Positions 1 through 64,000 of a stretch of DNA of 64,000 bases are shown here, piece by piece; positions within the stretch are counted from its first letter, which is position 1; each line of letters starts with the position of its first letter. The stretch is from an uncultured delta proteobacterium (GTDB taxonomy: Bacteria; Myxococcota_A; Polyangia; Polyangiales; Polyangiaceae), in assembly GCA_963850305.1 (NCBI GenBank), contig CAWKKR010000004.1, positions 512,001 through 576,000 on the forward strand, in the 5' to 3' direction. The notes beneath the pieces are model-generated. The model made no database searches. It was not told the origin of the DNA and saw only the letters and a program-made list of their open reading frames with translations. The position numbers were made by a program, and so were the translations under genes.

Positions 1-1965
1 CGCGCATTCATCGCCGCTCGCGCTCTGCGGACCCGCATCGACGACGGAGCGGGCGTGGTCGAGGCACGGCTCGAGCTCTCGCTCGTCGGCCAGGCACGGG
101 TGAAGTCGGCGCGCCTCGTCGTGGGCGATCGAGAATTGTCGCTCTCCGTCGATACGCGGTTCGGTACGGCTGTACTATCGGGCAAGCTTCGCCGGGAGAA
201 CGCGCCGCTCTGGTGGCCACATACGCACGGAGCGCAACCGCTGTTCACGACTGCGCTCGTCGTGGACTTCGACGACGGCGCCACGGTGCGTCGCGAACTC
301 GGCCACGTTGGGTTCCGGGATCTCTCGCTCGACACTTCGGACGGCGGCTTCTCGCTCTCGGTGAACGGAACGTCCGTCTTCTGTCGCGGCGCGTGCTGGA
401 CGCCGCTGGACATCGTCACGCTCGCGACGAATCCGGACGAATGCCGGCGTGCGCTGCGCCTCGCACGCGACGCGGGCATGAACATGATCCGCGTAGGCGG
501 TACCATGATCTACGAAGCCGACGTCTTCTACGACCTGTGTGACGAGCTCGGACTGCTCGTTTGGCAAGATTTCATGTTCGCGAACATGGACTACCCGGCA
601 ACCGACGACACGTTCATCGCGAACGTCCGTCGCGAAGCGCTCGAGATCCTCGGACGGCTCCAGCATCGCCCGAGCACGGCCGCCTTTTGCGGCAACAGCG
701 AGGTCGAGCAACAGGCCGCGATGCTCGGCCTCCCGCGAGACGTCTGGTCGAACGAACTGTTCGCTCGCATCTTGCCGGAGCTCGTTCGCGACTCGTGTCC
801 GGCGGTGCCTTACTTACCCTCGACACCGAGCGGCGGGGCCTTGCCGTTCCAGGTGAACGCGGGCGTCTCGCATTATTACGGCGTCGGCGCCTACGAGCGC
901 CCCTTCGACGACGCGCGCCGGAGTCGCGTTCGCTTCACGGCGGAGTGTCTCGCGTTCGCCAACGTGCCGGAAGCATCGACGCTCGACCGGCTCGCGCCCG
1001 ATGGCATCCCGCCCGTCCATGACCCGCGCTGGAAAGCGCGGGTGCCGCGCGACCGAGGCCCCGGCTGGGATTTCGACGACGTGCGCGATCATTACATGGC
1101 GCTCCTCTTCGGCGAAGCATCACGAGGCGTGCGCTATGGCGATCCGGAGCGTTACCTCGAGCTCGCGCGAGTGACCACTGGCGAGGCCATGGAGCGCGTC
1201 TTCTCCGAGTGGCGTCGGCCCGCATCGGTCACGCGGGGCGCGCTCGTCTGGTTTTATCGGGATCTGTGGCCCGGCGCTGGCTGGGGCGTCGTGGATTCGA
1301 TGGGGCGTCCGAAGGCCGCGTACTTCTACCTGCGGCGAGTACTCGCCTCACGTGTCATCGTCCTCTCCGACGAGGGGCTCGATGGCCTCTTTGCGCACAT
1401 CGTGAACGAGCGCGACGCCCCGTTCGATGCGGAGGTTCGAATGAGCCTGTATCGCCACGGTGAAACGCTCGTCACCGAGGGCACGTCGCGCCGAACGATC
1501 CCGTCGCGGAGCGGGTCGAGCTTCGGTCCGTCCGACTTCTTCGAAACGTTCGTCGACACGACGTACGCTTATCGATTCGGGCCTCCCGGTCATGATTTGG
1601 TCGCGGCGACTTTGTCGGACACGGCCACCGGGGAACGACTCGGTACGGCCTTTTACTGCCCCCTCGGGTTCGCAAAGGAACAGGAACCCGACGTCGGCCT
1701 CGACGCGTTCGCCGAACCCGCGGGCGCAACGTCGTTTTTCGTCGAGGTTTCGACGAAGCGCTTCGCGCAGTCAGTCTCGCTCGATGTTCGCGGCGGCGTC
1801 CCCGAGGACGACTATTTTCACCTCGCACCGGGCGACCGTCATCGGGTCCGCGTCGAAGTGACGTCACCCTCGGCGAAGCTTCAGGGCAGTGCGAAGGCGT
1901 TGAACGCGCACCGCGTCGTGAAGATCCGTCAAGGCGCCGGTCACGGCGGCTCCCACTCGAGTTGA
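1..1965 (+). CDS. Glycoside hydrolase family 2, beta-mannosidase-like (5'-truncated by window edge)
   Basis: Frame open from base 1. GH2 motifs WWPHTHGAQPL, GMNMIRVGG, FYDLCDELGLLVWQDFMFA, CGNSE and WGVVD..GRPK. Confidence 0.88.
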   Translation, partial: RAFIAARALRTRIDDGAGVVEARLELSLVGQARVKSARLVVGDRELSLSVDTRFGTAVLSGKLRRENAPLWWPHTHGAQPLFTTALVVDFDDGATVRRELGHVGFRDLSLDTSDGGFSLSVNGTSVFCRGACWTPLDIVTLATNPDECRRALRLARDAGMNMIRVGGTMIYEADVFYDLCDELGLLVWQDFMFANMDYPATDDTFIANVRREALEILGRLQHRPSTAAFCGNSEVEQQAAMLGLPRDVWSNELFARILPELVRDSCPAVPYLPSTPSGGALPFQVNAGVSHYYGVGAYERPFDDARRSRVRFTAECLAFANVPEASTLDRLAPDGIPPVHDPRWKARVPRDRGPGWDFDDVRDHYMALLFGEASRGVRYGDPERYLELARVTTGEAMERVFSEWRRPASVTRGALVWFYRDLWPGAGWGVVDSMGRPKAAYFYLRRVLASRVIVLSDEGLDGLFAHIVNERDAPFDAEVRMSLYRHGETLVTEGTSRRTIPSRSGSSFGPSDFFETFVDTTYAYRFGPPGHDLVAATLSDTATGERLGTAFYCPLGFAKEQEPDVGLDAFAEPAGATSFFVEVSTKRFAQSVSLDVRGGVPEDDYFHLAPGDRHRVRVEVTSPSAKLQGSAKALNAHRVVKIRQGAGHGGSHSS

Positions 1966-2086
1966 GCGGACGCCGTTCGGCCCCCAATGGGTGGGGGCCG
2001 AAAAGGGCCAGCAATCTGCTCGAACTCCGGGTCGCCGCCACGGTTTCCAAAGATCAGCTTGAATTTCGCTGTAACCTGGAGGTTGC

Positions 2087-2785
2087 TCAGCACCGCGTCG
2101 TGATCGTCACGAGGAACCGCTTCAGCGCCCGGAGCGCGACGAGCGGGATCTCGTGTCCGCCATCGAAGGGGACCCACGTGACGGCCAGGCCGCCCCTGAC
2201 GAGATCGTCTCGCAGGCGCTCCGCAGCGTGAAAGGACAGATCGGGGTCCGCGCGCCCGTGCGCGATGAATGCCGGCAAGCCGCGGCGTGTCTCGTATCGG
2301 CTTGCCCAGACGTCCTTGCGAATCCGGGCACCCGCGAGCTGCACCACGCCGCCAAGCGCGCGCTCCGAACTGAGCGCGAGATCGCAGCTCAGCATGGCGC
2401 CCTGCGAGAATCCGCCGACGATCACGCACGGCGGTCGGTAGGTCTCCGTGAGCGCATCGAGCACACCCTCGAGCCTCTTCCGCGCCGCGGGCAACCCCGG
2501 CGGATCGATGTCCGAGAGGTCCCGCGGCTCGCCACGCTCCATCGCCGCTGCCCGGCCCTCCTCGTCGATCGACCACCAGGCGCGGCCTCCGCGCGGACCC
2601 CGATGGGCAGCGAGCGGCCCTTCGGGAAACGCAAACAGCAATGGCAGGCCGAACGACGCCGCAAACGGTGACAGGTCGCGGGCAAACCCGTCGTAGCCAT
2701 GCAAAAGCACGACCAGGGGCGTCTCGCGGGGCGGCGCCCCGTCATTCAACGTAACCCGAAGCCCCGCAATCGAAACGTCGCGCAT
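2087..2785 (-). CDS. Phospholipase/carboxylesterase (alpha/beta hydrolase)
   Basis: LLHGY oxyanion segment, GFSQG nucleophile elbow, HGRADP and GGHEI (Ser-Asp-His triad). Confidence 0.85.
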   Translation of the reverse strand: MRDVSIAGLRVTLNDGAPPRETPLVVLLHGYDGFARDLSPFAASFGLPLLFAFPEGPLAAHRGPRGGRAWWSIDEEGRAAAMERGEPRDLSDIDPPGLPAARKRLEGVLDALTETYRPPCVIVGGFSQGAMLSCDLALSSERALGGVVQLAGARIRKDVWASRYETRRGLPAFIAHGRADPDLSFHAAERLRDDLVRGGLAVTWVPFDGGHEIPLVALRALKRFLVTITTRC

Positions 2786-2788
2786 CGT

Positions 2789-3283
2789 TCACAAGAGCAG
2801 TCGTTGCAGCTCCTCGGAGCGCGCGTCGTCGATGCCGAGCGCGGCGGCGAGATCGTCCAGGAACACGTTCTCCGACATCGATACGTCTTTGTCCGCGTAA
2901 GCGATCGCAGACGCGAGCACATACCCCACTTCCCCGCGAACGGGATCTTCGGAGAACTCGCGGGCGAGGGCCGCGATCCGCGCCGCGCCGCCGTCGACGG
3001 CGTGTCGCTCTTCGGCCGAGCGAAGCATGGCCGCGAAGTGACGAGTGTGGATTCGCGAATCGAGCTCGCGCAGCGCGCCGCGAAGGACATCGATCTCGGC
3101 CTGCTCGATGGCGCCATCGGCGCTCATGGCGAGAAACATGACCTCGCAGAGCGGGCCATACTCCTGAATGAGCATCTCCGATTCCGCGTCGTCGCCCGGT
3201 GCTCGGACGACGGACGGCGGCGCTCCTCGCTCTCGGAGTCGCTCGCTCAATGCCTGAATCTTCTCCGGGCTGAGGCGAAGCAT
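2789..3283 (-). CDS. TerB-like (tellurite resistance TerB fold) protein
   Basis: Paired ADG.I...E and AD..VS.SE..FL..LA..LGI motifs. Start moved to ATG at 3283. Confidence 0.7.
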   Translation of the reverse strand: MLRLSPEKIQALSERLRERGAPPSVVRAPGDDAESEMLIQEYGPLCEVMFLAMSADGAIEQAEIDVLRGALRELDSRIHTRHFAAMLRSAEERHAVDGGAARIAALAREFSEDPVRGEVGYVLASAIAYADKDVSMSENVFLDDLAAALGIDDARSEELQRLLL

Positions 3284-3350
3284 GACGCACCGAGCGTACT
3301 CCTGACGCCACGGGGGCGCGAGATCTGCCAGCGTCGGGACCCTACACTGC

Positions 3351-3755
3351 TCACTGGCGGGTCTGCGCCACAAGCTCGCGAACGGCTCGGTCGAGCTCTT
3401 CCAAAGATACGTCCTTGCGAACGAAAATCCCAAGAGCCGATGCGCGGGTCTGCTCGAATCTGTCGGCGGTAGCGCTGAAGAATATAGCGCTCAGCACGCG
3501 TCTCGTGCGGAGCATGCGCGCAGCGAGCACGATTCCGTCGCGCCAGCCGAGGTGGATGTCGAAGATCCCGCAGTCGAAAGGCTCCTCGCGCGACGCGATT
3601 TCCGCTTCTTCGGGACTTTCCGCGGTGCGAACGGAGCAGCCACGGCGCGCGAGAAATCGGGCGAGGCTCTCGGCGAGCAGCTCATTGTCATCGACGACCA
3701 GGATTCGAAATGGACGAGCGGCAATTTCGCGCCCCGAACCTTCGTTTACTTGCAC
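3351..3755 (-). CDS. Single-domain response regulator (receiver)
   Basis: RILVVDD, phosphoacceptor FDIHL, DGI, FFSA and K in VRKD. GTG start at 3755 follows an AGGGGG RBS-like run. Confidence 0.8.
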   Translation of the reverse strand: MQVNEGSGREIAARPFRILVVDDNELLAESLARFLARRGCSVRTAESPEEAEIASREEPFDCGIFDIHLGWRDGIVLAARMLRTRRVLSAIFFSATADRFEQTRASALGIFVRKDVSLEELDRAVRELVAQTRQ

Positions 3756-3864
3756 AAGTCCCCCTTTTTCCCTCGGAACGCCACCGAGATTCAACACTAT
3801 CGAATCCTTTGTCAATGCTATAAGATGTTCCTCGGCGGTAAGGAAGTCGCGATAGCTCGTCGCC

Positions 3865-4173
3865 GTGAAATTCGGACAAGAGATCCGGCGACGGAGAAAA
3901 GGACTCGGCATGACGATCGAACAACTCGCCGAACAGTCGGGGCTGACGCCCAACTACGTGGGCACGATCGAAGCGGGGCAACGTGATCCGTCGCTCAGCA
4001 CCGTGCTCGCTCTCGCCCGCGGCCTCTCCATCGCACCTGGCGAACTGCTAGGCGGGACACCGAAACTCTCGGGAGCAGCCGTCGAAGCCGCTGCTCTCTT
4101 CGACGGCGCAGCGGGAGAAGTCCAGGACGCGCTTCTCCGGCTTCTTCGCGCCGTCCCTAAAAAACGCAAGTGA
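3865..4173 (+). CDS. XRE/Cro-family HTH transcriptional regulator
   Basis: IRRRRKGLGMTIEQLAEQSGLTPNYVGTIEAGQRDPSLSTVLALARGL is a classic HTH_3 pattern. Divergent from the receiver gene across an AT-rich spacer. Confidence 0.9.
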   Translation: MKFGQEIRRRRKGLGMTIEQLAEQSGLTPNYVGTIEAGQRDPSLSTVLALARGLSIAPGELLGGTPKLSGAAVEAAALFDGAAGEVQDALLRLLRAVPKKRK

Positions 4174-4224
4174 CCGAGCTCGGAGGCGTTGCGGCGGAGC
4201 GAGAGCACTGATTGAATATTCAGC

Positions 4225-4596
4225 ATGCTGCCCCTCGCGACACCGTCCGCCACACCATCGCCGCAGCTTTGCCTTCTCGTGAATGAGCCCGCTCGTCCTC
4301 CATGGCCCGCCGCGGAAACAGGCGAGGACTTCTGGCGTGCGATCGACGCGCTGCTGGATCGGGACGGGCCGAGTCGCACCCGGAATCGAGAAATCGCGCG
4401 ACGGCAGGCGGTGCTCCAGGGAATCGTGACCGAGGACGCCTGGCGCGAATATTTGCTGCTGGAGGACGCGCAATCGCGACGGTGTTTGCGATGGCTATGG
4501 CTCGTCGCTCAGTGGGCCCATGAGGAAGGCCGGCGCTCCACGACTTCGGAGGCCGACTCGACGGCGACCCGAGGCCGGCGGCGCGGCACGCGGTAA
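4225..4596 (+). CDS. Hypothetical protein
   Basis: 123-aa ORF directly downstream of the XRE gene and filling the gap. No motif recognised. Confidence 0.45.
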   Translation: MLPLATPSATPSPQLCLLVNEPARPPWPAAETGEDFWRAIDALLDRDGPSRTRNREIARRQAVLQGIVTEDAWREYLLLEDAQSRRCLRWLWLVAQWAHEEGRRSTTSEADSTATRGRRRGTR

Positions 4597-4602
4597 CGGG
4601 CA

Positions 4603-5379
4603 TCAGCCAAACTGGACGGACCGTCGCGTGAACGCACCGTCCATCCAGAATCCGGTGATGGGAAACGTCACTGGCGTCGGGTGCGCGGCCGCCGCACCGG
4701 CGGAGACGAGCAGGGGCGCATAGTGTTCCCACGTCGGCAGCGCGGTCGCCGCGGCGGGCGCGCGACGCCGAAAATCCATGAGGGCGTCGACGTCGAGACG
4801 CGCGAGGTTGTCGGCGGCCCAGGCGTCGAACTCACGAGCCCACGCGGGGACGCCTCTCTTGAACGCATAGCTCATATTGTGCGTCAGAAATCCGCTCCCG
4901 AAAATCAACACGCCCTCGTCGCGAAGCGGCGCGAGCGCCGCGCCGAGCGCGACGAGTCTCTGCGGCTCCAGCCCCGGCATCGATATTTGCAGCACTGGAA
5001 CGTCGGCCCGCGGATACATCGCGACGAGCGGGACGTAAGCGCCGTGGTCGAGTCCGCGGCGCGGTTCGTCGGTGACCGCGACGTCCGCAGCCTTCAGGAG
5101 CTCGCGAACCCGCGACGCGACGCCGGGCGCTCCGGGTGACGCGTAGCGCGTCTCGTAGTAGCGCGGCGGAAAGCCGTAAAAGTCGTACACGAGTGGCACC
5201 GTCGCGGTCGCTCCGATCGTGACGGGCCGCTGATCCCAGTGAGCGGACACCACGAGGACCGCCGTCGGGGTCGGCATCGCGCGTGCCCACTCTCCGAGCT
5301 CCGCCATCCACTCCGCGTCGTCGAGCAACACGGGCGCGCCGTGGGCGGCGAAGATCACGGGCATCCGCGCCGCTACCAT
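4603..5379 (-). CDS. Class III extradiol ring-cleavage dioxygenase (LigB/DODA/YgiD-like)
   Basis: HGAP, VSAHW, YDFYGFP, RGLDHG, GSG.LTHN and PT.EHY.PL motifs. Confidence 0.9.
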   Translation of the reverse strand: MVAARMPVIFAAHGAPVLLDDAEWMAELGEWARAMPTPTAVLVVSAHWDQRPVTIGATATVPLVYDFYGFPPRYYETRYASPGAPGVASRVRELLKAADVAVTDEPRRGLDHGAYVPLVAMYPRADVPVLQISMPGLEPQRLVALGAALAPLRDEGVLIFGSGFLTHNMSYAFKRGVPAWAREFDAWAADNLARLDVDALMDFRRRAPAAATALPTWEHYAPLLVSAGAAAAHPTPVTFPITGFWMDGAFTRRSVQFG

Positions 5380-5422
5380 CGCGCCGACCCCGGAGCCGTC
5401 CTCACCATCCGATTCTCGCTCA

Positions 5423-6283
5423 TCACGAGCCCCTGACGATCGCGTCCTTCGCGATGACGGTCCAGTCGCTCTTGCCATGCCCGGACTCGATGAAACGATC
5501 CATTACCTTGGCGATCGCCGGGAGTACGGCGAGCGAAGCGCCATGCGCCGCAGCCTCCTCCAGCATCAGCCGCGCGTCCTTGCGGGCCATTCGGAGCTCC
5601 CACGACGGGTGGTCGAAGTCCGCTCCGAGAATCCGTTCGAGGCGCGCTTGCATGGTCACGGCCGGGTTGAAGAACTCGAAGAGCCGCGCGGCCTCCTCGG
5701 GCCGCACCCCGACGGCGTTTCCGAGCGCAAAAAAGTCGGCGAGCCCCGACGTCAGGAACATCAGGAAGGAGTTGCCGAGCAGCTTGAAGGCCGCCGCACG
5801 CTCGGGCTCCGCGCCGACATACACGAGCCGCCCCGTCATCTTCTCGAGCACGGAAGCGAGCGCGTCGAACCGCGGCTTGTCGCCCGACCCGAGCATGACG
5901 CCAGTCGATTCGAGCGCGTTCTGCGGACCCATGAACACCGGCGCATGCAGAAACTGGATGCCACGTGCGCTCCATCGTTCGGCGCGCGCGCGGGTTCCCG
6001 TCGGTGACGTCGTGGTGTGATCCACGATGACGGCGCTCGCCGACAGCCCGGGGCGGAGCCGCTCGAGCACGTCATCGACGGCCGCGTCGTCCGAGAGCGT
6101 CAGATGAACGCGTGTCGCGCCCCGCGCCGCCTCGGCAGGATCGTCGACCGGCGTCGCGCCTTCCGCGACGAGGGCCCGCGCGCGCTCCGGGTTGCGGTTC
6201 CAGACTCTGACGGCCTCGCCCCGGCGACGGAGAGCGCGCACGAAGTTCGACCCGAGAAGACCCATTCCGTAAAACGCGATCAT
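5423..6283 (-). CDS. NAD(P)-dependent oxidoreductase, 3-hydroxyisobutyrate/6PGD family
   Basis: GMGLLG Rossmann motif, WNRN, DHTTTSP, APV.MG and catalytic FKLLGN. Confidence 0.85.
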   Translation of the reverse strand: MIAFYGMGLLGSNFVRALRRRGEAVRVWNRNPERARALVAEGATPVDDPAEAARGATRVHLTLSDDAAVDDVLERLRPGLSASAVIVDHTTTSPTGTRARAERWSARGIQFLHAPVFMGPQNALESTGVMLGSGDKPRFDALASVLEKMTGRLVYVGAEPERAAAFKLLGNSFLMFLTSGLADFFALGNAVGVRPEEAARLFEFFNPAVTMQARLERILGADFDHPSWELRMARKDARLMLEEAAAHGASLAVLPAIAKVMDRFIESGHGKSDWTVIAKDAIVRGS

Positions 6284-6351
6284 GGGGCTCTCTTAGAGCT
6301 AAACCCGTCGGAAGGCGAGCCAGCGGGGCGCCCGGATGCCGGAAAGAACCT

Positions 6352-7659
6352 TCACTTCAGTGCGGCGGCGGCCTGGGCGCTCACCGTCGCAATGAGATCG
6401 TCGAGCTCGAGATTGTAATCGGCGAGATGCGTCCCGAAGCCGAGCGCTTCGCTCGGGGTGTTTCGGTAAGCCGGTATGGCGCGTTCGTCGCCCGCGCTCT
6501 GGTTCGGATACACCTGGAGAAATGTGTACTTGCCGCTCGTGACGCAGGTTCCAGCGAAGAGATCGCTCGCCATCGTGAACGGCGTATTCACGTGCGGCAA
6601 TGTCGTCGCCGGCTCATTCGGTGCGAGCCCGACGTCGTAGAACTTCGTCGGCGAGTAGCTGCCGGCGAAGTTGCCCGAGTTCCCCGCGAGGAGCGCAGGA
6701 TTCGTGCAGGCGTCCTGTTGACCCGCAGCCGCGGTCCCGAAGAGCGAGTCTGGCGGGGGCGGCGCGTCCTTGGCGAAGCTGTTGTAGGCGACGATGCATC
6801 CGACCTGCCCCTGGGTCGTGCAGATCGGAACGTTCGCGAACGTCCCTCCGACGGCCTTGCCGACGGGCACGTCGATGGCTCCGCCGATGAGCAGCGCGGA
6901 GATCATGTTCGATCGCATCGTCGGGTCATTGTCGAAGAGATTTTGCATCAGCGTCGTCAGCACGAACGTGCCCTGGGAGTGCCCCATCAGCACGAACTTC
7001 CGGCCGTTGTTGTAGTGCGCGAGGTAGTACTGAAAGGCGGCCTCGACGTCGGCGTACGCGAGGGCCGAGTTGCCGGTGAAGCCGACCCCTGCTTCGCCCC
7101 CGCTCGCCGCGGCGTCGCCCTCGGCCGTCCCGGCCGCCGGCGCAGTGAGCGACAGGGACACCTGTCGATACAGCGGCGCGTACACCTTGCAGATCCGCGT
7201 GAAGCGCGCAGCCTGACTCAGTAACGGATCCAGGATCAAGTCCACGTTGGCGTCCGAGAAATCCGTCATGTTGCCATCCCCCGAGAGATCGACGGTCGGA
7301 TAGACGTAGAAGCAATCGAACGGCGGATCCTTCGCCGGGACGTGGCGATCGAGCCGCTTCGAGCCGTCCTTCAGGAACTCCGTCGCGTCGAGGTCCACGA
7401 GACACTCGTTCGGACTCGTGCCGGGCAGGCAGAGCCACGCCGCGGGATCGCTGAAGTCGAGCGGCGCGTCGCCGACGGCCGTCACGGCGCTCCGGTCGAC
7501 CTTCGGCGGCGCGCCGTCGAACGCGGCGTCCAGACCGCCCGCGTCCATCGAGGGCTGCACGCCGGAATCCGTTCCTTCCGTCCCGAGGCTCTTCGAACTC
7601 GAGCCACACCCCGAGAGCACCGTCACGCCGATTGCGAAAATGAAGCCATGCCGGATCAT
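6352..7659 (-). CDS. DUF3089-like alpha/beta-hydrolase lipoprotein
   Basis: Lipobox LSGC; WLCLP, DCFYVYPT, YAPLYRQ, AF.YYL.HYNNGR.FVL.GHSQG, CTNP and H..DY motifs. Confidence 0.8.
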   Translation of the reverse strand: MIRHGFIFAIGVTVLSGCGSSSKSLGTEGTDSGVQPSMDAGGLDAAFDGAPPKVDRSAVTAVGDAPLDFSDPAAWLCLPGTSPNECLVDLDATEFLKDGSKRLDRHVPAKDPPFDCFYVYPTVDLSGDGNMTDFSDANVDLILDPLLSQAARFTRICKVYAPLYRQVSLSLTAPAAGTAEGDAAASGGEAGVGFTGNSALAYADVEAAFQYYLAHYNNGRKFVLMGHSQGTFVLTTLMQNLFDNDPTMRSNMISALLIGGAIDVPVGKAVGGTFANVPICTTQGQVGCIVAYNSFAKDAPPPPDSLFGTAAAGQQDACTNPALLAGNSGNFAGSYSPTKFYDVGLAPNEPATTLPHVNTPFTMASDLFAGTCVTSGKYTFLQVYPNQSAGDERAIPAYRNTPSEALGFGTHLADYNLELDDLIATVSAQAAAALK

Positions 7660-7746
7660 GAAGCCGTCCCTCCGAGCCGCGCCGAATGCGACGCTGGCCG
7701 GCGTCTAGCATCGTCACGCCCGGACGGGAACGACGGACCCGTCGCG

Positions 7747-9105
7747 TCAGGGCGTCCCTGCGTCCGGCATGCCAGGGATCACGGCCTTGCACGTGTTCGC
7801 GATGCACTTCGGCATGCCCGGGAACGCGCAGGGCAAGGCCAGCGTGTGGCACCCGGCGTCCACGAATGGGACGCAGAGCGTTTGCTCGATGTCCGTCAGT
7901 TCCACGGCGAGATCGGCGAGGCCGGACTTCGAGATCAGCGTGCCGCACCCGCCCTCGCACGACACGAGCGATTGGATCGCACAGTCCGAGTCCTGCGTGC
8001 ACGAACGGCCGGGGCTCGCCTCGTATCCGCCGACGGCCTGCTCGATCTGCGTCGTGCGATCGTCGCAGGTCGGCGGCGTCGTGCCGCCGCCCTGGACGTT
8101 GATCGGTGGGATCTCGCAAGTCCCACCGACGCACGTGGGTACGCCTTCCGCCGGGCACCCGGAGAGACCCGGACCAACGCAACCTGCCTGGAAGAAGTCC
8201 CCGCAATATTGCTGCGCAATTCCCGAGAGCTGCGCGGCGATGGACGCCGACCCGGACGCCGCGACGGCAACCTGGGTGCAGCTATCGCCGTAGCACTCAT
8301 TCCCGAGCGTCATCGCGGTGCAATCGGCGTCGGCCTTGCAGGCTCGATCCGCGCCGGCAAATACCGCCGCAACCTCGGGGCTCATCTCCGCGGTTCGGTC
8401 CTCGCACGTCACGACGCCACCGTCCGCGTGCGACACGAGGACCGGCGCCTTGCAGAAGCCGCCCGTACAAACGGAGTTCGTCCCGAGCGATGCGCAATCG
8501 GAATCGGTCGTGCACACGATGGCGCAACCTTCTCCTTGAAACGTCACCTGACTGTTCACGCACGCGGACGTCATGCTGTATTCGGTCGGGCAGGTCGCGA
8601 GCGCAGAGAACCTGGTGCAGTCGGTCGTCGCGGTGCACGGCGCCGTGCAAAGGCCGCAAAAACACCGGAGCCCACTTCCGCAGTCCGCGTCGCTCAGGCA
8701 CACGGATGACCAGGCGCCGTCATGCGACCCGCCGTCGGCCGGCGGAGTCGATGTCGTGTTCTGGCATCGCGCGCCGGAACAGGTGAGGGCCGCCCCCGCG
8801 ATGGCGCAGTCCGCGTCTTTCGAACACGCGAGCGCGCACGAGCGGCTCGTGGCGGCACACGACACGCTGGTCGACACCGGAGCCGCGCAGCTTGCGGCGC
8901 TCGAAAGCGCGCTGCAATCCGACGCGCTCGCGCACGGCTTCGTGCAGGAGCCGCAGATGCACTGAAAGCCATTCGTGCAATCGGAGTCCGCCACGCACGT
9001 CGTGAGCCAGTTCGAGTTGCTTCCGGTTCGATCCGTCGCCCCGCCGCACGCGCCGGCGAGGGTTCCCCCCAATAATCCCAGGAACACGAGCTTAGCGATC
9101 TTCAC
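7747..9105 (-). CDS. Cysteine-rich repeat lipoprotein (myxobacterial type)
   Basis: Lipobox LAGAC and repeated C..D.DC...C..G.C units. GTG start overlaps the upstream stop (GTGA). Confidence 0.75.
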   Translation of the reverse strand: MKIAKLVFLGLLGGTLAGACGGATDRTGSNSNWLTTCVADSDCTNGFQCICGSCTKPCASASDCSALSSAASCAAPVSTSVSCAATSRSCALACSKDADCAIAGAALTCSGARCQNTTSTPPADGGSHDGAWSSVCLSDADCGSGLRCFCGLCTAPCTATTDCTRFSALATCPTEYSMTSACVNSQVTFQGEGCAIVCTTDSDCASLGTNSVCTGGFCKAPVLVSHADGGVVTCEDRTAEMSPEVAAVFAGADRACKADADCTAMTLGNECYGDSCTQVAVAASGSASIAAQLSGIAQQYCGDFFQAGCVGPGLSGCPAEGVPTCVGGTCEIPPINVQGGGTTPPTCDDRTTQIEQAVGGYEASPGRSCTQDSDCAIQSLVSCEGGCGTLISKSGLADLAVELTDIEQTLCVPFVDAGCHTLALPCAFPGMPKCIANTCKAVIPGMPDAGTP

Positions 9106-10091
9106 GGTGCCTCCTCGCGACCAGGGTCATCCGGTCGCTCCACATTTTGCCCGAAGTAGACGGTCACTTTGACCTTGGTCGAGTCATCGACGGGGTGTTT
9201 CTCGTTGTGTTGCATCACGCGCGCCCACACGTCGTTCACGTCCTTGCGAACGCGCTCGAGGAGTCCATAGACCTCGTCCTCGTGGGGGTGACCCGGCGCG
9301 ACCTCGAACGTGAGCGTCGCGCCGCCGACGACATCCTTCGCGTCGGAGCGCGCTCCGCGGCGGAGCTTCGAGATGATGGCGTTTGCGACGGCGCTGAAGT
9401 GGTCGAACACCGCCGCTTCCCATCCCTGTTCCGATCCGACCGGGACGAGGAACGTTTCCGCGGAAAGGCGTCCATTCGTGTTCTCGATCCGGCCGTCGGC
9501 CATTAGCGTCGCGATCGCACCGTCCACGAGCGATCCCGCAAAGGGCAAGCTCTGCACCAGCTCGGCGCGGGTGCGCGGGCGTCGATAGAGGGCGGCCCAG
9601 ACCATCGACGTCGCGGTGTCGTGCCGGGCGTGCTCCGCGATGCGACCGCGGTCGGTTTCCGACGAGACGCCGTAGACGGCCGTCTTTCCCTTCCCCGTGG
9701 AATACGCGAGCCCCTGGCTCACGAGATCCGCGAGCACGGCCGCGATGTCGTGCTCCGGGTCACGCCGGAAGTGCTCGAAGATGCGCTCGCGCGAGGCGCC
9801 GCCCTCCTCGGACAGGAAGTCGAGCACGGCTTCCCACAAGGTCCGCTCGCGGACGGTCGCGCTCTCGGTCAATCGCTGGACCTTCTTCTGATAGCTCCGC
9901 AGCGCGAGCCCGAACATGTCCGCCACGAGCTTGCGCCCGACGCCTTGCGACTCGATCTCGGCGGCGAGATCCAGGAAAACCTGGTCCGCGACGTGCGCGA
10001 GCGGTGCGCGAATACCCGCGGCCGTCGAGAGCTGCGCGATGAGGACGGTCGTCTGCCGGACGATCGCGTCGATGAGGAGCTTCGCATCCAT
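9102..10091 (-). CDS. Conserved hypothetical protein with HTH/winged-helix-like segments (possibly DUF6502-like)
   Basis: Good codon usage. VGRKLVADMFGLALRSYQKK is HTH-like and two further wHTH-like segments follow. Family assignment is from memory only. Confidence 0.55.
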   Translation of the reverse strand: MDAKLLIDAIVRQTTVLIAQLSTAAGIRAPLAHVADQVFLDLAAEIESQGVGRKLVADMFGLALRSYQKKVQRLTESATVRERTLWEAVLDFLSEEGGASRERIFEHFRRDPEHDIAAVLADLVSQGLAYSTGKGKTAVYGVSSETDRGRIAEHARHDTATSMVWAALYRRPRTRAELVQSLPFAGSLVDGAIATLMADGRIENTNGRLSAETFLVPVGSEQGWEAAVFDHFSAVANAIISKLRRGARSDAKDVVGGATLTFEVAPGHPHEDEVYGLLERVRKDVNDVWARVMQHNEKHPVDDSTKVKVTVYFGQNVERPDDPGREEAP

Positions 10092-10183
10092 CGAGTTTCG
10101 ATGTGTACCCGGGTTCGCCGGGACGCGGCAGATGTCCAGAAGTTCACCGGGGATTTGACGACCCCGCCCTGGCCGGGCGTACG

Positions 10184-10780
10184 ATGTCGATCGTGCCGCG
10201 CGGGCCCATCCCGGAATCGGAGCGCCGGCTCGCGGCGGTGGATCTCGTCGCCGATCGCCGTCACTACGACGACATCATCGCGGGCGTGCTACCGAAGGCG
10301 GAGGTGTCGGTCTGGATCGGCACCGCGAACGTGAAGGACATGCACGTCGAAGCTCCCGTCGGCACCGCGGCGCGCGCCCGCGGACGATATCTGTCGATGA
10401 CCGAGCGCTTCGCGGATCTCGTGCGGCGCGGCGTGGAAATCCGTATCCTCCACGGCGCGACGCCCTCACGCCCGTACCGGGAGTCCCTGAGGCGACAGCG
10501 CGTCCTCGTCCCTCCAGCGTTCGAGATGAGGCACTGCCCGCGCGTGCACCTCAAGGTGATCGTCGTGGACGGCGCGTACCTCTACGTGGGCAGCGCGAAC
10601 TTCACCGGCGCGGGACTCGGCGCGAAGGGCGACGGCCGGCGGAACTTCGAGCTCGGGTTCGGCACCGACGACGACGTGCTTCTCGACCAGGCCCAGTCGC
10701 GCTTCGACCGCATCTGGAGCGGTCGAGAATGCGGCGGTTGCCGGCTGCGGAGCGTCTGTCCGAAGCCACTCGACGGATAG
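10184..10780 (+). CDS. Phospholipase D-superfamily (single HKD) protein with C-terminal Cys cluster
   Basis: HLKVIVVD...YVGSANFT...NFELG is an HKD motif. C-terminus is ECGGCRLRSVCP. Confidence 0.82.
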   Translation: MSIVPRGPIPESERRLAAVDLVADRRHYDDIIAGVLPKAEVSVWIGTANVKDMHVEAPVGTAARARGRYLSMTERFADLVRRGVEIRILHGATPSRPYRESLRRQRVLVPPAFEMRHCPRVHLKVIVVDGAYLYVGSANFTGAGLGAKGDGRRNFELGFGTDDDVLLDQAQSRFDRIWSGRECGGCRLRSVCPKPLDG

Positions 10781-10974
10781 CGCCGGGGCGGCAGGTCGGT
10801 GTCGTCGAGGTCTGCGAACGCGCTCGGCTGCGTCGGTCCCTTCGCTGTGCGCGACGCCCCACACGTGTCGGGAAAAAGCCACAGCAGCCCGCTCCAGCGA
10901 CAAGCTCGGCGGTCGGATTGCACGTGGAGACGCCTGTGCCCGCTCGTGGTACGTCCCTTGCTGGAGGCGCGCCC

Positions 10975-11898
10975 ATGTCCTTCGAACGACCCTTCCTCAT
11001 TGCAACACTCTCGCTCGCCGTCGCTTGTAGTTCCGACACCCATCCCTCCGGCACGACCGACGCTGGAGCGGGTGGGCACGCCAGCTCTCTGGATTCAGGT
11101 TCGGGCGGCGCCAGTTCCGGCGGGACCGGCACCGGCGGGACGAGTGCCGGCGGAGCCGCGACGGGCGGCATGGATGCAGGCTCGAGTGGTGCGGACGCTG
11201 GAGTCTGGACTTTTCCCGGATCGCCAGGGCTGCCCGCGAGTCCGCCGTGGGGACCCAACATCCTGGGCCTTCAAAACCATGACGACTCAGGCTCGCCGTC
11301 GGACATCGCGTTCGGCATGTTCTGGGACCCGGCCACCGTCTCGGTTCCCTACGTCGGCGGCGGCTGCATGGCGTTCGGCACCGCGCCCGGCAAACCGGGT
11401 GGCCTCGACGTCGGACCCGTGACGGTCACGGGCGGCGCGGACAGCGGCGTGCAGCTTCTCACGCGAGACCCGCACTTCGGGGATTACTTCCTCGACGGCG
11501 CGTCGAACCCCTGGCGCGTCGGGGACGAACTCTCGGTCACCGAGGGATCGGTTCACGCGGGGCCGCTGGAGGTGCCGACCGCCTTCACGTCCAGCGATCT
11601 CTCGACGCGGACCGGCTTCACGCGCGGAACCGACGCGGCGCTCACGTTCGCCGGGAGCAACGCGACGAAAGTCGCGTTCAGCGTATCGGCCAGCAACGGC
11701 GCACAGACGTTCCTGCTCGCGTGCCAGGGAGACGCCACGGGCGGCCAGCTGACGATCCCGGGCGCCGCCCTCGCCGCGTTTCCGACGGGCGTGACGAGCC
11801 TCGACGCAAAGCTGTCGCCGATCAATCTCGCACAGAGCGGGACGCTTGCCTTCCTCGCCGTGGGTGAGTCGATCGAAGCGTCGCTCGATCTGCAATGA
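10975..11898 (+). CDS. Hypothetical lipoprotein with Gly/Ser-rich linker
   Basis: Lipobox LAVAC, then a Gly-rich linker and a beta-rich C-terminal domain. Confidence 0.7.
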   Translation: MSFERPFLIATLSLAVACSSDTHPSGTTDAGAGGHASSLDSGSGGASSGGTGTGGTSAGGAATGGMDAGSSGADAGVWTFPGSPGLPASPPWGPNILGLQNHDDSGSPSDIAFGMFWDPATVSVPYVGGGCMAFGTAPGKPGGLDVGPVTVTGGADSGVQLLTRDPHFGDYFLDGASNPWRVGDELSVTEGSVHAGPLEVPTAFTSSDLSTRTGFTRGTDAALTFAGSNATKVAFSVSASNGAQTFLLACQGDATGGQLTIPGAALAAFPTGVTSLDAKLSPINLAQSGTLAFLAVGESIEASLDLQ

Positions 11899-11925
11899 GC
11901 GAAACGTGGAGCGCGGCGCGGCCGA

Positions 11926-13455
11926 TCAGCCGCGGAGCTCGCGCTTCAATATCTTGCCCGTCGCGGTCTTCGGCAAGGACTCCCGGAACTCCACGGTGCG
12001 CGGGTACTTGTACGCGGCGAGCTTCTGCTTGCAAAACGAGATGATCTCTTCGCTGCTCGCCTTCTGGCCGGGCTTCAAGGAGAGCACGGCCTTCACCTCT
12101 TCCCCGTGACTCGCGTGCGGCACGCCGATGACGGCGGCCTCCAGCACGGCGGGATGCCCGTAGAGGATCTCCTCGATCTCGCGCGGGTACACGTTGAAGC
12201 CGCCTCGAATGATCATGTCCTTCTTGCGGTCGACGATGAAGTAGTACCCGTCCGTGTCGCGATGGGCCACGTCCCCCGTCGAGAACCACCCGGCCTTGAT
12301 GACCTCGGCCGTGGCCTCCGGGCGCTTGTAATATCCCTTCATCACGTTCGGGCCCTTGATGCAGATTTCCCCCGGCACGAGCGTCTCCGTGATCGTGCGG
12401 CCCTTCTCGTCCACGAGCTTGAACTCGACGCTCCGGATGGGCACGCCGACGCTCCCCGGCTTCGTCGGTCGATCGAGCACGTTGAAGCTCGCGACCGGCG
12501 ACGTCTCGCTCAGGCCGTAGCCCTCGAGGATGTTCACGCGATACTTCTCGTTGAACGCGCGCATGACCTCCACGGGCATCGCGGAGCCGCCGGAGCAGCA
12601 AAAGCGGAGCGCCGAGACGTCGTAGTCGGCCGCGCGCGGGTAGTGCAACAGCGCGAAGTACATCGTCGGCACGCCTCCGAAGAACGTCACCTTGTGCTTC
12701 TGGAGCAGCTCGAAGGCCGCCTTCGCGTCGAAGCGCGGGAGGAGCACGAGCGTGCCGCCGACGCGGAGCACGCCATTCTGGAACACGGTCTGACCGAAGC
12801 TGTGAAAGAGCGGCAGCACCGTCAGCGCTACCGTGTCCTGCGGCAGCGGCATCAACCGCGAGGTCGTGTACTCGGCGTTGTAGAAGAGGTTGAAGTGCGA
12901 GAGCTCCGCGCCCTTCGCCTTCCCCGTGGTGCCGGACGTGTACAGAATCACCGCGGTGTCGTCCGGCATCGTGTCAGGAAGCTCCGTCACGGGCTCCCCG
13001 CCCGCGACGAGCGTCGAGAAATCGTGAGCACCGCTCGGAAGACCCACGCCGCTCCCGTCCGCGCGTGCCACGACGAGGTGCCGGCAACCGGGGACGCGGT
13101 CGAACCCGGCGCGCGCCGCGTCCACGAACCCCTCCCAGACCACCAGCGCCGCAGCATCCGAATCCGACAGGTGGTACGCGATCTCGTCCGGCGTGAGCAG
13201 CACGTTGAGCGGGACCACCGGCGCGCCGAGGTAGTGCGCCGCGAAGTACGCGATCGTGAACTGCGGCACGTTCGGCATCATCAGCGCGACATGCTCGCCA
13301 CGCTTCAGGCCCAGCTTCGCGAGCGCCCCCGCGAGGCGCTGCGCCGCCGAGTGCACCGCCGAGTACGACAGCTCCCGATCGCCGATGATGATGGCGGGCT
13401 TGTCGGGGAACGACGACGCGCCGTCGCGAAGGATCGTGGCAAGGTTCAAGGTCAT
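11926..13455 (-). CDS. Long-chain-fatty-acid--CoA ligase (AMP-binding)
   Basis: YTSGTTGKAKG, EGYGLSET, TGD, RKKDMIIRGG.NVYP.EIE and PKTATGKI motifs. Confidence 0.93.
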   Translation of the reverse strand: MTLNLATILRDGASSFPDKPAIIIGDRELSYSAVHSAAQRLAGALAKLGLKRGEHVALMMPNVPQFTIAYFAAHYLGAPVVPLNVLLTPDEIAYHLSDSDAAALVVWEGFVDAARAGFDRVPGCRHLVVARADGSGVGLPSGAHDFSTLVAGGEPVTELPDTMPDDTAVILYTSGTTGKAKGAELSHFNLFYNAEYTTSRLMPLPQDTVALTVLPLFHSFGQTVFQNGVLRVGGTLVLLPRFDAKAAFELLQKHKVTFFGGVPTMYFALLHYPRAADYDVSALRFCCSGGSAMPVEVMRAFNEKYRVNILEGYGLSETSPVASFNVLDRPTKPGSVGVPIRSVEFKLVDEKGRTITETLVPGEICIKGPNVMKGYYKRPEATAEVIKAGWFSTGDVAHRDTDGYYFIVDRKKDMIIRGGFNVYPREIEEILYGHPAVLEAAVIGVPHASHGEEVKAVLSLKPGQKASSEEIISFCKQKLAAYKYPRTVEFRESLPKTATGKILKRELRG

Positions 13456-13554
13456 CGAAGAAGCCTCTGTTGAGTGAAGCCGAACGCCCGTTTCACGGGC
13501 CCTACTCTCCGGAGCGATGGTGCCACGCATCCTCACTCGCTGTCGACGACGTCC

Positions 13555-13844
13555 CCGAGCTCGTCCAAGCTCGATGCGGCTCGCGGTGAGCCATCCCGAG
13601 CTCGTCCAAGCTCGATCCGGCTCGCGTCGAGCCATCCCGAGCTCAATCGGGCGCTCTGCCGCCCAGGTGAGCCGTCGCTATGCTCAATCGAGCGTCGCAC
13701 GACTCGATTCGAGCCGCGCCGAGCTCAGTCGAGCGACGCATTACCTCGATTCGAGCAATGCCGAGCTCACCGAATCACCGTCTCGCCTCGGTTCGAGCCG
13801 GCGGGGGCACAGACGAGCTTTTTTTCGCTCGCGACGAGCCGCGC
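13555..13844. repeat. Degenerate intergenic tandem array, ~7 units of 41-42 bp, most with a CTCG-N3-CGAG hairpin
   Basis: Units start at 13555, 13596, 13637, 13678, 13719, 13761 and 13803. Five begin CCGAGCTC; units 1 and 2 differ at only 3 nt. Confidence 0.75.
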
Positions 13845-13920
13845 GACGCAGGCGTGAGCCCTTGGACGCGCTCGACGAGCAAACCGAGCGCACGCGCTGC
13901 TCGGCTACAGCAGCGGCGGT

Positions 13921-14619
13921 TCACTGGCAGGGGAGCAGACGGAGCGCGTCCTGGCAACCGCACGTGCCGTTCGACTTGCAACATCCGACGAGAAGAATCT
14001 GGCAGCCCGTGCAGGAGGACGCCTGGCAAGTCGCGGCACCGCCCGTCCCCGTCGCGCCCCCGGAGGAGTTCGCGCCTCCGGACGAGGCGACGGCTCCGCC
14101 AGCTGCCGTCGCGCCGCCGCTGTCCGTTGTTCCGCCTGATCCGTCGATGCCGCCGGTGCCCATCGAGCCACCCGCACTCTTTGCCCCGCCACTCGCGGCT
14201 CCGCCCTCTCCCGTTACTGCGCCGCCTGCTGCTGACTCCCCGGACCCGCCGTTTCCGGTGGCCGTCGCGCCGCCTGCTTCGCTCGCACCGCCCGTGTCGT
14301 TGGTCCGGTCCGACCCTCCGACACCACTCGCTGCCCCACTGCCGGCTCCCCCTGCCGCAACGGTCGTGCCGCCGTTCCCGGCGACGAAGCCACCGCTACC
14401 GGTGCCGGAAATGCCGTTCGCGCCGCCGCTCTCGCCGCCGGTGTCGGAGCCCGTGCCCGTGGCGACATCCGCGCCGCTACCCCCGAGGGCGCCGAACCCA
14501 GCGTCGAAGGAGTCGACCCCGCCCACGGATTGTCCAACCGCACATGACGCCGGACTCGCGAGCACGAAGAGAGCACAAGCTGCCGCGCTGCTCGTGGCTA
14601 TCCCGCGCCGCACGTACAT
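13921..14619 (-). CDS. Gly-rich secreted/lipoprotein with short Cys-rich C-terminus
   Basis: Hydrophobic leader ending ASC, a long Gly/Ser/Ala/Thr tract, then C....C..C......CC.....C.C........C. Confidence 0.6.
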   Translation of the reverse strand: MYVRRGIATSSAAACALFVLASPASCAVGQSVGGVDSFDAGFGALGGSGADVATGTGSDTGGESGGANGISGTGSGGFVAGNGGTTVAAGGAGSGAASGVGGSDRTNDTGGASEAGGATATGNGGSGESAAGGAVTGEGGAASGGAKSAGGSMGTGGIDGSGGTTDSGGATAAGGAVASSGGANSSGGATGTGGAATCQASSCTGCQILLVGCCKSNGTCGCQDALRLLPCQ

Positions 14620-14769
14620 CGAGTGTAAAAGTGTATCACACTCTCTCGGTCAGTCTTCACACGACCACTTCACGAAGGGATCCAGGGATTTGGGGCGCGC
14701 TCGCGACTTTTGTCATCTGTGGGTGTTCGGCCCGGGTAAGGTTGGCCTCTCGGAGGAGACTCAGATGCC

Positions 14770-16311
14770 GTGGTGCAGCAAGCGGGAACGACCGTGAACG
14801 ACGCCGCTGGCAACGCGCGCCGGCGCTCCGTCACACGAATCGTTGCCGCCCTTTGCGTCGTGCTCGCGGCATGCAGCGGCGGCAAGAACTCCGCCGCGAA
14901 CCAGGACGCGAGCCTCGCCGGGAACGGCGGCGCCAGCTCGTCCAGTGGCGGGAATTCAGCAGCAGACGGCGGCAACGGCACGGGCGCTATCGGGGGCGCT
15001 TCGGCGAGCGCCGGAGGTCGCGACAGCACGGCAAGCGGGGGCACGGCCGGCGCTTCGGGTTCGGGCGCGACCGGCGGGGCGAGCGCTGGCGGCGGTGACG
15101 GCGGCGTCGCTGCGGACAGTGGAACGTCCGTCGGATCGAAGCGGCCGTTCCCCGACACGACCTCGACGATCGCGATCCTGACGGATCAGTTGCCGAACCT
15201 GACCGCGGCGCAGCAACGGTTCGTCGTGGCGCATTACGTGGGAACCGAGAAGCAGACACTCGCCCAGTCAGAGCCGCTCCGCGCCCTCGCTCCGAACTTT
15301 CTCGTGCTCCACTATCACCTGTCGATGTGGCAGTCCGCGCCGAGCACGGACTTCATCATCGACGGCGTGAGCTGGGGCAACGATTACCCGGAAGTGACGA
15401 CGCACGAGAGCTGGTTCTGGCACAACACCTCGAACCAGAGGGTCGCGAGCACTGCGGACCAGAAGCTGCTCATGAACATCTCCGAACCGGACTTTCAGAG
15501 CTACTGGGCAAGCTCGCTCGAGGCCCAGGTTGCCGCGGGGGACTACGACGGCGTGTTCTTCGATTCAGCGTCGCCCGCGCTACTGCAAGCGGAGGTCGGC
15601 GACCAGGATGCACGGCTCGCCGGGACGGGCGCGAAGGACTCGGTCATCCCCGAGCTCGGCAATCAGAGCTTCATCTCGGCATGGCAAGAGTGGATGAGTG
15701 CGCTCGACACGACGCTCGCCGCCAAGGGGATCCCCCTCATCCCGAACACGAGCGCGTTCGTGACGGGCTGGGACGACACGGACTACAGCCTGACGGCCGG
15801 CGCGTTCGTCGAAGGCTTCGCGAGCACGTCGTTCGTCACGGCCGACTGGAAGGCGTCCACCAACGAGCTCCTGTCGCTCGCCGCGAAGCACAAGATCCTC
15901 ATCTTGCAGAACTACCTCGGGGCCGCGACGGACGTCGCAACGCGGCTCTTTTACCTGGGCAATTACCTGCTCGTGAAGGGGGACAAGACGTACCTCGAGT
16001 ACTTCGCGAACGGTCCGCTCGAGTGGTACCCCGAGTGGTCGCTCGATTTCGGCGCACCGACGACGACCGGCGCCACGGTGGACAATCTCGCAACGGACGG
16101 CGTCTACCGGCGAGATTTCGCGAAGGGCTCGGTCTTCGTCAATCCGACGGACGCCGACGTGGACGTGACGCTCGCCGCAGCGATGCAACTCGTGACGCCC
16201 TCGGGCGGCGGCGCCGTGGACGCGCAAGGTGACGAGCCCGGGACGATCGCGACGGCAAGCGTGACGTCCGTGAACGTCGCCGCCCACGGCGCGGCCATTC
16301 TGCTCGAGTAG
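14770..16311 (+). CDS. Lipoprotein, putative glycoside hydrolase (GHL15-like TIM barrel)
   Basis: Lipobox LAAC and Gly linker; YDGVFFDS and VYRRDF.KG.V.VNPT resemble the hypothetical GH15-like family. Start uncertain. Confidence 0.65.
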   Translation: MVQQAGTTVNDAAGNARRRSVTRIVAALCVVLAACSGGKNSAANQDASLAGNGGASSSSGGNSAADGGNGTGAIGGASASAGGRDSTASGGTAGASGSGATGGASAGGGDGGVAADSGTSVGSKRPFPDTTSTIAILTDQLPNLTAAQQRFVVAHYVGTEKQTLAQSEPLRALAPNFLVLHYHLSMWQSAPSTDFIIDGVSWGNDYPEVTTHESWFWHNTSNQRVASTADQKLLMNISEPDFQSYWASSLEAQVAAGDYDGVFFDSASPALLQAEVGDQDARLAGTGAKDSVIPELGNQSFISAWQEWMSALDTTLAAKGIPLIPNTSAFVTGWDDTDYSLTAGAFVEGFASTSFVTADWKASTNELLSLAAKHKILILQNYLGAATDVATRLFYLGNYLLVKGDKTYLEYFANGPLEWYPEWSLDFGAPTTTGATVDNLATDGVYRRDFAKGSVFVNPTDADVDVTLAAAMQLVTPSGGGAVDAQGDEPGTIATASVTSVNVAAHGAAILLE

Positions 16312-16325
16312 GGACGGTACCGCCG

Positions 16326-16958
16326 TCAGTCGATTTCGATGTCGATGCTGTCGCTGTCCTTCGATACGCGAGCCGTCGCGGAGAGCCGCGAAGCCGGCAC
16401 CTTGCAGCTCTGCTCGAGGAGATGTGCGACGCGGGCCGCGCGATCGGCTGCGAGCTCCCAGGGGTCGTGCCGGCCCTTCGCCCCGCCGACCCCGGCCACG
16501 ACGGTGATGTTCAACGGCGCGGCGACCTTGGCCGTCGCGTCGCAGAGCGCGGAAAGGGGTATGACGTCCACGTGGTCGTGGGATGGACGGAGGGCCGCGC
16601 CGGAGAGCGTGATCACGACGCGCTCGCCCCGCCGCGCAACGGTGACGTCCCGCTCCGACGCGAGCGCGCGACACGCCTGCTCGGCCTGCCCGAGCCGGGC
16701 ATCCCGCTTCCCCTTGGCCGCCTCGTCGTCCTCGTGCGCCGCGGAAGCGGCGCCGGCCTTGGCCGTCTCTGCAGCGAGGGCGGCCTGCGCGCTCGCCGCC
16801 GCTTGCTCCGAGGTCGTCACCCGCGCCGCGAGCGAATGGTAATCGGCGAGCAGCTGGGTGTGGGTCCGGTAGAGGGGGACGTAGTACGCCGCCGCGAGGG
16901 TCAGGGCTGCCACCGTGAATATTCGTGCCGCGAAGCGGCCCTTACCGTCGGATTTCAT
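16326..16958 (-). CDS. Membrane protein with coiled coil and degenerate OmpA/MotB-like C-terminal domain
   Basis: N-terminal TM segment and Ala-rich helix. PWELAADRAARVAHLL...VPASRLSA resembles the MotB NWELS..RA motif. Confidence 0.55.
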   Translation of the reverse strand: MKSDGKGRFAARIFTVAALTLAAAYYVPLYRTHTQLLADYHSLAARVTTSEQAAASAQAALAAETAKAGAASAAHEDDEAAKGKRDARLGQAEQACRALASERDVTVARRGERVVITLSGAALRPSHDHVDVIPLSALCDATAKVAAPLNITVVAGVGGAKGRHDPWELAADRAARVAHLLEQSCKVPASRLSATARVSKDSDSIDIEID

Positions 16959-17102
16959 CTCGCCTCGAACTCCGGGCACATGGTCATCCCGGACGGACGA
17001 TAACCGACTCCGCCGCCGCCGGGCGGCGGCCTCGTCGAAGAACCGCCTCGCGAGAATTTTCGACCGGGTTTACGCCGTTTCGGACGCTGCTACGGTTCGG
17101 GC

Positions 17103-18149
17103 ATGGACCGGCGAGCGCCACCCGACACCAGCCTCCTCGACATCGCCCGGAGCGCCAACGCGGGGGCTCCCAAGCGACGCCCCTCGACGATGCCGCCACC
17201 CCGGTCCGTGCCGAGTCAACCGCCCGGCGCGCCCGGCCCGAGCGTGGCCTCGAACCCGAGCATGGCCTCGAACCCGAGCGTCGCGCCACCGTCAAGCATG
17301 CCGACCCACGGCGTCGCGCCACCGTCGAGCGCGCCGGCCCACAGCATCGCGCCGACGGCTCCGGGCGTGCCCGCTTACAGCGTCCCGGCAATCGCGCCGA
17401 GCGTCCATGCCCCCGCCTTGGAAGCGACCACGTCGATGGTCGTACCCAGAGCGGCGCACAGTCGCGGCGCGACGGTGGCCCTCGCGATCGCGGCGGGCCT
17501 CGGTGTCCTCGTCACTCTTTACCGAAATGACGTGTTCTTCAATCTCGCCGAGGGCTTGCATCAAGGAGCTAGCTACCAGCACCTCGAGGCGGCGCTCGGC
17601 TCGCCGGGCTTCGGGACGCCGCAATCGCTGGACGCGCTCGTGGAAGCGGTTCCGGCACCCACGGCGGCCATCCCCGCACCGGTCGCCCCCACCGCAGCCG
17701 GCGCGCGGGCGGTGGAACCCGAGCCCGCGACGGCGAAAGCCGTTGCTGACACGGACACGGCGCCCGCGGACACCTCGGATGACGAGAAAGCGAAACCGGC
17801 CGGGGTCACGCGCCACGCGGCGTTCGTCTACAGGCACGCGGCGATGGCGCGCCGAGCGGAGCACGCGGCGCCCAAAGAAACCGCGCCCACGGCCGATGAC
17901 GACGACAGCGCGGCCGCGCCCCCCAAGAAAAACAAACACAGGGCGGCCGACGACGACTCTCCCGCTGCGGACGACAGCACGCCCGCGCCGTCCAAGAAGC
18001 ACCGGCACAAGTCCGCGGACGCGGACGATGCAATCTCCGACGATAGCTCGAGCAAGAAGTCCAAGGCAGACACGGCGCCCACGCTGGATCTGAACGCCGC
18101 CATCCAGCAGTCGGTCATGAAGAAGTCGAAGAAGCCGGACAGTGAGTGA
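17103..18149 (+). CDS. Pro/Ala-rich single-pass membrane protein
   Basis: Low-complexity Pro/Ser N-terminus, one TM (VALAIAAGLGVLVTLY) and a Asp/Lys-rich tail. Confidence 0.6.
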   Translation: MDRRAPPDTSLLDIARSANAGAPKRRPSTMPPPRSVPSQPPGAPGPSVASNPSMASNPSVAPPSSMPTHGVAPPSSAPAHSIAPTAPGVPAYSVPAIAPSVHAPALEATTSMVVPRAAHSRGATVALAIAAGLGVLVTLYRNDVFFNLAEGLHQGASYQHLEAALGSPGFGTPQSLDALVEAVPAPTAAIPAPVAPTAAGARAVEPEPATAKAVADTDTAPADTSDDEKAKPAGVTRHAAFVYRHAAMARRAEHAAPKETAPTADDDDSAAAPPKKNKHRAADDDSPAADDSTPAPSKKHRHKSADADDAISDDSSSKKSKADTAPTLDLNAAIQQSVMKKSKKPDSE

Positions 18150-18176
18150 AGGGGCGTCCGGGCGGGCGCGCTCGAC

Positions 18177-19088
18177 GTGATGGTGGCGATCCCACGTCCC
18201 TCGCGCACGAACATCTGCGCGGTGATCGTCACGTACCACCCGGACGCGGCGTTCGAGAGCCGGGTTTTGCGTATCCTGCCCCAGGTCGCGCACATTGTGG
18301 TGGTCGACAATGCATCATCGGCGGACTCGCGACGGCCCCTCGATGAACTGTGCGCCCGCGGGGTGGTGGAACTCGTGCTGCTCGAGGAGAATCTCGGGAT
18401 CGGCGCGGCGCTGAACCGCGGGCTCGAACTGGCGATCGCTCGCGGGTTCACGTGGGGGCTAACCTTCGACCAGGACAGCGTGGCGGATGATGCGCTGGTA
18501 TCAAAGCTCCTCGAAGTGTACGCGGACTACCCGGACGCCGACCGCACGGCGATCATCGGCGCGAACTACGAAGAGGAAACGACGGGAACGACGGGAACGC
18601 CGAAGCGTGCCAGGCGCGCAGGCACATCGTGGATCGAAGTGGACGAGGTGATCACGTCCGGCTGCCTGCAGTCGCTCGCCGTATTTCGAGACATCGGTCC
18701 GTATCGCGAGGATCTCTTCATCTACTTCGTCGACAACGAATTCTGCAAACGCGCCCGGGTAGCGGGGTATCGCGTCATCCTTTCGCGCACGCCGCTCATC
18801 CTTCACCGCACGGGAAGCACCGCGCGACATCGGTGGCTCCATCGGGACTTCGTGACGCCACACTATGCTCCGTGGCGGCACTATTATATCGTGCGCAACG
18901 GCATCGTCCTCGTCGCCAGGTACTGGAGCGCGGACCCCAAATGGGGGATTCGCCGAGTCCGCAGCATCGTGAAACGGAGCATCGCGGTGCTCGTCTTCGA
19001 GAACGAGCGCGTCGAGAAATTCGCGTACATGATGCGCGGCGCTTACGACGGCGTGCGCGGTCGTACGGGCAAGTTACCGGCGGCGTGA
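18177..19088 (+). CDS. GT2 glycosyltransferase, rhamnosyltransferase-like
   Basis: IVTYHPD, VVDNAS, ENLGIGAALNRG, TFDQDS, ITSG and YY.VRN motifs. Confidence 0.88.
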   Translation: MMVAIPRPSRTNICAVIVTYHPDAAFESRVLRILPQVAHIVVVDNASSADSRRPLDELCARGVVELVLLEENLGIGAALNRGLELAIARGFTWGLTFDQDSVADDALVSKLLEVYADYPDADRTAIIGANYEEETTGTTGTPKRARRAGTSWIEVDEVITSGCLQSLAVFRDIGPYREDLFIYFVDNEFCKRARVAGYRVILSRTPLILHRTGSTARHRWLHRDFVTPHYAPWRHYYIVRNGIVLVARYWSADPKWGIRRVRSIVKRSIAVLVFENERVEKFAYMMRGAYDGVRGRTGKLPAA

Positions 19089-19211
19089 ACCGAACCGGCT
19101 GCGATCGGAAGCCGGACCGGCGTGACCCGCTCGAAGAAGGGCTACGCATCCTCGAAGCAAAGCTCGAACGTCAAAGGGGACGACCGACGACGACGTCGGT
19201 GTACTAACCAG

Positions 19212-22200
19212 TCAGTGGATCGAGATGAGCTGGCAATCGGCGTTGCAGCCCGGCCCGCCGTCGCAGGTCTCGTATGGGGCCTGGATACGGCCGTCGCCGC
19301 AATAGGGGGCCAGCGTGCAGGCCGTGGTGCACAACCCCTGACCGTACGCGGTGGCGAGGCTGACGTTTCGCGACCCGTCGTCGCACTGCTCGGGACCGTT
19401 TTTCGTGCCATCCCCGCAGTACGCCGCAAGAGTGCAATTCGAATTGCAGGTGCCGTAGCTGCCGTCGTCGACACCGTCATCGCATTGCTCTCCGGGGTCC
19501 TTGACGCCGTCGCCGCACTTCTTCCGGCAGTTTGCGTCGCAGGTGCTGTCGACGGTGCCGTTCTTGGCGCCATCGTCGCAGACCTCGGGCGGCTCGATGG
19601 TGCCGTCACCACACGAGGTCAGCGGCACCGCTGACTTGCAATCCGGCGTGCAGGATCCGGGCTTTCCGCTGTTGACGCCGTCGTCGCAAACCTCGCCGTC
19701 CGCGCCGTCCACCTGCTTGTCACCGCAATAGGGCGCCAAGGTGCACCGGTTCGTGCACTGGTTCTTGCCATAGGCCGTGGCGCTATCCTGGCTACCGAGG
19801 TCGCACGCCTCGGGCGGATTCTGGACGACCTTGTCGCCGCAGTAACCGGCGAGCTGGCAATCCGGCGTGCACGTGCCGTAGCTGCCGTCGTTCTTGCCGT
19901 CGTCGCACGTCTCGGGCGCCGTCTTGATCCCGTCGCCGCACCGCGGGCCGAGGGTGCAATCGGCGTTGCACTTTCCGTAGCCGCCCGTGTTCTTCGAGGT
20001 GCCGTCATCGCACTGCTCGCCGGGGTCGAGGATTCCGTTGCCGCACTTCAGCGTGCACGTCGACGAGCAACCGCTGCTCGTCGAACCGTTGTCGATCCCG
20101 TCGTCGCACTGCTCGGGGCCGTTCTTGACGCCGTCGCCACATCGCTGGCCGAGCGTGCACGAACCCGTGCAGTAGCCGTACCCCGCGCCGTTCTTGGCGC
20201 CGTCGTCGCACTTCTCTCCGTTCGACACGACGCCATCTCCGCAGTAGGGAGCCCACTGGCAACCGGGCGCGCAGACCTGGGCCTTGCCGTAGCTGCCGAG
20301 GTTCGTTCCGTCGTCGCACGCCTCGGGCGGAGTCTGAACCTTGCTGTCTCCGCAATAAGGACCGAACGCCTGACACCCCGGCATGCATCCGCCGTAGGAT
20401 CCGTCGTTCTTGCCGTCGTCGCAGACTTCGTCCTCGGTCACGATGCCGTCGCCACAGACCGACGTGCATTGCGTGATCGCGTGAACGAAGCCCGTCAGCG
20501 TGAGCCGGTACGTGGACGCCGTGGTGTGTCGCTCTGCCTGGAAGACCGCGATCTCGTACATATCCCCCTTCACGAGGCCGAGGTTCTTCGCAGCGGTGGC
20601 GTCGAGCGTGATCGAGCCGTCGAGGGCGCCATGCACGCCGCCGAGATCGACCGCCAGGCGTCCGTTGATGAACACCCACACGTCATCGTCACCGGTGAAG
20701 TCCAGAACTTCCCCGCCCTCGTACGTGAATTGGTACCTGAGCTCGCTGGTGAACGAAAAGTTATGCGACAGGCCGTCGTCGGCCGTATCGACCTGCGGGT
20801 TCGGCAGCGCGTTCCACCCGAGATCGTCGAGCGGGAAGAAGCTCTGGTTGTCGAACTGATACGCGCCACTCGCGATCTGGACGAGAGTCAGCGTCGTGGG
20901 CTTTCTGTTCTGATCCAGATAGACGAGCTTGTCGTAGGGATTCTGTGTCGCGGCAAACCCGCCGTCCGTGGCGCCGCCGTCCGGTAGCTCGCTCCCGTCG
21001 CCCTCGGTCTCATGGTACCACCAGTAGAAGGAGTTTGCGCTCGTGATGAGCTGCGTCCCACCGGGTCCGCCGCTTCCCGTCGACGACTCGAAAAGCGGCA
21101 AGCCTTCCTCGTCGAGACGCGACTTCACGAGACCGGTCGCGGTCGCGATGTTCCACTGGAAGTCGGGGTGGCCGTTCGTCGTGCCGCGATAGCGAAAGTC
21201 CCGGTAGAGAATCGGTATCACCAGCTGGGACGGCGGCGCGAGCGTCACGACCTTGCAGGTGAAGCCTTTCTCCAGTTTGCAAGTGGAACTACAGCCATCG
21301 CCGCTCGTCGTGTTGCCATCGTCACACTGTTCTTGTGGGAACTTGAGGCCATCACCGCAGACGGCCGTGCATTTACCGCCGGAGCACTGGGGTTCGAGCG
21401 TGCAGGTCGGCGAGCAGCCGTCGTACGGGACGAGGCCGCCGTCGTCGCATTGCTCGAAGCCTTCCTTGACCCCGTCGCCGCACTTCGTCTTGTGGCACAC
21501 GCTCGCCTTGCCCGTGGCGGTCGTGCAGGCGTAGCCCGGCTCGAGCTTGCACGTCGAGCTGCAACCGTCGTTGCTCTTCGTATTGTGATCGTCGCACTGC
21601 TCGAGGCCAGCGACGATCCCGTCGCCGCAGTCCTTCGCGACGCACCTTCCGCCGGCAACCGGACAGGTCCAGCCGCTCTCCAGGGTGCAGGTCGAGCTGC
21701 AGCCGTCCCCCGCGGTCAAATTGCCGTCGTCGCACTGCTCGGTTCCGCCGATTTTGCCGTCCCCGCACTGGACCGTGGACACGCACGGCTTTCCAGGGGT
21801 CGGGCAAGCATACCCCTCCTCGATCTGGCAGAGCGGACTGCACCCGTCTCCCCCCGTCGTGTTGCCGTCGTCGCATCCCTCCCCGATGTCGAGATCGACG
21901 ACGCTGTTTCCACAGTACGCCGTCTTCTGACACGCGGCCCCGGGCGTCGGGCACGTCCAGCCTGTCTCGACCACGCAGGTCGAGCTGCAGCCGTCGTTGC
22001 TCGCCGTGTTGCCGTCGTCACACTGTTCGCCCGACTCGAGGATCGCGTTGCCGCACTTTGCCTTCGCGATGGTGCAGCTGCCGCCCGTTCCGTTTGCCGA
22101 CTTCGGGCACGTGTATCCGGGCTCGACGGTGCAGTTCGCGGTGCATCCGTCGCCGCTCTTCGTGTTGCCGTCATCGCACGACTCGCCCGGATCGACCTTG

Positions 22201-23057
22201 CCGTTGCCGCAGACCCAGAGGTTCGCGCAAGGTTGCCCCGGCGTCGTGCAGGCGTACCCGGGCTCGAGCGCGCAGATGCCCGAACAACCGTCCCCTGGAA
22301 CCGCGTTCCCATCGTCGCAGGTCTCGCCGAGGCTCGGCTCGACGATCCCATCTCCGCAATACTGAAGCGGGACGCACGACTGTCCGGGCGTTGGGCAGGT
22401 CCAGCCCGGCTCGAGCCGGCAATCCGCGGTGCATCCGTCGCCACCGGACGCGCCCCCGTCGAACGTGTTCGCGTCGTCGCACTGTTCGCCACTTTCGAGG
22501 ACGCCATCGCCGCAAACCGCGGGCGCATTCGACGCCACGCACGCATCGCCGGGAGTGACGCAGACGAAACCCGGTTCGACGGCGTCACAATCCGCACTGC
22601 AACCGTCACCCCCCTTGTCGTTCCCGTCATCGCACACCTCGGTCCCCTCGAGCTTGCCGTCCCCGCAGGTCATGACGATGGTGTAGACGCATGCCTGACC
22701 GGGGGTCGGGCACGTGTAACCGGGTTCGATCCGACAGACACCGGAACAGCCGTCCCCCGGCGTCGAATTCCCGTCGTCGCATTGCTCGGCCCCGCCGATC
22801 TTGCCGTCACCGCACACGACCGAAGGTCCGCAGCTTGCGCCGCTGCACGAAGAAATGGCGCCCGTATCGGCTCCGGAATCCACGAAAAGGAAGTTCGTGC
22901 CACCCGCTCCGGAGACGGTCGACTGTCCGCCGCTTCCGTTCCGCTGATCGTTCTCGCGGATGATCTCGGGGTTGCCGCTGCACCCGACAAACCAGCCCAC
23001 GAGGGCGACCACGACGATAGCGGAGAGCCTCTTCTGAACCAGAGACGACCGAGTCAT
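19212..23057 (-). CDS. Large lipoprotein with myxobacterial Cys-rich (DUF4215-type) repeats and a central fibro-slime/PA14 domain
   Basis: >20 CGDG....E.CDDGN...GDGC...C repeats. The insert HNFSFTSE..Y.F.Y.GGE...FTGDDDVWVFING.LAVDLGGVH...FQAERHT is a fibro-slime signature. Confidence 0.9.
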   Translation of the reverse strand: MTRSSLVQKRLSAIVVVALVGWFVGCSGNPEIIRENDQRNGSGGQSTVSGAGGTNFLFVDSGADTGAISSCSGASCGPSVVCGDGKIGGAEQCDDGNSTPGDGCSGVCRIEPGYTCPTPGQACVYTIVMTCGDGKLEGTEVCDDGNDKGGDGCSADCDAVEPGFVCVTPGDACVASNAPAVCGDGVLESGEQCDDANTFDGGASGGDGCTADCRLEPGWTCPTPGQSCVPLQYCGDGIVEPSLGETCDDGNAVPGDGCSGICALEPGYACTTPGQPCANLWVCGNGKVDPGESCDDGNTKSGDGCTANCTVEPGYTCPKSANGTGGSCTIAKAKCGNAILESGEQCDDGNTASNDGCSSTCVVETGWTCPTPGAACQKTAYCGNSVVDLDIGEGCDDGNTTGGDGCSPLCQIEEGYACPTPGKPCVSTVQCGDGKIGGTEQCDDGNLTAGDGCSSTCTLESGWTCPVAGGRCVAKDCGDGIVAGLEQCDDHNTKSNDGCSSTCKLEPGYACTTATGKASVCHKTKCGDGVKEGFEQCDDGGLVPYDGCSPTCTLEPQCSGGKCTAVCGDGLKFPQEQCDDGNTTSGDGCSSTCKLEKGFTCKVVTLAPPSQLVIPILYRDFRYRGTTNGHPDFQWNIATATGLVKSRLDEEGLPLFESSTGSGGPGGTQLITSANSFYWWYHETEGDGSELPDGGATDGGFAATQNPYDKLVYLDQNRKPTTLTLVQIASGAYQFDNQSFFPLDDLGWNALPNPQVDTADDGLSHNFSFTSELRYQFTYEGGEVLDFTGDDDVWVFINGRLAVDLGGVHGALDGSITLDATAAKNLGLVKGDMYEIAVFQAERHTTASTYRLTLTGFVHAITQCTSVCGDGIVTEDEVCDDGKNDGSYGGCMPGCQAFGPYCGDSKVQTPPEACDDGTNLGSYGKAQVCAPGCQWAPYCGDGVVSNGEKCDDGAKNGAGYGYCTGSCTLGQRCGDGVKNGPEQCDDGIDNGSTSSGCSSTCTLKCGNGILDPGEQCDDGTSKNTGGYGKCNADCTLGPRCGDGIKTAPETCDDGKNDGSYGTCTPDCQLAGYCGDKVVQNPPEACDLGSQDSATAYGKNQCTNRCTLAPYCGDKQVDGADGEVCDDGVNSGKPGSCTPDCKSAVPLTSCGDGTIEPPEVCDDGAKNGTVDSTCDANCRKKCGDGVKDPGEQCDDGVDDGSYGTCNSNCTLAAYCGDGTKNGPEQCDDGSRNVSLATAYGQGLCTTACTLAPYCGDGRIQAPYETCDGGPGCNADCQLISIH

Positions 23058-23404
23058 GCGAAACTCCTTCGAGGGCGCGCGATGAGACGCAACTGATGGT
23101 TTAGCACGTGGCCACGGCGCGCTTACGCGCGGATCTCACGTCGTCTGCGTACAATCCGTTTGCGTACAAACTAATCAGAAGGGCTCGACTCTCCTACCCG
23201 AGCGCCGGTTCGCGCACCCCCGCGGAGAGCGGCCCTTCGCGAACGTGCTCGCGGCCGATACGAACGTCCCGGTGATGCTCGTGGCGAGCGATGACGGTGA
23301 GGAGTCGTCGAGGGTTCCGAGCGCCGAACCCCGGGCTCGCCCCGTACGGAAAGTCGCGTGTGACGATTCACCCGTGGGGAGAGGCACCGTCTATAACTCC
23401 CGAG

Positions 23405-23419
23405 ACGCAAGCCTTGCGC
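23405..23419. promoter_or_regulatory. Candidate enhancer (UAS) palindrome
   Basis: ACGCAAGCCTTGCGC, ~130 bp upstream of the ppsA sigma54 motif. Confidence 0.4.
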
Positions 23420-23549
23420 TCGTGCGCCTTGAATGCACGGGGGGCGACGGCGACGAGGTCTGCCATGAGCAACCATCATGGCGGGCCGCCGGCTTGCGCG
23501 GAGCAGCCTTCGGACAGAACGAACGCGAACGAAGTGACGCCACCGTGCC

Positions 23550-23565
23550 TGGCATGGGCGTTGCT
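23550..23565 (+). promoter_or_regulatory. sigma54 -24/-12 promoter of ppsA operon
   Basis: TGGCATGGGCGTTGCT (GG-N10-GC). 13 nt separate the -12 C from the ATG. Confidence 0.75.
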
Positions 23566-23577
23566 CTGCGAATTCCT

Positions 23578-25962
23578 ATGAGCGCACAATTCGTAATTCC
23601 GCTGGATCGAGTCGAGCTTTCCGACGTGAGCCGCGTCGGTGGAAAGAACGCCTCGCTCGGGGAGCTGATCCGTCACCTCGGAACGTCCGGAGTGAAGGTC
23701 CCAGGAGGCTTCGCCGTCACGGCCGATGCATTCCGAAAACATCTGGCCGCAAACGATCTCGAATCGCGGATCTATCCGGCTCTCGAGCGGCTGGACGTCC
23801 GGAACGTGGAAGCACTGGAGCGAGAGGCGCTCGGCATTCGCGAGCTGATCCGCGCGGCGCCACTCCCCACGGTCGTGGCCGAAGAGGTTCTCGCTGCATA
23901 TGCCAATCTGTGTGCGGAGTACGGAGTGGCGGAGGCCGACGTGGCCGTGCGATCGAGCGCGACCGCGGAAGACTTGCCCGGGGCGTCTTTTGCGGGCCAA
24001 CAGGAGACGTTTCTCAACGTCCGCGGGGGAGCGCGCCTCCTCGCGCGAGTCCGCGACTGCATGGCGTCGCTCTTCACCGATCGCGCGATCGTCTATCGAG
24101 CCGAGCGCGGCTTCGACCATCGCCAGGTCGCGCTCTCCGTCGGCGTTCAGAAAATGGTCCGCAGCGACGTGGGATCCGCGGGCGTGATCTTCACGCTCGA
24201 CACCGAGTCTGGATTTCGCGACGTCGTCGTCGTCACCGCCGCGTACGGACTCGGGGAGATGGTCGTACAAGGCCGCGTGAACCCCGACGAGTTCTGGGTC
24301 CACAAGCCGACCCTGACGAAAGGGTTTCGGCCGATCCTTCGGCGCGAGCTCGGAGAAAAGGCCATCCGTCTGAAGTACGCCGAAGCGGCCGCTCGCGAGG
24401 TCGTCGAGGAACGAGTTCCCCGGGACGAGCGCCTGCGCTACGCACTCACGGACGACGAGGTGCTCGAGCTCGCACGCGCCGCAATGCGGATCGAGGAACA
24501 CTACAGCGCCGTCGCCGGGCGGCCGATGCCCATGGATATCGAGTGGGCGAAAGACGGCCGCGACGGCGGGCTCTACGTCGTGCAAGCGCGACCCGAGACC
24601 GTTCACTCGAACGGCGGGATTCCCAAGCTCGCTTTCTACCGCCTGCGCGGGAAGAGCGACGTCCTGCTCCGCGGAAAGAGCGTCGGGAGCGGCATCGGCC
24701 GCGGAACGGCGCGGGTCGTCCACTCGCCGACCGAGCTCTCCTCGTTCCAGGAAGGCGAGGTTCTCGTTGCAGCTTCAACCGACCCCGACTGGGAGCCGAT
24801 CCTCCGCCGCGCCTCGGCGGTGGTGACGGACCACGGCGGGCGAACCTGTCACGCGGCCATCGTCTCGCGAGAGCTCGGCATCCCCTGCGTCGTGGGCACG
24901 GGTTCGGCAACGACGACGATTTCGTCCGGAGAGGCGGTCACCGTCTCGTGTGCCGACGGCAGCGAGGGCAGCGTCTACCGCGGGCTCCTCGAATTCGACC
25001 GAACCGAAGTGGACGCGGCGGCGCTTCCTCGGTCGAAGGTGCCGATCATGCTCAATGTCGGCAACCCGGATTCCGCATTCCTGCTGGGCCAGCTCCCGAG
25101 CGCCGGGGTCGGTCTGGCTCGGCTCGAGTTCGTAATTTCCAACTCGATCGGCATTCACCCGATGGCGCTCGTTCATCCGGAGCGTGTCACCGATCGGGTC
25201 GCGCTGGCGGAGATACGCAAGCGCACCGCGGGGTTCTCGAACCCCTCGGACTTCTTCGTCGAACGCCTGGCGTCCGGCATCGCCCGCATCGGTGCGGCGT
25301 TCTATCCACGCCCCGTCATCGTTCGGTTCAGCGATTTCAAGACGAACGAGTACGCATCGCTTCTCGGAGGCGCCACGTTCGAGCCCAGAGAGGACAACCC
25401 GATGATCGGATTTCGCGGCGCCTCGCGGTACTACGACGAGCGCTATCGTGAGGGGTTCGCGCTCGAATGCCGCGCGATCCGGCGGGTTCGTGAGGAGATG
25501 GGCCTGGAGAACGTCGTCGTCATGGTGCCGTTCTGCCGGACCTTGACCGAAGCGCACCGAGTGTTGGCGGAGATGGACGCCAGCGGCCTTCGCCGCGGCG
25601 AGCACGGTCTCGAGGTGTACGTGATGTGCGAGATCCCGAACAACGTCATTCTCGCGAGCGAGTTCGCGGAGCTGTTCGATGGCTTCTCGATCGGCTCGAA
25701 CGATCTCACACAGCTGACACTGGGCGTGGACCGAGACTCGGAACTGCTCTCGCACATCTTCGACGAAGCCGATCCCGGCGTGAAGCGGTCGATCCAGAGC
25801 GTCATTTCTTCGGCGCACGCCAAGGGACGCAAGGTCGGCTTGTGCGGACAAGCGCCCAGCGATCGCCCCGAGTTCGCCGTGTTCCTGGCGGCGTGTGGCA
25901 TCGACTCGATCTCCGTCACCGCCGACGCGCTCCCAGCCATCAAAGAGATCCTCAAGGTGTGA
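23578..25962 (+). CDS. ppsA: Phosphoenolpyruvate synthase (pyruvate, water dikinase)
   Basis: VGGKNASLGE, AVRSSATAEDLP.ASFAGQQET, GGRTCHAAIVSRE (phospho-His), GVGLARLEF and FSIGSNDLTQ motifs. Confidence 0.96.
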   Translation: MSAQFVIPLDRVELSDVSRVGGKNASLGELIRHLGTSGVKVPGGFAVTADAFRKHLAANDLESRIYPALERLDVRNVEALEREALGIRELIRAAPLPTVVAEEVLAAYANLCAEYGVAEADVAVRSSATAEDLPGASFAGQQETFLNVRGGARLLARVRDCMASLFTDRAIVYRAERGFDHRQVALSVGVQKMVRSDVGSAGVIFTLDTESGFRDVVVVTAAYGLGEMVVQGRVNPDEFWVHKPTLTKGFRPILRRELGEKAIRLKYAEAAAREVVEERVPRDERLRYALTDDEVLELARAAMRIEEHYSAVAGRPMPMDIEWAKDGRDGGLYVVQARPETVHSNGGIPKLAFYRLRGKSDVLLRGKSVGSGIGRGTARVVHSPTELSSFQEGEVLVAASTDPDWEPILRRASAVVTDHGGRTCHAAIVSRELGIPCVVGTGSATTTISSGEAVTVSCADGSEGSVYRGLLEFDRTEVDAAALPRSKVPIMLNVGNPDSAFLLGQLPSAGVGLARLEFVISNSIGIHPMALVHPERVTDRVALAEIRKRTAGFSNPSDFFVERLASGIARIGAAFYPRPVIVRFSDFKTNEYASLLGGATFEPREDNPMIGFRGASRYYDERYREGFALECRAIRRVREEMGLENVVVMVPFCRTLTEAHRVLAEMDASGLRRGEHGLEVYVMCEIPNNVILASEFAELFDGFSIGSNDLTQLTLGVDRDSELLSHIFDEADPGVKRSIQSVISSAHAKGRKVGLCGQAPSDRPEFAVFLAACGIDSISVTADALPAIKEILKV

Positions 25963-28724
25963 TGGGAACGCAGAAGGACCCGGAAGCGGCGATCGCCGCC
26001 GAACTGTCCGCCTACGGCGAGGAAGTCATCCTGAAGGACGGTGGCTCCATCCGTCTTCGCGCCGTCGGGGCGCCTGACCGGCAGCGCGTGCGTGCGTTCT
26101 TCGACCGCCTCAGCCCGAGGTCGTCTCGCTATCGCTTCTTCGGAGCGGTGTCGTCTCTTCCGTCAGCGGAGGTGTCCAGGATCGCGGGGCTCGACCCCGG
26201 TCGGACGGTGGCGCTCGCAGCCATCGACGACAGCCACGGCGACGAGGACATCGTTGGCATCGCCGAATTCGCGACGCGTCCTCGTGTCGACGGCTCCCCG
26301 GCGGCGTCGCAGGACCCACATCGAGCCGAATTCGCGGTCGCAGTCGCCGACGACCATCAGGACCGCGGCATCGGAACGCTCCTCCTCGAGCGGACGGCAG
26401 CGGCCGCTCAGAGGTCGGGAATCGACGAGCTCGAGGCCTACGTGCTCGCCGACAATGCCGAGATGCTCGACGTGTTTGCGAAGAGTGGATTTCAAATCCA
26501 GGGGTCGCGGGACCACGAACAATGCAAGGTCGTCTTTCAAACCGCGCAGACCGAGCAATTCGTGGCGGCGAGCCTCGAGCGAGAGCGCCTCGCGGCACGC
26601 GAAAGCGTGCGGGTGTTCTTCGAGCCGAGATCCGTCGCCGTCGTCGGGGTGTCGCGGAAGGAAGGGAGCATCGGCCGCGCCATCGTCGAGAACCTCGTGA
26701 AAGCGGGCTTTCCCGGGCCAATCTACCCCGTGAACTCGAACCTCGGGGAGGTGTCCGGCCTGACTTGCTTTTCGTCACTCCTGGCAGTCGGCAAGCCCAT
26801 CGACCTCGTCGTGATTGCCGTTCCGGCAGCGCAGGTCGAATCCGTGGTCGCCGACTGCGCCCACGTTCACGCGAGAGGCGTGGTCGTCGTGTCCTCGGGA
26901 TTCGGCGAGATGTCTCCGGAAGGCAAGGCCCGAGAGATACGGCTCAGGCACCAGGTGCGAAACGCAGGGATGCGCCTGGTTGGCCCGAATTGCATGGGCG
27001 TCCTCAACGCGGCCGACGACATCCGCCTCAACGCGACGTTCGCACCCGTGTGGCCCCCCTCCGGTAACGTGTCGATGCTCTCCCAGAGCGGCGCGCTCGG
27101 CATCGCGATGCTCGACTACGCGAGACAGTTGAACATCGGCCTCGCTGGATTCGTCTCGGTCGGGAACAAGGCGGACGTCTCGGTCAACGACCTGCTTTCA
27201 TATTGGGCGGACGATCCGAAAACGCGGGTCATCGTTCTCTATCTCGAGAGCTTCGGGAACACGCACAAGTTCGTGCGCCTTGCCCCGGAAGTTGCACGGA
27301 AGAAGCCGATCGTCGCGGTGAAATCCGGTCGCTCGGCGGCGGGGACCAGGGCAGCGAGCAGCCATTCGGCGGCACTTGCCAGCCTGGACGTCGGCATCGA
27401 CGCGCTGTTCGCGCAGGCGGGCGTCATTCGTACGAACACACTCGAGGAGCTCTTCGACGTGGTCGCGCTGCTGTCGACGCAACCTTCTCCGAAGGGGCCG
27501 CGCGTGGGGGTCGTCACGAACGCCGGCGGTCCGGGCATTTTGCTGGCTGATGCTTGCGAGGCCCACGGACTGGCCCTTCCGTCGCTGTCTCCGTCGACGC
27601 TCGAGGCGCTTCGACGGATTCTGCCGCCACAAGCCGGCCTCTCGAATCCCATCGACATGATCGCGTCGGCGAGCCCGGACCAGTTCGAGCAAGCCATTGC
27701 ACTCGTGGGGAATGACCCGCTCGTGGACTCCGTCGTCACCATCTATATTCCGCCCCTGGTCACCAAACCCGAGGAGGTGGCGAGAGGCATCGCGCGCGGT
27801 GCCGCTGCCATTCCGAAGGACAAACCGATCGTCACGGTGTTCATGTCTTCGAAGGGCGCGCCGCCCGTGCTGGCGGAGGGCGCACGCGGCAAGATCCCCT
27901 CGTTCGCCTTTCCCGAGAACGCGGCGCTGGCGCTCTCCGCTGCCCTCGGTCATTCGCGTTTCCAGCAGCGCCCCCGGGGCAATCTCGTCTCCATTCCGCG
28001 CGAGAACGAGCGACGCATTCGTCGACTCGTCGACGACGCCTTGCGCGCCTCGGGCGGGGCTAGCGTTTGGCTCTCGACGCAGGACCTCACGGCCCTCCTC
28101 GACCTCGCCGGGATCCCGTTTGCTCCGAGCAAGATGACCTTGCCAGACCCCGACGCCGCTGGCGCCGCCGGCGACGCCCTCGGGTATCCGGTCGTCTTGA
28201 AGGCTGTCGCCAAGACCCTCATTCACAAGAGCGACGTCGGAGGCGTGTCGCTCGGACTGGGCTCGCGAGAGGCCCTTCGAGACGCTGCCGCAGAGATGAA
28301 GACCCGCATGCAAGGTGGCGACCACACCCTCGAAGGCTTCCTGATTCAACGCCAGATCGACGGCGGAATCGAAGCACTGGTCGGCGTCACGCGAGATCGC
28401 GCACTCGGACCGGTCATCGTGGCTGGCCTCGGAGGCGTTCAGGTCGAATTGCTCGGAGACGTGGCGTTCAGGCTGCCTCCGATCTCCGACCTCGACGCAC
28501 GAGAGATGCTGGATCACCTGAAGGCGAAACGTCTCTTCGACGGCTTTCGAGGCGCCCCCCCTGCCGATCGGGCGGCACTGGTCGACGTGATCTGCAAGGT
28601 GTCCGCCCTCGTCGACATCGTGCCGGAAATTGCGGAGATCGATCTGAACCCCATCAAGGTGCTGATGCCCGAAAGGGGTGTCGTCGTCGTCGACGCGCGG
28701 ATCCGGATCGGGATCGAGAGCTGA
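25962..28724 (+). CDS. GNAT acetyltransferase fused to ADP-forming acyl-CoA synthetase (CoA-binding, ligase, ATP-grasp); Pat/Acd-like
   Basis: N-terminal GNAT (AEFAVAVADDHQDRGIGT), then GPNCMG, SQSGA, GNKAD, AASSHSAALA, TNAGG.G, HKSDVGGV and DLNP. TGATG overlap with ppsA. Confidence 0.9.
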   Translation: MGTQKDPEAAIAAELSAYGEEVILKDGGSIRLRAVGAPDRQRVRAFFDRLSPRSSRYRFFGAVSSLPSAEVSRIAGLDPGRTVALAAIDDSHGDEDIVGIAEFATRPRVDGSPAASQDPHRAEFAVAVADDHQDRGIGTLLLERTAAAAQRSGIDELEAYVLADNAEMLDVFAKSGFQIQGSRDHEQCKVVFQTAQTEQFVAASLERERLAARESVRVFFEPRSVAVVGVSRKEGSIGRAIVENLVKAGFPGPIYPVNSNLGEVSGLTCFSSLLAVGKPIDLVVIAVPAAQVESVVADCAHVHARGVVVVSSGFGEMSPEGKAREIRLRHQVRNAGMRLVGPNCMGVLNAADDIRLNATFAPVWPPSGNVSMLSQSGALGIAMLDYARQLNIGLAGFVSVGNKADVSVNDLLSYWADDPKTRVIVLYLESFGNTHKFVRLAPEVARKKPIVAVKSGRSAAGTRAASSHSAALASLDVGIDALFAQAGVIRTNTLEELFDVVALLSTQPSPKGPRVGVVTNAGGPGILLADACEAHGLALPSLSPSTLEALRRILPPQAGLSNPIDMIASASPDQFEQAIALVGNDPLVDSVVTIYIPPLVTKPEEVARGIARGAAAIPKDKPIVTVFMSSKGAPPVLAEGARGKIPSFAFPENAALALSAALGHSRFQQRPRGNLVSIPRENERRIRRLVDDALRASGGASVWLSTQDLTALLDLAGIPFAPSKMTLPDPDAAGAAGDALGYPVVLKAVAKTLIHKSDVGGVSLGLGSREALRDAAAEMKTRMQGGDHTLEGFLIQRQIDGGIEALVGVTRDRALGPVIVAGLGGVQVELLGDVAFRLPPISDLDAREMLDHLKAKRLFDGFRGAPPADRAALVDVICKVSALVDIVPEIAEIDLNPIKVLMPERGVVVVDARIRIGIES

Positions 28725-28787
28725 TGTTTCTCGTCTCCGCGTCGAGGAAGAATGGCCAATCGATCCGAGCTCGCCAGGGCGAGGTCC

Positions 28788-29216
28788 TCACGCCGCGGGG
28801 GCGCTGGCATCCGCGCGCTGCTTCGAAAAGCTGAGCTCGACCTCGGGTGAGCGGAGCAACGTGCCGAAGGCTGGACAGGCCCGCACCGACCGCTCGATTG
28901 CCGGCAGATAGTCATCGGGCACTCCCGCAGGAAGGGCGACGTGCACGGTCACTTTGTCGAGACGCGGCGTCGGGTCGCGCGCCTTGCGAGCTTCGACCTC
29001 CACGCGGAGTCCCTCCGGCGAGAGCTTCCGTCCGAGCAAGAAGGCGGCGGCGAAGTAGTGCGCGCAAGCCCCGGCCGCCGCTACCATCACGTCGAGCGGG
29101 GACGGCCCACGATCCTCGCCGCCCGGGACGGCGCTCGGTTGGTCGAATAGCAGCTCATGGCTTCCGAGATGGACAGAGCTCGCGACCCCACCCGCTGATT
29201 CGATGATGGCTTTCAT
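28788..29216 (-). CDS. OsmC-family protein
   Basis: DQP..VPGGEDRGPSP......A.GAC followed by a CP...TL motif. Confidence 0.85.
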   Translation of the reverse strand: MKAIIESAGGVASSVHLGSHELLFDQPSAVPGGEDRGPSPLDVMVAAAGACAHYFAAAFLLGRKLSPEGLRVEVEARKARDPTPRLDKVTVHVALPAGVPDDYLPAIERSVRACPAFGTLLRSPEVELSFSKQRADASAPAA

Positions 29217-29231
29217 TGGGTTCTCCTGTTG

Positions 29232-29945
29232 CTACGAGGGACCGTCGCCGAGGACGTACCCGTGACTGCGCGCTAGCCAGGCGAGGACGTCGATGGTCGA
29301 GACGATGCCGACGACGCGGCCAGCCGCGGAAACGACCGGCAGGCGGTGCACGTGTTCGCACGCCATCAGTGCCGCGGCTTTTGCGATCGTCTCGTTGACG
29401 GGAAGACAGAAGGCGATCGGCATCATGATGTCACCGACGGTTGGTGTCGAGGGAGCCGCGAGGTCGCCGTACGACAACCTAATCAGGTTCGTCTTGGAGA
29501 CGACACCGAGGGGACGCCCCTCGTCGTCGACGACCGGTGCGCCGCTGATCCCCCTTTCGAGAAACAGGGCCCCCAGAGCCTCAGCGCCGAGGTCCGCCGT
29601 GACGCAGATCACGTGCCTGGTCATGATCTCCGAAACGAGAGCAAAGTCAGCGCTCCCTGCTTTCGTGGGCGCACGGGAAACGTTGCCGGATCGACTGGAA
29701 ACGGCCTCTTCGTCGGAAAGGCGACACGAGATGAGCACCCCCCGTGCGTCGGGACTCGTGCGGAGCCCGCCATGACGGGAGCAGTCGAAGCAAGCATCCA
29801 GGGCGGTATGCGATCCGCTCAACGGGCATGGCGCGACGAACTCAATCCGTAGGCTGTCCTTTCCCAAGGTCTGCCGCGAATGAAGCGAGGAACTGACGAG
29901 CCTGTAGCCCGCATTTTCCAGTCTGTCCTGTCCATGATCGTTCAT
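29232..29945 (-). CDS. CBS-domain protein with Cys-containing N-terminal extension
   Basis: CBS pair (VSEIMTRHV..., ISGAPVVD..G.PLGVVS, VHRLPVV...G.VVGIVS). AAGGAAG RBS before the ATG at 29945. Confidence 0.8.
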   Translation of the reverse strand: MNDHGQDRLENAGYRLVSSSLHSRQTLGKDSLRIEFVAPCPLSGSHTALDACFDCSRHGGLRTSPDARGVLISCRLSDEEAVSSRSGNVSRAPTKAGSADFALVSEIMTRHVICVTADLGAEALGALFLERGISGAPVVDDEGRPLGVVSKTNLIRLSYGDLAAPSTPTVGDIMMPIAFCLPVNETIAKAAALMACEHVHRLPVVSAAGRVVGIVSTIDVLAWLARSHGYVLGDGPS

Positions 29946-29992
29946 CTCGACTTCCTTTCTTGGCCGCGCCTCATGCGCTCGGGGGCTTTCAT

Positions 29993-30008
29993 TGCAACGA
30001 ATCGGCCA
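29993..30008 (-). promoter_or_regulatory. sigma54 -24/-12 promoter of CBS-osmC unit
   Basis: Minus strand TGGCCGATTCGTTGCA (GG-N10-GC). Confidence 0.7.
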
Positions 30009-30052
30009 ACTTGGACCCACTGGAGAAAGCCTGGCGCCGCCTGGTGCCCGGA

Positions 30053-30067
30053 CTGCACTTCGTGCAC
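30053..30067. promoter_or_regulatory. Candidate enhancer (UAS) palindrome
   Basis: CTGCACTTCGTGCAC (reverse complement GTGCACGAAGTGCAG), upstream of the CBS sigma54 motif. Confidence 0.4.
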
Positions 30068-30123
30068 CGCTCCGCGGGTTCTGCGTGTGCCGATGCCTGG
30101 TTGGCTTCCCAAGGAGGGGCGAG

Positions 30124-30152
30124 TTGACCAGGCGCCCGCACGTACGCAGATT
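30124..30152 (+). promoter_or_regulatory. Possible sigma70-type promoter of trxC
   Basis: TTGACC-N17-CAGATT, ending 6 nt before the GTG start. Confidence 0.3.
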
Positions 30153-30158
30153 TGCGGC

Positions 30159-30593
30159 GTGCTGACATTCCGATGCGAGTCCTGCGGCGGGTTGAATCGT
30201 GTTCCCGCGGCCAAGCTGGCGCAAAAGCCCGTGTGCGGCCGCTGCAAGCAGCGACTGGACGTGTCGGGCGCTCCGCAAGCCGTGAACGAAGGAGAGCTCT
30301 CGGGCGCCATCGCGGGGTCGCCGATCCCGGTGCTCGTCGACTTCTGGGCGCCGTGGTGTGGCCCGTGTCGAATGGCCGCACCCATCCTCGAGCGGATTGC
30401 GCGCGCGCGTGCTGGTCGGTTGCTCGTGCTCAAAATCAACGGCGACGAAAATCCGTCCGTGTCTGCGCGGCACCGGGTCCAGGGGATCCCCGCGTTCATC
30501 GCGTTCCGGGACGGTGTCGAGGCCGCCAGGCAGGTTGGCCTCCTGCCGGAACCGGCGTTTGCCCGCTGGGTGGATGGTTTCGTAGCGGCGTGA
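30159..30593 (+). CDS. trxC: Thioredoxin 2 (Zn-finger thioredoxin)
   Basis: N-terminal CESC...NR...CGRC zinc motif and VDFWAPWCGPC active site. Confidence 0.92.
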   Translation: MLTFRCESCGGLNRVPAAKLAQKPVCGRCKQRLDVSGAPQAVNEGELSGAIAGSPIPVLVDFWAPWCGPCRMAAPILERIARARAGRLLVLKINGDENPSVSARHRVQGIPAFIAFRDGVEAARQVGLLPEPAFARWVDGFVAA

Positions 30594-30714
30594 CTGCCCC
30601 GCGATGAACCAGGGAATCGACGTTACCTGCGTCAGTTGCGGAGTCCCAGCCTTGGGTTCCAGGATGGGAGGAGCGTGGCACTGGAGGACGCCGTTCCCCC
30701 GCCGCAATCCGTAG

Positions 30715-31155
30715 CTACTTCGCCCCGCGGACCGTCAGGACCGGAACGGGCGACGTTCGTACGATCTTCTCTGCAACGCTTCCGAGAAGGGCGCGCTCGA
30801 AGCCTCGCCGCCCATGCGTCCCCATGACGATGAGGTCGGCACGCACCTCCCTCGCGCAGTCGAGCGTTTCGCTCCAGGGTACGCCGATGCGGAGAACGGC
30901 CTGTACCGAAGGCAACCGCTTCCGAAGGGCGGCCAGCGTCGCATCGAGCTGTCGTTGCGCGGCCTCTTGAACGGGCGTCAAGACGTCGATGGGGCCCACG
31001 GTCATGCCGGGGTATCCGTAAAGGGGCAGCTCGACGGCGTGAAACAACGTCAACGACGCTTGGTATCGCGTGGCAAGGTCGATGGCGACCTCGAGTGCTT
31101 GCTCGGACGAGTCGGAGAAATCCGTCGGAACCAGGATGCGCTTGATATCGACCAT
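30715..31155 (-). CDS. Universal stress protein (UspA family)
   Basis: ILVPTDFS...; DLIVMGTHGRRG....LLGSVAEKIVR.SPVPVLTV. Confidence 0.93.
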   Translation of the reverse strand: MVDIKRILVPTDFSDSSEQALEVAIDLATRYQASLTLFHAVELPLYGYPGMTVGPIDVLTPVQEAAQRQLDATLAALRKRLPSVQAVLRIGVPWSETLDCAREVRADLIVMGTHGRRGFERALLGSVAEKIVRTSPVPVLTVRGAK

Positions 31156-31186
31156 CAGGGTTGTCCTCGCTGTCGTCGTGGACAGT

Positions 31187-31672
31187 TCATTTGTGGACCG
31201 CGGACTGCGACTCGTGGTGGGTTCTCGGCAGTCGCGCCGTGATTGCGCCGAAGAGCGAGTCGATGAGTGATGCACGTTCGGACTCCGGCACGTGTTCGTC
31301 GGCCCACGCGTAAAGCATCTGGTCCTCGCGGTGCGCGTGCGCTCTGAGTTCGTCGATGAAGGCGCGCGCCGTCTCTGCTCTGACCGCGTGCAGATCCACG
31401 CACGTCCCGAGCTCGAGCAAGCGCTTGCGAATGAGCTCGTGCTCTTTGAGCATGGCGCGGGCCTCGACTTCGTTCGTTCGAAGGAGTGCGGGAATCAGGT
31501 ACCGCTCTTCGACGTCGATGTGGGCGAGCAACTCGGAGTCGAACTTGGTCCAGGTAGCACACACGCCTTCGCGGTCGTCCGCCTCGAACGCCGCGATCAG
31601 ACTGTCGAAAAGACGCTCCAACCGTTTGTGGTCGGAGAGCAGCTGTTCGCGAATCTTGGTCGAGTCGGACAT
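31187..31672 (-). CDS. Hemerythrin/HHE cation-binding domain protein
   Basis: DH..LE..F, HI.VEE..L.P, EH..I and HA.RED..LY are di-iron-type motifs. Confidence 0.82.
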   Translation of the reverse strand: MSDSTKIREQLLSDHKRLERLFDSLIAAFEADDREGVCATWTKFDSELLAHIDVEERYLIPALLRTNEVEARAMLKEHELIRKRLLELGTCVDLHAVRAETARAFIDELRAHAHREDQMLYAWADEHVPESERASLIDSLFGAITARLPRTHHESQSAVHK

Positions 31673-31684
31673 GTCCCACGTCCG

Positions 31685-31700
31685 AGCAAGGCGCGTGCCG
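31685..31700 (-). promoter_or_regulatory. sigma54 -24/-12 promoter of hemerythrin-usp unit
   Basis: Minus strand CGGCACGCGCCTTGCT, 13 nt to the ATG. Confidence 0.75.
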
Positions 31701-31834
31701 CGGCTACCGAGCGAATTCTCAGGGGACCAGCGTGACGACCGACCCGTGAGCGACGGGAGCTTCGATGAAGCGCCGAGGTCCGCTGGCAAACCCCCGGGGC
31801 TCGCGGTGAATCCGAATGCCCGTTCTGCGCCGGG

Positions 31835-31849
31835 GCGCAATCCGTGCGC
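31835..31849. promoter_or_regulatory. Candidate enhancer (UAS) palindrome between divergent sigma54 promoters
   Basis: GCGCAATCCGTGCGC, ~135 and ~100 bp from the two promoters. Its reverse complement is 14/15 identical to 52149-52163. Confidence 0.5.
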
Positions 31850-31947
31850 CTCCGCGTTTGATCCCCGAGCGCTCTCGAGGCAGGTCGCAACGAAGCATGC
31901 CGACCGCATGGCCTGCGGACGCGCTCCGGCGGCGCTGCCCAGGCGCT

Positions 31948-31963
31948 TGGCCGTTAAATTGCT
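31948..31963 (+). promoter_or_regulatory. sigma54 -24/-12 promoter of CBS-pfk unit
   Basis: TGGCCGTTAAATTGCT, 13 nt to the ATG. Confidence 0.72.
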
Positions 31964-31975
31964 TTTGCACCTTGC

Positions 31976-32425
31976 ATGTCCGCAGGTATCCATTCTCGGT
32001 CCGAATTGCCACCTCGCCTGGATCCGCCGATCCGCATCAAGCAATGCATGACCGCTGCGCCGCACTCGATCGGCAAAGATCAGCCGCTCGCCGTTGCCGG
32101 CCGGGTCATGCGCCTGCACAGCATTCGCCACCTGCCGGTCCTCGATGAGAACAAGCTCGTCGGGATTCTGTCGGAGCGCGATGTTCACCTCGTCGGCTCG
32201 GTTGCAGGCGTGGATCTGGAGCAAGTCGCCGTCGAGCGCGGCATGCACGAGGACGTCTATTGCGTGTCGCCGGAATCCCGCGTGGAGGACGTAGTCACGC
32301 AGATGGCGGACCACCGATACGGTTCGGTGGCCGTCGTCGAGCACGGCAAGGTGATCGGTCTCTTCACGACGACCGACGCGCTGCGCCTTCTCGCGAGGCA
32401 GCTGCACGAGTCCGGTGATTCATGA
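31976..32425 (+). CDS. CBS-domain protein
   Basis: CMT..P.SI, IRHLPVLDENKLVGILSERD and YGS..VV..GKVIGLFTTTD motifs. Confidence 0.88.
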   Translation: MSAGIHSRSELPPRLDPPIRIKQCMTAAPHSIGKDQPLAVAGRVMRLHSIRHLPVLDENKLVGILSERDVHLVGSVAGVDLEQVAVERGMHEDVYCVSPESRVEDVVTQMADHRYGSVAVVEHGKVIGLFTTTDALRLLARQLHESGDS

Positions 32426-33556
32426 CACGAGAACGCGGCAAACCGATGCGTGTCTGCCTGGTCGTCGGAGGAGGGGACGCCCCCGGAGTGAACGCCGTGA
32501 TCCGCGGCTTCACGCATGCGGCCCGTCGCTTCTCGATAGAGGTGCTCGGCAGCAGATACGGCTTCGAGGGAATGATCGACCCGGCGGGGATCGCGCCCGT
32601 TTCCCTTGCGGACATCCGCGGGATCTTGCCCAGGGGCGGATGTGTCCTCGGTTGTTCGACCCGCACCAACCCGTTCTTCGTTTCCACGCCCCACGAAGGA
32701 ACCCGCAATCTGGGTCCAGAGATCGTCCATCGGCTGCGGTCCTCGGGGGTCGACGCGCTGGTGCTGGTCGGCGGTGACGGGACGATGCTGGCCGCCGGAC
32801 GTTTTTCCGAGCTGGGAATGCCGTGCGTGGGCATTCCAAAGACGATCGACAACGACCTCGGTCAGACCGACCCGGCGTGCGGCTTCGACAGTGCCGTCGA
32901 GACCGCGACCGCCGCGGTCGACGCCTTGCATTCGACGGCCGAAGCCCACGCGCGCGTCATGCTCGTCGAGGTCATGGGGCGAAACGCCGGATTCATCGCG
33001 CTGCATGCGGGACTGGCGGGCGGCGCGGACGTGATTCTCGTCCCGGAAATCCCGTATCGTCTGGACCGCGTCGTCGAGAAGATTCGCGAACGCGAGGCCC
33101 TGGGATTGCGATTTTCCGATCATCGTCGTGGCTGAAGGGGCAGCACCTGCCGGAGGCCATATCCTCGAGATCGAAGAGGGCCGCCCAGGCCACCTTCCGC
33201 GCCTCGGTGGGGCAGGAGCTCGTCTGGTTTCCGAGCTCGAAGGAGCCCATCTCGGACACGAGGTGCGATTGACCGTCCTGGGGCACCTCCAGCGCGGAGG
33301 CTCGCCGTCCGCGTTCGATCGCAACCTCGGAACGCGACTTGGCACCTACGCCGCCGAGCTGTGCCACAGAGGCGAGCTCGGCCGCCGGATCGTGACGCGC
33401 GACGGGGAACTCGCTTCCTTGTCGCTGTCGGAGCCCATCGCGCACAAGCGGGTTGCCACGACCGATTCGCTGGTAAGCGCCGCGCGACTCATCGGCATCG
33501 AGTTCGGGGACTCGGTTCCCGTCCTCGAGTCGGACCGCGCCCCGATCGGCCACTGA
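32422..33556 (+). CDS. pfkA: 6-phosphofructokinase (PfkA family), split by one frameshift at ~33116
   Basis: GGDAPG.NA, GGDGT, PKTIDND and EVMGR in frame 1; AEGA and LGHLQRGGSP..FDR in frame 2. Removing one C from TTTTCCGATC restores FSIIVVAEG. Confidence 0.9.
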
Positions 33557-33619
33557 GGGGTCGCGCGCTCCCCGAGCGGAGCGAAGCGGAGGACCGATCG
33601 AGGCGAGCCCCGGGGATGG

Positions 33620-34614
33620 CTATCGCTGCTCTCCGAGCATGCGGGCGTAGTTGAGCCGCTCCCACGCGTGGGGATCCGGCGCGGAGCGCAGATCGAGAAC
33701 GCCGCGCGCTTCGGCGCTCGACCGGTACCCCTTTTCGTTCAGGACGCTCACGAGCTCGTCTCGAATGACGGCGGCATATCGCGGGCCGTGCACGAGCAGC
33801 ACGGAGGCCAGCTGCACGACGTGAGCGCCGCTCAAGATGCTCTTCGCCGCGTCCCGCCCGGAGTGCACTCCGCCCGTGCACCCGAGAGACAGCCCGGACG
33901 TCGTGGAAAGCACGGCGAGGGCGTGCAAGCGGAGCGGCAGTTCGGCAGGCGTCGACAGGACCAGCCGCCGATCGACGTCGAGCGTGTCGAGGTCTATGTC
34001 GGGCTGGTAAAAGCGGTTGAAGACCGTGGCGCCACGGGCACCCGCCTGTTCCAGCTGGGCCACGAACGACGGGACGGATGCATAGAACGGCGTCAACTTC
34101 ACGTTCACGGGTAGAGCCACGGCCTCGACCACTGCTCGAACGACGTGGAGCTGTCGTCGTTCGACCGCCGCGCCCGTCTCGTCCGCGGACGTGGCGACCT
34201 CGTAAAGGTTCAGCTCGAGCGCGCTCGCGCCGGCGGCCTCGAGCCGTTTGGCATACGAGGTCCACCCGCCCGGGGTCGTCCCGTTGAGCGAAGCGACGAT
34301 CGGCACGTCGACGCGCTTTCTGAGACGTTCGAGCTCCGCGAGGTACGGCTCGGCGTCCACGGGGAACACGTCTTGCGGACCGAGGACACTCGTCGCCTCC
34401 GCGTCGTGGTCGACTCGCGCGTCGAAGAACCGATGGGCGGCCATCTGCTCGTGAACGAGCTGCTCCTCGAAAAGCGAGTGCATCACGACGGCGCCGGCCC
34501 CCGCTTCGACGGCAGCGGCGATCGCCTCGGGATCCTTCGAGAGCGGGCTCGCCGACGACGACGAGCGGGCTTCGCAAGGGGAGTCCGAGCCATGTCGGTG
34601 GCCAGGTCAATCAT
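33620..34614 (-). CDS. Dihydroorotate dehydrogenase-like flavoprotein (nifJ-associated), two frameshifts in first ~70 nt
   Basis: Reconstructed N-terminus MIDLATTWLGLPLRSPLVV.ASPLS; SLFEEQ, ASLNG, ELNLY, VKLTP, FNRFYQPDID and GGVHSG motifs. ATGA overlap with the nifJ stop. Confidence 0.8.
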
Positions 34615-37600
34615 TGGTACGTCTCCGCGAGGGGAAGGTGGATGCGCGCGAGCTGCTCGTAGAGCGCAGCGCCGTTGTTTCACCGCGCACGCGAGACGCG
34701 GCGAGCAGCGCCGCGTATCGCTCCGGCGAGCGGAGCTCCACCATCCGAAACCGCGCTTCGTTCTCCATGTACGTTCGCGACGTCGAGCTTCGCCGGGCCC
34801 GAGTCGAGGATCAGCGGGGCCTCACCTGCGATCGATCCGGTCGCGGATCGAACCGATAGAGCGGCCACATGCCGCTGTCGATTGCCCGCTTCTGCTGTGA
34901 CGGCGAATGAACGAGGTCGTAGCCGTGAGCGATGCAGGGGCTGTGGGCGATGAGGAGGGAAGGCCGGGGTGGCGCTCGGCTTCGAGGAACGCCTCCACCG
35001 TCTGGGCGCTGCGTGACTGCATCGCGACCTCCGCGACGTAGACATGCCCGTAGCTCATCGCGAGCAGGCCCAGGTCTTTCTTGCGTGTCGACTTGCCCGC
35101 AGTCGCAAACTTCGCGGCCGCGCCGAGGGGCGTGGCCTTGGACTGCTGCCCGCCGGTGTTGGAGTAGACCTCGGTATCGAGGACGAGAACATTGACGTTC
35201 TTGCCGGAAGCGAGCACGTGGTCGAGGCCGCCGTAGCCGATATCGTAAGCCCATCCGTCGCCGCCCACGATCCAGACGGCTCGTCGGCACGAGGGCGGCG
35301 CGCCAGCTCTCGAAGCGCCCGGGCCTCGGGAGAGGCGTCGTGTTCGAGGATCGCGACGAGCGCGCGCCACGCGCTCGCGCTGTGCGTCGAGCCACGAGTC
35401 GTTCGCTCCCACATCGAGGAGCGCCTCGACGAGCGCCGCGCCGAGACGCCCCGCCATCGAACCGAGGCAGCGCGTTCGCGCGCTCGGCGCGCGACGTCCA
35501 GCGCGAGGCGCATACCGAGACCGAACTCGGCATTGTCTTCGAAGAGCGAGTTGGACCACGCCGGGCCGTGGCCGTCGCGATTCTTGGTGTACGGAGTCGT
35601 CGGCAGATTCCCGCCGTAGATCGACGAGCAGCCCGTGGCATTGGCGATCAGGAGATGATCGCCGAAGAGCTGGGTGAGGAGACGCAGGTACGGCGTCTCG
35701 CCACAACCGGCGCACGCCCCCGAGAACTCGAACAGCGGCAGCGCGGAGCGCCGCCGTTCGCTTGTTGATTGCGCGAGCCCCTCGAGCGGCGCAGACTGGA
35801 GCGTCAGGAAGAATGCGAAGGCCTCCCGCTCCGCGTCGCGGTTCGCCTCGAGCGGCCCCGAGACGAGCGCCTTGCGGCGCGGTTGCAGCCGGTCCTTCGC
35901 CGGGCAGACCTCGATGCAGAGCCCGCAGCCCGTGCAATCCTCGGGCGCGACCTGAACGGAGTACTGAAGCCCTTTCAACGACGACTCGAACGTCTCTGGG
36001 ACCGAACGGAAACTCGCCGGGGCCCGTGCGAGCTGCGCGGGGTCGAAGACCTTGGTCTGGATTGCCGTATGCGGGCAGACCATCGAACAGAAGTTGCACT
36101 GGACGCAGACGTCGGGTTGCCAGATCGGGATCTCCAGGGCGAGGGCGCGCTTCTCGAACCGACTCGTCCCGGTGGGCCAGGTGCCGTCGGGCGGGAAGGC
36201 GCTCACGGGTAGATCGTCGCCTCGGCCTTCCATCAGAAGCCTCGTCACTCGCTGAACGAACTCGGGCGCCTGCACCGGCACCGTGGGAGCTCGCTGGCGC
36301 TCGGTCGAGACCTCCGTGGGTACCGCTATCTCGTGCAGCTCGGCGAGCGCGGATTCGACCGCACTCATGTTGCGCTTGACGATCTCCGGGACCACGCCGT
36401 CCCCAGGTCTCCTCGATGGAGCGCCTCACGAACATCATGGCCTGCTCGAGAGGCAGGACCTTCGACAGCGCGAAGAAGCAGGCTTGCATGACCGTATTGA
36501 TTCGTCGTCCGAGTCCTGCGTGCTCCGCGACGCCATAGCCGTCGATGACGAACAGGCGACATCGCGAGCGTACGAGCTGCCCCTGCACCTCCAGCGGCAG
36601 CGAAGCCCAGACACGCTCCGGGGGAAGCGGCGTGTTCAAGAGCACCGTCGTCCCTTCCATCGCCGCGGACAGTACGTCTCTCCGCTCGAGAAACCCCGGG
36701 TCATGAACGGCGATGAACTGCGCGCGCCGGATGCGATACGTCGAGCGGATGACACGGGGCCCGAAGCGCAGGTGCGACGTCGTGGTGGAACCGGCTTTTC
36801 TCGAGTCGTACTCGAAGTATCCTTGAGCGAAGAGCGACGTCTCCTCGCCGATGATCTTGATGGTCGCCTTGTTCGCCGAGACGGTTCCGTCGGCGCCCAA
36901 CCCGAAGAAGAGAGCGCGCGAGACGTCGTCCGGCTCGGGGTCGAAACTGGAGTCGACCGCGAGCGAGGAGCCGGACACGTCGTCTCGGATGCCGACCGTG
37001 AAATGTCGCTTCGGCTGCTCGGCCTTCATGTTGTCGAACACGGCCTTCACCATGGCCGGAGAGAACTCCTTGGATGCCAGGCCGTAGCGACCGCCGAGCA
37101 GTCGCGGGAGCGAGGGCAGGGTCCCACGCGCCCCGGCCTCCACGAGGGCAGACGTTACCTCCTGGAAAAGAGGCTCGCCGGATGCACCGGGCTCCTTCGT
37201 TCGATCGAGCACGGTGACCGCGAGCGCGCTGGGCGGGAGCGCAGCCAGGAAGTGGTCGACGGAGAAAGGACGAAACAGTCGAACCTTGACGACTCCCACG
37301 CGCTCGCCGTCGTCGAGCAAGCGTTCCACCGTTTCGTGCGCGCATTCGGCGCCGGATCCCATCAAAACGACCACGCGGTCCGCTTCGGGGTGACCGACGT
37401 AGTCGAACGGCCGATATCGACGTCCGGTCAGCTCGGCGAAGCGCTCCATGGTCTCGTGGACAACGGCCGGGAATCCCGCGTAGAACGGCTCGACCGCTTC
37501 GCGCGATTGAAAGTAAGCGTCCGGGTTCTGCGAGGTGCCGCGGACCACGGGGTGATCGGGATCGAGCGCACGAGCGCGATGCGATCGAACGGCGTCCTCG

Positions 37601-38193
37601 CCGAGCAGTGCTCTCAACGCCTCGTCTTCGAGGGGGAGAACCTTCGTGATCTCGTGCGACGTGCGAAACCCGTCGAAGAAATGAAGGACCGGGATTCGTC
37701 CGCGGAGCGTGGCGGCGTGACCGATGGCTGCCAGGTCCTGCGCCTCCTGGGCCGAACCCGAGCAAAGGAGCGCCATTCCGGTGCCGCGGGCAGCCATGAC
37801 GTCGGAGTGGTCTCCGAAGATCGACAGAGCGTGCGTCGCGACGGTGCGAGCCGCCACGTGCATGCAAAACGACGTGAGCTCGCCGGCGATCTTGAACAGG
37901 TTCGGAAGCATGAGGAGAAGCCCTTGCGACGCCGTGAACGTGGTCGCGAGCGCACCCGCCTGGAGCGCCCCATGAATCGCGCCCGCCGCCCCGCCTTCGG
38001 ACTGCATTTCGGTCACCGTCGGAATCGCCCCGAACACGTTGGGCCGACGGTCGGCGGACCAGGCATCCGCGTGCTCACCCATCACGGAGGCCGGCGTGAT
38101 CGGGTAAATGGCGATGACCTCGCTCGCTCGATACGCAACGTCGGCGACGGCCTCGTTGGCGTCCACGGTTCGATGGCGCGGCGACGTGGTCAA
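34611..38193 (-). CDS. nifJ: Pyruvate:ferredoxin/flavodoxin oxidoreductase (homodimeric PFOR), multiple frameshifts in 3' half
   Basis: YPITP, EMQSEGGAAG, FFDGFRTSHE, GLGADGTV, two CxxCxxCxxxCP clusters, FSGACAGCGET, ANATGCSSI, GGDGWAYDIG and CIAHG spread over three frames. Reconstructed end ALYEQLARIHLPLAETYQ*. Confidence 0.93.
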
Positions 38194-39545
38194 GGCTGCT
38201 CCTTCCCGACAAGTCCGAAGTGCTCACGCTGAACGGAGTGGTTGCTCGACAGACGTTCGGCGATCTTCTCCCCGCACCGCACCGCGCCCTCCACCCACGG
38301 GTGATTGAGATAATCCCCACAGAGCCAGACCCCCCCCTCGCCTTGCCCCTTGTTCCAGAAATCCTTCACTCGCGTGACCTGACCCGTCCCGTAGACCGGA
38401 ATCGCCCGGGGCAGTCGTTCGACAGAAAGCGAGGTAAGGTGCCCGTCGAACCTCGGAATCAAGCGACCGACCTCACCGGCCACGATGCGCGATACCGCCC
38501 CGTCTTCGACCTCGAATAGATCGTCCGCTCCCTCCTCGTGCAGCCAGACGCTCAGTACGCGTCGCGCTCCCGAGTCCAGGGGCTCGCACAGATCGTTGGA
38601 CACCCCGGAAACCAGCCGACTCTCGCAGAACGGGATCCAGGCGCCTTCAAAGGCCTTTGCGTGTTCGATGGCTACCGAGTAGGCGCACAGAATCGTCCGA
38701 GACGACACGGCCCGCTCGAGCACGTGCATTTGCGCTGCGGTCGGCGTCTTCAGCAGAGCGCGAGCCACCTCCGCCGTCGTCGCGACGACGGCGGCATCGC
38801 AGCGCGCGCTTCCGTCCGGCCACTCGACATCGACCCCGCCTCCGGACAGCGCCGAAACGGACCGTACCTCGACGCCGTATCGGACCGGGAGTTTCGCCGC
38901 TAGCGCCGACGGCAGACTTCGCATGTGCCCCCGAAGCGCGCACAGCCGAAACCGACCGCGCGACAGCAGGAGTGCGGCCAGTGCTTCGAAATACTTCGCA
39001 CTCATCTTGTTCGCGCCGTGGAAGTGGAACGTGCGGATGAACGCGTCGACGAGGTATGCGGTGGCTTCGTCGCCGACGTGTCGCCGCGCGAATGTCTCGC
39101 AATCCTCCGTGTCGAATGAGTCGCTGCCGACCGAGAGGTCGAAAAAGTCGACCTGGTGTTGCCACGTCCGGGCCTCGAGGAGCGTCAGGAAGAGTCGAAT
39201 TCTCGCCTCGAACGACAGGCCTCGGTACCGAAGGACGTCTCCGGGGCCGCCCGGAGAGAACGACGCGAGCTCGCGATCATGCACGACGCCGCCCTCGGCT
39301 CCGTCAGGAAGCTCGGTCCAGCGGTCACCCAAGCCAACCTCGGTGGCGAGCGCCCTGGTCCGCTCGTAGCTGTCGAGGAGCATGTGGGCTCCGGTATCGA
39401 TATCGAGACCGAGCGCCGTAGTCGTCCACATCCGGCCACCGGGGTGAGACGCCGCTTCGAGCACGTGAACCGTATGACCCGCCTGCCGAACTCGGAATGC
39501 AGCGGTGAGCCCGGAAATGCCTGCACCGACGACGACGATGTTCAC
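38190..39545 (-). CDS. FAD-dependent oxidoreductase, flavin amine oxidase / HemY-like family
   Basis: VVGAGISGL.AA..., LEA...GGR..T, D.GA and LCGDY.....VEGAV.CG motifs. Confidence 0.8.
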   Translation of the reverse strand: MNIVVVGAGISGLTAAFRVRQAGHTVHVLEAASHPGGRMWTTTALGLDIDTGAHMLLDSYERTRALATEVGLGDRWTELPDGAEGGVVHDRELASFSPGGPGDVLRYRGLSFEARIRLFLTLLEARTWQHQVDFFDLSVGSDSFDTEDCETFARRHVGDEATAYLVDAFIRTFHFHGANKMSAKYFEALAALLLSRGRFRLCALRGHMRSLPSALAAKLPVRYGVEVRSVSALSGGGVDVEWPDGSARCDAAVVATTAEVARALLKTPTAAQMHVLERAVSSRTILCAYSVAIEHAKAFEGAWIPFCESRLVSGVSNDLCEPLDSGARRVLSVWLHEEGADDLFEVEDGAVSRIVAGEVGRLIPRFDGHLTSLSVERLPRAIPVYGTGQVTRVKDFWNKGQGEGGVWLCGDYLNHPWVEGAVRCGEKIAERLSSNHSVQREHFGLVGKEQP

Positions 39546-41059
39546 GAGTCCCTCTGCATGAGCTCTTCATAGAGCCGAATTCCCGACGCGACCGTAGCAC
39601 CGATGCTCGGGTAGCCTGCGGTGGCGTTGACGAGAAACAGATTATCGAGCGGCGTGTCGAAGCTCACGCGCGGCCAGCGCGTATTCTCCGGGGTCAGCGC
39701 CGCGCCGTAGGAGTTGCCGCGCGGCGACCAACAATAATGCTCGTTCGTGAGTGGCGTTCCGACCACTCGAATGGCCAATTTACTGCGGAGGCCCGGAACG
39801 TACTCCGCTTCCAGAATGTCCAGGATGGTGTTCCGGACCTTCGTCTTTTCGTCGTTGTACGCTCTCCGGCCTCGTCCCCGGAGCGCGTCGAACTGGGCGT
39901 AGTCGCAGCTCGTCGCGACCTCGAGCACCTGGTGACCCCGAGGGGCTATGCCGGGCTGGTCCGTGTGTAACGTCGGCGTCGCGAGGAACAGCCACGGATT
40001 CGACAGATCATGGCCCTCGAGCTGATCACGATAGATGCGATTGAGGTCGTCGTGAGGGTAGCGCCACACGTTGAAGGAGCCGAACCCGTGCTCTCGGAGG
40101 TCACACTCCTCGACGCCGAGGTACATCGTGAATGTGCTGCAGGAGTACTCGTACTCGAGCCTTTTGCGGTACGCCGCGGGAAAGTACTCGGCGCCGCTGA
40201 GTTCCACCGTGCGCGCCGGATCGAGATTGGAAACGTAACGCCTCGCGCGGAACGTCTCGCCCTTGGTCGTCACGACGCGATCGACGCGCCCCCCCGCCAC
40301 GACGATCCGAGCGACCTCGTGAGACAGCAAGACCTTGCAACCGGCCTGCGCCTCGATGCGTTCGACGACCTGGTCGATGAGATGGGAAAAGTGCTTCTCT
40401 GGGTAGTACGCGCCGCAGTCATAGGACGACACCAGCGATACGTGGAGCAGCAGGGACACGCGCTCCGGCGGCAGCAGATAGTCACCAGCCTGTCCCGCAA
40501 GGACTGCCTGGAGACGTCGCGGCATGTGCAAGTCGTCGTAGAGGCGCTGGAGCGTCCAGTTCCGGTAGCGGATGAGGTGGGGGAAATGCAGCGGCGCCGT
40601 CGCCAGGTCCCGCAAGCCCGGAGATCCGGGCAAGCGTGAGATCTCTTCACGGATCGCCATGACCGTCGCGAAGTAGCTCCTCAGCGGCTTTTCCGCGTCC
40701 GGGAATCGGCGAATTAGCCGATCGCGAAACTTCGAGAGCCCCGTCGGGATCCGAAATCGTTCACCGGCGAGGTCGATTCGATCGAACCCCTCCGGATCCA
40801 GCCGGCGGAACCGGACGTCCGCGCCGATGCGCGACAGGAAATCGTGAACCGGCTCCCCCTCGCCGCACCCGAAGATGTAGTGCACCTGCGCGCAAAACCG
40901 ATAGTCCCCCATGGGGAACGTGTGGGCGTACCCGCCCGGGTATTCGTGCGATTCGAGGATGAGCACCCTCCTGCCCGCTCGAGCGAGCAACGCGCCGACG
41001 GTGAGGCCCGCCATACCCGAGCCGATGACGAGATCGTCGTATTCGGCAGGCATCATCAT
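39542..41059 (-). CDS. Phytoene desaturase / retinol saturase-like FAD oxidoreductase
   Basis: VIGSGMAGL, LE.H..PGG..H.F, GAYYP, S.FTMYLG, GTPLTNE.Y...P.G..YG and TPLDNLFL motifs. Confidence 0.8.
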   Translation of the reverse strand: MMMPAEYDDLVIGSGMAGLTVGALLARAGRRVLILESHEYPGGYAHTFPMGDYRFCAQVHYIFGCGEGEPVHDFLSRIGADVRFRRLDPEGFDRIDLAGERFRIPTGLSKFRDRLIRRFPDAEKPLRSYFATVMAIREEISRLPGSPGLRDLATAPLHFPHLIRYRNWTLQRLYDDLHMPRRLQAVLAGQAGDYLLPPERVSLLLHVSLVSSYDCGAYYPEKHFSHLIDQVVERIEAQAGCKVLLSHEVARIVVAGGRVDRVVTTKGETFRARRYVSNLDPARTVELSGAEYFPAAYRKRLEYEYSCSTFTMYLGVEECDLREHGFGSFNVWRYPHDDLNRIYRDQLEGHDLSNPWLFLATPTLHTDQPGIAPRGHQVLEVATSCDYAQFDALRGRGRRAYNDEKTKVRNTILDILEAEYVPGLRSKLAIRVVGTPLTNEHYCWSPRGNSYGAALTPENTRWPRVSFDTPLDNLFLVNATAGYPSIGATVASGIRLYEELMQRDS

Positions 41060-41088
41060 GCAGCTTTCACCGTGCCGATGTCGGACCA

Positions 41089-41104
41089 CGCGATCGTGGT
41101 GCCG
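41089..41104 (-). promoter_or_regulatory. Weaker sigma54-like motif for the desaturase-oxidase-nifJ operon
   Basis: Minus strand CGGCACCACGATCGCG (GG-N10-GC, but TCGC instead of TTGC). Confidence 0.4.
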
Positions 41105-41224
41105 CTTGCGGAAGTCCGATGCGAAGGGCCAATCATGGGCATGGCAGGTTCCTGCGGTGAACGAGGCCGACTCGTCGATCGGCCCTGCATCAAGCGGTCC
41201 AGGCACCGTTCCGCCCTCGCTTCA

Positions 41225-41247
41225 CGCGGCATCGGGCTGATGCCGCG
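41225..41247. promoter_or_regulatory. Perfect 9-bp inverted repeat in divergent promoter region
   Basis: CGCGGCATC-GGGCT-GATGCCGCG. Confidence 0.35.
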
Positions 41248-41376
41248 CGCGAAATGCACGCACCTGCGTCTTTTCGCGTCGTTTCCGTGCGCTCTCGGCT
41301 CGGCCCGGGCAAACCGATGTGAAGACGGTCGACGCTTCCCCCCGTTGCGCTCGCGCCGTGCAGCACCTTCGTCTTG

Positions 41377-41391
41377 GTGCAAGGCGTGCAC
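41377..41391. promoter_or_regulatory. Candidate enhancer/operator palindrome
   Basis: GTGCAAGGCGTGCAC. A weaker copy, GCGCGCGAAATGCAC, lies at 41245-41259. Confidence 0.4.
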
Positions 41392-41410
41392 CTCAGCTGG
41401 GGATGCGGGT

Positions 41411-41426
41411 GGGCACGCGGATTGCT
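41411..41426 (+). promoter_or_regulatory. sigma54 -24/-12 promoter of HAD-GH65 unit
   Basis: GGGCACGCGGATTGCT (GG-N10-GC). Confidence 0.72.
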
Positions 41427-41443
41427 TGGAAACCAAGAACGAT

Positions 41444-42247
41444 ATGGCGAATCGAGGCGCGTTCGACGGGTTGGCTACGCCGCGCGAGCGGATCGCGCAG
41501 GGCAGGTTCGGCTTACCCGCGAGTGTCCGCGCCTGCTTGTTCGATCTGGACGGCGTGCTCACGCTCACCGCGAAGGTCCACGCCGCCGCATGGAAGGAGA
41601 CGTTCGATGCGTTCCTCGTCGCCCGCGCGACGGCAACCGGCACCCCCTTCGTCGCCTTCGACGCGCTCGACGACTACGAGCGCTACGTCGACGGAAAGCC
41701 GCGTCTGGACGGCACTCGATCGTTCCTCATGGGGCGAAACATCGAGCTCCCGGAAGGCAGCCCCCGAGACCCGCCCGACGCGCAAACCATCTTCGGGCTC
41801 GCGAATCGGAAGAACGAGGCCGTGAAGCGCTTGCTCGCGGAGAAGCGCGTCGAGCCGTACCGGGGATCGGTGCGTTACGTTCGGGCCGTTCGCGAGGGTG
41901 GACTTCGCACGGCCGTCGTCTCGTCGAGTCGCAATTGCCGGCTCGTGCTGACATCGGCCGGAATCACCGACCTGTTCGACGCGATCGTCGACGGAGTCGT
42001 GGCCAGAGAGAAGAACCTTCCCGGCAAGCCCGCGCCCGACACGTACCTTGCGGCAGCGCGAATGCTGGACGTTGCCGGGTCACACGCAGCCGTTTTCGAG
42101 GACGCATTGGCCGGCGTCGAGGCCGGGCGCGCGGGCGGATTCGGCTACGTCGTGGGCGTCGATCGCGTGGGCCAGGCGCAGGAACTCGGGCGCCACGGTG
42201 CAAACGTCGTGGTCGATGATCTGAGCGAGCTCCTCGAGGTCGAATGA
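41444..42247 (+). CDS. Beta-phosphoglucomutase-family HAD hydrolase
   Basis: FDLDGVLT.TA..H..AWK, VSSS.N, GKPAPD and FEDA..GV.AG motifs. Confidence 0.88.
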   Translation: MANRGAFDGLATPRERIAQGRFGLPASVRACLFDLDGVLTLTAKVHAAAWKETFDAFLVARATATGTPFVAFDALDDYERYVDGKPRLDGTRSFLMGRNIELPEGSPRDPPDAQTIFGLANRKNEAVKRLLAEKRVEPYRGSVRYVRAVREGGLRTAVVSSSRNCRLVLTSAGITDLFDAIVDGVVAREKNLPGKPAPDTYLAAARMLDVAGSHAAVFEDALAGVEAGRAGGFGYVVGVDRVGQAQELGRHGANVVVDDLSELLEVE

Positions 42248-44604
42248 TCCGCCACGCCGCGTTTCGCGTCGAGCCTTGGTGCCTCCACGAGATCGAGCTC
42301 CATCTCGACATTCTCGCCCAAAGCGAGTCGCTCTTCGCTCTTTCGAATGGGCACATCGGGCTTCGAGGGAACCTCGACGAAGGGGAGCCACACGGTCTTC
42401 CGGGGTGCTATCTGAACGGCTTCTACGAGCTGCGGCCGCTGCCGTACGCGGAAGGCGGTTACGGATTCCCGACGTCGAGTCAGACGGTCATCAACGTCAC
42501 CAACGGCAAACTGCTCCGCTTGCTCGTGGACGACGAGCCTTTCGATGTGCGCTATGGCGAGCTCCGCCGACACGAGCGAAAGCTCGATTTCTGCACAGGC
42601 ACCTTGAAACGCTGCACGGAGTGGGTCTCGCCCGCAGGACGGAGCATCCGCGTGACCTCCGAACGGCTGGTGTCGTTCACGCAGCGGGCAATCGTCGCCA
42701 TCTGCTACGAAATAGAGCCACTAGACGCTCCGATCAACGTCGTCGTGCAGTCGGAGCTCGTTGCCAACGAGCAACTCCCGACGGCCGATTCGGACCCTCG
42801 TGCGGCAGCCGTCCTGGAGGCGCCGCTCGAGGCAGAAGAGCACTCTTGTTCCGATGGGTCCGGCCTCCTCATCCATCGGACCCGTCAAAGCGGCCTGCGC
42901 GTCGCGAGCGCCATGGACCACGTCGTCGTTGGTTCAGCGCGGGTTCATGTCGCCTCGGCGGCGACGGAAGACTCCGCTCGCGTCTCCGTGGTGGACTTGC
43001 TCGCGCCAGGCGAGCGGCTGCGATTGATCAAGCTCGTCGCCTACGGTTGGTCGAGCAACCGCACCATCCCGGCGCTACGCGATCAGGTCGCTGCAGCGCT
43101 GGAAGCTGCGCGCCTCACCGGGTGGGAAGGCCTTCTCACCGATCAACGAAGGTACCTCGATGACTTCTGGTCGCGCGCCGACGTTGCACTCGAAGGCGAT
43201 CCCGAACTCCAGCAGGCCGTCCGTTTCTCGCTGTTTCATGTGTTGCAAGCGACGGCCCGCGCGGAAGGCCGTGGCATTCCCGCGAAGGGGCTGACCGGGC
43301 CGGGCTACGACGGGCATTCGTTCTGGGACGGAGAGACGTTCATCCAACCCGTCCTCACTCACACCGTCCCCAAGGCGGCCGCGGACGCATTACGCTGGCG
43401 GCACTCCACACTCGAGACCGCGCGAGCACGCGCGCACGAGCTGCATCTCGAGGGGGCCGCGTTTCCCTGGCGAACGATTCGCGGCGAGGAGTGCTCCGGG
43501 TATTGGCCCGCCGGAGCCGCGGCTTTTCACGTCAATGCGGACATCGCCGACGCGGTCCTTCGCTACGTTCGTGCCACCACGGACGCTCGATTCGAGCGCG
43601 AGATCGGTCTGGGAATCCTGGTCGAAACGGCGAGGTTGTGGCGCAGTCTCGGACACCACGACGCTCAAGGCTCATTCCGGATCGACGGAGTCACGGGTCC
43701 CGACGAGTACAGCGCCATCTCCGACAACAACCTGTTCACGAACCTCATGGCTCGGCGAAACCTCTTCGGAGCCGCCGACGCCTGCGCGAAGTACCCGGAC
43801 CAGGCTCGCGAACTCGGGGCCACGCCCAAAGAGATGGCGAGCTGGCGCGCTGCCGCCGAACACGTACTCGTTCCGTACGACACCCGGCTCGGCGTGCACG
43901 AACAATCCGAAGGTTTCACGACTCACGAGGTGTGGGACTTTGCGAGAACGGGCGAGGACCAATACCCGCTCATGCTGCATTTCCCGTATTTCGACCTGTA
44001 CCGAAAGCAGGTCGTGAAGCAGCCCGATCTGGTGCTGGCGATGCAGCTCTGCGGCGACTCGTTCACACCCGAAGAGAAGGCTCGCAACTTCGCCTATTAC
44101 GAGCGTATCACCGTGCGGGATTCCTCTCTGTCGACCTGCACCCTCGCGGTTCTGGCAGCCGAGGTGGGCCACGTGCAACTGGCCCTCGACTACGTCGCCG
44201 AAGGGGCGCTCCTGGACTTGAAGGATCTCGAGCACAATACCCGCGACGGATTGCACATCGCCGCGCTGGCAGGCACATGGATCGGGCTCACCTTCGGCTT
44301 CGGCGGCATGCGCGACCACGAGAGCACGCTGTCGTTTGCGCCGCGGCTGCCGGATGGATTGACGGGCCTGACGTTCACCATCGTGCGTCGCGGGCTCAGA
44401 TTGTCGGTTCGAGTTAGCCCCAGCTCGGCCGTGTATCGACTCCTCGATCCCGGCGCGGCGCTCGAATTGGTTCACCATGGGGACTCGCTCGTCGTCCGTG
44501 GGACGACTCCCGTCGAGCGGCCGATCCCGCCCTCGCCGGTGCGTGAACCCGCCACGCAACCCCGGTGTCGCGAACCAACACGGAGGAGCGCGCAGCGCGC
44601 ATGA
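42244..44604 (+). CDS. Glycoside hydrolase family 65 (trehalose/maltose/kojibiose phosphorylase-like)
   Basis: ES.FALSNGHIG.RG, AKGLTG.GYDGH.FWD.E, FPWRTI.GEE, GVTGPDEY and KQ.D motifs. ATGA overlap with the HAD gene. Confidence 0.92.
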   Translation: MIRHAAFRVEPWCLHEIELHLDILAQSESLFALSNGHIGLRGNLDEGEPHGLPGCYLNGFYELRPLPYAEGGYGFPTSSQTVINVTNGKLLRLLVDDEPFDVRYGELRRHERKLDFCTGTLKRCTEWVSPAGRSIRVTSERLVSFTQRAIVAICYEIEPLDAPINVVVQSELVANEQLPTADSDPRAAAVLEAPLEAEEHSCSDGSGLLIHRTRQSGLRVASAMDHVVVGSARVHVASAATEDSARVSVVDLLAPGERLRLIKLVAYGWSSNRTIPALRDQVAAALEAARLTGWEGLLTDQRRYLDDFWSRADVALEGDPELQQAVRFSLFHVLQATARAEGRGIPAKGLTGPGYDGHSFWDGETFIQPVLTHTVPKAAADALRWRHSTLETARARAHELHLEGAAFPWRTIRGEECSGYWPAGAAAFHVNADIADAVLRYVRATTDARFEREIGLGILVETARLWRSLGHHDAQGSFRIDGVTGPDEYSAISDNNLFTNLMARRNLFGAADACAKYPDQARELGATPKEMASWRAAAEHVLVPYDTRLGVHEQSEGFTTHEVWDFARTGEDQYPLMLHFPYFDLYRKQVVKQPDLVLAMQLCGDSFTPEEKARNFAYYERITVRDSSLSTCTLAVLAAEVGHVQLALDYVAEGALLDLKDLEHNTRDGLHIAALAGTWIGLTFGFGGMRDHESTLSFAPRLPDGLTGLTFTIVRRGLRLSVRVSPSSAVYRLLDPGAALELVHHGDSLVVRGTTPVERPIPPSPVREPATQPRCREPTRRSAQRA

Positions 44605-44678
44605 GTCGAGCGTGGTCGCTGGAAGCGTCGCCCGCGCCGAACGCGTCGAACGCGTCGAACGCCCAGGGACCGGCCAGC

Positions 44679-44694
44679 GGGCACGGTGTTTGCA
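44679..44694 (+). promoter_or_regulatory. sigma54 -24/-12 promoter upstream of SpoIIAA-like gene (possibly reading into methyltransferase-hydrogenase genes)
   Basis: GGGCACGGTGTTTGCA (GG-N10-GC). Confidence 0.72.
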
Positions 44695-44765
44695 GAACAA
44701 TCCACCCTGCGGCGTGAAAGATGGCGCGCCCCCGAGACGATGAGACCATCCAGAAGGAGCCTGCG

Positions 44766-45536
44766 ATGTTCGAAAAGCTCAAAGAAATGCCTCCTGGGAT
44801 CGATGGCGTGAAGGCGGTCGGAACGGTGTCGAAGAACGACTACATCAACGTGCTCGAGCCGCTTCTCGAGGAGGCACGACAGGAGGGGCGTCACGTTCGT
44901 TTCCTCTTCGAGCTAGGTCCGGATTTCGAGAGTCTCGAGCCGAGCGCAGCCCTGGAAGACGCGAAGGTCGGCCTCCGATACTTGCGGCTCTTCGACGCCT
45001 GCGCGATCGTGACCGACGTCCGCTGGATCCGGGAGTCGATCAGGCTCGCGGCATTCTTGATGCCGTGTCCGGTGCGCGTGTTCGGCAACAAGGAGCGCGC
45101 TCAGGCCGTTCAGTGGCTGTCCTCGCACCCCGAAAAGGCGGCGCTCGCGCATCGCATGTTGCCGGAGTCCGGCGTCATGTTGATCGAGGTCGACCAACCC
45201 GTGCGAGCGCAAGACTTCGACGCCATGGCGGCGACGGCCGATGCCTGGATCGAAGCGCACGGCTCCCTCGCTGGCGTCGTCGTCCACCTGCGAGAATTTC
45301 CCGGCTGGGAAAATCTGTCGAGCCTCGTTCGACACGTGCGCTTCGTTCATGACCATCACCGGAAGGTCAAGCGGGTCGCGTTCGCGGTCGATCAAGGAAA
45401 CCTCGCAAAGTTTGGCCCTGGATTCGCGGAGCACTTCGTCAAGGCGGAAGTGAAAGCATTCGGATACGACCAGCTCGCGGACGCGGTCGCCTGGGCGGGA
45501 GCTTCCGCGGGCAGGACGAGGACGGACGCCAACTGA
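44766..45536 (+). CDS. Tandem SpoIIAA-like (STAS/SEC14) domain protein
   Basis: Two repeats ending VRVF......A..WL and VKAF......A.AWA. AAGGAG RBS. Confidence 0.8.
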   Translation: MFEKLKEMPPGIDGVKAVGTVSKNDYINVLEPLLEEARQEGRHVRFLFELGPDFESLEPSAALEDAKVGLRYLRLFDACAIVTDVRWIRESIRLAAFLMPCPVRVFGNKERAQAVQWLSSHPEKAALAHRMLPESGVMLIEVDQPVRAQDFDAMAATADAWIEAHGSLAGVVVHLREFPGWENLSSLVRHVRFVHDHHRKVKRVAFAVDQGNLAKFGPGFAEHFVKAEVKAFGYDQLADAVAWAGASAGRTRTDAN

Positions 45537-45677
45537 CGCCGCAGCCGGCTCGGGTTCACCCGCCCGAGACCGCCGCGTCACGCGCCCGATGGCGCGCGTC
45601 GTGATCGGCCGCGCCCTGCAGTTCGAGCCATTGCGTTGCGCCCGCAGGTCAGCGCCGGTACGTATGCGGACCTGCAC

Positions 45678-46298
45678 ATGAACGAGCCCGCTCCGCTCCG
45701 AGGCGCCGAATTCTGGAACCAGCGCTACGGCGGTGAAGACTTTGCTTATGGGCGTGAACCGAACGACTTTCTCCGGGAACAGGCGCATCGCATCCCCGAG
45801 GGGCGCGTCTTGTGTCTCGCAGAGGGCGAGGGGCGAAACTCGGTGTTCCTCGCGGGGCTGGGCCACGGCGTGACGGCCGTCGACTTTTCCGCGGAAGGGC
45901 TGCACAAAGCCGAGCGGCTCGCCCGCGAGCGCAACGTCGCGATCGAGACCGTGCAAGCCGACCTCGCGTCGTACGAGCCCGAGGCCGGGAGCTTCACGGG
46001 CGTGGTCGCGATCTTCGCGCACCTGCCGCCGGGGGTTAGAAAGAAGGTCCACGGCTGGGTGCCCCGCGTCCTTCGCCCCGGCGGCGTCTTCCTGCTGGAG
46101 GCGTACCGGCCCGAGCAGCTGGCGTACGGCACGGGCGGACCCCGCGATCCCGCTCTGCTGATGACCCTCGATGCCCTGAAGACCGAGCTTGCGCCCCTGT
46201 CGTTCGAGATCGGGCGCGAGGTCGATCGGGAGATCGAGGAGGGGTCGTTTCATTCGGGTCGGAGCGCCACCGTGCAGGTGCTCGCGGTCCGCAGCTAG
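45678..46298 (+). CDS. Class I SAM-dependent methyltransferase (TehB-like)
   Basis: FW.QRY....YG.EPNDFL, VLCLAEGEGRN and LRPGG..LLEAY motifs. Confidence 0.88.
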   Translation: MNEPAPLRGAEFWNQRYGGEDFAYGREPNDFLREQAHRIPEGRVLCLAEGEGRNSVFLAGLGHGVTAVDFSAEGLHKAERLARERNVAIETVQADLASYEPEAGSFTGVVAIFAHLPPGVRKKVHGWVPRVLRPGGVFLLEAYRPEQLAYGTGGPRDPALLMTLDALKTELAPLSFEIGREVDREIEEGSFHSGRSATVQVLAVRS

Positions 46299-46363
46299 CT
46301 TGGCCAATCGGTTTCGCCCCCCTCGCTTCTTCGGCGCCCCCCCGCGGCATCGGACGCGTTACG

Positions 46364-47500
46364 ATGGGGCTCGTGGCAGAGGTACTCGACACGAGCGCAC
46401 TGGGCGACTTGCTCGCACTGCTCGTCGACGAGGGCCGTACGCTCATCGGACCCACGGTCCGCGACGGTGCGATCGTGTACGACGAGATCGGAGGGCTCTC
46501 CGAGTTACCCGAGGGGTGGACTGCCTCACAGAGCCCGGGAAGCTACAGGCTGGAGCGACGGAAGGACCGAGCCTTGTTCGGCTTCGCGTCGAGCGGCAGA
46601 TCGTTCAGGCCTTTTTTCCACGTGCCGGTGGAACGACTCGTCACGCTACGGCGCAGTGGCGAAGGGTGGTCGGCCGTCGGGGAACCGACGGTGGGGCGGA
46701 AGCTTGCCCTGATCGGGGCCAGGGCCTGTGATCTCGCGGCCCTAGCGGTGCAAGATCGGGTGTTCGTCGAGGGGGCTTTCCCCGACCCGCGGTACGCCGC
46801 GCGGCGCGCGAATACCTTCGTCATCGCGGTGAACTGCGGCGAAGCCGGTGGGACTTGCTTCTGCACTTCGATGGGAACGGGTCCACGGGCAACCCACGGC
46901 TACGATCTTTCGCTCACCGAGGTCCTCGACGGCGAACACCGCTTCGTCGTCGAGGCGGCCACGGCCGAAGGCGCGCGCTTGCTCGCAGCCGTGCGAAGTC
47001 GCGCTGCGAACGTGGGGGACCTCGCCGCCGCGAACCGGGCCGTGGAGCATGCGCGCGACACCATGGGCCGTTCTCTCGACACCCGCGGCATCCGCGACCT
47101 GTTGTTCGACAACCTGGAGCACCCGCGGTGGGACGACGTCGCCGCGCGCTGCCTCTCGTGCACGAACTGTACGCTCGTCTGCCCGACCTGCTTCTGCGGG
47201 ACGATCGACGAAGTCGCGTCGCTCGAGCCGGACGTCGTGGAGCGCAGGAAACGCTGGGATTCGTGCTTCACGGAGGAGCATTCGTACCTGCATGGCGGCG
47301 CCGCTCGGCCATCGGTGCGGGCGCGCTATCGTCAGTGGCTCACGCACAAGCTCGCCGGATGGATCGACCAATTCGGAAGCTCGGGTTGCGTGGGGTGCGG
47401 TCGCTGCATAACGTGGTGTCCTGCGGGCATCGACATCACCGAAGAGGTGGCCGCGATCCGGGGCAGGCCCGTCCCCACCGCGCGGGAGCAAACACCGTGA
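46364..47500 (+). CDS. Group 3b [NiFe]-hydrogenase beta subunit (4Fe-4S, AsrA-like)
   Basis: [37 protein letters not shown] and [13 protein letters not shown] motifs. Confidence 0.9.
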
Positions 47501-47964
47501 CCTTCGAATCGACCGAGCGCTTGCTCCGCGAGCATTCCTTCACGGAGGGCATGTCGGACGCCCATGTGCGCTTCATGTTCGGGTGCATGAAGAACGTGCG
47601 CTACCGGACCGGCGAGTACCTGTTTCGCGAGGGGGAGGCCGCGGACCAGCTCTTCCTCCTGCGCCAGGGCCGCGTCACTCTGGAGGTACACGCCGCGGGA
47701 AGCGGCGCTACCCAGCTCGAGAGCCTCGGTGAAGGGGACGTGCTCGGGTGGTCGGTGCTCTTCCCTCCACACCGATGGGACACGGACTGCCGCGTCCTCG
47801 AAACGTGCGTCGCCCTCCTGTTCGACGGGAGCTGCCTGCGGCAAAAGGTCGAGCAAGATCTGCCGTTCGCTTATGCCCTCACGCGGCGCTTGCTCTACGT
47901 CGTGCACCGACGTCTCGAGCGCGCCCGTCTCCACGAAGCGGATGTGTACGGGGCGCGCGCTTGA
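47497..47964 (+). CDS. Stand-alone cyclic nucleotide-binding domain protein
   Basis: [18 protein letters not shown]...GEGDVLGWS with no HTH. GTGA overlap with the beta subunit. Confidence 0.85.
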
Positions 47965-48791
47965 CGTTCGGGTCCCCACACGACCCGATGGTCCCAGCAT
48001 TTCTGCGCGTCTTGCGCGTTCGTCGCGAGACCGAAGACGTGCGCACGGTCGAGATCGACACTTCGGAATCCGGCTTCTCCTTCCTGCCGGGGCAATTCAA
48101 CATGCTGTACGCGCCGGGCCTCGGAGAGAGCGCGATCTCCGTGAGCGGCGATCCCTCGAAGCCCGCTCGCCTCGTGCACACCATCCGTGCGGTCGGCACT
48201 GCCACGCGCGGGCTCACCGCCCTCCGCCGCGGAGACCAGGTCGGAGTGCGCGGTCCCTTCGGCCATGGATGGCCGCTCGAAGCGGCGGTCGGGGGTGATG
48301 TGGTCATCGTCGCTGGCGGGCTTGGGCTCGCGCCGCTCCGGTCCGCGATCTACGAACTTTGCCGGCGCCGCCCCGAGTTCGGGCACGTCGCCGTGGCGTG
48401 CGGTGCTCGGTCTCCCGACCAGGTGTTGTTCCAGACCGAGCTCGCCCGGTTCGGCGAGAAGCTCGATGTGTCGGTGACGGTCGATAGCGCCGACGAAGGC
48501 TGGACGGGGGCCACGGGGGTCGTGACCGGCCTGCTTCCGCGGGCCGTGCGCGATCCGCCGCGAACCACGGCGTTCGTCTGCGGCCCCGAGGTGATGATGC
48601 GCTTCGCGGCGCGGGAGCTTTCGCGGCTCGGTGTCGCCGAGACGCGGATCTTCGTTTCCCTCGAGCGCAACATGAAGTGCGGGCTCGGACACTGTGGCCA
48701 CTGCCAGCTCGGACCGACCCTCATCTGCCGCGACGGACCGGTCTACGGGTACGATCGCGTGAACCGGTATCTTCACGTGCGGGAGCTCTAG
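47961..48791 (+). CDS. Group 3b hydrogenase gamma subunit (FAD/NAD(P)-binding, 2Fe-2S)
   Basis: [31 protein letters not shown] and ERNMKCG.G.CGHCQ....IC.DGPV motifs. Confidence 0.9.
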
Positions 48792-49586
48792 GTGAGCCCG
48801 CGCCGTCCGAAGCTCGCCGTCTGGAAGTTCGCCTCCTGCGATGGGTGCCAGCTGTCGCTGCTCGACTGCGAGGACGAGCTGCTCACGGTGGCCGAGCACG
48901 TGACGATCGCGCATTTCCTGGAAGCATCGAGCGCCACCGTGAGGGGCCCGTACGACGTTTCTCTCGTCGAGGGATCGGTGACGACGGCGCACGACGCGGA
49001 ACGCATCCAGGCGATCCGGCGCGCATCGAAGAAGCTCGTCACGATCGGCGCTTGCGCCACTGCCGGCGGGGTTCAGGCACTGCGGAACTTCCGGGACGAA
49101 AAGGAGTTCCTCTCCGTCGTCTACGCGCACCCGGAATACATCGACTCGCTCTCGACCTCCACGCCGATCGCGGCACACGTGCCGGTCGATTTCGAGCTCC
49201 ACGGCTGTCCCATCGACAAGCGGCAGCTCCTCGAGGCGCTCGCCGCGCTCGTGAACGGCCGCATTCCGTCCGTTCCATCGACTCCCGTGTGCGTCGAATG
49301 CAAGAGCCGCGGCACCTCGTGCGTCGTTGTCGCGCGCGGCACTCCGTGCCTCGGTCCAGTCACTCAGTCGGGCTGTGGCGCGCTCTGCCCGAGCTTCGAC
49401 CGCGGCTGCTACGGCTGCTTCGGACCCGTCCGCGGCGCGCAGACGGCTTCTCTCGAACCCTTGCTCTTGCGGCTGGGGACGTCGCCGCGTCAGATCGAGC
49501 GCCTTTACTCGACCTTCAACGTCGCCGCCCCCGCGTTCGAGGCGGCGGCCGGGAGCGCGCGGGAAAAGGAGCCTCGAGGTGGCTAG
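48792..49586 (+). CDS. Group 3b hydrogenase small (delta) subunit
   Basis: ASCDGCQ, VEGS, GACA..GG, GCP, CLGPVT..GCGA.CP and GCYGCFGP motifs. No Tat signal. Confidence 0.9.
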
Positions 49587-50865
49587 GACCATTCGCATCG
49601 ACCAGCTCGCTCGCGTCGAAGGCGAGGGATCGCTGACGATCCGCTTTTCGGGCAATCGACCGAAAGACGTGGAGCTCAGGATCTTCGAGCCGCCCCGCTT
49701 CTTCGAAGCGTTCCTCCGGGGCCGTTCGTGTCTCGAGGCCCCCGACCTCACCGCACGCATCTGCGGTATCTGTCCGGTCGCGTACCAGATGAGTGCTTGC
49801 GCGGCGATCGAGGACGCTCTGGGCGTAGACGTGGGCGCCGACATCCGGGCGCTCCGCCGCTTGCTGTACGCGGGTGAATGGATCGAGAGCCACTGCCTGC
49901 ACGTGTTCATGCTGCACGCGCCGGATTTTCTCGGGTACCCGAGCGGCGTGGCGATGGCGAAGGATCACCCCGAACCGGTACGAGCAGGACTCCGCATCAA
50001 GAAGGCGGGGAACGCCATCGTGCGCGCGCTGGGAGGCCGCGAGATCCACCCCATCAACGTGCGAGTCGGCGGATTCTATAGAGTGCCGTCGCGAAGCGAG
50101 CTCGAGGCACTCGTGCCGGAGCTCGAGTGCGCCCGCAAGCAGGCGCGCGAGAGCCTCGAGTGGATGGCAAGGTTCGACTTCCCGGACTTCGAGCGGGACT
50201 ACGAGCTCGTCGCGCTGCGAAGTGGTGACGACTACCCGACGTGCGGCGGACGACTCGCGTCGAACAAGGGTCTCGACGTCGCGGTGACCGACTACGATGA
50301 GTGGTTCACGGAGGAACAGGTGGAGTATTCCACGGCGCTCCACTCGACCCTGCGTGGGCGTGACGCCTACCTGTGCGGCCCGCTCTCACGGATCAATCTG
50401 GCGTTCGAGCGTCTCTCGCCTGCGGCACGGGAAGCCGCCGGGGCCGTCGGATTCTCGGTGCCGTGCATGAATCCGTTCAAGAGCCTGCTCGCCCGCTTGC
50501 TGGAGATCATTCACGCTCTCGACGAATCCCTTCGGTTCGTTGCTTCGTATACGGTGCCCGCGGTGCCGAGTGTTGATGTCCGGATGCACGAAGGGATCGG
50601 TCGGGGTGCCACGGAGGCGCCGCGCGGCCTTCTCTATCACCGCTACCAGCTCCGCGACGATGGCACGATCGAGAACGCGAAGATCGTCCCCCCGACGTCG
50701 CAGAACCAGAAATCCATCGAGCGCGACCTCTTCGAGATCGCACCTCGGCTCGCCGCGATGCCGCATCCGGCCGCCTGCACGCTGGCCGAGCAGACCGTCC
50801 GAAACCACGACCCTTGCATTTCTTGCTCCACGCACTTCCTGAAGCTCGACATCGTGCACGAGTGA
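49579..50865 (+). CDS. Group 3b [NiFe]-hydrogenase large (alpha) subunit
   Basis: RVEGEG, EPPRFFE, L1 RICGICP, EAPRG and L2 DPCISCSTH followed by a cleavable tail FLKLDIVHE. Confidence 0.94.
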
Positions 50866-50872
50866 CCTCCGC

Positions 50873-51361
50873 ATGCGAGGGCGCGTCATCGGGATCGGTC
50901 AGCAATCGGCGGGGGACGACGGGGCGGGGCTCGCCGTCATCGAGGCTCTGCGGCAGTATCCGGAAGCGCGCGACCTCGATCTGGTCGTCACGGACGACGC
51001 GAGTGACCTCATCGTGTTGCTCGAGTGTCCGGCTCCCGTGATCGTCGTGGACGCGGTCGTTGGAGCGGGGCCTCCGGGGCAGATCCTCGTCGTCACACCC
51101 GCATCGCTCGCGAACGCGCCCCCGTCGAGACTCTCGACGCATGGGCTCGGCGTCCGTCAAGCGATCGAGCTGTCGGCCATCCTGTCGCCGAACCTGGTCG
51201 CCAGGGAGATCCACATCGTTGCGCTCTGCATCGCCGAACCCGAGCGCGCGGTCATCGGGCTCTCGCCGCCGGTACGAGACGCGGCGGAGCGCGCCGCTCG
51301 CCTCGTCCTGGATATCGTCGACCGTCGCCGGCAGTCGAGTCGAGCGAGCTTCGAGCGGTGA
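50873..51361 (+). CDS. Hydrogenase maturation endopeptidase
   Basis: IGIG....GDDG.G, VVDA and STH motifs. Directly after the large subunit. Confidence 0.88.
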   Translation: MRGRVIGIGQQSAGDDGAGLAVIEALRQYPEARDLDLVVTDDASDLIVLLECPAPVIVVDAVVGAGPPGQILVVTPASLANAPPSRLSTHGLGVRQAIELSAILSPNLVAREIHIVALCIAEPERAVIGLSPPVRDAAERAARLVLDIVDRRRQSSRASFER

Positions 51362-51367
51362 AATGAC

Positions 51368-52027
51368 TCACTTGAACGGGATCAGAAACCCGGACTGATG
51401 ACCCGATCGTTGAGGGTTGAAATGGTACGTGTGTGGCCGCTGATGATGTTCCGCGTGTTGTTCACACCAGAACTCCTTGCCGTTGGTCACTCGACGCGTT
51501 TCGAGGCAACGCGGGCAGGGTGGTTCGATCTTGGGGGTTTTGATCCCGGCAACCGATCCGGCGGGACGGAACACGAGGACGGGGCAAGGAGCCAGCCTGA
51601 TCGTCGCCTCCGCGACCGAACCGAGGAAGAAATGCCCCGCGCCCCGGCGACCATGGGTTCCCACGATCACGAGGTCGGCTTCGACATCGGCGGCGAGCTG
51701 GGAGATCACCTCTGCGGGGTGGTAAAGGCCGATGTGGGTCATCAATCGGTCGAACGGGGCGCCGCTGCTGAAGCGGTCCGCATGCCGGGCCAGCAGTTCC
51801 TCCACATGGGCTTGCAAGCGCAGGGATTCCTCGGACAGGTCGGGCGCCGTCACCGCGCCCACCGGGAGCACCGTGACCCTTCCGATGACGTGAACGACGT
51901 GAATCTGGGTCGGCTGGTGCCTTCCTGCGATGTCGATGGCGTAATCGAGAGCTCCACTGCCGAGATCGGAGTAGTCGATCCCGACGACGATCGTGAAAGG
52001 CTTCGTTTCTCGGCTGGCTTGGGTCAT
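51368..52027 (-). CDS. Universal stress protein with C-terminal Cys/His extension
   Basis: IVVGIDYS and DLVIVGTHGRRG...FFLGSVAE...R.APCPV; tail CPRC...WCEQH..HH...H. GGAGG RBS. Confidence 0.88.
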   Translation of the reverse strand: MTQASRETKPFTIVVGIDYSDLGSGALDYAIDIAGRHQPTQIHVVHVIGRVTVLPVGAVTAPDLSEESLRLQAHVEELLARHADRFSSGAPFDRLMTHIGLYHPAEVISQLAADVEADLVIVGTHGRRGAGHFFLGSVAEATIRLAPCPVLVFRPAGSVAGIKTPKIEPPCPRCLETRRVTNGKEFWCEQHAEHHQRPHTYHFNPQRSGHQSGFLIPFK

Positions 52028-52048
52028 ATCGCCTCCTGCCGCTTTCGA

Positions 52049-52064
52049 TGCATGCAATGGGCCA
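52049..52064 (-). promoter_or_regulatory. sigma54 -24/-12 promoter of second usp
   Basis: Minus strand TGGCCCATTGCATGCA (GG-N10-GC). Confidence 0.62.
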
Positions 52065-52148
52065 ATCGGGCGGCCGCGGTTCCCGGTGAAGAGGGACGCC
52101 CCGGAAGTGATTCTTTCGGTCCGATGACGGTGCAATTCCGTCGCTCCC

Positions 52149-52163
52149 GCGCACGGAGTGCGC
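52149..52163. promoter_or_regulatory. Candidate enhancer (UAS) palindrome
   Basis: GCGCACGGAGTGCGC, ~85 bp upstream of the usp promoter. A partial copy, GTGCAATTCCGTCGC, lies at 52130-52144. Confidence 0.5.
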
Positions 52164-52225
52164 CCCGTTAGTTCAGCATCGACGCCTAAGCAATTCCCTC
52201 CCCCTGCTTGACGCCAGGGTTCGGT

Positions 52226-52999
52226 TCAATGGGAGTCGATCCCCGCCCTCTTCGCGAGCGCTCGATCGATGAGCTCGTGGAGGGCTCCTTCCACCTCGTG
52301 CCGAAGCCGCTCGGCCACCTCCGGGTCTTCGGCCTGATCCGGACGGGCCTGCGGCATGATCGGGTCACCCACCAGGTAGCGCAAGCGAACGAGATGGGGG
52401 ATCGGAAGAATTCGCGAAGGCAACGGGATTGGAAAGTCGTTCCGATGCAGCCATCGCCGGCCGCGTGTGTAGGCGTCGCCCACGAAGTCGAAAGCATCGT
52501 CGGCGCCGATGGCCGCGAGCGGCACGAGGGGAGCCTGATTGCGGATTGCCGCCCGCACGAAGCCGTAGCGATTCCCCCAGAGCAAGCGATAACGGAGCTC
52601 CCGCGGTTTGACGGCTTCGCGAAGCCCGCCGGGCAAGACGAGTACGAGCTCATCACGGCTGAGTAGCCGATCGACATTCTCCGGAGTGCCGTCGACCGTG
52701 CCGGTCGCCGCGGCAATCCGTCTCAGAAAGGGCACGCGCCACCACGCGTGCTCGCCGAGCGCCCAGACCGTTCGGTGGAGCTCCTCGCCGATGGCCGCCA
52801 TTGGAAAGAGCACGTCCCAGCCGAACGCATGATTCGCGACGAGAAGCGCCCGGCCGCGGGGGACCTTCTCGAGTCCTTCGATCTCCACCTTCAGCCGCCG
52901 CGAAACCCACGTGACAGCTGCATACAAGCGTCGCGCGGAATCCGGCGAGAAGGCGACGAAGGCGTCCCGGTATTCGGGACGAAAGCGATCGATAGTCAT
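52226..52999 (-). CDS. Lysophospholipid/acylglycerol acyltransferase (PlsC/DGAT2-like)
   Basis: NHAFGWD (HX4D), PGG.REA and GFVR.A....AP.VP motifs. Confidence 0.85.
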   Translation of the reverse strand: MTIDRFRPEYRDAFVAFSPDSARRLYAAVTWVSRRLKVEIEGLEKVPRGRALLVANHAFGWDVLFPMAAIGEELHRTVWALGEHAWWRVPFLRRIAAATGTVDGTPENVDRLLSRDELVLVLPGGLREAVKPRELRYRLLWGNRYGFVRAAIRNQAPLVPLAAIGADDAFDFVGDAYTRGRRWLHRNDFPIPLPSRILPIPHLVRLRYLVGDPIMPQARPDQAEDPEVAERLRHEVEGALHELIDRALAKRAGIDSH

Positions 53000-53080
53000 G
53001 GTTCGTTACCCGCGGAGCTCGTGGCCCGGGGATCCGCGTCTACGCGCTTTGCCGCCCGCGCAAAGTTAATTTCGGGTCGC

Positions 53081-53115
53081 CGGTGCATGCGCGGAGCGAA
53101 GCGCCGCATGCACCG
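53081..53115 (-). terminator. Stem-loop downstream of hsp20 (possible terminator/stabiliser)
   Basis: 11-bp perfect inverted repeat CGGTGCATGCG...CGCATGCACCG. No clear U-tract. Confidence 0.45.
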
Positions 53116-53132
53116 CGCGATCCGATGGGAAA

Positions 53133-53603
53133 TCACGCTGTCCGGACCTTCACCTCGCGCGGTTTGGATTCCGGTTTCTTCGCCAGAACCAGCTTGAGGA
53201 CGCCGTCCTTGAGATCGGCTCGGACCGAATCCGCGTCGACGCCTTCGGGGAGCGCGAACGATCGGGTGAACGAGCCATAAGAGCGCTCGTACGAATAGTA
53301 CGTGTCGCTCTTGTCGGTCTTTTCCGCCTCGCGCTTGCCGCTCACGGTCAGACGGTTGTCGTTCATGTGGACTTCGAGATCCTTCGCATCGACACCCGGC
53401 ACATCGGCCTTGAATTCGAACGCGTCCTTCGTTTCCTTGATCTCGAACGCGGGCGCGAACGAGGCGACGCCTTCGAGCGACGCGCCCTGCCGGAAGGGAT
53501 CCCACTGCAAGAGCTCGCGGAAAGCCGTGAAAGGATCCCACGTCGCTCGCGCGGCGAGCTTCCGGTTGTCATTGGTGTGCTTGTCGACTGTGATATTTGC
53601 CAT
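53133..53603 (-). CDS. Hsp20/alpha-crystallin small heat-shock protein
   Basis: E.KD.F...ADVPG, L.VSGKR and ERSYGSF.RSF.LP..VD...A...DGVL motifs. Confidence 0.94.
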   Translation of the reverse strand: MANITVDKHTNDNRKLAARATWDPFTAFRELLQWDPFRQGASLEGVASFAPAFEIKETKDAFEFKADVPGVDAKDLEVHMNDNRLTVSGKREAEKTDKSDTYYSYERSYGSFTRSFALPEGVDADSVRADLKDGVLKLVLAKKPESKPREVKVRTA

Positions 53604-53688
53604 TCTTCATTCCTCCATTTGAATGAGATCACCCTCGCCGGAGCTACCCGCCCCTGGGGTTTCTCTGGACGGGGTCAACCCTCGCTGG

Positions 53689-53704
53689 AGCAACCCGCAT
53701 GCCA
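53689..53704 (-). promoter_or_regulatory. sigma54 -24/-12 promoter of hsp20
   Basis: Minus strand TGGCATGCGGGTTGCT. Confidence 0.78.
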
Positions 53705-53755
53705 ACGCGCGCGGGTCGGCGACGCTGCCGTGCGCGCGCCGCCGCACGTATTCGG

Positions 53756-53771
53756 TGGCACGCCTGTTGCT
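53756..53771 (+). promoter_or_regulatory. sigma54 -24/-12 promoter of pcm fusion
   Basis: TGGCACGCCTGTTGCT is near-perfect consensus; 14 nt to the ATG. Confidence 0.82.
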
Positions 53772-53784
53772 GGCTCGAACTCCC

Positions 53785-55780
53785 ATGTCCGAGTTCGAGC
53801 GCTTGCGCTCACGCATGGTCGATTTGCAGCTTGCTCGCCGCGGCATCACCGACCCGCGGATTCTGGACGCCTTTCGCTCGGTCCCGCGGGAAGAGTTCGT
53901 GCCGGCGGAGCTCGGAGAATTCGCGTACGAAGATGCGCCGCTCCCGATCGGGGAGGAGCAGACCATCTCGCAGCCATACATCGTCGCATTGACGATAGAG
54001 GAGCTCGGTCTGCGCGGCGGCGAGCGCGTCCTCGAAGTGGGAACCGGGTCCGGGTACGCCGCGGCCGTGCTGGGTCGCGTGGCGAGGGAGGTCTACACGA
54101 TCGAACGCCGTCCGCTCCTCTCGGAGGCGGCAGCGGAACGGCTTTCACGTCTCGGCTTCGCCAACGTGCATGTCACGAGTGGGGACGGCTCTCTCGGCTG
54201 GCCCGAGCACGCACCCTACGACGCGATTGCGGTCGCCGCCGGAGGGCCGAAGCCGCCGCCCGCGCTCCTGTCGCAGCTGGCAATCGGCGGTCGTCTCGTG
54301 ATTCCGGTCGGTGAAGACATCTCCTCGCAAGTGCTCGTACGGATCACCCGCGAGGGGGAGAATCGGTATCGAGAAGAGCCTCTCACGGGTGTCCGGTTCG
54401 TGCCGCTCGTCGGTGAACAGGCATGGGCCGAGGAAGGCTCGAACGTCATCGCGTCCCCGCCCCGCCCTCGAGGCTCCTCGGGTCTCGCCGCACTCGTGCG
54501 TGAAACCGCGGAGCCAATCGACGACATCGAGACCGGTTCGGTCGATGCGATCCTCGATCGGATCGGGGACGCGCGGGTCGTCCTGCTCGGCGAGGCGACC
54601 CACGGCACGAGCGAGTTTTACCGGATGAGGGCGCGCCTCTCACGGGAGCTCATCCTGCGACGCGGGTTTCAGTTCGTCGCCGTCGAGGCCGACTGGCCCG
54701 ACGCCGCTCGCATCGACGACTACGTTCTCGGCGGCGAGCGTCGATTCGAAGCTAGAATTCACTCCGTTCGCTCGATTCCCCACCTGGATGTGGCGCAACC
54801 AAGAGGTGCATGCGTTCGTCGAATGGCTCCGCGCGTACAACGCCGAGCAGGGCCGGCACGCGGGCTTCCACGGGCTCGACCTCTACAGCCTCTTCACGTC
54901 GATCGCGGCGGTCCTCACTTACCTGAACGAGGTCGACCCCGACGCCGCGAAGGTCGCGCGTCACCGCTACGGCGCGCTGACGCCCTGGCAGAAGGATCCA
55001 GCCGCTTATGGTCGGGCGGTCCTCGCCGGGCGTTACGAGAGCTCCGAGCTGGAGGTCGTGGCGATGCTTCGCGATCTGCTCGAGCGCCGGATGGACTATG
55101 CCGCTCGCGACGGCGAACGGTTCTTCGATGCGGCGCAGAACGCGCGGCTCGTCGCGGATGCGGAGCGCTATTACCGGGCGATGTACTACGGTGCGGCGGC
55201 TTCCTGGAACCTGCGCGATGCACACATGTTCGAGACGTTGCAGTCGTTACTCGGGTTTTACGGTCCGGAATCCAAGGGGATCGTCTGGGAGCACAACTCG
55301 CACGTGGGCGACGCGACGGCCACCGAGATGAGCGCGCGCGGCGAGCACAACGTCGGGCAGCTCTGCAGGGTGGCATTCGGCGAACGGGTCCAAATCATCG
55401 GCTTCGGGACAGACCACGGCACCGTCGCGGCGGCTTCCGACTGGGACGAACCGATGGAGCGCATGCGCGTCTTGCCGGCCCGGAACGGAAGCTACGAGCG
55501 CATCTTCCACGAAAGCGCGGTGCCGGCATTCGCCCTTCCCTTGCGAAGACCGGCGCGCCGCGCGGTACGCGACGAGCTGATGCCGTCCCTCCTCGAACGC
55601 GCCATCGGCGTCGTATATCGACCGCAGACGGAGCTGCAGAGCCACTACTTTTCCGCGAGCCTCCCGCGCCAGTTCGACGAATACATCTGGTTCGACGAAA
55701 CGCGCGCGGTGAGTCCCCTCGGCGAGTTGCGCCGTCCGCCGAGCGGCGAGTTACCCGACACGTACCCGTTCGGCCTGTGA
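53785..55780 (+). CDS. pcm: Protein-L-isoaspartate O-methyltransferase fused to erythromycin-esterase-family domain; one frameshift at ~54745
   Basis: QTISQP, VLEVGTGSGY and FVPL, then LLGEATHGTSEFY and EADWPD. Removing one T from CGATTCG joins to RFPTWMWRN...WEHNSH...QFD. Confidence 0.88.
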
Positions 55781-55782
55781 AG

Positions 55783-55856
55783 CGCGCCACGCAGGAGTCG
55801 AACCTGCGACCTACGGCTCCGGAGGCCGTCGCTCTATCCAGCTGAGCTAGTGGCGC
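55783..55856 (-). tRNA. tRNA-Arg(CCG), CCA not encoded
   Basis: Cloverleaf: acceptor GCGCCAC/GTGGCGC, D-arm GCTC/GAGC, anticodon arm ACGGC-CTCCGGA-GCCGT and T-arm GCAGG-TTCGACT-CCTGC. Confidence 0.95.
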
Positions 55857-55917
55857 TTGATGAGAGCGGGGTTTGTCGCACGGTCGGCGAGGTCGGGCAA
55901 GGGGCGCGGGACGAGCG

Positions 55918-56304
55918 TCATTCGTAACGGAATGCGAGGAGGAGTTCGACGAGCGCGGGGAGCGCGGCAACGCCCTTCGTCGCGTGGTTGAAGGCGAGCC
56001 CCGCTATCTGGTTCCCGGCAGGCGCCAGCCGAACCCAGGCCACCGTCGCCGGCACGACGAGGGGGTCCCAGAGGTTCGGCGCGGTCACCTCCAGCGTAAC
56101 GAGGTGGCCCGCGCCGAACGACGGTGCCGCGGGCACCTCGATGCAGGCCCCACCAAGGCCAAGGTTGACGAGGCGCGCAGGCCTCGGACCCTGGGCCTGC
56201 GTCGCGATGGTGACCGGAAGATTGATGACCCGACGGGCAAAGGCCCGAAAATGCCGCGGCGCCGCCATTTCCGGGAACGCTACCACCGGGGCCACCGGGG
56301 CCAC
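55918..56304 (-). CDS. PilZ-domain protein
   Basis: RAFARR (RxxxR) and NLGLGGACI, with a VAWVR...GLAF beta-barrel pattern. Start uncertain. Confidence 0.72.
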   Translation of the reverse strand: MAPVAPVVAFPEMAAPRHFRAFARRVINLPVTIATQAQGPRPARLVNLGLGGACIEVPAAPSFGAGHLVTLEVTAPNLWDPLVVPATVAWVRLAPAGNQIAGLAFNHATKGVAALPALVELLLAFRYE

Positions 56305-56459
56305 CGGGAAAGGAGCGCCGGGAGCCGGAGGCGACGGTAAAGTCTCGAATAAGGATGGCCGCGCGCCAGTTTACTTGGGTATCCGGGGGCTCGTAGCTAC
56401 GATATGTTGTCGGTTTCCCTGGCGTGCTTTCACAGGCGCCCGTCGCTCAAGGGCCGAGA

Positions 56460-57950
56460 ATGATCCCAGAAACTCGAAAAGATCCTCGTGCCAAGGTGCT
56501 GTCAATGACGGTGCGCTACAAGAGCGCCAACGTCGATGAGTTCATCGAGCACCACTCGCACGACGTCAGCCGCGGCGGCATGTTCATCAAGACGCCGACC
56601 CCGTTCCCAGCCGGCACGTTGCTGAAGTTCGAGGTCCGCATCGCCGAGGAGCAAAAGGTGATGCAGGGCGTCGGCCGCGTCGTGTGGAAGCGGGAATCGA
56701 CGACCGGGTCGGAATCGCCTTCGGGGATGGGCGTGAAGTTCATCAAGCTCGACGACGACTCGAAGCACATCATCGATCGCCTCGTCGGGTCCCGAGGCGA
56801 GAAAGAGGGAACGTTCGATGCGGGCGAGCGCGCAGCCAGCACGGCGGCTCCGGCGCCGACCCCCGCGCCTGCACCCGCACCAACGCCCGCCGAGTCCAAG
56901 CCGATCCCGATGCGCAAGGGAACGATGATTGGACTCGGTGCCGTGAAGGTACCGGAGACACCCGCAGCGACTCCAGCGACGGCGGCGACCCCGTCCGGCG
57001 GTTTCTTTCCGAACAGCGCCCCGGCGGAGCAACCCGCACCGGAGGACCGGACCGTGATGCGGCAGGCGGCGGAGCTCCTTCGCGAGGCGCTCCGCGAGGC
57101 CGGCAGCTCGATGGAGGAAATCGGAGCGACCGGCGCTGCACCGATCGTGACGGCGCCTGCCGTGGAAACACCGCCCGGCGCCATCGCGAAGATTGCGTCG
57201 CCGTCGCCGCCCGACGTGGCGCCCGCGAAAGTGAAGTCCACGCCGCCCGCCGCGGCGGAGGCGCCGGCAGCGCTGAATGCTCCGGTCCAGCGGGCGGCGA
57301 GCGAGCGGCCGGTAGCCTCCAGCCCCCCGCCACGCTCCGAACCACCCGTGGAATCGATTCGAGTGCCCAAGAAGGGCATGGGACCGGTGCTGTGGGTGGT
57401 GCTCGGCGCTGCCGCGGTCGCCGGCGGGATCTTCTACTTCTCGCAGCCGAACAAGTCCGACGAAACCGCGCCGACGGCAGCGACGACGACGGTGACGCCC
57501 GCAACGGCGGTCACGCCGGCGGCACCGACGGTAACTGCGCCGCCCGCGGCCAGTGCTGCGGCCAGTGCCGAACCTGCCGCGAGCGCCGAGGCAACGGCCA
57601 GCGCGGCGCCGATCGCATCCGCGGCACCGCCGGAGTCCGCGGCTCAAAAGGCTGCAGACGCAAAGGCCGAGGTCGAGGCCAAGAAGGCCGAAATGGCCGC
57701 CGCCAAGGAAGCTGCAGCCGACGAAAGAAAGGCCGCAGCGGAGGCGAAGAAGGCCGCGGCAGAGCAGGCCGCACAGGACCGGAAAGCGGCTCAGGAAGCG
57801 GCTCGGGCCGCCGCGGCGGCTCGCGCGGCGGCTGTCATGAAAGCGCCCGCGCCGGAGAACGCGGCACCGCCGGCACCGCGGCCGGTCGCGCCGAAAGCTC
57901 CCGTCGCTCCAAAGCCTGCCCCGAAGCCAGCCGACGACAATCCATACTGA
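56460..57950 (+). CDS. TIGR02266-like PilZ protein with Pro/Ala-rich linker, TM helix and TolA-like Ala/Lys tail
   Basis: RKDPR...DVSRGGMFIKT..P...GT....GRVVW...GMGVKF motifs. TM VLWVVLGAAAVAGGIFYF. Confidence 0.82.
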   Translation: MIPETRKDPRAKVLSMTVRYKSANVDEFIEHHSHDVSRGGMFIKTPTPFPAGTLLKFEVRIAEEQKVMQGVGRVVWKRESTTGSESPSGMGVKFIKLDDDSKHIIDRLVGSRGEKEGTFDAGERAASTAAPAPTPAPAPAPTPAESKPIPMRKGTMIGLGAVKVPETPAATPATAATPSGGFFPNSAPAEQPAPEDRTVMRQAAELLREALREAGSSMEEIGATGAAPIVTAPAVETPPGAIAKIASPSPPDVAPAKVKSTPPAAAEAPAALNAPVQRAASERPVASSPPPRSEPPVESIRVPKKGMGPVLWVVLGAAAVAGGIFYFSQPNKSDETAPTAATTTVTPATAVTPAAPTVTAPPAASAAASAEPAASAEATASAAPIASAAPPESAAQKAADAKAEVEAKKAEMAAAKEAAADERKAAAEAKKAAAEQAAQDRKAAQEAARAAAAARAAAVMKAPAPENAAPPAPRPVAPKAPVAPKPAPKPADDNPY

Positions 57951-57971
57951 CGCGCTAGGTAGAGGCGGCTG

Positions 57972-59651
57972 ATGCCCGATAGCCCCGACTCGATGGCACT
58001 GCGGGAGGGACGAGGGGATTCGCGCATCGGCATGCTTCTCTCGGAGCGATATCGAATCGACGCGCTCGTCGATCGCGGCGCGATGGGCTCCGTGTACGCG
58101 GCCGAACACGTGCTCATGCACAAGCGCGTCGCGATCAAGGTGTTGCACCGCGAGCTGACGATGGTGCCGGAGTTCGTGGCGCGGTTCGAGCGAGAGGCGC
58201 GAGCGGCAGCGAACATCGACAGCGATCACGTCGTCGCGGCGACGGATTTCGGGAAGCTACCGGACGGTGCCGTGTTCCTGGTGCTCGAGTTCATCGAGGG
58301 AAAGAATCTGCGCGACGAGATGACTGCCGGACTCATGCCGGTCGCGCGCGTGCTTCACATCGGGCGCCAGATTGCCGTCGCCCTCGGGGCGGCACACGCC
58401 CTTCGAATCGTGCACCGGGACCTCAAGCCGGAGAACGTGATGCTCGTCGAGAAGGGCGGCGATGCGGACTTCGTCAAGGTGCTCGACTTCGGGATCGCGA
58501 AGGTTCCGATCGGAGAGATTGACCTGAGTGACGGGCTCACCAGAAAGCCAATCACCAAGGCCGGCATGGTGTTCGGGACGCCGGAGTACATGCCCCCGGA
58601 GCAAGCGCTCGGACAGGACGTCGACAGGACAGCGGACCTGTACTCGCTCGGAGTGATGCTCTTCGAAATGCTCGCCGGATGCCGGCCGTTCGTCGCGCGA
58701 AGTCAGGTCGGCGTGCTGGGACAGCAGCTCTCAACGGACGCGCCGAAGATCGCGGAGCGTGCGCCCGGAGTCGTCGTACCGCCACGCGTCGAGCGGCTGA
58801 TCCAGAGGCTCTTGGCGCGCGAAGCCTCCGAGCGACCGCCGAAAGCCGAAGACGTCGCGGCCGAGATCGACGCGCTGCTCGGCATCGACCCGGGCCGTCT
58901 GCGCATTCCGACGTTGCAGCTGGGGACGGGAACGACGCGCCCGTCGAGCCTCGACGAGGACGGCTTCCCCACGCGCAAGATGTCGACTTCGATTCCGCCC
59001 GCGCCCCTGACGCGATTGAGCCACCTCGTCGACGCGAGGCGCCGGCTGCTCCCGGCAGCATTACGCGGTTGGCCTGCGCCCGTGCTCGTCAGCGTGCCAC
59101 TGGGCGTCGCGGGATTCTTGCTCGGATTTGCGATCACGAGGATGCTGTCCACGAGACACCCGACCGTCGTTCTGGCGCCAGTCACAATCTCGAGCGCAGC
59201 GGTATCGATGGGCTCGCCCGCGCGGGCGGTGGAGCCGGCCGCAGTGGTACCGCCGACCGCGACGAAGCCGACCGCGGCGGAGCTGGGGGAAGCGTCCTCG
59301 AAAGGCTCGACCGCCCTTACCGCCCTCGAGCTGAAGTATCCGAACGATGCGTCCGTCCGAGTCGCGCTCGTCGGCGCCCGGTTGAAGGAGAAGGATCCCG
59401 GCGCGGCGGTCCAGGCACTCGCCGAGGCGCTCGCGCTCGACCCCGATCTCGACGGCGATGCACGAGTTGCGAGCGCACTCTGGGTTCTCGTGCAGAACAG
59501 AAAAAGCTCGCCGCGCGCGTTCGAGCTCCTCGAAGGCCCGATGGGCGAGCGCGGCCAATCCATCCTAAACGACCTCGTGACGACCCGAGCCGTGCGGGCA
59601 GGCGTGCGCGCGCGAGCCAAGCGCGCCCTGGCATCGCTGAATAACCGCTGA
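57972..59651 (+). CDS. Membrane-anchored Ser/Thr protein kinase
   Basis: RGAMGSVY, VAIK, HRDLKPEN, DFG and GTPEYMPPE motifs; TM segment and TPR-like C-terminus. Confidence 0.93.
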   Translation: MPDSPDSMALREGRGDSRIGMLLSERYRIDALVDRGAMGSVYAAEHVLMHKRVAIKVLHRELTMVPEFVARFEREARAAANIDSDHVVAATDFGKLPDGAVFLVLEFIEGKNLRDEMTAGLMPVARVLHIGRQIAVALGAAHALRIVHRDLKPENVMLVEKGGDADFVKVLDFGIAKVPIGEIDLSDGLTRKPITKAGMVFGTPEYMPPEQALGQDVDRTADLYSLGVMLFEMLAGCRPFVARSQVGVLGQQLSTDAPKIAERAPGVVVPPRVERLIQRLLAREASERPPKAEDVAAEIDALLGIDPGRLRIPTLQLGTGTTRPSSLDEDGFPTRKMSTSIPPAPLTRLSHLVDARRRLLPAALRGWPAPVLVSVPLGVAGFLLGFAITRMLSTRHPTVVLAPVTISSAAVSMGSPARAVEPAAVVPPTATKPTAAELGEASSKGSTALTALELKYPNDASVRVALVGARLKEKDPGAAVQALAEALALDPDLDGDARVASALWVLVQNRKSSPRAFELLEGPMGERGQSILNDLVTTRAVRAGVRARAKRALASLNNR

Positions 59652-59686
59652 AAAAAAACGCGGGGCCGACCGATGTCGACCCCGCG
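59651..59686 (-). terminator. Rho-independent terminator of the DsbA-like gene
   Basis: Stem CGCGGGGCCGAC-CGAT-GTCGACCCCGCG flanked by A8 on the + strand (U8 on the minus transcript). Confidence 0.8.
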
Positions 59687-59725
59687 CTCAAGAGACTCGC
59701 TCCCCGGGGGGAGCCGAGCTCCTTC

Positions 59726-61669
59726 TTACTTCGCTTCCTTCAGGGCAAGCTTGATCAGCTTGTCGAACTGCTGGAACGGCTGTGCGCCGCTCACGAAGTA
59801 GCCGTTGATCGTGAAGCCGGGCGTCCCGCGGATGCCGGCGGCATCCGCGATCTGCTTGTCCTTGTCGACTGCACCCTTGTTCGTGTGGTTATCGAGCGCC
59901 GCCTTGAACTTCGCCATGTCGAGTCCGACGTCCTGCGCAATCTGCTCGAGCGCCGGCCGCTTGATGTCCGGCTGCTTCTCGAACAGCTCGTCGTGGAACT
60001 TCCAGAATGCGTCGTTGCCCTTCTGGACGAACGCTTCGTACGCCGCCTCCGCAGCGAGCGGCGCGTCCTGGTGGAAGTCGAGGGGCGTGTTGCGCCACAC
60101 GATCTTCACCTTGCCCGCGTACTCCTGCATGATCTGAGCGACGGTCGGTTCGACGCGCTTGCAGAATGGACACTGGAAGTCCGAGAACTGCTGGATGACG
60201 ATCTTCGCGTTGGCCGGGCCCTTGAAGGGGTTGTCCTTGCCCGGCGCTGGAACGTCCTTCTTCTCGGGGGGAGGCGGGCCCTTCGCGTCCTTCATGATCT
60301 CGTCGTAGACCTTCGCGCGGGGAACGCCCTTCGCAACGAGTCCCTTCGCGTGCGCGATCTCCTCGTCGATGAGCTTCTTGAAGTTCTCGAAGGGTTGCGC
60401 GCCCGAAAGCCTGCGCCCGTTGATGAAGAAGTGCGGCGTGCCGCGCGCGTTCAAGTCCATGGCGAGATCGGCACTGGCCGAGAACAGGTCCTTGTACTTG
60501 TCCGTGTCGATCGCATTCTTCACCTGCGTCCAGTTGAGCCCGGCCGCCTCGGCGATCTTCTGGAGACCCGCGTCCTCGATGTCGCCGCTGGGATCGTACA
60601 TGGCGTCATGGACCTGCCAGAAAGCCTTGTCGCCCTTCGTCTCGTAGGCAAACCGCGCGAGCGTCGCCGCCGGCTTGGCTCGGTTGTGGAACGGAAGGGG
60701 GTTATCCTTCCATACGAACCGAACGTCCGCGGCGTACGTGTCGCGGATCTGCTTGAGCGTCGCTTCCGCGCGCTTGCAGAACGGGCACTGGAAGTCCGAC
60801 CACTCCACGATCGTGACGAGCGCGTCCGCAGGACCGCGCACGGGATCCTTCGGATCCACGGGCACCTTCCACACGGTCTTGTCGTCTTCCGCCGGAGCCT
60901 GCTGGGCCTTTTGCGCGGTCGGCGTCTCGGGCGCCTGGTAAAACTTCTTCGACAGTGCGACGTACAGATCGCTCGGCTTCGTGCCCTGCTTGAGCAGGGT
61001 CTGCGCCTCTTCGAGCTGCTGGTCGATCACTTTCTTGAAGTTCTCGAAGGGTTGCGCGCCGCTCACGGTGACGCCGTTGATGCGGAACGCTGGCGTGCCG
61101 TTCGCACCGACCTTCGCCGCCAGGGCGATGTCCTGATCGACCTTGGCCGTGAACTTCTTCGACGCAAGAGCCGCCTTGAACTTGTTCACGTCGACGCCCG
61201 ACGCGGCCGCCCACTTTTCGTAGTTCTCGTCCGTGAGGTTCTGTTGATTCGCGAAAGCGAGATCGTGGAACTTCCAGAACGCGTCGTTCCCACCGAGACC
61301 GAATACCGTCATCGCGGCATCGGCGGTCGGTCGCGCGTGGTTGTGGAACGGAAGGGGCTCGTTCTTCCACACGATGCGGACCTTGTCGGGCCCGTAGGTG
61401 TCGCGGATCTGCTTGATCGTCGGCTCGACGCGCGAGCAGAACGGGCATTGAAAGTCACTGATCTGGACGATCGTGACCGGCGCGGTTGCCTTTCCCCATT
61501 GCGGATCTTTGTCCGTCACGGGGACTGGAGAGTCGCTCTGATCGCCGCCAGCGGCGGTCGGCTCGGCGCCGATGTCGACGTTACCGTTTCGGTGGTCGAC
61601 TCCATACATGAATCCCATCCCCACTAAAAAGCAGAGAAAGAACCCAACTATTGCGGTTCCCTTGTTCAT
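59726..61669 (-). CDS. Triple DsbA/thioredoxin-domain membrane-anchored protein
   Basis: N-terminal TM and three repeats of SDFQCPFC...GTP.F.ING...SGAQPF. Confidence 0.9.
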   Translation of the reverse strand: MNKGTAIVGFFLCFLVGMGFMYGVDHRNGNVDIGAEPTAAGGDQSDSPVPVTDKDPQWGKATAPVTIVQISDFQCPFCSRVEPTIKQIRDTYGPDKVRIVWKNEPLPFHNHARPTADAAMTVFGLGGNDAFWKFHDLAFANQQNLTDENYEKWAAASGVDVNKFKAALASKKFTAKVDQDIALAAKVGANGTPAFRINGVTVSGAQPFENFKKVIDQQLEEAQTLLKQGTKPSDLYVALSKKFYQAPETPTAQKAQQAPAEDDKTVWKVPVDPKDPVRGPADALVTIVEWSDFQCPFCKRAEATLKQIRDTYAADVRFVWKDNPLPFHNRAKPAATLARFAYETKGDKAFWQVHDAMYDPSGDIEDAGLQKIAEAAGLNWTQVKNAIDTDKYKDLFSASADLAMDLNARGTPHFFINGRRLSGAQPFENFKKLIDEEIAHAKGLVAKGVPRAKVYDEIMKDAKGPPPPEKKDVPAPGKDNPFKGPANAKIVIQQFSDFQCPFCKRVEPTVAQIMQEYAGKVKIVWRNTPLDFHQDAPLAAEAAYEAFVQKGNDAFWKFHDELFEKQPDIKRPALEQIAQDVGLDMAKFKAALDNHTNKGAVDKDKQIADAAGIRGTPGFTINGYFVSGAQPFQQFDKLIKLALKEAK

Positions 61670-61858
61670 CTTGTTCTCCCTGAATGGTCCCTCTTGGACC
61701 CGAATGTATCTCGCAGAAATTCCGTGACTTCGGCAGCGCGCCCCGGGGCGCGCGCCTGACGAAACTCGCGCGGAGTTCCGTCGATTTCGATGGCTGAAGA
61801 CCTGGACGGGCGCCAAGCGGTTGCGCGACGCCGTTCCCTTCCACTCCGCCGCGAACGC

Positions 61859-62272
61859 TCAGCCCCGCGGAGGGCGATAAATGGAAACAGCGTGTCCAGG
61901 CGGCAGCAGCATTCTCATCGCTACCGCCGCAGGCAGGAGGCGCCCCTTTGGCGCAGGCAGCCCGAGCGAAACCGCGAGGATTCGCTTCGGAGGATCGTTC
62001 GAAGCGACATCGGGCGAGTCATGCCGAGGCGGTCCCGGGTCGACCCACCGGTGACCCGGTTCATCACAGGGCTTTGGATTCGTCAGGCTCCCGGTCATAT
62101 TCGGAAGAGCTGGGACGGGCGCCACCACCGAGGCTCCGCTCGGGTCGCACATCGGCGCAGCGGCGAACGCCCGCGGCGCAAAGAGCGCTATGACCACGGC
62201 GAGCAGCACGGAAATCCCGTGGGCTTGGGGAGCGCGGAAAGGGCGCGGCCGGACGGCGCGAGTGGAAACCAT
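61859..62272 (-). CDS. Hypothetical secreted protein ending in YRPPRG
   Basis: Signal-like segment ending AFA-AAPMCD; Pro-rich body with two Cys. Confidence 0.6.
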   Translation of the reverse strand: MVSTRAVRPRPFRAPQAHGISVLLAVVIALFAPRAFAAAPMCDPSGASVVAPVPALPNMTGSLTNPKPCDEPGHRWVDPGPPRHDSPDVASNDPPKRILAVSLGLPAPKGRLLPAAVAMRMLLPPGHAVSIYRPPRG

Positions 62273-62419
62273 GGTGTCGCTGAAAGTCGATGCCGGTTTA
62301 GAACCAATTGGGAGGCGGGGCAATTCCCACGAGTCGGCTCGGTTTCGTGCCTGCCGGCGCCGGTTCGCTGGCCCGTCCGATTAGTTGGCCACAGTTGCCT
62401 ACATTGGCACCATGCCACC

Positions 62420-64000
62420 ATGCACGACGTGTCGAGCACGGAGAACGCCCCGCAATCACTCAAGGAAATGGCGCCGCCCAAACCGATGGCGCCTCCGTTG
62501 CCTGAGGGACCGAAGAGCGATCTGCCAAAAAAGCTCGGCCGGCTCACGCTGCTCAAGCCGATCGCCAGGGGTGGGATGGGCGAAGTGTTTCTCGCGACAT
62601 CGGGGGGTATCGAGGGGGCTGAGCGCCCGTGCGTGGTGAAAATCATCCGGCGCGAGTACGCGGAAGATCCGTCCTTCCTGGCTCGGTTTTTCGACGAGGC
62701 GCGCGTCCAGGCGCAGCTCGATCACCCCGGTGTCGCGCGTGTTCTGGAGGCGACGACCGATCCCGCGGGCAAACCACTGGTCGTGGTCGAGTACATCGAG
62801 GGACGGAATCTCGGCGAGGTTCGGAACCGCGGCTCACAGTTGAACGCGTCGATCGGGTGGGCGGAGGCGGTGGCGATTGGCGTCGCGCTCGCGGAGGCTC
62901 TCACTCATGTCCACGAGCGAACGGACGCCAACGGCGCGCCGCTCGGCATCGTGCATCGCGATCTGTCTCCGCAGAACGTGATGGTCGGCTACGGCGGCGA
63001 CGTGAAGCTCATCGACTTCGGGACGGCGCGCGGGGAAAACCGGAAGTGCCACACCGTGAGCGGCGTGGTGCTCGCCAAGCCGGGTTACGTCGCGCCGGAA
63101 GTAGCGAACAATCAACCCGGGGGCGTGGCGGCCGATCTCTATGCGCTCGGCATCATTCTGTGGGAGCTGAGCGCCGGCCGGCGCTTCCTGACGGGCGAGG
63201 CATCCGCGCACGTCGCGGCCGTCGCCGCGGGGCGCCGCAACCCACCGCCGATCGCGGAACTCATGAAAGCCCCACTCGAGCTCGATACGTTGCTGGCGCG
63301 ACTGACCGCGCCGCGCATCGAGGATCGCTTCGCATCGGCGCGGGAAGCGAGCACGGAGCTCGTTCGAGTGCTGAAGAAGGCACCAAGCCTCGCGAACGGG
63401 GAGCGCGGCGTCCGTGCTCGCATCGCGAACGCGATGGAGCGCCTCTACCCTGCGGAGCCCGCTCGTTCGCGCGCGGAACTCGGCCGGCTTCTCGCGACGG
63501 CGCGCAACGCCGAACCCGCGACGAACGCGCCGCCTCCCGCTCCGAGCCCCCACCCTGCTGCGGTCGACGAGTCGTTGTTCCCCGGTACGCGATACCGCAT
63601 CTTGCGCGAGCTCGGACATGGCGCAATGGGCGTCGTTTACGAGGCGCACCACGTGGATCTCGGTCGGGTCGTCGCGCTGAAAGTGCTCCCCAAGGAAAGA
63701 TGCCGCAGCACGGAATTCGAGACGCGGTTTCGACGCGAAGCGCGTTCGATCGCGCGACTCCGCCATCCGAATCTCGTGCAGCTCCACGATTTCGGCGTGT
63801 CGACCGACGGGCGCCCCTATTACGCGATGGAGCTCCTCGAAGGCGAGACCCTGGAGCAATTCCTGGAACGCGAACGGGGCATGGACTGGCGTGAAGCGAC
63901 GCGAATCGGAATCGAGACTTGCTCGGCGCTCGAGGCGGCTCATGCCGCGGGGCTCGTTCATCGGGACATCAAGCCAGGCAACGTCTTTTTGACCCGGGAC
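62420..64000 (+). CDS. Ser/Thr protein kinase with two tandem kinase domains (3'-truncated)
   Basis: Absent from the ORF track because it has no stop; translated by hand. Domain 1: ARGGMGEV, VVK, HRDLSPQN, DFG, APE. Domain 2: GHGAMGVVY, ALK, HRDIKPGN. Confidence 0.9.
   Translation, partial: MHDVSSTENAPQSLKEMAPPKPMAPPLPEGPKSDLPKKLGRLTLLKPIARGGMGEVFLATSGGIEGAERPCVVKIIRREYAEDPSFLARFFDEARVQAQLDHPGVARVLEATTDPAGKPLVVVEYIEGRNLGEVRNRGSQLNASIGWAEAVAIGVALAEALTHVHERTDANGAPLGIVHRDLSPQNVMVGYGGDVKLIDFGTARGENRKCHTVSGVVLAKPGYVAPEVANNQPGGVAADLYALGIILWELSAGRRFLTGEASAHVAAVAAGRRNPPPIAELMKAPLELDTLLARLTAPRIEDRFASAREASTELVRVLKKAPSLANGERGVRARIANAMERLYPAEPARSRAELGRLLATARNAEPATNAPPPAPSPHPAAVDESLFPGTRYRILRELGHGAMGVVYEAHHVDLGRVVALKVLPKERCRSTEFETRFRREARSIARLRHPNLVQLHDFGVSTDGRPYYAMELLEGETLEQFLERERGMDWREATRIGIETCSALEAAHAAGLVHRDIKPGNVFLTRD

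Follow-up and report, generated by a model that had tools for sequence, protein, structure and literature searches.

The window, a 64,000-nucleotide stretch of DNA from an uncultured delta proteobacterium, contains a block of stress and fermentation genes at positions 23578-55780. On the minus strand, Pfam matches identify an OsmC-like protein (28788-29216), a CBS-pair protein with a Cys-rich N-terminus (29232-29945), USP 1 (30715-31155), a hemerythrin-like HHE protein (31187-31672), USP 2 with a Cys-rich tail (51368-52027), a PlsC/DAGAT-type acyltransferase (52226-52999), and Hsp20 (53133-53603). The plus strand encodes a TrxC-type thioredoxin with a Zn ribbon (30159-30593; Pfam, NCBIfam) and, from Pfam matches, a second CBS-pair protein, CBS2 (31976-32425), a tandem SpoIIAA-like protein (44721-45536), a class I SAM methyltransferase (45678-46298), and a PCMT-erythromycin-esterase-domain fusion (53785-55780). 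The fusion is frameshifted near 54745 and is a single frame in relatives. The 3' end of a minus-strand tRNA-Arg(CCG) gene (55782-55856) abuts the block, 1 nt from the last stop codon.

The carbon and fermentation genes begin with the PEP synthase PpsA (23578-25962, plus strand; NF005057/TIGR01418 above cut-off), followed by a 920-aa fusion of GNAT and NDP-forming acyl-CoA ligase domains (25962-28724, plus strand; Pfam, NCBIfam). This fusion scores higher against ADP-forming ligases than against PatZ-type entries, and its ligase domain retains a His that, aligned with solved ADP-forming ligases, falls at their SH motif; we take it to be the catalytic His. Published type II GNAT-ligase fusions act as acetyltransferases with a dead ligase (PMC8556138), a point against acetate formation by the present fusion. 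The ligase domain of type II Pat acetyltransferases is described there as having no catalytic His, a feature that this protein does not share. A PfkA-family phosphofructokinase (32446-33556, plus strand; Pfam, NCBIfam) is frameshifted near 33115. The minus strand then carries a DHODH-like flavoprotein (33620-34612; NF005741) with an approximate 5' end, out of frame above ~34483, a NifJ-type PFOR (34610-38193; TIGR02176) spread over at least four reading frames with an approximate 3' end, an FAD amine-oxidase-family oxidoreductase (38190-39545; Pfam, NCBIfam), and a CrtI-like FAD oxidoreductase (39542-41056; Pfam). These genes are predicted to form one operon, with the CrtI-like gene first and PFOR-DHODH last. 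On the plus strand lie a beta-phosphoglucomutase-family HAD (41444-42247; TIGR02009; PDB 8H5S, E 1e-80) and a GH65 glycoside phosphorylase/hydrolase (42244-44604; Pfam). AckA/Pta are encoded on contigs C5 and C8, and acetate-forming genes cluster with these low-oxygen loci in the host genome.

The hydrogenase genes, all on the plus strand, comprise hyhB for the 4Fe-4S beta subunit (46364-47500), hyhG for the FAD/NAD(P) gamma subunit (47988-48791), hyhS for the small subunit (48792-49586; Pfam and NCBIfam for these three), hyhL for the large subunit (49579-50865; NCBIfam, motif check), and a maturation protease gene (50873-51361; TIGR00072). Four subunits (beta, gamma, delta, alpha), the protease, and both Ni-binding CxxC motifs in the large subunit place the enzyme in group 3b, and all five genes are intact. 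A stand-alone cNMP-binding protein with no HTH (47497-47964; Pfam) is inserted between hyhB and hyhG and is matched in 63 of 80 related hydrogenase loci. No hyp maturation genes lie inside the block; hypA, F, C, D, and E are found on contig C5 and hypB on C11, giving a complete hypA-F set in which the hypD match reaches model position 315 of 351.

All families named in the initial annotation were located in the block: two USPs, two CBS proteins, Hsp20, the hemerythrin-like HHE protein, TrxC, OsmC, Pfk, PpsA, HAD and GH65, the esterase-domain fusion, the acyltransferase, PFOR, and the group 3b hydrogenase (Pfam and NCBIfam profile searches). Its list lacked the GNAT-ligase fusion, the DHODH-like gene, the two FAD oxidoreductases, the SpoIIAA-like, methyltransferase, and cNMP-binding genes, and tRNA-Arg(CCG). 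An aerobic host had also been proposed, in agreement with the three haem-copper oxidases, including cbb3, and the bd oxidase encoded in the genome. The proposal that the block contains no regulator holds as well, as Pfam detects zero DNA-binding regulators among its genes. No gene starts at position 23405, where the initial annotation began the block; this position is the first base of a candidate binding site described below.

Control of the block is suggested by its promoters. For sigma-54 boxes with at least 11 of 12 matches, the block holds the densest set in the genome, with 6 of 77 boxes in 32.7 kb (0.4 expected), and ranks top of 731 genome windows. Its six near-consensus and four weaker boxes include those of ppsA (23550-23565, plus strand), the HHE gene (31685-31700), the HAD gene (41411-41426), USP 2 (52049-52064), and Hsp20 (53689-53704), the box heading the SpoIIAA-methyltransferase-hydrogenase genes (44679-44694, plus strand), a perfect box at the PCMT-esterase fusion (53756-53771), weak boxes at the CBS-pair gene 29232-29945 (29993-30008) and CBS2 (31948-31963), and a candidate for the CrtI-like/PFOR operon (41186-41201). 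The ATG follows 13 nt downstream of the box at ppsA, HHE, and CBS2 and 14 nt downstream at the fusion, so that the ppsA mRNA is predicted to be near-leaderless. Such 13-14 nt spacing occurs at 22 of 99 strong boxes (1.7 expected) and, in relatives, at 19 of 71 (1.3 expected).

The Myxococcus xanthus activator NmpR binds GCGCA-N5-TGCGC, and its targets are induced by hypoxia, as described in PMC11841059. This motif, with 0-2 mismatches and a perfect GCA-N5-TGC core, occurs in four intergenic regions of the block. One site (23405-23419, one mismatch) lies 130 nt upstream of the ppsA box. A perfect site (31835-31849) lies between the divergent HHE and CBS2 promoters, where a second site has two mismatches (31904-31918). 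A TGCA variant with two mismatches (41377-41391) lies only 19 nt from the nearest box, that of the HAD gene, and may serve the divergent PFOR operon. Another perfect site (52149-52163) lies 84 nt upstream of the USP 2 box, and a fifth region, upstream of the CBS-pair gene 29232-29945, has a weak site (30053-30067). Taken alone, the motif shows no enrichment in the window (8 vs 11.7 expected). Sites with at most one mismatch precede 17 of 204 strong intergenic boxes (1.3 expected), and in 35 chosen regions of relatives such a site lies upstream of 26 of 110 strong boxes, compared with 420 of 18,453 weak ones. When 2,816 palindromes upstream of sigma-54 boxes were screened without a seed, CGCA-N5-TGCG ranked first in host and relatives, with counts in the two sets of 29/109 vs 1.1 and 16/381 vs 1.7.

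Two NmpR-clade activators are encoded outside the block, on other contigs (C7:1008348 and C8:1451130). In a quick tree they form one clade (SH-aLRT 100) with activators adjoining AfGcHK-type globin kinases, and their putative orthology to M. xanthus NmpR rests on this tree and on synteny. The C7 protein has D54, V87, and K104-P105 at the published numbers, although these are common REC residues. Its gene has a perfect NmpR-type site upstream of its own box and lies beside an NmpS-like REC-PAS-HisKA-HATPase hybrid kinase (C7:1010094-1011503), 51-55% identical to those of complete cassettes in relatives G084 and G095. The globin sensor NmpU, a protoglobin histidine kinase found in 153 of 250 family genomes, was not found in the host genome (G000, 94.8% complete) nor in five congeners, and NmpT was not found in the host genome. 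With no globin kinase detected in the genus, FixL-like haem-PAS hybrid kinases are the likely input. In one such protein (C8:883351), PAS1 can be aligned with FixL, and the alignment covers the haem-binding helix with its His, presumably the haem ligand.

Relatives do not keep the ~32 kb island proposed initially as one unit: the exact block has no synteny there and its gene order is not conserved, but its parts recur. The host genome contains several such clusters, of which this is one. A group 3b hydrogenase occurs in 70 of 250 family genomes, 62 of which also have the globin sensor. PFOR occurs in 84 of 250 and shows no association with that sensor (48/84, p 0.41). In 15 of 16 relatives' loci a DHODH-like gene follows PFOR. 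Genome G084 has the order globin kinase-REC-hybrid kinase-activator, a complete nmpU-T-S cassette in G134 is flanked by PFOR and hydrogenase, and a globin kinase lies between these two in G432 and G076. Under a strict test, a site and a box directly upstream, 5 of 27 hyhB loci passed (control 22/3,000), as did 3 of 16 PFOR loci (control 14/3,464); among the hydrogenase loci retrieved for genera g70 and g110, none did.

These data bear on an alternative that we regard as unlikely, namely a general sigma-54 stress or starvation cluster served by several activators, in which NmpR-type control would reach only the USP, CBS, HHE, and ppsA genes, with hydrogenase and PFOR as passengers under other control. 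No NmpR-type site precedes the hydrogenase, hsp20, pcm, or plsC promoters of the block, few relatives' loci pass the strict test, gene order is unconserved, and the genome has 34 AAA-domain matches to sigma-54 activators. However, strict-test rates of 19% are ~25-fold over controls, Nmp sensor genes lie between PFOR and hydrogenase in the three relatives named above, and a second hydrogenase copy on contig C5 has an NmpR-type site and a sigma-54 box upstream.

It is less probable still that the block is an accessory patch at a tRNA hot spot, decaying or mis-polished, in which horizontally moved modules piled up by chance and the fermentation arm is defunct here. PFOR, the 5' end of the DHODH-like gene, pfk, and the esterase fusion are frameshifted in the present assembly, the C5 hydrogenase copy heavily so; the slot 3' of tRNA-Arg(CCG) is filled by unrelated genes in two congeners, and close hydrogenase matches occur in none of six congeners. 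Against decay, each break is a switch of frame flanked on both sides by sequence of 62-80% identity, and four such switches, among 64 loci tested, fall outside the two clusters; the block's five hydrogenase genes have no breaks, GC3 (0.805 vs 0.814) is ordinary, and promoter boxes and sites are near-consensus. An integrative genomic island was also considered but is not supported: the tRNA-adjacent variable slot is its only feature found here, no tRNA-end duplicate was detected, Pfam shows no integrase among the block genes, and by GC3 the composition is not atypical.

DosR is a two-component regulator with its own box, distinct from that of NmpR. The block had initially been presented as mirroring the mycobacterial DosR regulon. 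The functional likeness stands, as a recurring low-oxygen gene pool, whereas several of the supposedly shared families are mere analogues: the block Pfk is of the PfkA family and that of DosR is PfkB, the esterase domain here forms a fusion with PCMT, and HAD and GH65 have a gene each. Matches to the DosR box consensus at three mismatches number two in the window (3.2 expected) and none in the block; the block genes include no DosS/T-DosR pair. The Fnr/Anr-like motif TTGA-N6-TCAA occurs 12 times at one mismatch (8.5 expected), once in a block intergenic region. Missing DosR and FNR boxes and the analogous families rule out the block as a DosR regulon. As reported for the aerobe Mycobacterium smegmatis (10.1101/2023.09.11.557286; 10.64898/2026.10.24.761498), DosS/T-DosR nevertheless offers a close parallel: DosR controls Hyh, HspX, PEP synthase, and phosphofructokinase (the former source), and Hyh evolves H2 under hypoxia, matching the group 3b hydrogenase, HspX-type Hsp20, PpsA, and Pfk of the block. 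Carbon in M. smegmatis is described as going to triacylglycerol, whereas the block adds PFOR and an acetate-type ligase.

Among the nearest described systems is the myxobacterial hypoxia regulon NmpRSTU (PMC6211767, PMC11841059), already known, whose site and promoter type mark the block. As described there, it shares sigma-54 promoters, the GCGCA-N5-TGCGC enhancer, CBS, USP, and hemerythrin targets, an activator gene that itself has a site upstream, an NmpS-like hybrid kinase, and, in relatives, the nmpU-T-S order. In contrast, the M. xanthus regulon is described as seven promoters for oxygen use (cbb3, hemN), and its description mentions no PFOR, hydrogenase, PpsA, or acyl-CoA ligase. The cbb3 cluster is an M. 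xanthus NmpR target according to these reports; no strong NmpR-type site was found at the cbb3 cluster on C8. The host, moreover, has two NmpR-clade activators and no detected globin kinase or NmpT. Its block targets are clustered and its sites mostly single or 54 nt apart, with none of the 14-15 nt pairs seen in M. xanthus and in relatives G134, G176, G432, and G095. For an aerobic Gram-negative, too, a DosR-like cluster has already been published: Burkholderia cenocepacia lxa (PMC3721108), compared with DosR by its authors, is described with clustered low-oxygen USPs, alpha-crystallin, and a sugar kinase. Both lxa and the C8 sister cluster have LOG/lysine decarboxylase, metal-dependent RNase, and ABC genes. 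Unlike the block, lxa as described relies on the Fnr/Anr-like motif TGA-N6-TCA and includes genes for regulators of its own; neither a hydrogenase nor PFOR appears in its tables. The Synechocystis nifJ operon sll0741-sll0744 (PMC11368403) also has a DHODH-like gene after PFOR, but its hydrogenase is Hox-type and control is by SigE/cyAbrB2.

Taken together, the block is probably a stress and fermentation cluster, beside tRNA-Arg in an aerobic myxobacterium, that low oxygen induces through an NmpR-like activator whose gene lies elsewhere, for a predicted survival fermentation. Low O2 would be sensed, likely by the FixL-like kinases, and the phosphorylated activator would bind CGCA-N5-TGCG enhancers and open sigma-54 promoters, several yielding near-leaderless mRNA. 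Since the hydrogenase, hsp20, and pcm promoters lack a site, read-through or a second activator is invoked for them. USP, CBS, Hsp20, TrxC, OsmC, HHE, and PCMT proteins would protect the arrested cell. GH65/beta-PGM, Pfk, and PpsA would feed pyruvate, which PFOR would convert to acetyl-CoA; the His-bearing ligase, or AckA/Pta, would form acetate and ATP, and the hydrogenase, matured by the C5 and C11 hyp products, would dump NAD(P)H as H2. It is very improbable that the hydrogenase is mainly an H2-oxidising or sulfur-reducing NAD(P) enzyme, with PFOR serving microaerobic growth with cbb3 oxidase, even though group 3b hydrogenases are reversible, the best NCBIfam matches are sulfhydrogenase subunits (ShyA-D/HydA-G, all under their archaeal cut-offs), and the link from PFOR ferredoxin to an NAD(P)-type hydrogenase is putative: acetate-forming genes cluster with these loci, M. 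smegmatis Hyh is reported to make H2 in hypoxia (10.1101/2023.09.11.557286), and PFOR, the DHODH-like gene, and the bidirectional hydrogenase (hox) are co-induced in microoxic Synechocystis (PMC11368403).

Under the NmpR-like reading, the block likely helps its host survive oxygen loss through a predicted H2- and acetate-making fermentation. Polyangiaceae-type myxobacteria are widely considered strict aerobes. It is possible, though tentative, that they commonly have such a survival fermentation wired to Nmp sensing, a sigma-54 counterpart of DosR, and that in this genus FixL-like haem-PAS kinases have replaced the globin sensor and many target mRNAs are near-leaderless. The group 3b hydrogenase occurs in about one quarter, and PFOR in about one third, of the family genomes.

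The window corresponds to C4:512001-576000 of the host genome (G000), which comprises 6.26 Mb in 11 contigs and is 94.8% complete. All gene families listed in the initial annotation were found within positions 23578-55780 of the window, here called the block, together with genes beyond that list: a GNAT plus NDP-forming acyl-CoA ligase, a DHODH-like gene, two FAD oxidoreductases, a SpoIIAA-like protein, a methyltransferase and a cNMP-binding protein. The block is a real, coherent cluster, flanked by PilZ proteins and a TIGR02232 cysteine-rich repeat protein, in keeping with Polyangiaceae, and a tRNA-Arg(CCG) ends 1 nt from its last gene. On the left the block is bordered by a cysteine-rich repeat protein of 1,281 aa that carries a PA14 domain (19212-23057); no counterpart was found close to the tRNA in the two congeners (members of the same genus) checked. 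The stand-alone cNMP-binding protein of the hydrogenase operon (47497-47964), which has matches at 63 of 80 loci from different phyla, is a possible allosteric regulator. The Cys-rich N-terminal extension of CBS1 (29232-29945) and the Cys/His-rich C-terminal tail of USP 2 (51368-52027) are possible metal or redox switches. Elsewhere in the window, a tandem 41-nt direct repeat (93% identical; 13554-13635) lies upstream of an acyl-CoA ligase-like gene.

Several reading frames are broken in the assembly. PFOR is spread over four or more frames, and there are further interruptions in pfk, the DHODH-like gene and the PCMT-esterase fusion. Judged against the long ORFs of relatives, frame switches occur in 9 of 64 loci: two in the block, three in a sister cluster on contig C5 and four elsewhere. 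Consensus error is therefore a plausible source.

The initial annotation had read the block as a hypoxia/dormancy island mirroring the mycobacterial DosR regulon, and this parallel holds only in function. DosR control was rejected, since DosR boxes occur in the window at chance level. The Pfk is of the PfkA type. Rv2030c is a different fusion from the esterase fusion of the block, and OtsB1 is a single fused gene. What stands is a working likeness to the DosR-Hyh programme of M. smegmatis, as described in the available portions of 10.1101/2023.09.11.557286 and 10.64898/2026.10.24.761498; the available portion of PMC13284343 holds nothing on the DosR gene list. The block also works like the lxa locus, which has itself been likened to DosR (PMC3721108, in the portion available), but control of the FNR/lxa type was rejected in the same way, with FNR-type boxes at chance level. 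The reading of the block as housekeeping genes of an anaerobe was rejected because the host encodes four terminal oxidases, namely three haem-copper oxidases (one of them cbb3) and a bd oxidase. The host further has two molybdopterin loci and gives only a weak, partial match to NrfA.

The block best fits an extended regulon of the NmpR type without NmpU, NmpR being the low-oxygen sigma-54 activator of Myxococcus xanthus and NmpU its protoglobin histidine kinase. Scanning with the sigma-54 box consensus placed 6 of the genome's 77 near-consensus boxes in the block, against 0.4 expected. Genome-wide, 22 of 99 strong boxes are followed at 13-14 nt by an ATG (1.7 expected), and of 23 ATGs so placed 19 begin an ORF of 80 aa or longer; the same spacing is seen in relatives (19/71 vs 1.3 expected). 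Spacing so far above chance supports the boxes as real promoters and predicts, from sequence, that ppsA, the HHE gene, CBS2 and pcm are transcribed as near-leaderless mRNAs. Boxes with an ATG at this distance lie at window positions 23550, 31685, 31948 and 53756, and also at 10947.

M. xanthus NmpR binds GCGCA-N5-TGCGC, and a CBS target of it is up 6.5-fold in hypoxia (PMC11841059, in the portion available). Predicted sites of this type in the block are perfect at 31835 and 52149, carry one mismatch at 23405 and two at 41377 and 31904. Counted across the window by itself, the motif is no more frequent than expected (8 vs 11.7 expected); the enrichment is one of position. Of 204 strong intergenic boxes in the host genome, 17 have a site upstream (1.3 expected); in relatives 26 of 110 strong boxes do (control 420/18,453), the latter sample being 35 regions of 34 relatives chosen for their PFOR, hydrogenase or PCMT-esterase content. 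When 2,816 palindromes were screened without a seed, CGCA-N5-TGCG came first in both sets. The spacing from site to box shows a 10.5-bp phasing (R 0.55) over 50 of 54 distances, with four distances above 116 nt dropped, eight periods tried and kin not independent. Some results speak against this reading. Within 600 nt, site and box stand directly before hyhB in 5 of 27 loci of relatives (control 22/3,000) and directly before PFOR in 3 of 16 (control 14/3,464), and no locus sampled from genera g70 and g110 shows them. No site was found at the hydrogenase, hsp20, pcm and plsC promoters of the block.

Two candidate activators are encoded outside the window, at C7:1008348 and C8:1451130. Both fall into one clade with activators adjoining globin kinases (SH-aLRT 100) in a quick tree of 53 rows that did not include M. 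xanthus NmpR; activators beside globin kinases in family f48 form a different clade. A perfect site precedes the box of the C7 activator gene itself, and no close orthologue of this activator was found in five congeners, three of which carry activators, of the C8 type only. A further result against NmpR-type control is that the C8 cbb3 cluster has only TGCA-variant sites or none. TGCA-N5-TGCA variants lie at some promoters (C8:1462500-1464700; window 30053 and 41377), and the recognition helix of the C8-type activator differs slightly from the C7 one; the variants may be the sites of this second activator. A published primer used as a pattern for M. xanthus NmpR gave no exact match in 292 + 14 genomes, peptides derived from it picked out no single activator, and no named NCBIfam model scored above cut-off for the activators or kinases.

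With regard to sensors, the globin of a relative (G019) matches AfGcHK (PDB 5OHE), an NmpU homologue (PMC6211767, in the portion available); protoglobin-STAS (RsbR-like) and STAS genes lie directly upstream of its globin kinase and activator (L169:787-3500). Another relative (G084) carries a cassette of globin kinase, REC protein, hybrid kinase and activator, the last 71% identical to the C7 protein. A third (G134) shows the order CBS-USP-USP-globin kinase-REC protein-hybrid kinase-activator-like-USP-PFOR-DHODH, adjoining a hydrogenase, and perfect sites occur there in pairs with a 14-nt spacing. The globin sensor occurs in 153 of 250 family genomes and in 62 of 70 hydrogenase carriers; as a point against the model, PFOR shows no association with it across family genomes. 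It was not found in five congeners, nor was a globin kinase found in the host by HMM, tblastn and two protein queries. A PAS-PAS hybrid kinase has three full matches in the host, three to four in each of the congeners G001, G003 and G004 and none in G005 and G006, these counts being lower bounds, as 10 candidates were scored in each genome. The first PAS domain of this kinase aligns with FixL, including a His in the haem-binding helix.

The synteny survey proposed in the initial annotation did not recover the whole gene order in 80 GTDB hydrogenase loci and the family loci fetched. The parts that recur there are hyhB-cNMP-hyhG-hyhS-hyhL, PFOR-DHODH and partial groups in G001 and G036, with no other recurring unit. 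Among 250 family genomes, each at least 90% complete, HyhL is present in 70 (0/5 congeners) and PFOR in 84 (2/5 congeners); 33 have both, nine of them on the same contig within 45 kb. The host itself holds sister clusters. That at C5:16-66 kb contains a second, frameshifted 3b hydrogenase, hypAFCDE, ackA, xfp, glycogen phosphorylase, PDH and Pta; that at C8:1435-1470 kb contains cbb3, CBS, USPs, an activator, ackA, xfp and a second GNAT-ligase; and further ones lie at C8:876-886 kb and C7:1005-1011 kb. The block is therefore one patch of a dispersed accessory regulon. The C5 region (16000-73000; L029-L032), a second low-oxygen cluster, also holds Dps, MaoC-Pta and an internal IS, with a VapE-like gene and a resolvase-like ORF at its edge, and looks more mobile than the block. 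Multiheme c-type cytochromes (NapC/NirT-like, c7/c3-like; C8:1454000-1462300, L125-L126) lie between the activator of the cbb3 cluster and USP-ackA-ligase-xfp, and at C7:1005600-1011500 (L129) a USP, alanine dehydrogenase and Hsp20 adjoin an NmpS-like kinase and an NmpR-like activator.

The tRNA-PilZ-kinase flank is present in 6/6 congeners. The slot 3' of the tRNA was surveyed in three of them. In G001 (60 kb) and G004 (16.8 kb) it is filled by helicase, Uma2, dynamin-like and ABC genes and contains nothing from the block; of G006, 1.5 kb was covered. No att duplicate of the tRNA end was found, no integrase stands among the block genes, and composition is not atypical (ordinary GC; block GC3 0.805 vs 0.814).

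In the proposed mechanism, low O2 would act through a haem-PAS kinase and the NmpR-like activator on the sigma-54 promoters. Stress proteins would then shield the cell in its arrested state, ATP would come from PFOR and an acetate-forming step, and the hydrogenase would vent reductant as H2. In alignment with ADP-forming ligases the GNAT-ligase retains their His, and it scores better against these (E 3e-70) than against protein acetyltransferase entries (3e-45); type II Pat enzymes are described as lacking that His (PMC8556138, in the portion available). The DHODH-like gene follows PFOR in 15 of 16 loci, and in microoxic Synechocystis such a gene is induced together with nifJ and hox (PMC11368403, in the portion available).

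The NmpR regulon as described helps Myxococcus only to use scarce oxygen. In the literature searched, where most subscription papers fell outside coverage, no title or opening of an abstract linked Nmp control to PFOR or hydrogenase, in searches on myxobacterial group 3b/PFOR fermentation, on NmpR and on leaderless sigma-54 mRNAs. A recent preprint on aerobe fermentation in soils leaves Myxococcota unmentioned in its main text; its supplementary MAG tables could include Myxococcota with group 3b enzymes. Tentatively, and with rather less than even confidence, Polyangiaceae-type myxobacteria may commonly possess an H2- and acetate-making survival fermentation under the Nmp oxygen-sensing pathway, with FixL-like haem-PAS kinases replacing the globin sensor in this genus and many target mRNAs near-leaderless. 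If the same switch drives PFOR and an H2-evolving hydrogenase, this would offer a direct and testable explanation of how myxobacteria described as 'obligately aerobic' survive anoxia. It would concern a family whose members are abundant predators and decomposers in soil, and would add one more phylum to aerobe fermentation in soils.

Follow-up and report, generated by a model that had tools for sequence, protein, structure and literature searches.

Gene content of the island

The window, that is the whole stretch of 64,000 nucleotides analysed here, contains an island with genes for a PEP synthase (ppsA) and a GNAT/acetate-CoA ligase-like fusion (23578..28724, + strand). These are followed by a CBS-pair protein with a Cys-rich N-terminus and an OsmC-like protein (28788..29945, -), a Zn-ribbon thioredoxin resembling TrxC (30093..30593, +), a hemerythrin-domain protein with a universal stress protein (Usp; 30715..31672, -), and a CBS-pair protein with phosphofructokinase (PFK; 31976..33556, +). 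CrtI-like and FAD oxidoreductases, pyruvate:ferredoxin oxidoreductase (PFOR) and a DHOD-like protein are encoded at 33620..41059 (-), a beta-phosphoglucomutase-family HAD hydrolase and a GH65 glycoside phosphorylase at 41444..44604 (+). The stretch 44766..51361 (+) encodes a SpoIIAA-like protein, a methyltransferase, a four-subunit sulfhydrogenase-like (group 3b-type) NiFe hydrogenase, a cNMP-binding protein and a maturation protease; both Cys motifs of the hydrogenase large subunit are intact. A further Usp (51368..52027, -), a DAGAT-like acyltransferase with Hsp20 (52226..53603, -) and a protein-L-isoaspartate methyltransferase (pcm)/erythromycin-esterase fusion (53785..55845, +) complete the set. 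The DosR-like low-oxygen content noted in the first-pass annotation is thus borne out by Usp, CBS, hemerythrin, Hsp20, PEP synthase, PFK and the group 3b-type hydrogenase. Rfam and ARAGORN searches of the window returned tRNA only, and a tRNA-Arg gene lies at 55782-55856.

A recent mobile island ending at this tRNA gene was considered and rejected. The tRNA 3' end is not duplicated at the left border, no integrase is found among the 52 ORFs, the GC content of 64-68% resembles that of the genome, and in congeners these genes are also clustered, but in a different arrangement. A pseudogenised cluster was likewise discarded: PFK (one frameshift near 33115) and PFOR (three) are interrupted in this assembly, but so are several kinase copies and rpoN, which has a single locus in the genome. 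Hence, assembly indels are the likelier cause.

Sigma54 promoters

Ten GG-N10-GC motifs with flanks resembling TGGCACG-N4-TTGC had been picked by eye, and all ten are present at the claimed positions, each oriented toward its downstream gene. The minus-strand coordinates given at that time denote the low end of the 16-mer; we name these motifs by their high end. The three divergent pairs described earlier (31700/31948, 41104/41411 and 53704/53756) are real. Scored with a PWM trained on promoters outside the window only, seven of the ten motifs reach at least 11 bits, our threshold for a strong site: 23550..23565 (+, 17.6 bits), 31685..31700 (-, 17.9), 41411..41426 (+, 16.4), 44679..44694 (+, 14.1), 52049..52064 (-, 11.2), 53689..53704 (-, 17.5, the hsp20 promoter) and 53756..53771 (+, 18.4, a perfect consensus). 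The remaining three are weak, namely 29993..30008 (-, 7.1 bits), 41089..41104 (-, 6.4, with an alternative of 10.2 at 41201) and 31948..31963 (+, 3.7).

Strong sites stand at 7/14 heads of transcription units in the island and at 148/3631 elsewhere in the genome (Fisher P=5.9e-7); within the window the comparison is 7/14 island against 1/17 flanking heads (P=0.008). Matches to the plain consensus with at most one mismatch occur at 6/14 island heads versus 40/3631 elsewhere. Independent support for the sites being real comes from the distance to the start codon. Genome-wide, 41 of 421 strong sites have the ATG of a called gene 13-15 nt past the GC (about 2.6 expected), and in the island 4/10 do so: those at 23550, 31700 and even the PWM-weak 31948 at 13 nt, and that at 53756 at 14 nt.

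Two statements of the first-pass annotation need correction. The flanks were described as lacking comparable motifs, but the gene at 10975 in the flank has a strong site before it (10947, 15.3 bits, ATG 13 nt past the GC); the flanks are therefore not sigma54-free and lie at the genome background of about 4-6%. The claim that nearly every unit is wired holds for 10/14 heads by our own counting rule, whereas no convincing site precedes the thioredoxin, methyltransferase, hydrogenase beta and acyltransferase genes at the other four heads. All of these but the thioredoxin gene may be co-transcribed.

Paired NmpR-type enhancers

NmpR was described in 2025 as a low-oxygen switch in Myxococcus xanthus, where it binds a GCGCA-N5-TGCGC consensus, depends on the sigma54 site and increases expression in hypoxia (PMC11841059). 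Paired palindromes of this type lie upstream of 6/10 island promoters, which are served by five enhancers, two of them including a perfect match. The ppsA promoter has its pair at 23405..23438 (sites 23405 and 23424, 19 bp apart; pair score 23.3), and both the sigma54 site and the box are kept upstream of ppsA in 5/8 relatives' loci. A moderate pair precedes 30008 (30053..30086; sites 30053 and 30072; 15.3). The divergent promoters 31700 and 31948 have one enhancer in common (31816..31849; sites 31816 and 31835, the latter perfect; 22.5), and further pairs belong to 41411 (41358..41391; sites 41358 and 41377; 21.5) and 52064 (52130..52163; sites 52130 and 52149, the latter perfect; 17.9).

The enhancer matrix was trained on relatives' nmp loci only. 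At a pair score of at least 14 it detects 6/10 island promoters, 26/147 other sigma54 promoters and 60/3209 heads without sigma54 site, and the genome contains at least 32 enhancer-promoter sets. When palindromes in the island promoters were compared without bias with those in other sigma54 promoters, CGCA-N5-TGCG came only joint fourth (P=0.005, uncorrected); the motif was adopted because of the published NmpR consensus and later tested on relatives.

Upstream of the sigma54 site, all six promoters have at least one predicted site whose GCA-N5-TGC core is intact and where an activator would bind. In every island pair the core of the second site is broken, this site has 2-3 mismatches, and a 4-nt gap separates it from the first. 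In the M. xanthus sites that NmpR binds, the cores are intact and the gaps are mostly of 14-15 nt (PMC11841059); pairs of this type, with both cores intact, at most two mismatches each and preferably 14-15 nt apart, were not seen in the island. Measured start to start, the spacing is 19-20 bp in 25/30 pairs of this genome, as in congeners with orthologues of the activator termed EBP-B below, versus 29-31 bp in 16/17 pairs of genomes with the EBP-A clade. Paired sites at 19-20 rather than 29-30 bp were not found in the literature searched.

Outside the island, box-bearing promoters precede genes for Dps-like, CBS, Usp, M50-CBS and SpoIIAA-like proteins, the activator gene EBP-A and a Usp gene heading a second hydrogenase/hyp cluster, and a box pair lies upstream of ccoN. 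At least three putative NmpR-type low-oxygen clusters, the island among them, are present in the genome. Within 260 bp no box was found at 4/10 island promoters (41104, 44679, 53704 and 53756). Three of these are strong, namely those of the hydrogenase-bearing unit, hsp20 and pcm, and no pair lies downstream of or between them either (single-site scores of at most 8.6). Another enhancer-binding protein (EBP) or undetected sites are the likely explanation for these three.

Candidate activators

As stated earlier, none of the 52 ORFs scanned in the window encodes an EBP. The genome search for EBPs that had been proposed gave about 33 loci, and the shared enhancer points to the NmpR family. Two paralogues of the NmpR clade, EBP-A (contig C7, 1008348-1009889) and EBP-B (contig C8, 1451130-1452503), lie on other contigs, in agreement with a trans-encoded activator. 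The single EBP postulated at first does not hold, given two such paralogues and three strong promoters without NmpR box. Each has a GAFTGA motif and a receiver domain, and both fall into one clade (SH-aLRT 100 in a quick tree of 47 rows). Of 29 loci retrieved from relatives around members of the clade, 21 encode a protoglobin domain, and the globin kinase of one such locus matches AfGcHK (PDB 5OHE, E=1e-39). A sigma54 site preceded by a box is present in 21/29 of the loci (23/31 with the genome's own two) compared with 1-4/31 in five Markov controls. A published nmp primer used as a probe gave 10 matches, in unrelated genomes, and another primer none in 48 genomes. Clade, synteny and motif make the two paralogues candidate NmpR orthologues.

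The island activator is most likely EBP-B, perhaps assisted by EBP-A. In the congeners G001 and G004 an orthologue of EBP-B with 76-78% identity is located amid homologues of the island genes ppsA, crtI, FAD oxidoreductase, PFOR, hemerythrin, OsmC, acyltransferase, CBS and Usp. EBP-B, a haem-PAS kinase (see below) and ppsA occur together in the same 4/6 congeners and are missing from the other two, the genomes compared being related and not independent of one another. The promoter of EBP-B itself has no strong box here.

It is very improbable that the motifs arose by chance in GC-rich DNA, and for the seven strong sites this reading is largely refuted already. Three of the ten do score below 11 bits, and reverse-strand controls yield 29/3631 heads at 12 bits or more; the enrichment (P=6e-7), the fixed spacing to the ATG and the conservation of motifs upstream of orthologues speak against it. 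The promoters could also be real but mixed, answering to several EBPs that respond not only to oxygen but also to general stress or heat, with the clustering due to gene shuffling rather than to one regulon. The approximately 33 EBP loci and the box-less state of three of the strongest promoters agree with such a mixture, as does the hydrogenase, which is found in 0/6 congeners (E<=1e-80) and is thus a later addition. We regard it as unlikely, because one paired motif is common to six promoters and rare elsewhere, the hsp20 promoter of G001 does have a box, unlike the one here, and the gene content is coherent with low-oxygen regulons.

An equally doubtful alternative takes EBP-A as the main activator, together with the adjoining kinase of NmpS type (N-terminal receiver plus kinase; C7, 1010094-1011503). 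NmpS would then not be restrained by an NmpU, and the regulon would be largely constitutive or tuned by another input. EBP-A is indeed preceded by a perfect box together with a strong sigma54 site, the kinase beside it shares 51-55% identity with the central kinase in the globin kinase-hybrid kinase-EBP cassettes of relatives, and the M. xanthus pathway switches on upon loss of nmpU (PMC6211767). The box pair of EBP-A, however, is spaced 31 bp, which is the A-clade type, as opposed to 19-20 bp in most pairs of this genome, and congeners that retain island genes carry B-type orthologues only.

Candidate oxygen sensor

A protoglobin domain (PF11563) was not detected in this genome, which is 94.8% complete, and a custom HMM and tblastn were negative for a globin sensor kinase. 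The six congeners have globins only as globin-STAS proteins, so that an NmpU-type globin kinase was found in none of the 7 genomes of the genus. No NmpT-type double receiver protein was called at the C7 locus. An NmpR-type system lacking the globin kinase was not found in the literature searched. A haem-PAS hybrid kinase of FixL type, working with a receiver-kinase, may have taken the place of the globin sensor. The candidate (C8, 883351-885312; PAS-PAS-HisKA-HATPase-Rec) has an N-terminal PAS domain that aligns to FixL and DosP (PDB 1Y28, 1DP6 and 9BGV; E 1e-15 to 4e-11) with the His retained. Its putative partner is a Rec-HisKA-HATPase protein at C8:885714, the second of receiver-plus-kinase type besides the one next to EBP-A, and its own gene lies about 570 kb from EBP-B. 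The retained His is presumably the haem ligand. The likeness to FixL and DosP lies in PAS homology with this His; the domain order, the putative receiver-kinase partner and the presumed link to an NtrC-like activator rather than FixJ are different.

Comparison with known low-oxygen systems

DosS/T-DosR is a two-component system with a LuxR/NarL-type regulator that is not known to need sigma54, whereas the island promoters are sigma54 promoters with NmpR-type enhancers. The resemblance to the mycobacterial DosR regulon lies in content alone and includes USPs, HspX/Hsp20, PEP synthase, phosphofructokinase, acyltransferase and a fermentative group 3b hydrogenase (bioRxiv 10.1101/2023.09.11.557286; PMC3721108). 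The lxa (low-oxygen-activated) locus of Burkholderia cenocepacia is similar in having about 50 clustered genes with a GC content like that of the host genome, many of them for USPs, Hsp20, PFK and acetate kinase, and a single motif that recurs at many intergenic sites as well as at co-regulated loci elsewhere. Its motif is an Anr/Fnr-like TGA-N6-TCA, and the candidate regulators belong to the CRP/FNR family instead of sigma54 and an EBP (PMC3721108).

The closest system is NmpRSTU of M. xanthus (PMC6211767; PMC11841059), which likewise has sigma54 promoters behind paired GCGCA-N5-TGCGC sites, an NtrC-like activator, a hybrid receiver-kinase and a box upstream of an activator gene. CBS, Usp, hemerythrin and cbb3 oxidase are among the low-oxygen targets (PMC11841059). 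The different wiring put forward earlier had already been published in its core. In contrast to M. xanthus, no protoglobin kinase was found here and there are two activator paralogues; 14-15 nt gaps occur at 5/7 M. xanthus promoters and a 5-nt gap at pilR only, against mostly 19-20 bp start to start here. The M. xanthus regulon comprises 7 promoters and 23 genes, compared with at least 32 enhancer-promoter sets, and fermentation, carbon storage and group 3b-type hydrogenases are additional here.

Proposed working and significance

The sigma54 motifs and the NmpR sites at six promoters point to a likely enlarged variant of this known system. The island, with ten sigma54 motifs of which six have NmpR-type pairs, is likely to be one of the clusters that make up a low-oxygen regulon of NmpR type spread over the genome. 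The earlier proposal of a trans-encoded EBP governing a low-oxygen regulon was partly supported: largely right, though of a known kind. A drop in oxygen, the likely inducing signal, would place a phosphorylated NmpR-clade activator, most likely EBP-B with EBP-A perhaps helping, on the paired palindromes, and the bound activator would open the sigma54 promoters. Those of the island would drive dormancy proteins (Usp, CBS, hemerythrin, Hsp20) and fermentative and storage metabolism (PEP synthase, PFK, PFOR, acetate-CoA ligase, GH65). Beyond the island, cbb3 oxidase, phosphoketolase/acetate kinase and the second hydrogenase would be included.

A more far-reaching proposal, to which we give somewhat less than an even chance, is that the genus swapped the NmpR globin sensor for the FixL-type haem-PAS hybrid kinase, acting via the receiver-kinase, and that its activator subclade reads 19-bp instead of 30-bp pairs. 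The result would be a DosR-sized dormancy and fermentation programme (PFOR, phosphoketolase, H2-evolving group 3b hydrogenases) with largely near-leaderless sigma54 transcripts, and would add to DosR and Fnr/lxa a third way of wiring the hypoxia toolkit.

While the sigma54/NmpR low-oxygen regulon as such is published, a regulator family can now be named for this striking promoter cluster, with predictions for the binding protein, a 34-bp element and the signal. Should the sensor swap and the rule on spacing hold, one family of sigma54 activators would have been re-plugged to different oxygen sensors, and paralogues could be kept apart by enhancer spacing. This myxobacterial lineage would then count among the aerobes for which fermentation and H2 release are likely means of surviving anoxia.

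Sigma54 promoters and content of the island

The assembly of the genome under study (6.26 Mb, 66% GC, 94.8% complete, 11 contigs) includes PilZ proteins, DUF4215 repeats, Ser/Thr kinases, approximately 33 sigma54 activator loci and one rpoN. Gene content of this kind suggests a myxobacterium. Gene starts and counts are approximate, since the 5286 genes were called with a purpose-built hexamer model. Within 23578-55845, the island encodes PEP synthase, a GNAT/acetate-CoA ligase fusion, OsmC, two CBS proteins, thioredoxin, two Usp, hemerythrin, PFK, a DHOD-like protein, PFOR, two FAD oxidoreductases, a HAD hydrolase with GH65, a SpoIIAA-like protein, a methyltransferase, a sulfhydrogenase-like NiFe hydrogenase operon, an acyltransferase, Hsp20 and a pcm/erythromycin-esterase fusion. 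The CBS-pair protein at 29232-29945 (-) carries an additional N-terminal region with several Cys and His and no Pfam match. At the right border, the pcm fusion ORF ends inside tRNA-Arg(CCG) (55782-55856, -); a search for an att duplication of this tRNA found none. Frameshifts in PFK (33115), PFOR (34750-36390), rpoN (locus L001) and kinase genes (C8:909997 and other copies) are likely assembly indels.

All ten GG-N10-GC motifs listed in the first-pass annotation are present, and each is oriented to a gene. A sigma54 matrix built from 146 sites outside the window gives seven of them 11.2-18.4 bits; those at 30008, 31948 and 41104 are weak (minus-strand sites are named by the upper coordinate of the 16-mer). 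The proposed comparison of island and genome bore out the enrichment: sites of at least 11 bits occur at 7 of 14 island unit heads. The corresponding counts are 148 of 3631 elsewhere (P=5.9e-7) and, in the flanks of the island within the window, 1 of 17. The accompanying remark that the flanks lack comparable motifs is contradicted by a strong site at 10947. It precedes a lipoprotein-like ORF outside the island (10947-11898, +) that has no Pfam or NCBIfam match. Only two other 30-kb bins hold at least six sigma54 promoters, C8:870k (8) and C5:30k (6), and both resemble the island in gene content.

Genome-wide, 421 sites score at least 12 bits, and in 41 of them a gene-opening ATG follows the GC by 13-15 nt, versus about 2.6 in low-scoring controls; in the window this holds for the island promoters 23550, 31700, 31948 and 53756 and for the flanking 10947. 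Since the matrix does not select for ATG spacing, this peak supports real promoters. The spacing also suggests that sigma54 promoters of this organism may often yield near-leaderless mRNAs; the passages of PMC12754779 consulted mention leaderless mRNA only for a sigmaA-type pexR promoter.

Paired NmpR-type enhancers

According to PMC11841059, M. xanthus NmpR binds GCGCA-N5-TGCGC sites in pairs, a sigma54 site is required, and the hypoxia-induced targets comprise CBS, Usp, cbb3, hemN/hemerythrin and NmpR's own operon. In the island this palindrome is perfect at 31835 and 52149 and has one mismatch at 23405. With an enhancer matrix trained on 50 sites, exclusively from loci of relatives, six of the ten island promoters (23550, 30008, 31700, 31948, 41411 and 52064) have a pair score of at least 14; the same score is reached by 26 of the 147 remaining sigma54 promoters and by 60 of 3209 non-sigma54 heads. 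The same matrix found no box upstream of 44679, 53704 and 53756, and the sole box of 41104 lies about 255 bp upstream. Promoters 53704 and 53756 are near-perfect and stand back to back, 52 bp apart, leaving no room for an upstream enhancer.

The spacing is 19 bp in all five island pairs. Of 23 promoters of this genome that lie outside the window and have a strong site, 16 carry a weaker partner site 19 bp off and 4 carry one 20 bp off; the pair scores use this geometry. Because the second sites have broken cores, the pairs depart from the strict two-site rule of PMC11841059. The enhancer reading is also weakened by an unbiased palindrome scan, which placed the NmpR-type motif only joint fourth.

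Genome-wide there are 32 distinct enhancer-plus-promoter sets, preceding Dps-like, CBS, Usp, SpoIIAA-like, M50-CBS and baeRF genes among others, as well as the Usp gene at the head of a second, hyp-containing hydrogenase cluster. Upstream of ccoN a 19-bp box pair was found (C8:1447700-1447810) and no canonical GG-N10-GC site; the apparent -24 element departs from GG by one base, which may mean either a promoter variant or an error in the sequence. Two regions, C5:16115-64404 and C8:865000-890000, look like further clusters of the same regulon, with acetate kinase, phosphoketolase, glycogen phosphorylase, the second hydrogenase and its hyp genes, P-type ATPases, an M50-CBS protease and baeRF.

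Candidate activators and oxygen sensor

Two candidate sigma54 activators are encoded outside the window. EBP-A (C7:1008348-1009889) has an upstream perfect box and a 15.6-bit promoter. EBP-B (C8:1451130-1452503), 57% identical to EBP-A, adjoins a cbb3 cluster, CBS and Usp. Downstream of EBP-A (C7:1006224-1008300) come two ORFs that the gene caller missed and that were seen in the sequence, a Usp and an Hsp20-like one; alanine dehydrogenase and another Usp follow. In a quick tree of 47 EBPs (30 of relatives, 17 from this genome, full-length Rec-type only), both activators fall into one 32-row clade (SH-aLRT 100) with a common recognition helix. Loci around clade members were retrieved from relatives, and 21 of these 29 encode a protoglobin domain. 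One of the protoglobin kinases matches the globin structure 5OHE of AfGcHK (E=1e-39), the NmpU homologue according to PMC6211767. With a box pattern widened after inspection of the island sites, a box lies upstream of a sigma54 site in 21 of those 29 loci (23 of 31 when our two are included); five Markov controls gave 1-4 of 31. From synteny and motif we infer that this is probably the NmpR clade. In five relatives' loci (L077, L078, L079, L080 and L088) a fused globin-PAS-kinase stands directly beside the activator, a shortened relay.

EBP-B is the genus-typical copy, with 75-78% identical orthologues in four of six congeners. In congener G004 the orthologue has an FAD oxidoreductase on one side and ppsA on the other. 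The G001 orthologue is clustered with OsmC, hemerythrin, CBS, acyltransferase, GNAT ligase, ppsA, Usp, Hsp20, PFK and PFOR, most of which have sigma54 sites and boxes. The ppsA promoter and box are conserved in five of eight ppsA loci examined. Counting only pairs with a partner score of at least 5, in related and hence not independent genomes, spacing tracks the subclade. Of the pairs in A-clade genomes, 16 of 17 are spaced by 29-31 bp, as are 10 of 12 in the remaining clade members; a spacing of 19-20 bp is found for 19 of 30 pairs in B-type congeners and for 25 of 30 in the genome under study. PMC11841059 gives gaps of 14-15 nt at five of seven M. xanthus promoters and 5 nt at pilR, so short spacing is not unprecedented.

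As for sensor partners, a Rec-PAS-HisKA-HATPase kinase precedes EBP-A. Pfam, a custom HMM and tblastn found no protoglobin in the 94.8% complete assembly. Globins of six congeners are globin-STAS proteins only. In a putative haem-PAS kinase (C8:883351-885312; PAS-PAS-HisKA-HATPase-Rec), a PAS domain resembles that of FixL and DosP and retains the His; the kinase has five related copies, most of them broken in the assembly. This kinase is present, together with EBP-B and ppsA, in the same four of six congeners and was not found in the other two. In the genomes G001, G004, G007 and G008 it and an NmpR-clade activator are no more than about 7 kb apart, usually with a Rec-HisKA-HATPase partner. 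We infer that this kinase may replace NmpU. As caveats, some genomes that retain the globin kinase also have the haem-PAS kinase, and at the thresholds used neither was found in some clade-bearing genomes. A second FixL-like PAS kinase (C1:708844-710636), possibly a parallel oxygen system, is followed by what by eye is likely a LuxR/NarL-type regulator and has a CBS gene with a box about 3 kb away.

Comparison with known systems and proposed mechanism

As a whole, the first-pass observation is confirmed and its interpretation supported in part only. In content the island resembles the DosR regulon (PEPS, PfkB, HspX, TAG synthases and group 3b hydrogenase in bioRxiv 10.1101/2023.09.11.557286) and the lxa locus with its Fnr motif (PMC3721108). 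Its wiring resembles NmpRSTU but differs in NmpU and in site spacing, and it is therefore a variant rather than a plain member. A literature search covering few subscription papers found no account of a haem-PAS-fed NmpR system and none of this regulon outside M. xanthus.

Most likely, low oxygen would alter the haem-PAS kinase and a relay would phosphorylate EBP-B. Its dimers would load on the pair of strong and weak sites, which lies roughly 35-150 bp upstream of the -24 element, and would open the sigma54 promoters, two enhancers each serving a divergent promoter pair. The island hydrogenase (0 of 6 congeners, 3 of 40 relatives), whose unit has a sigma54 site and no NmpR box, is by this distribution evidently a lineage-specific addition. 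The Usp, CBS, Hsp20 and pcm products would slow the cell, hemerythrin and cbb3 would bind oxygen, and fermentation by PFOR, acetate-CoA ligase and hydrogenase would maintain ATP and redox balance.
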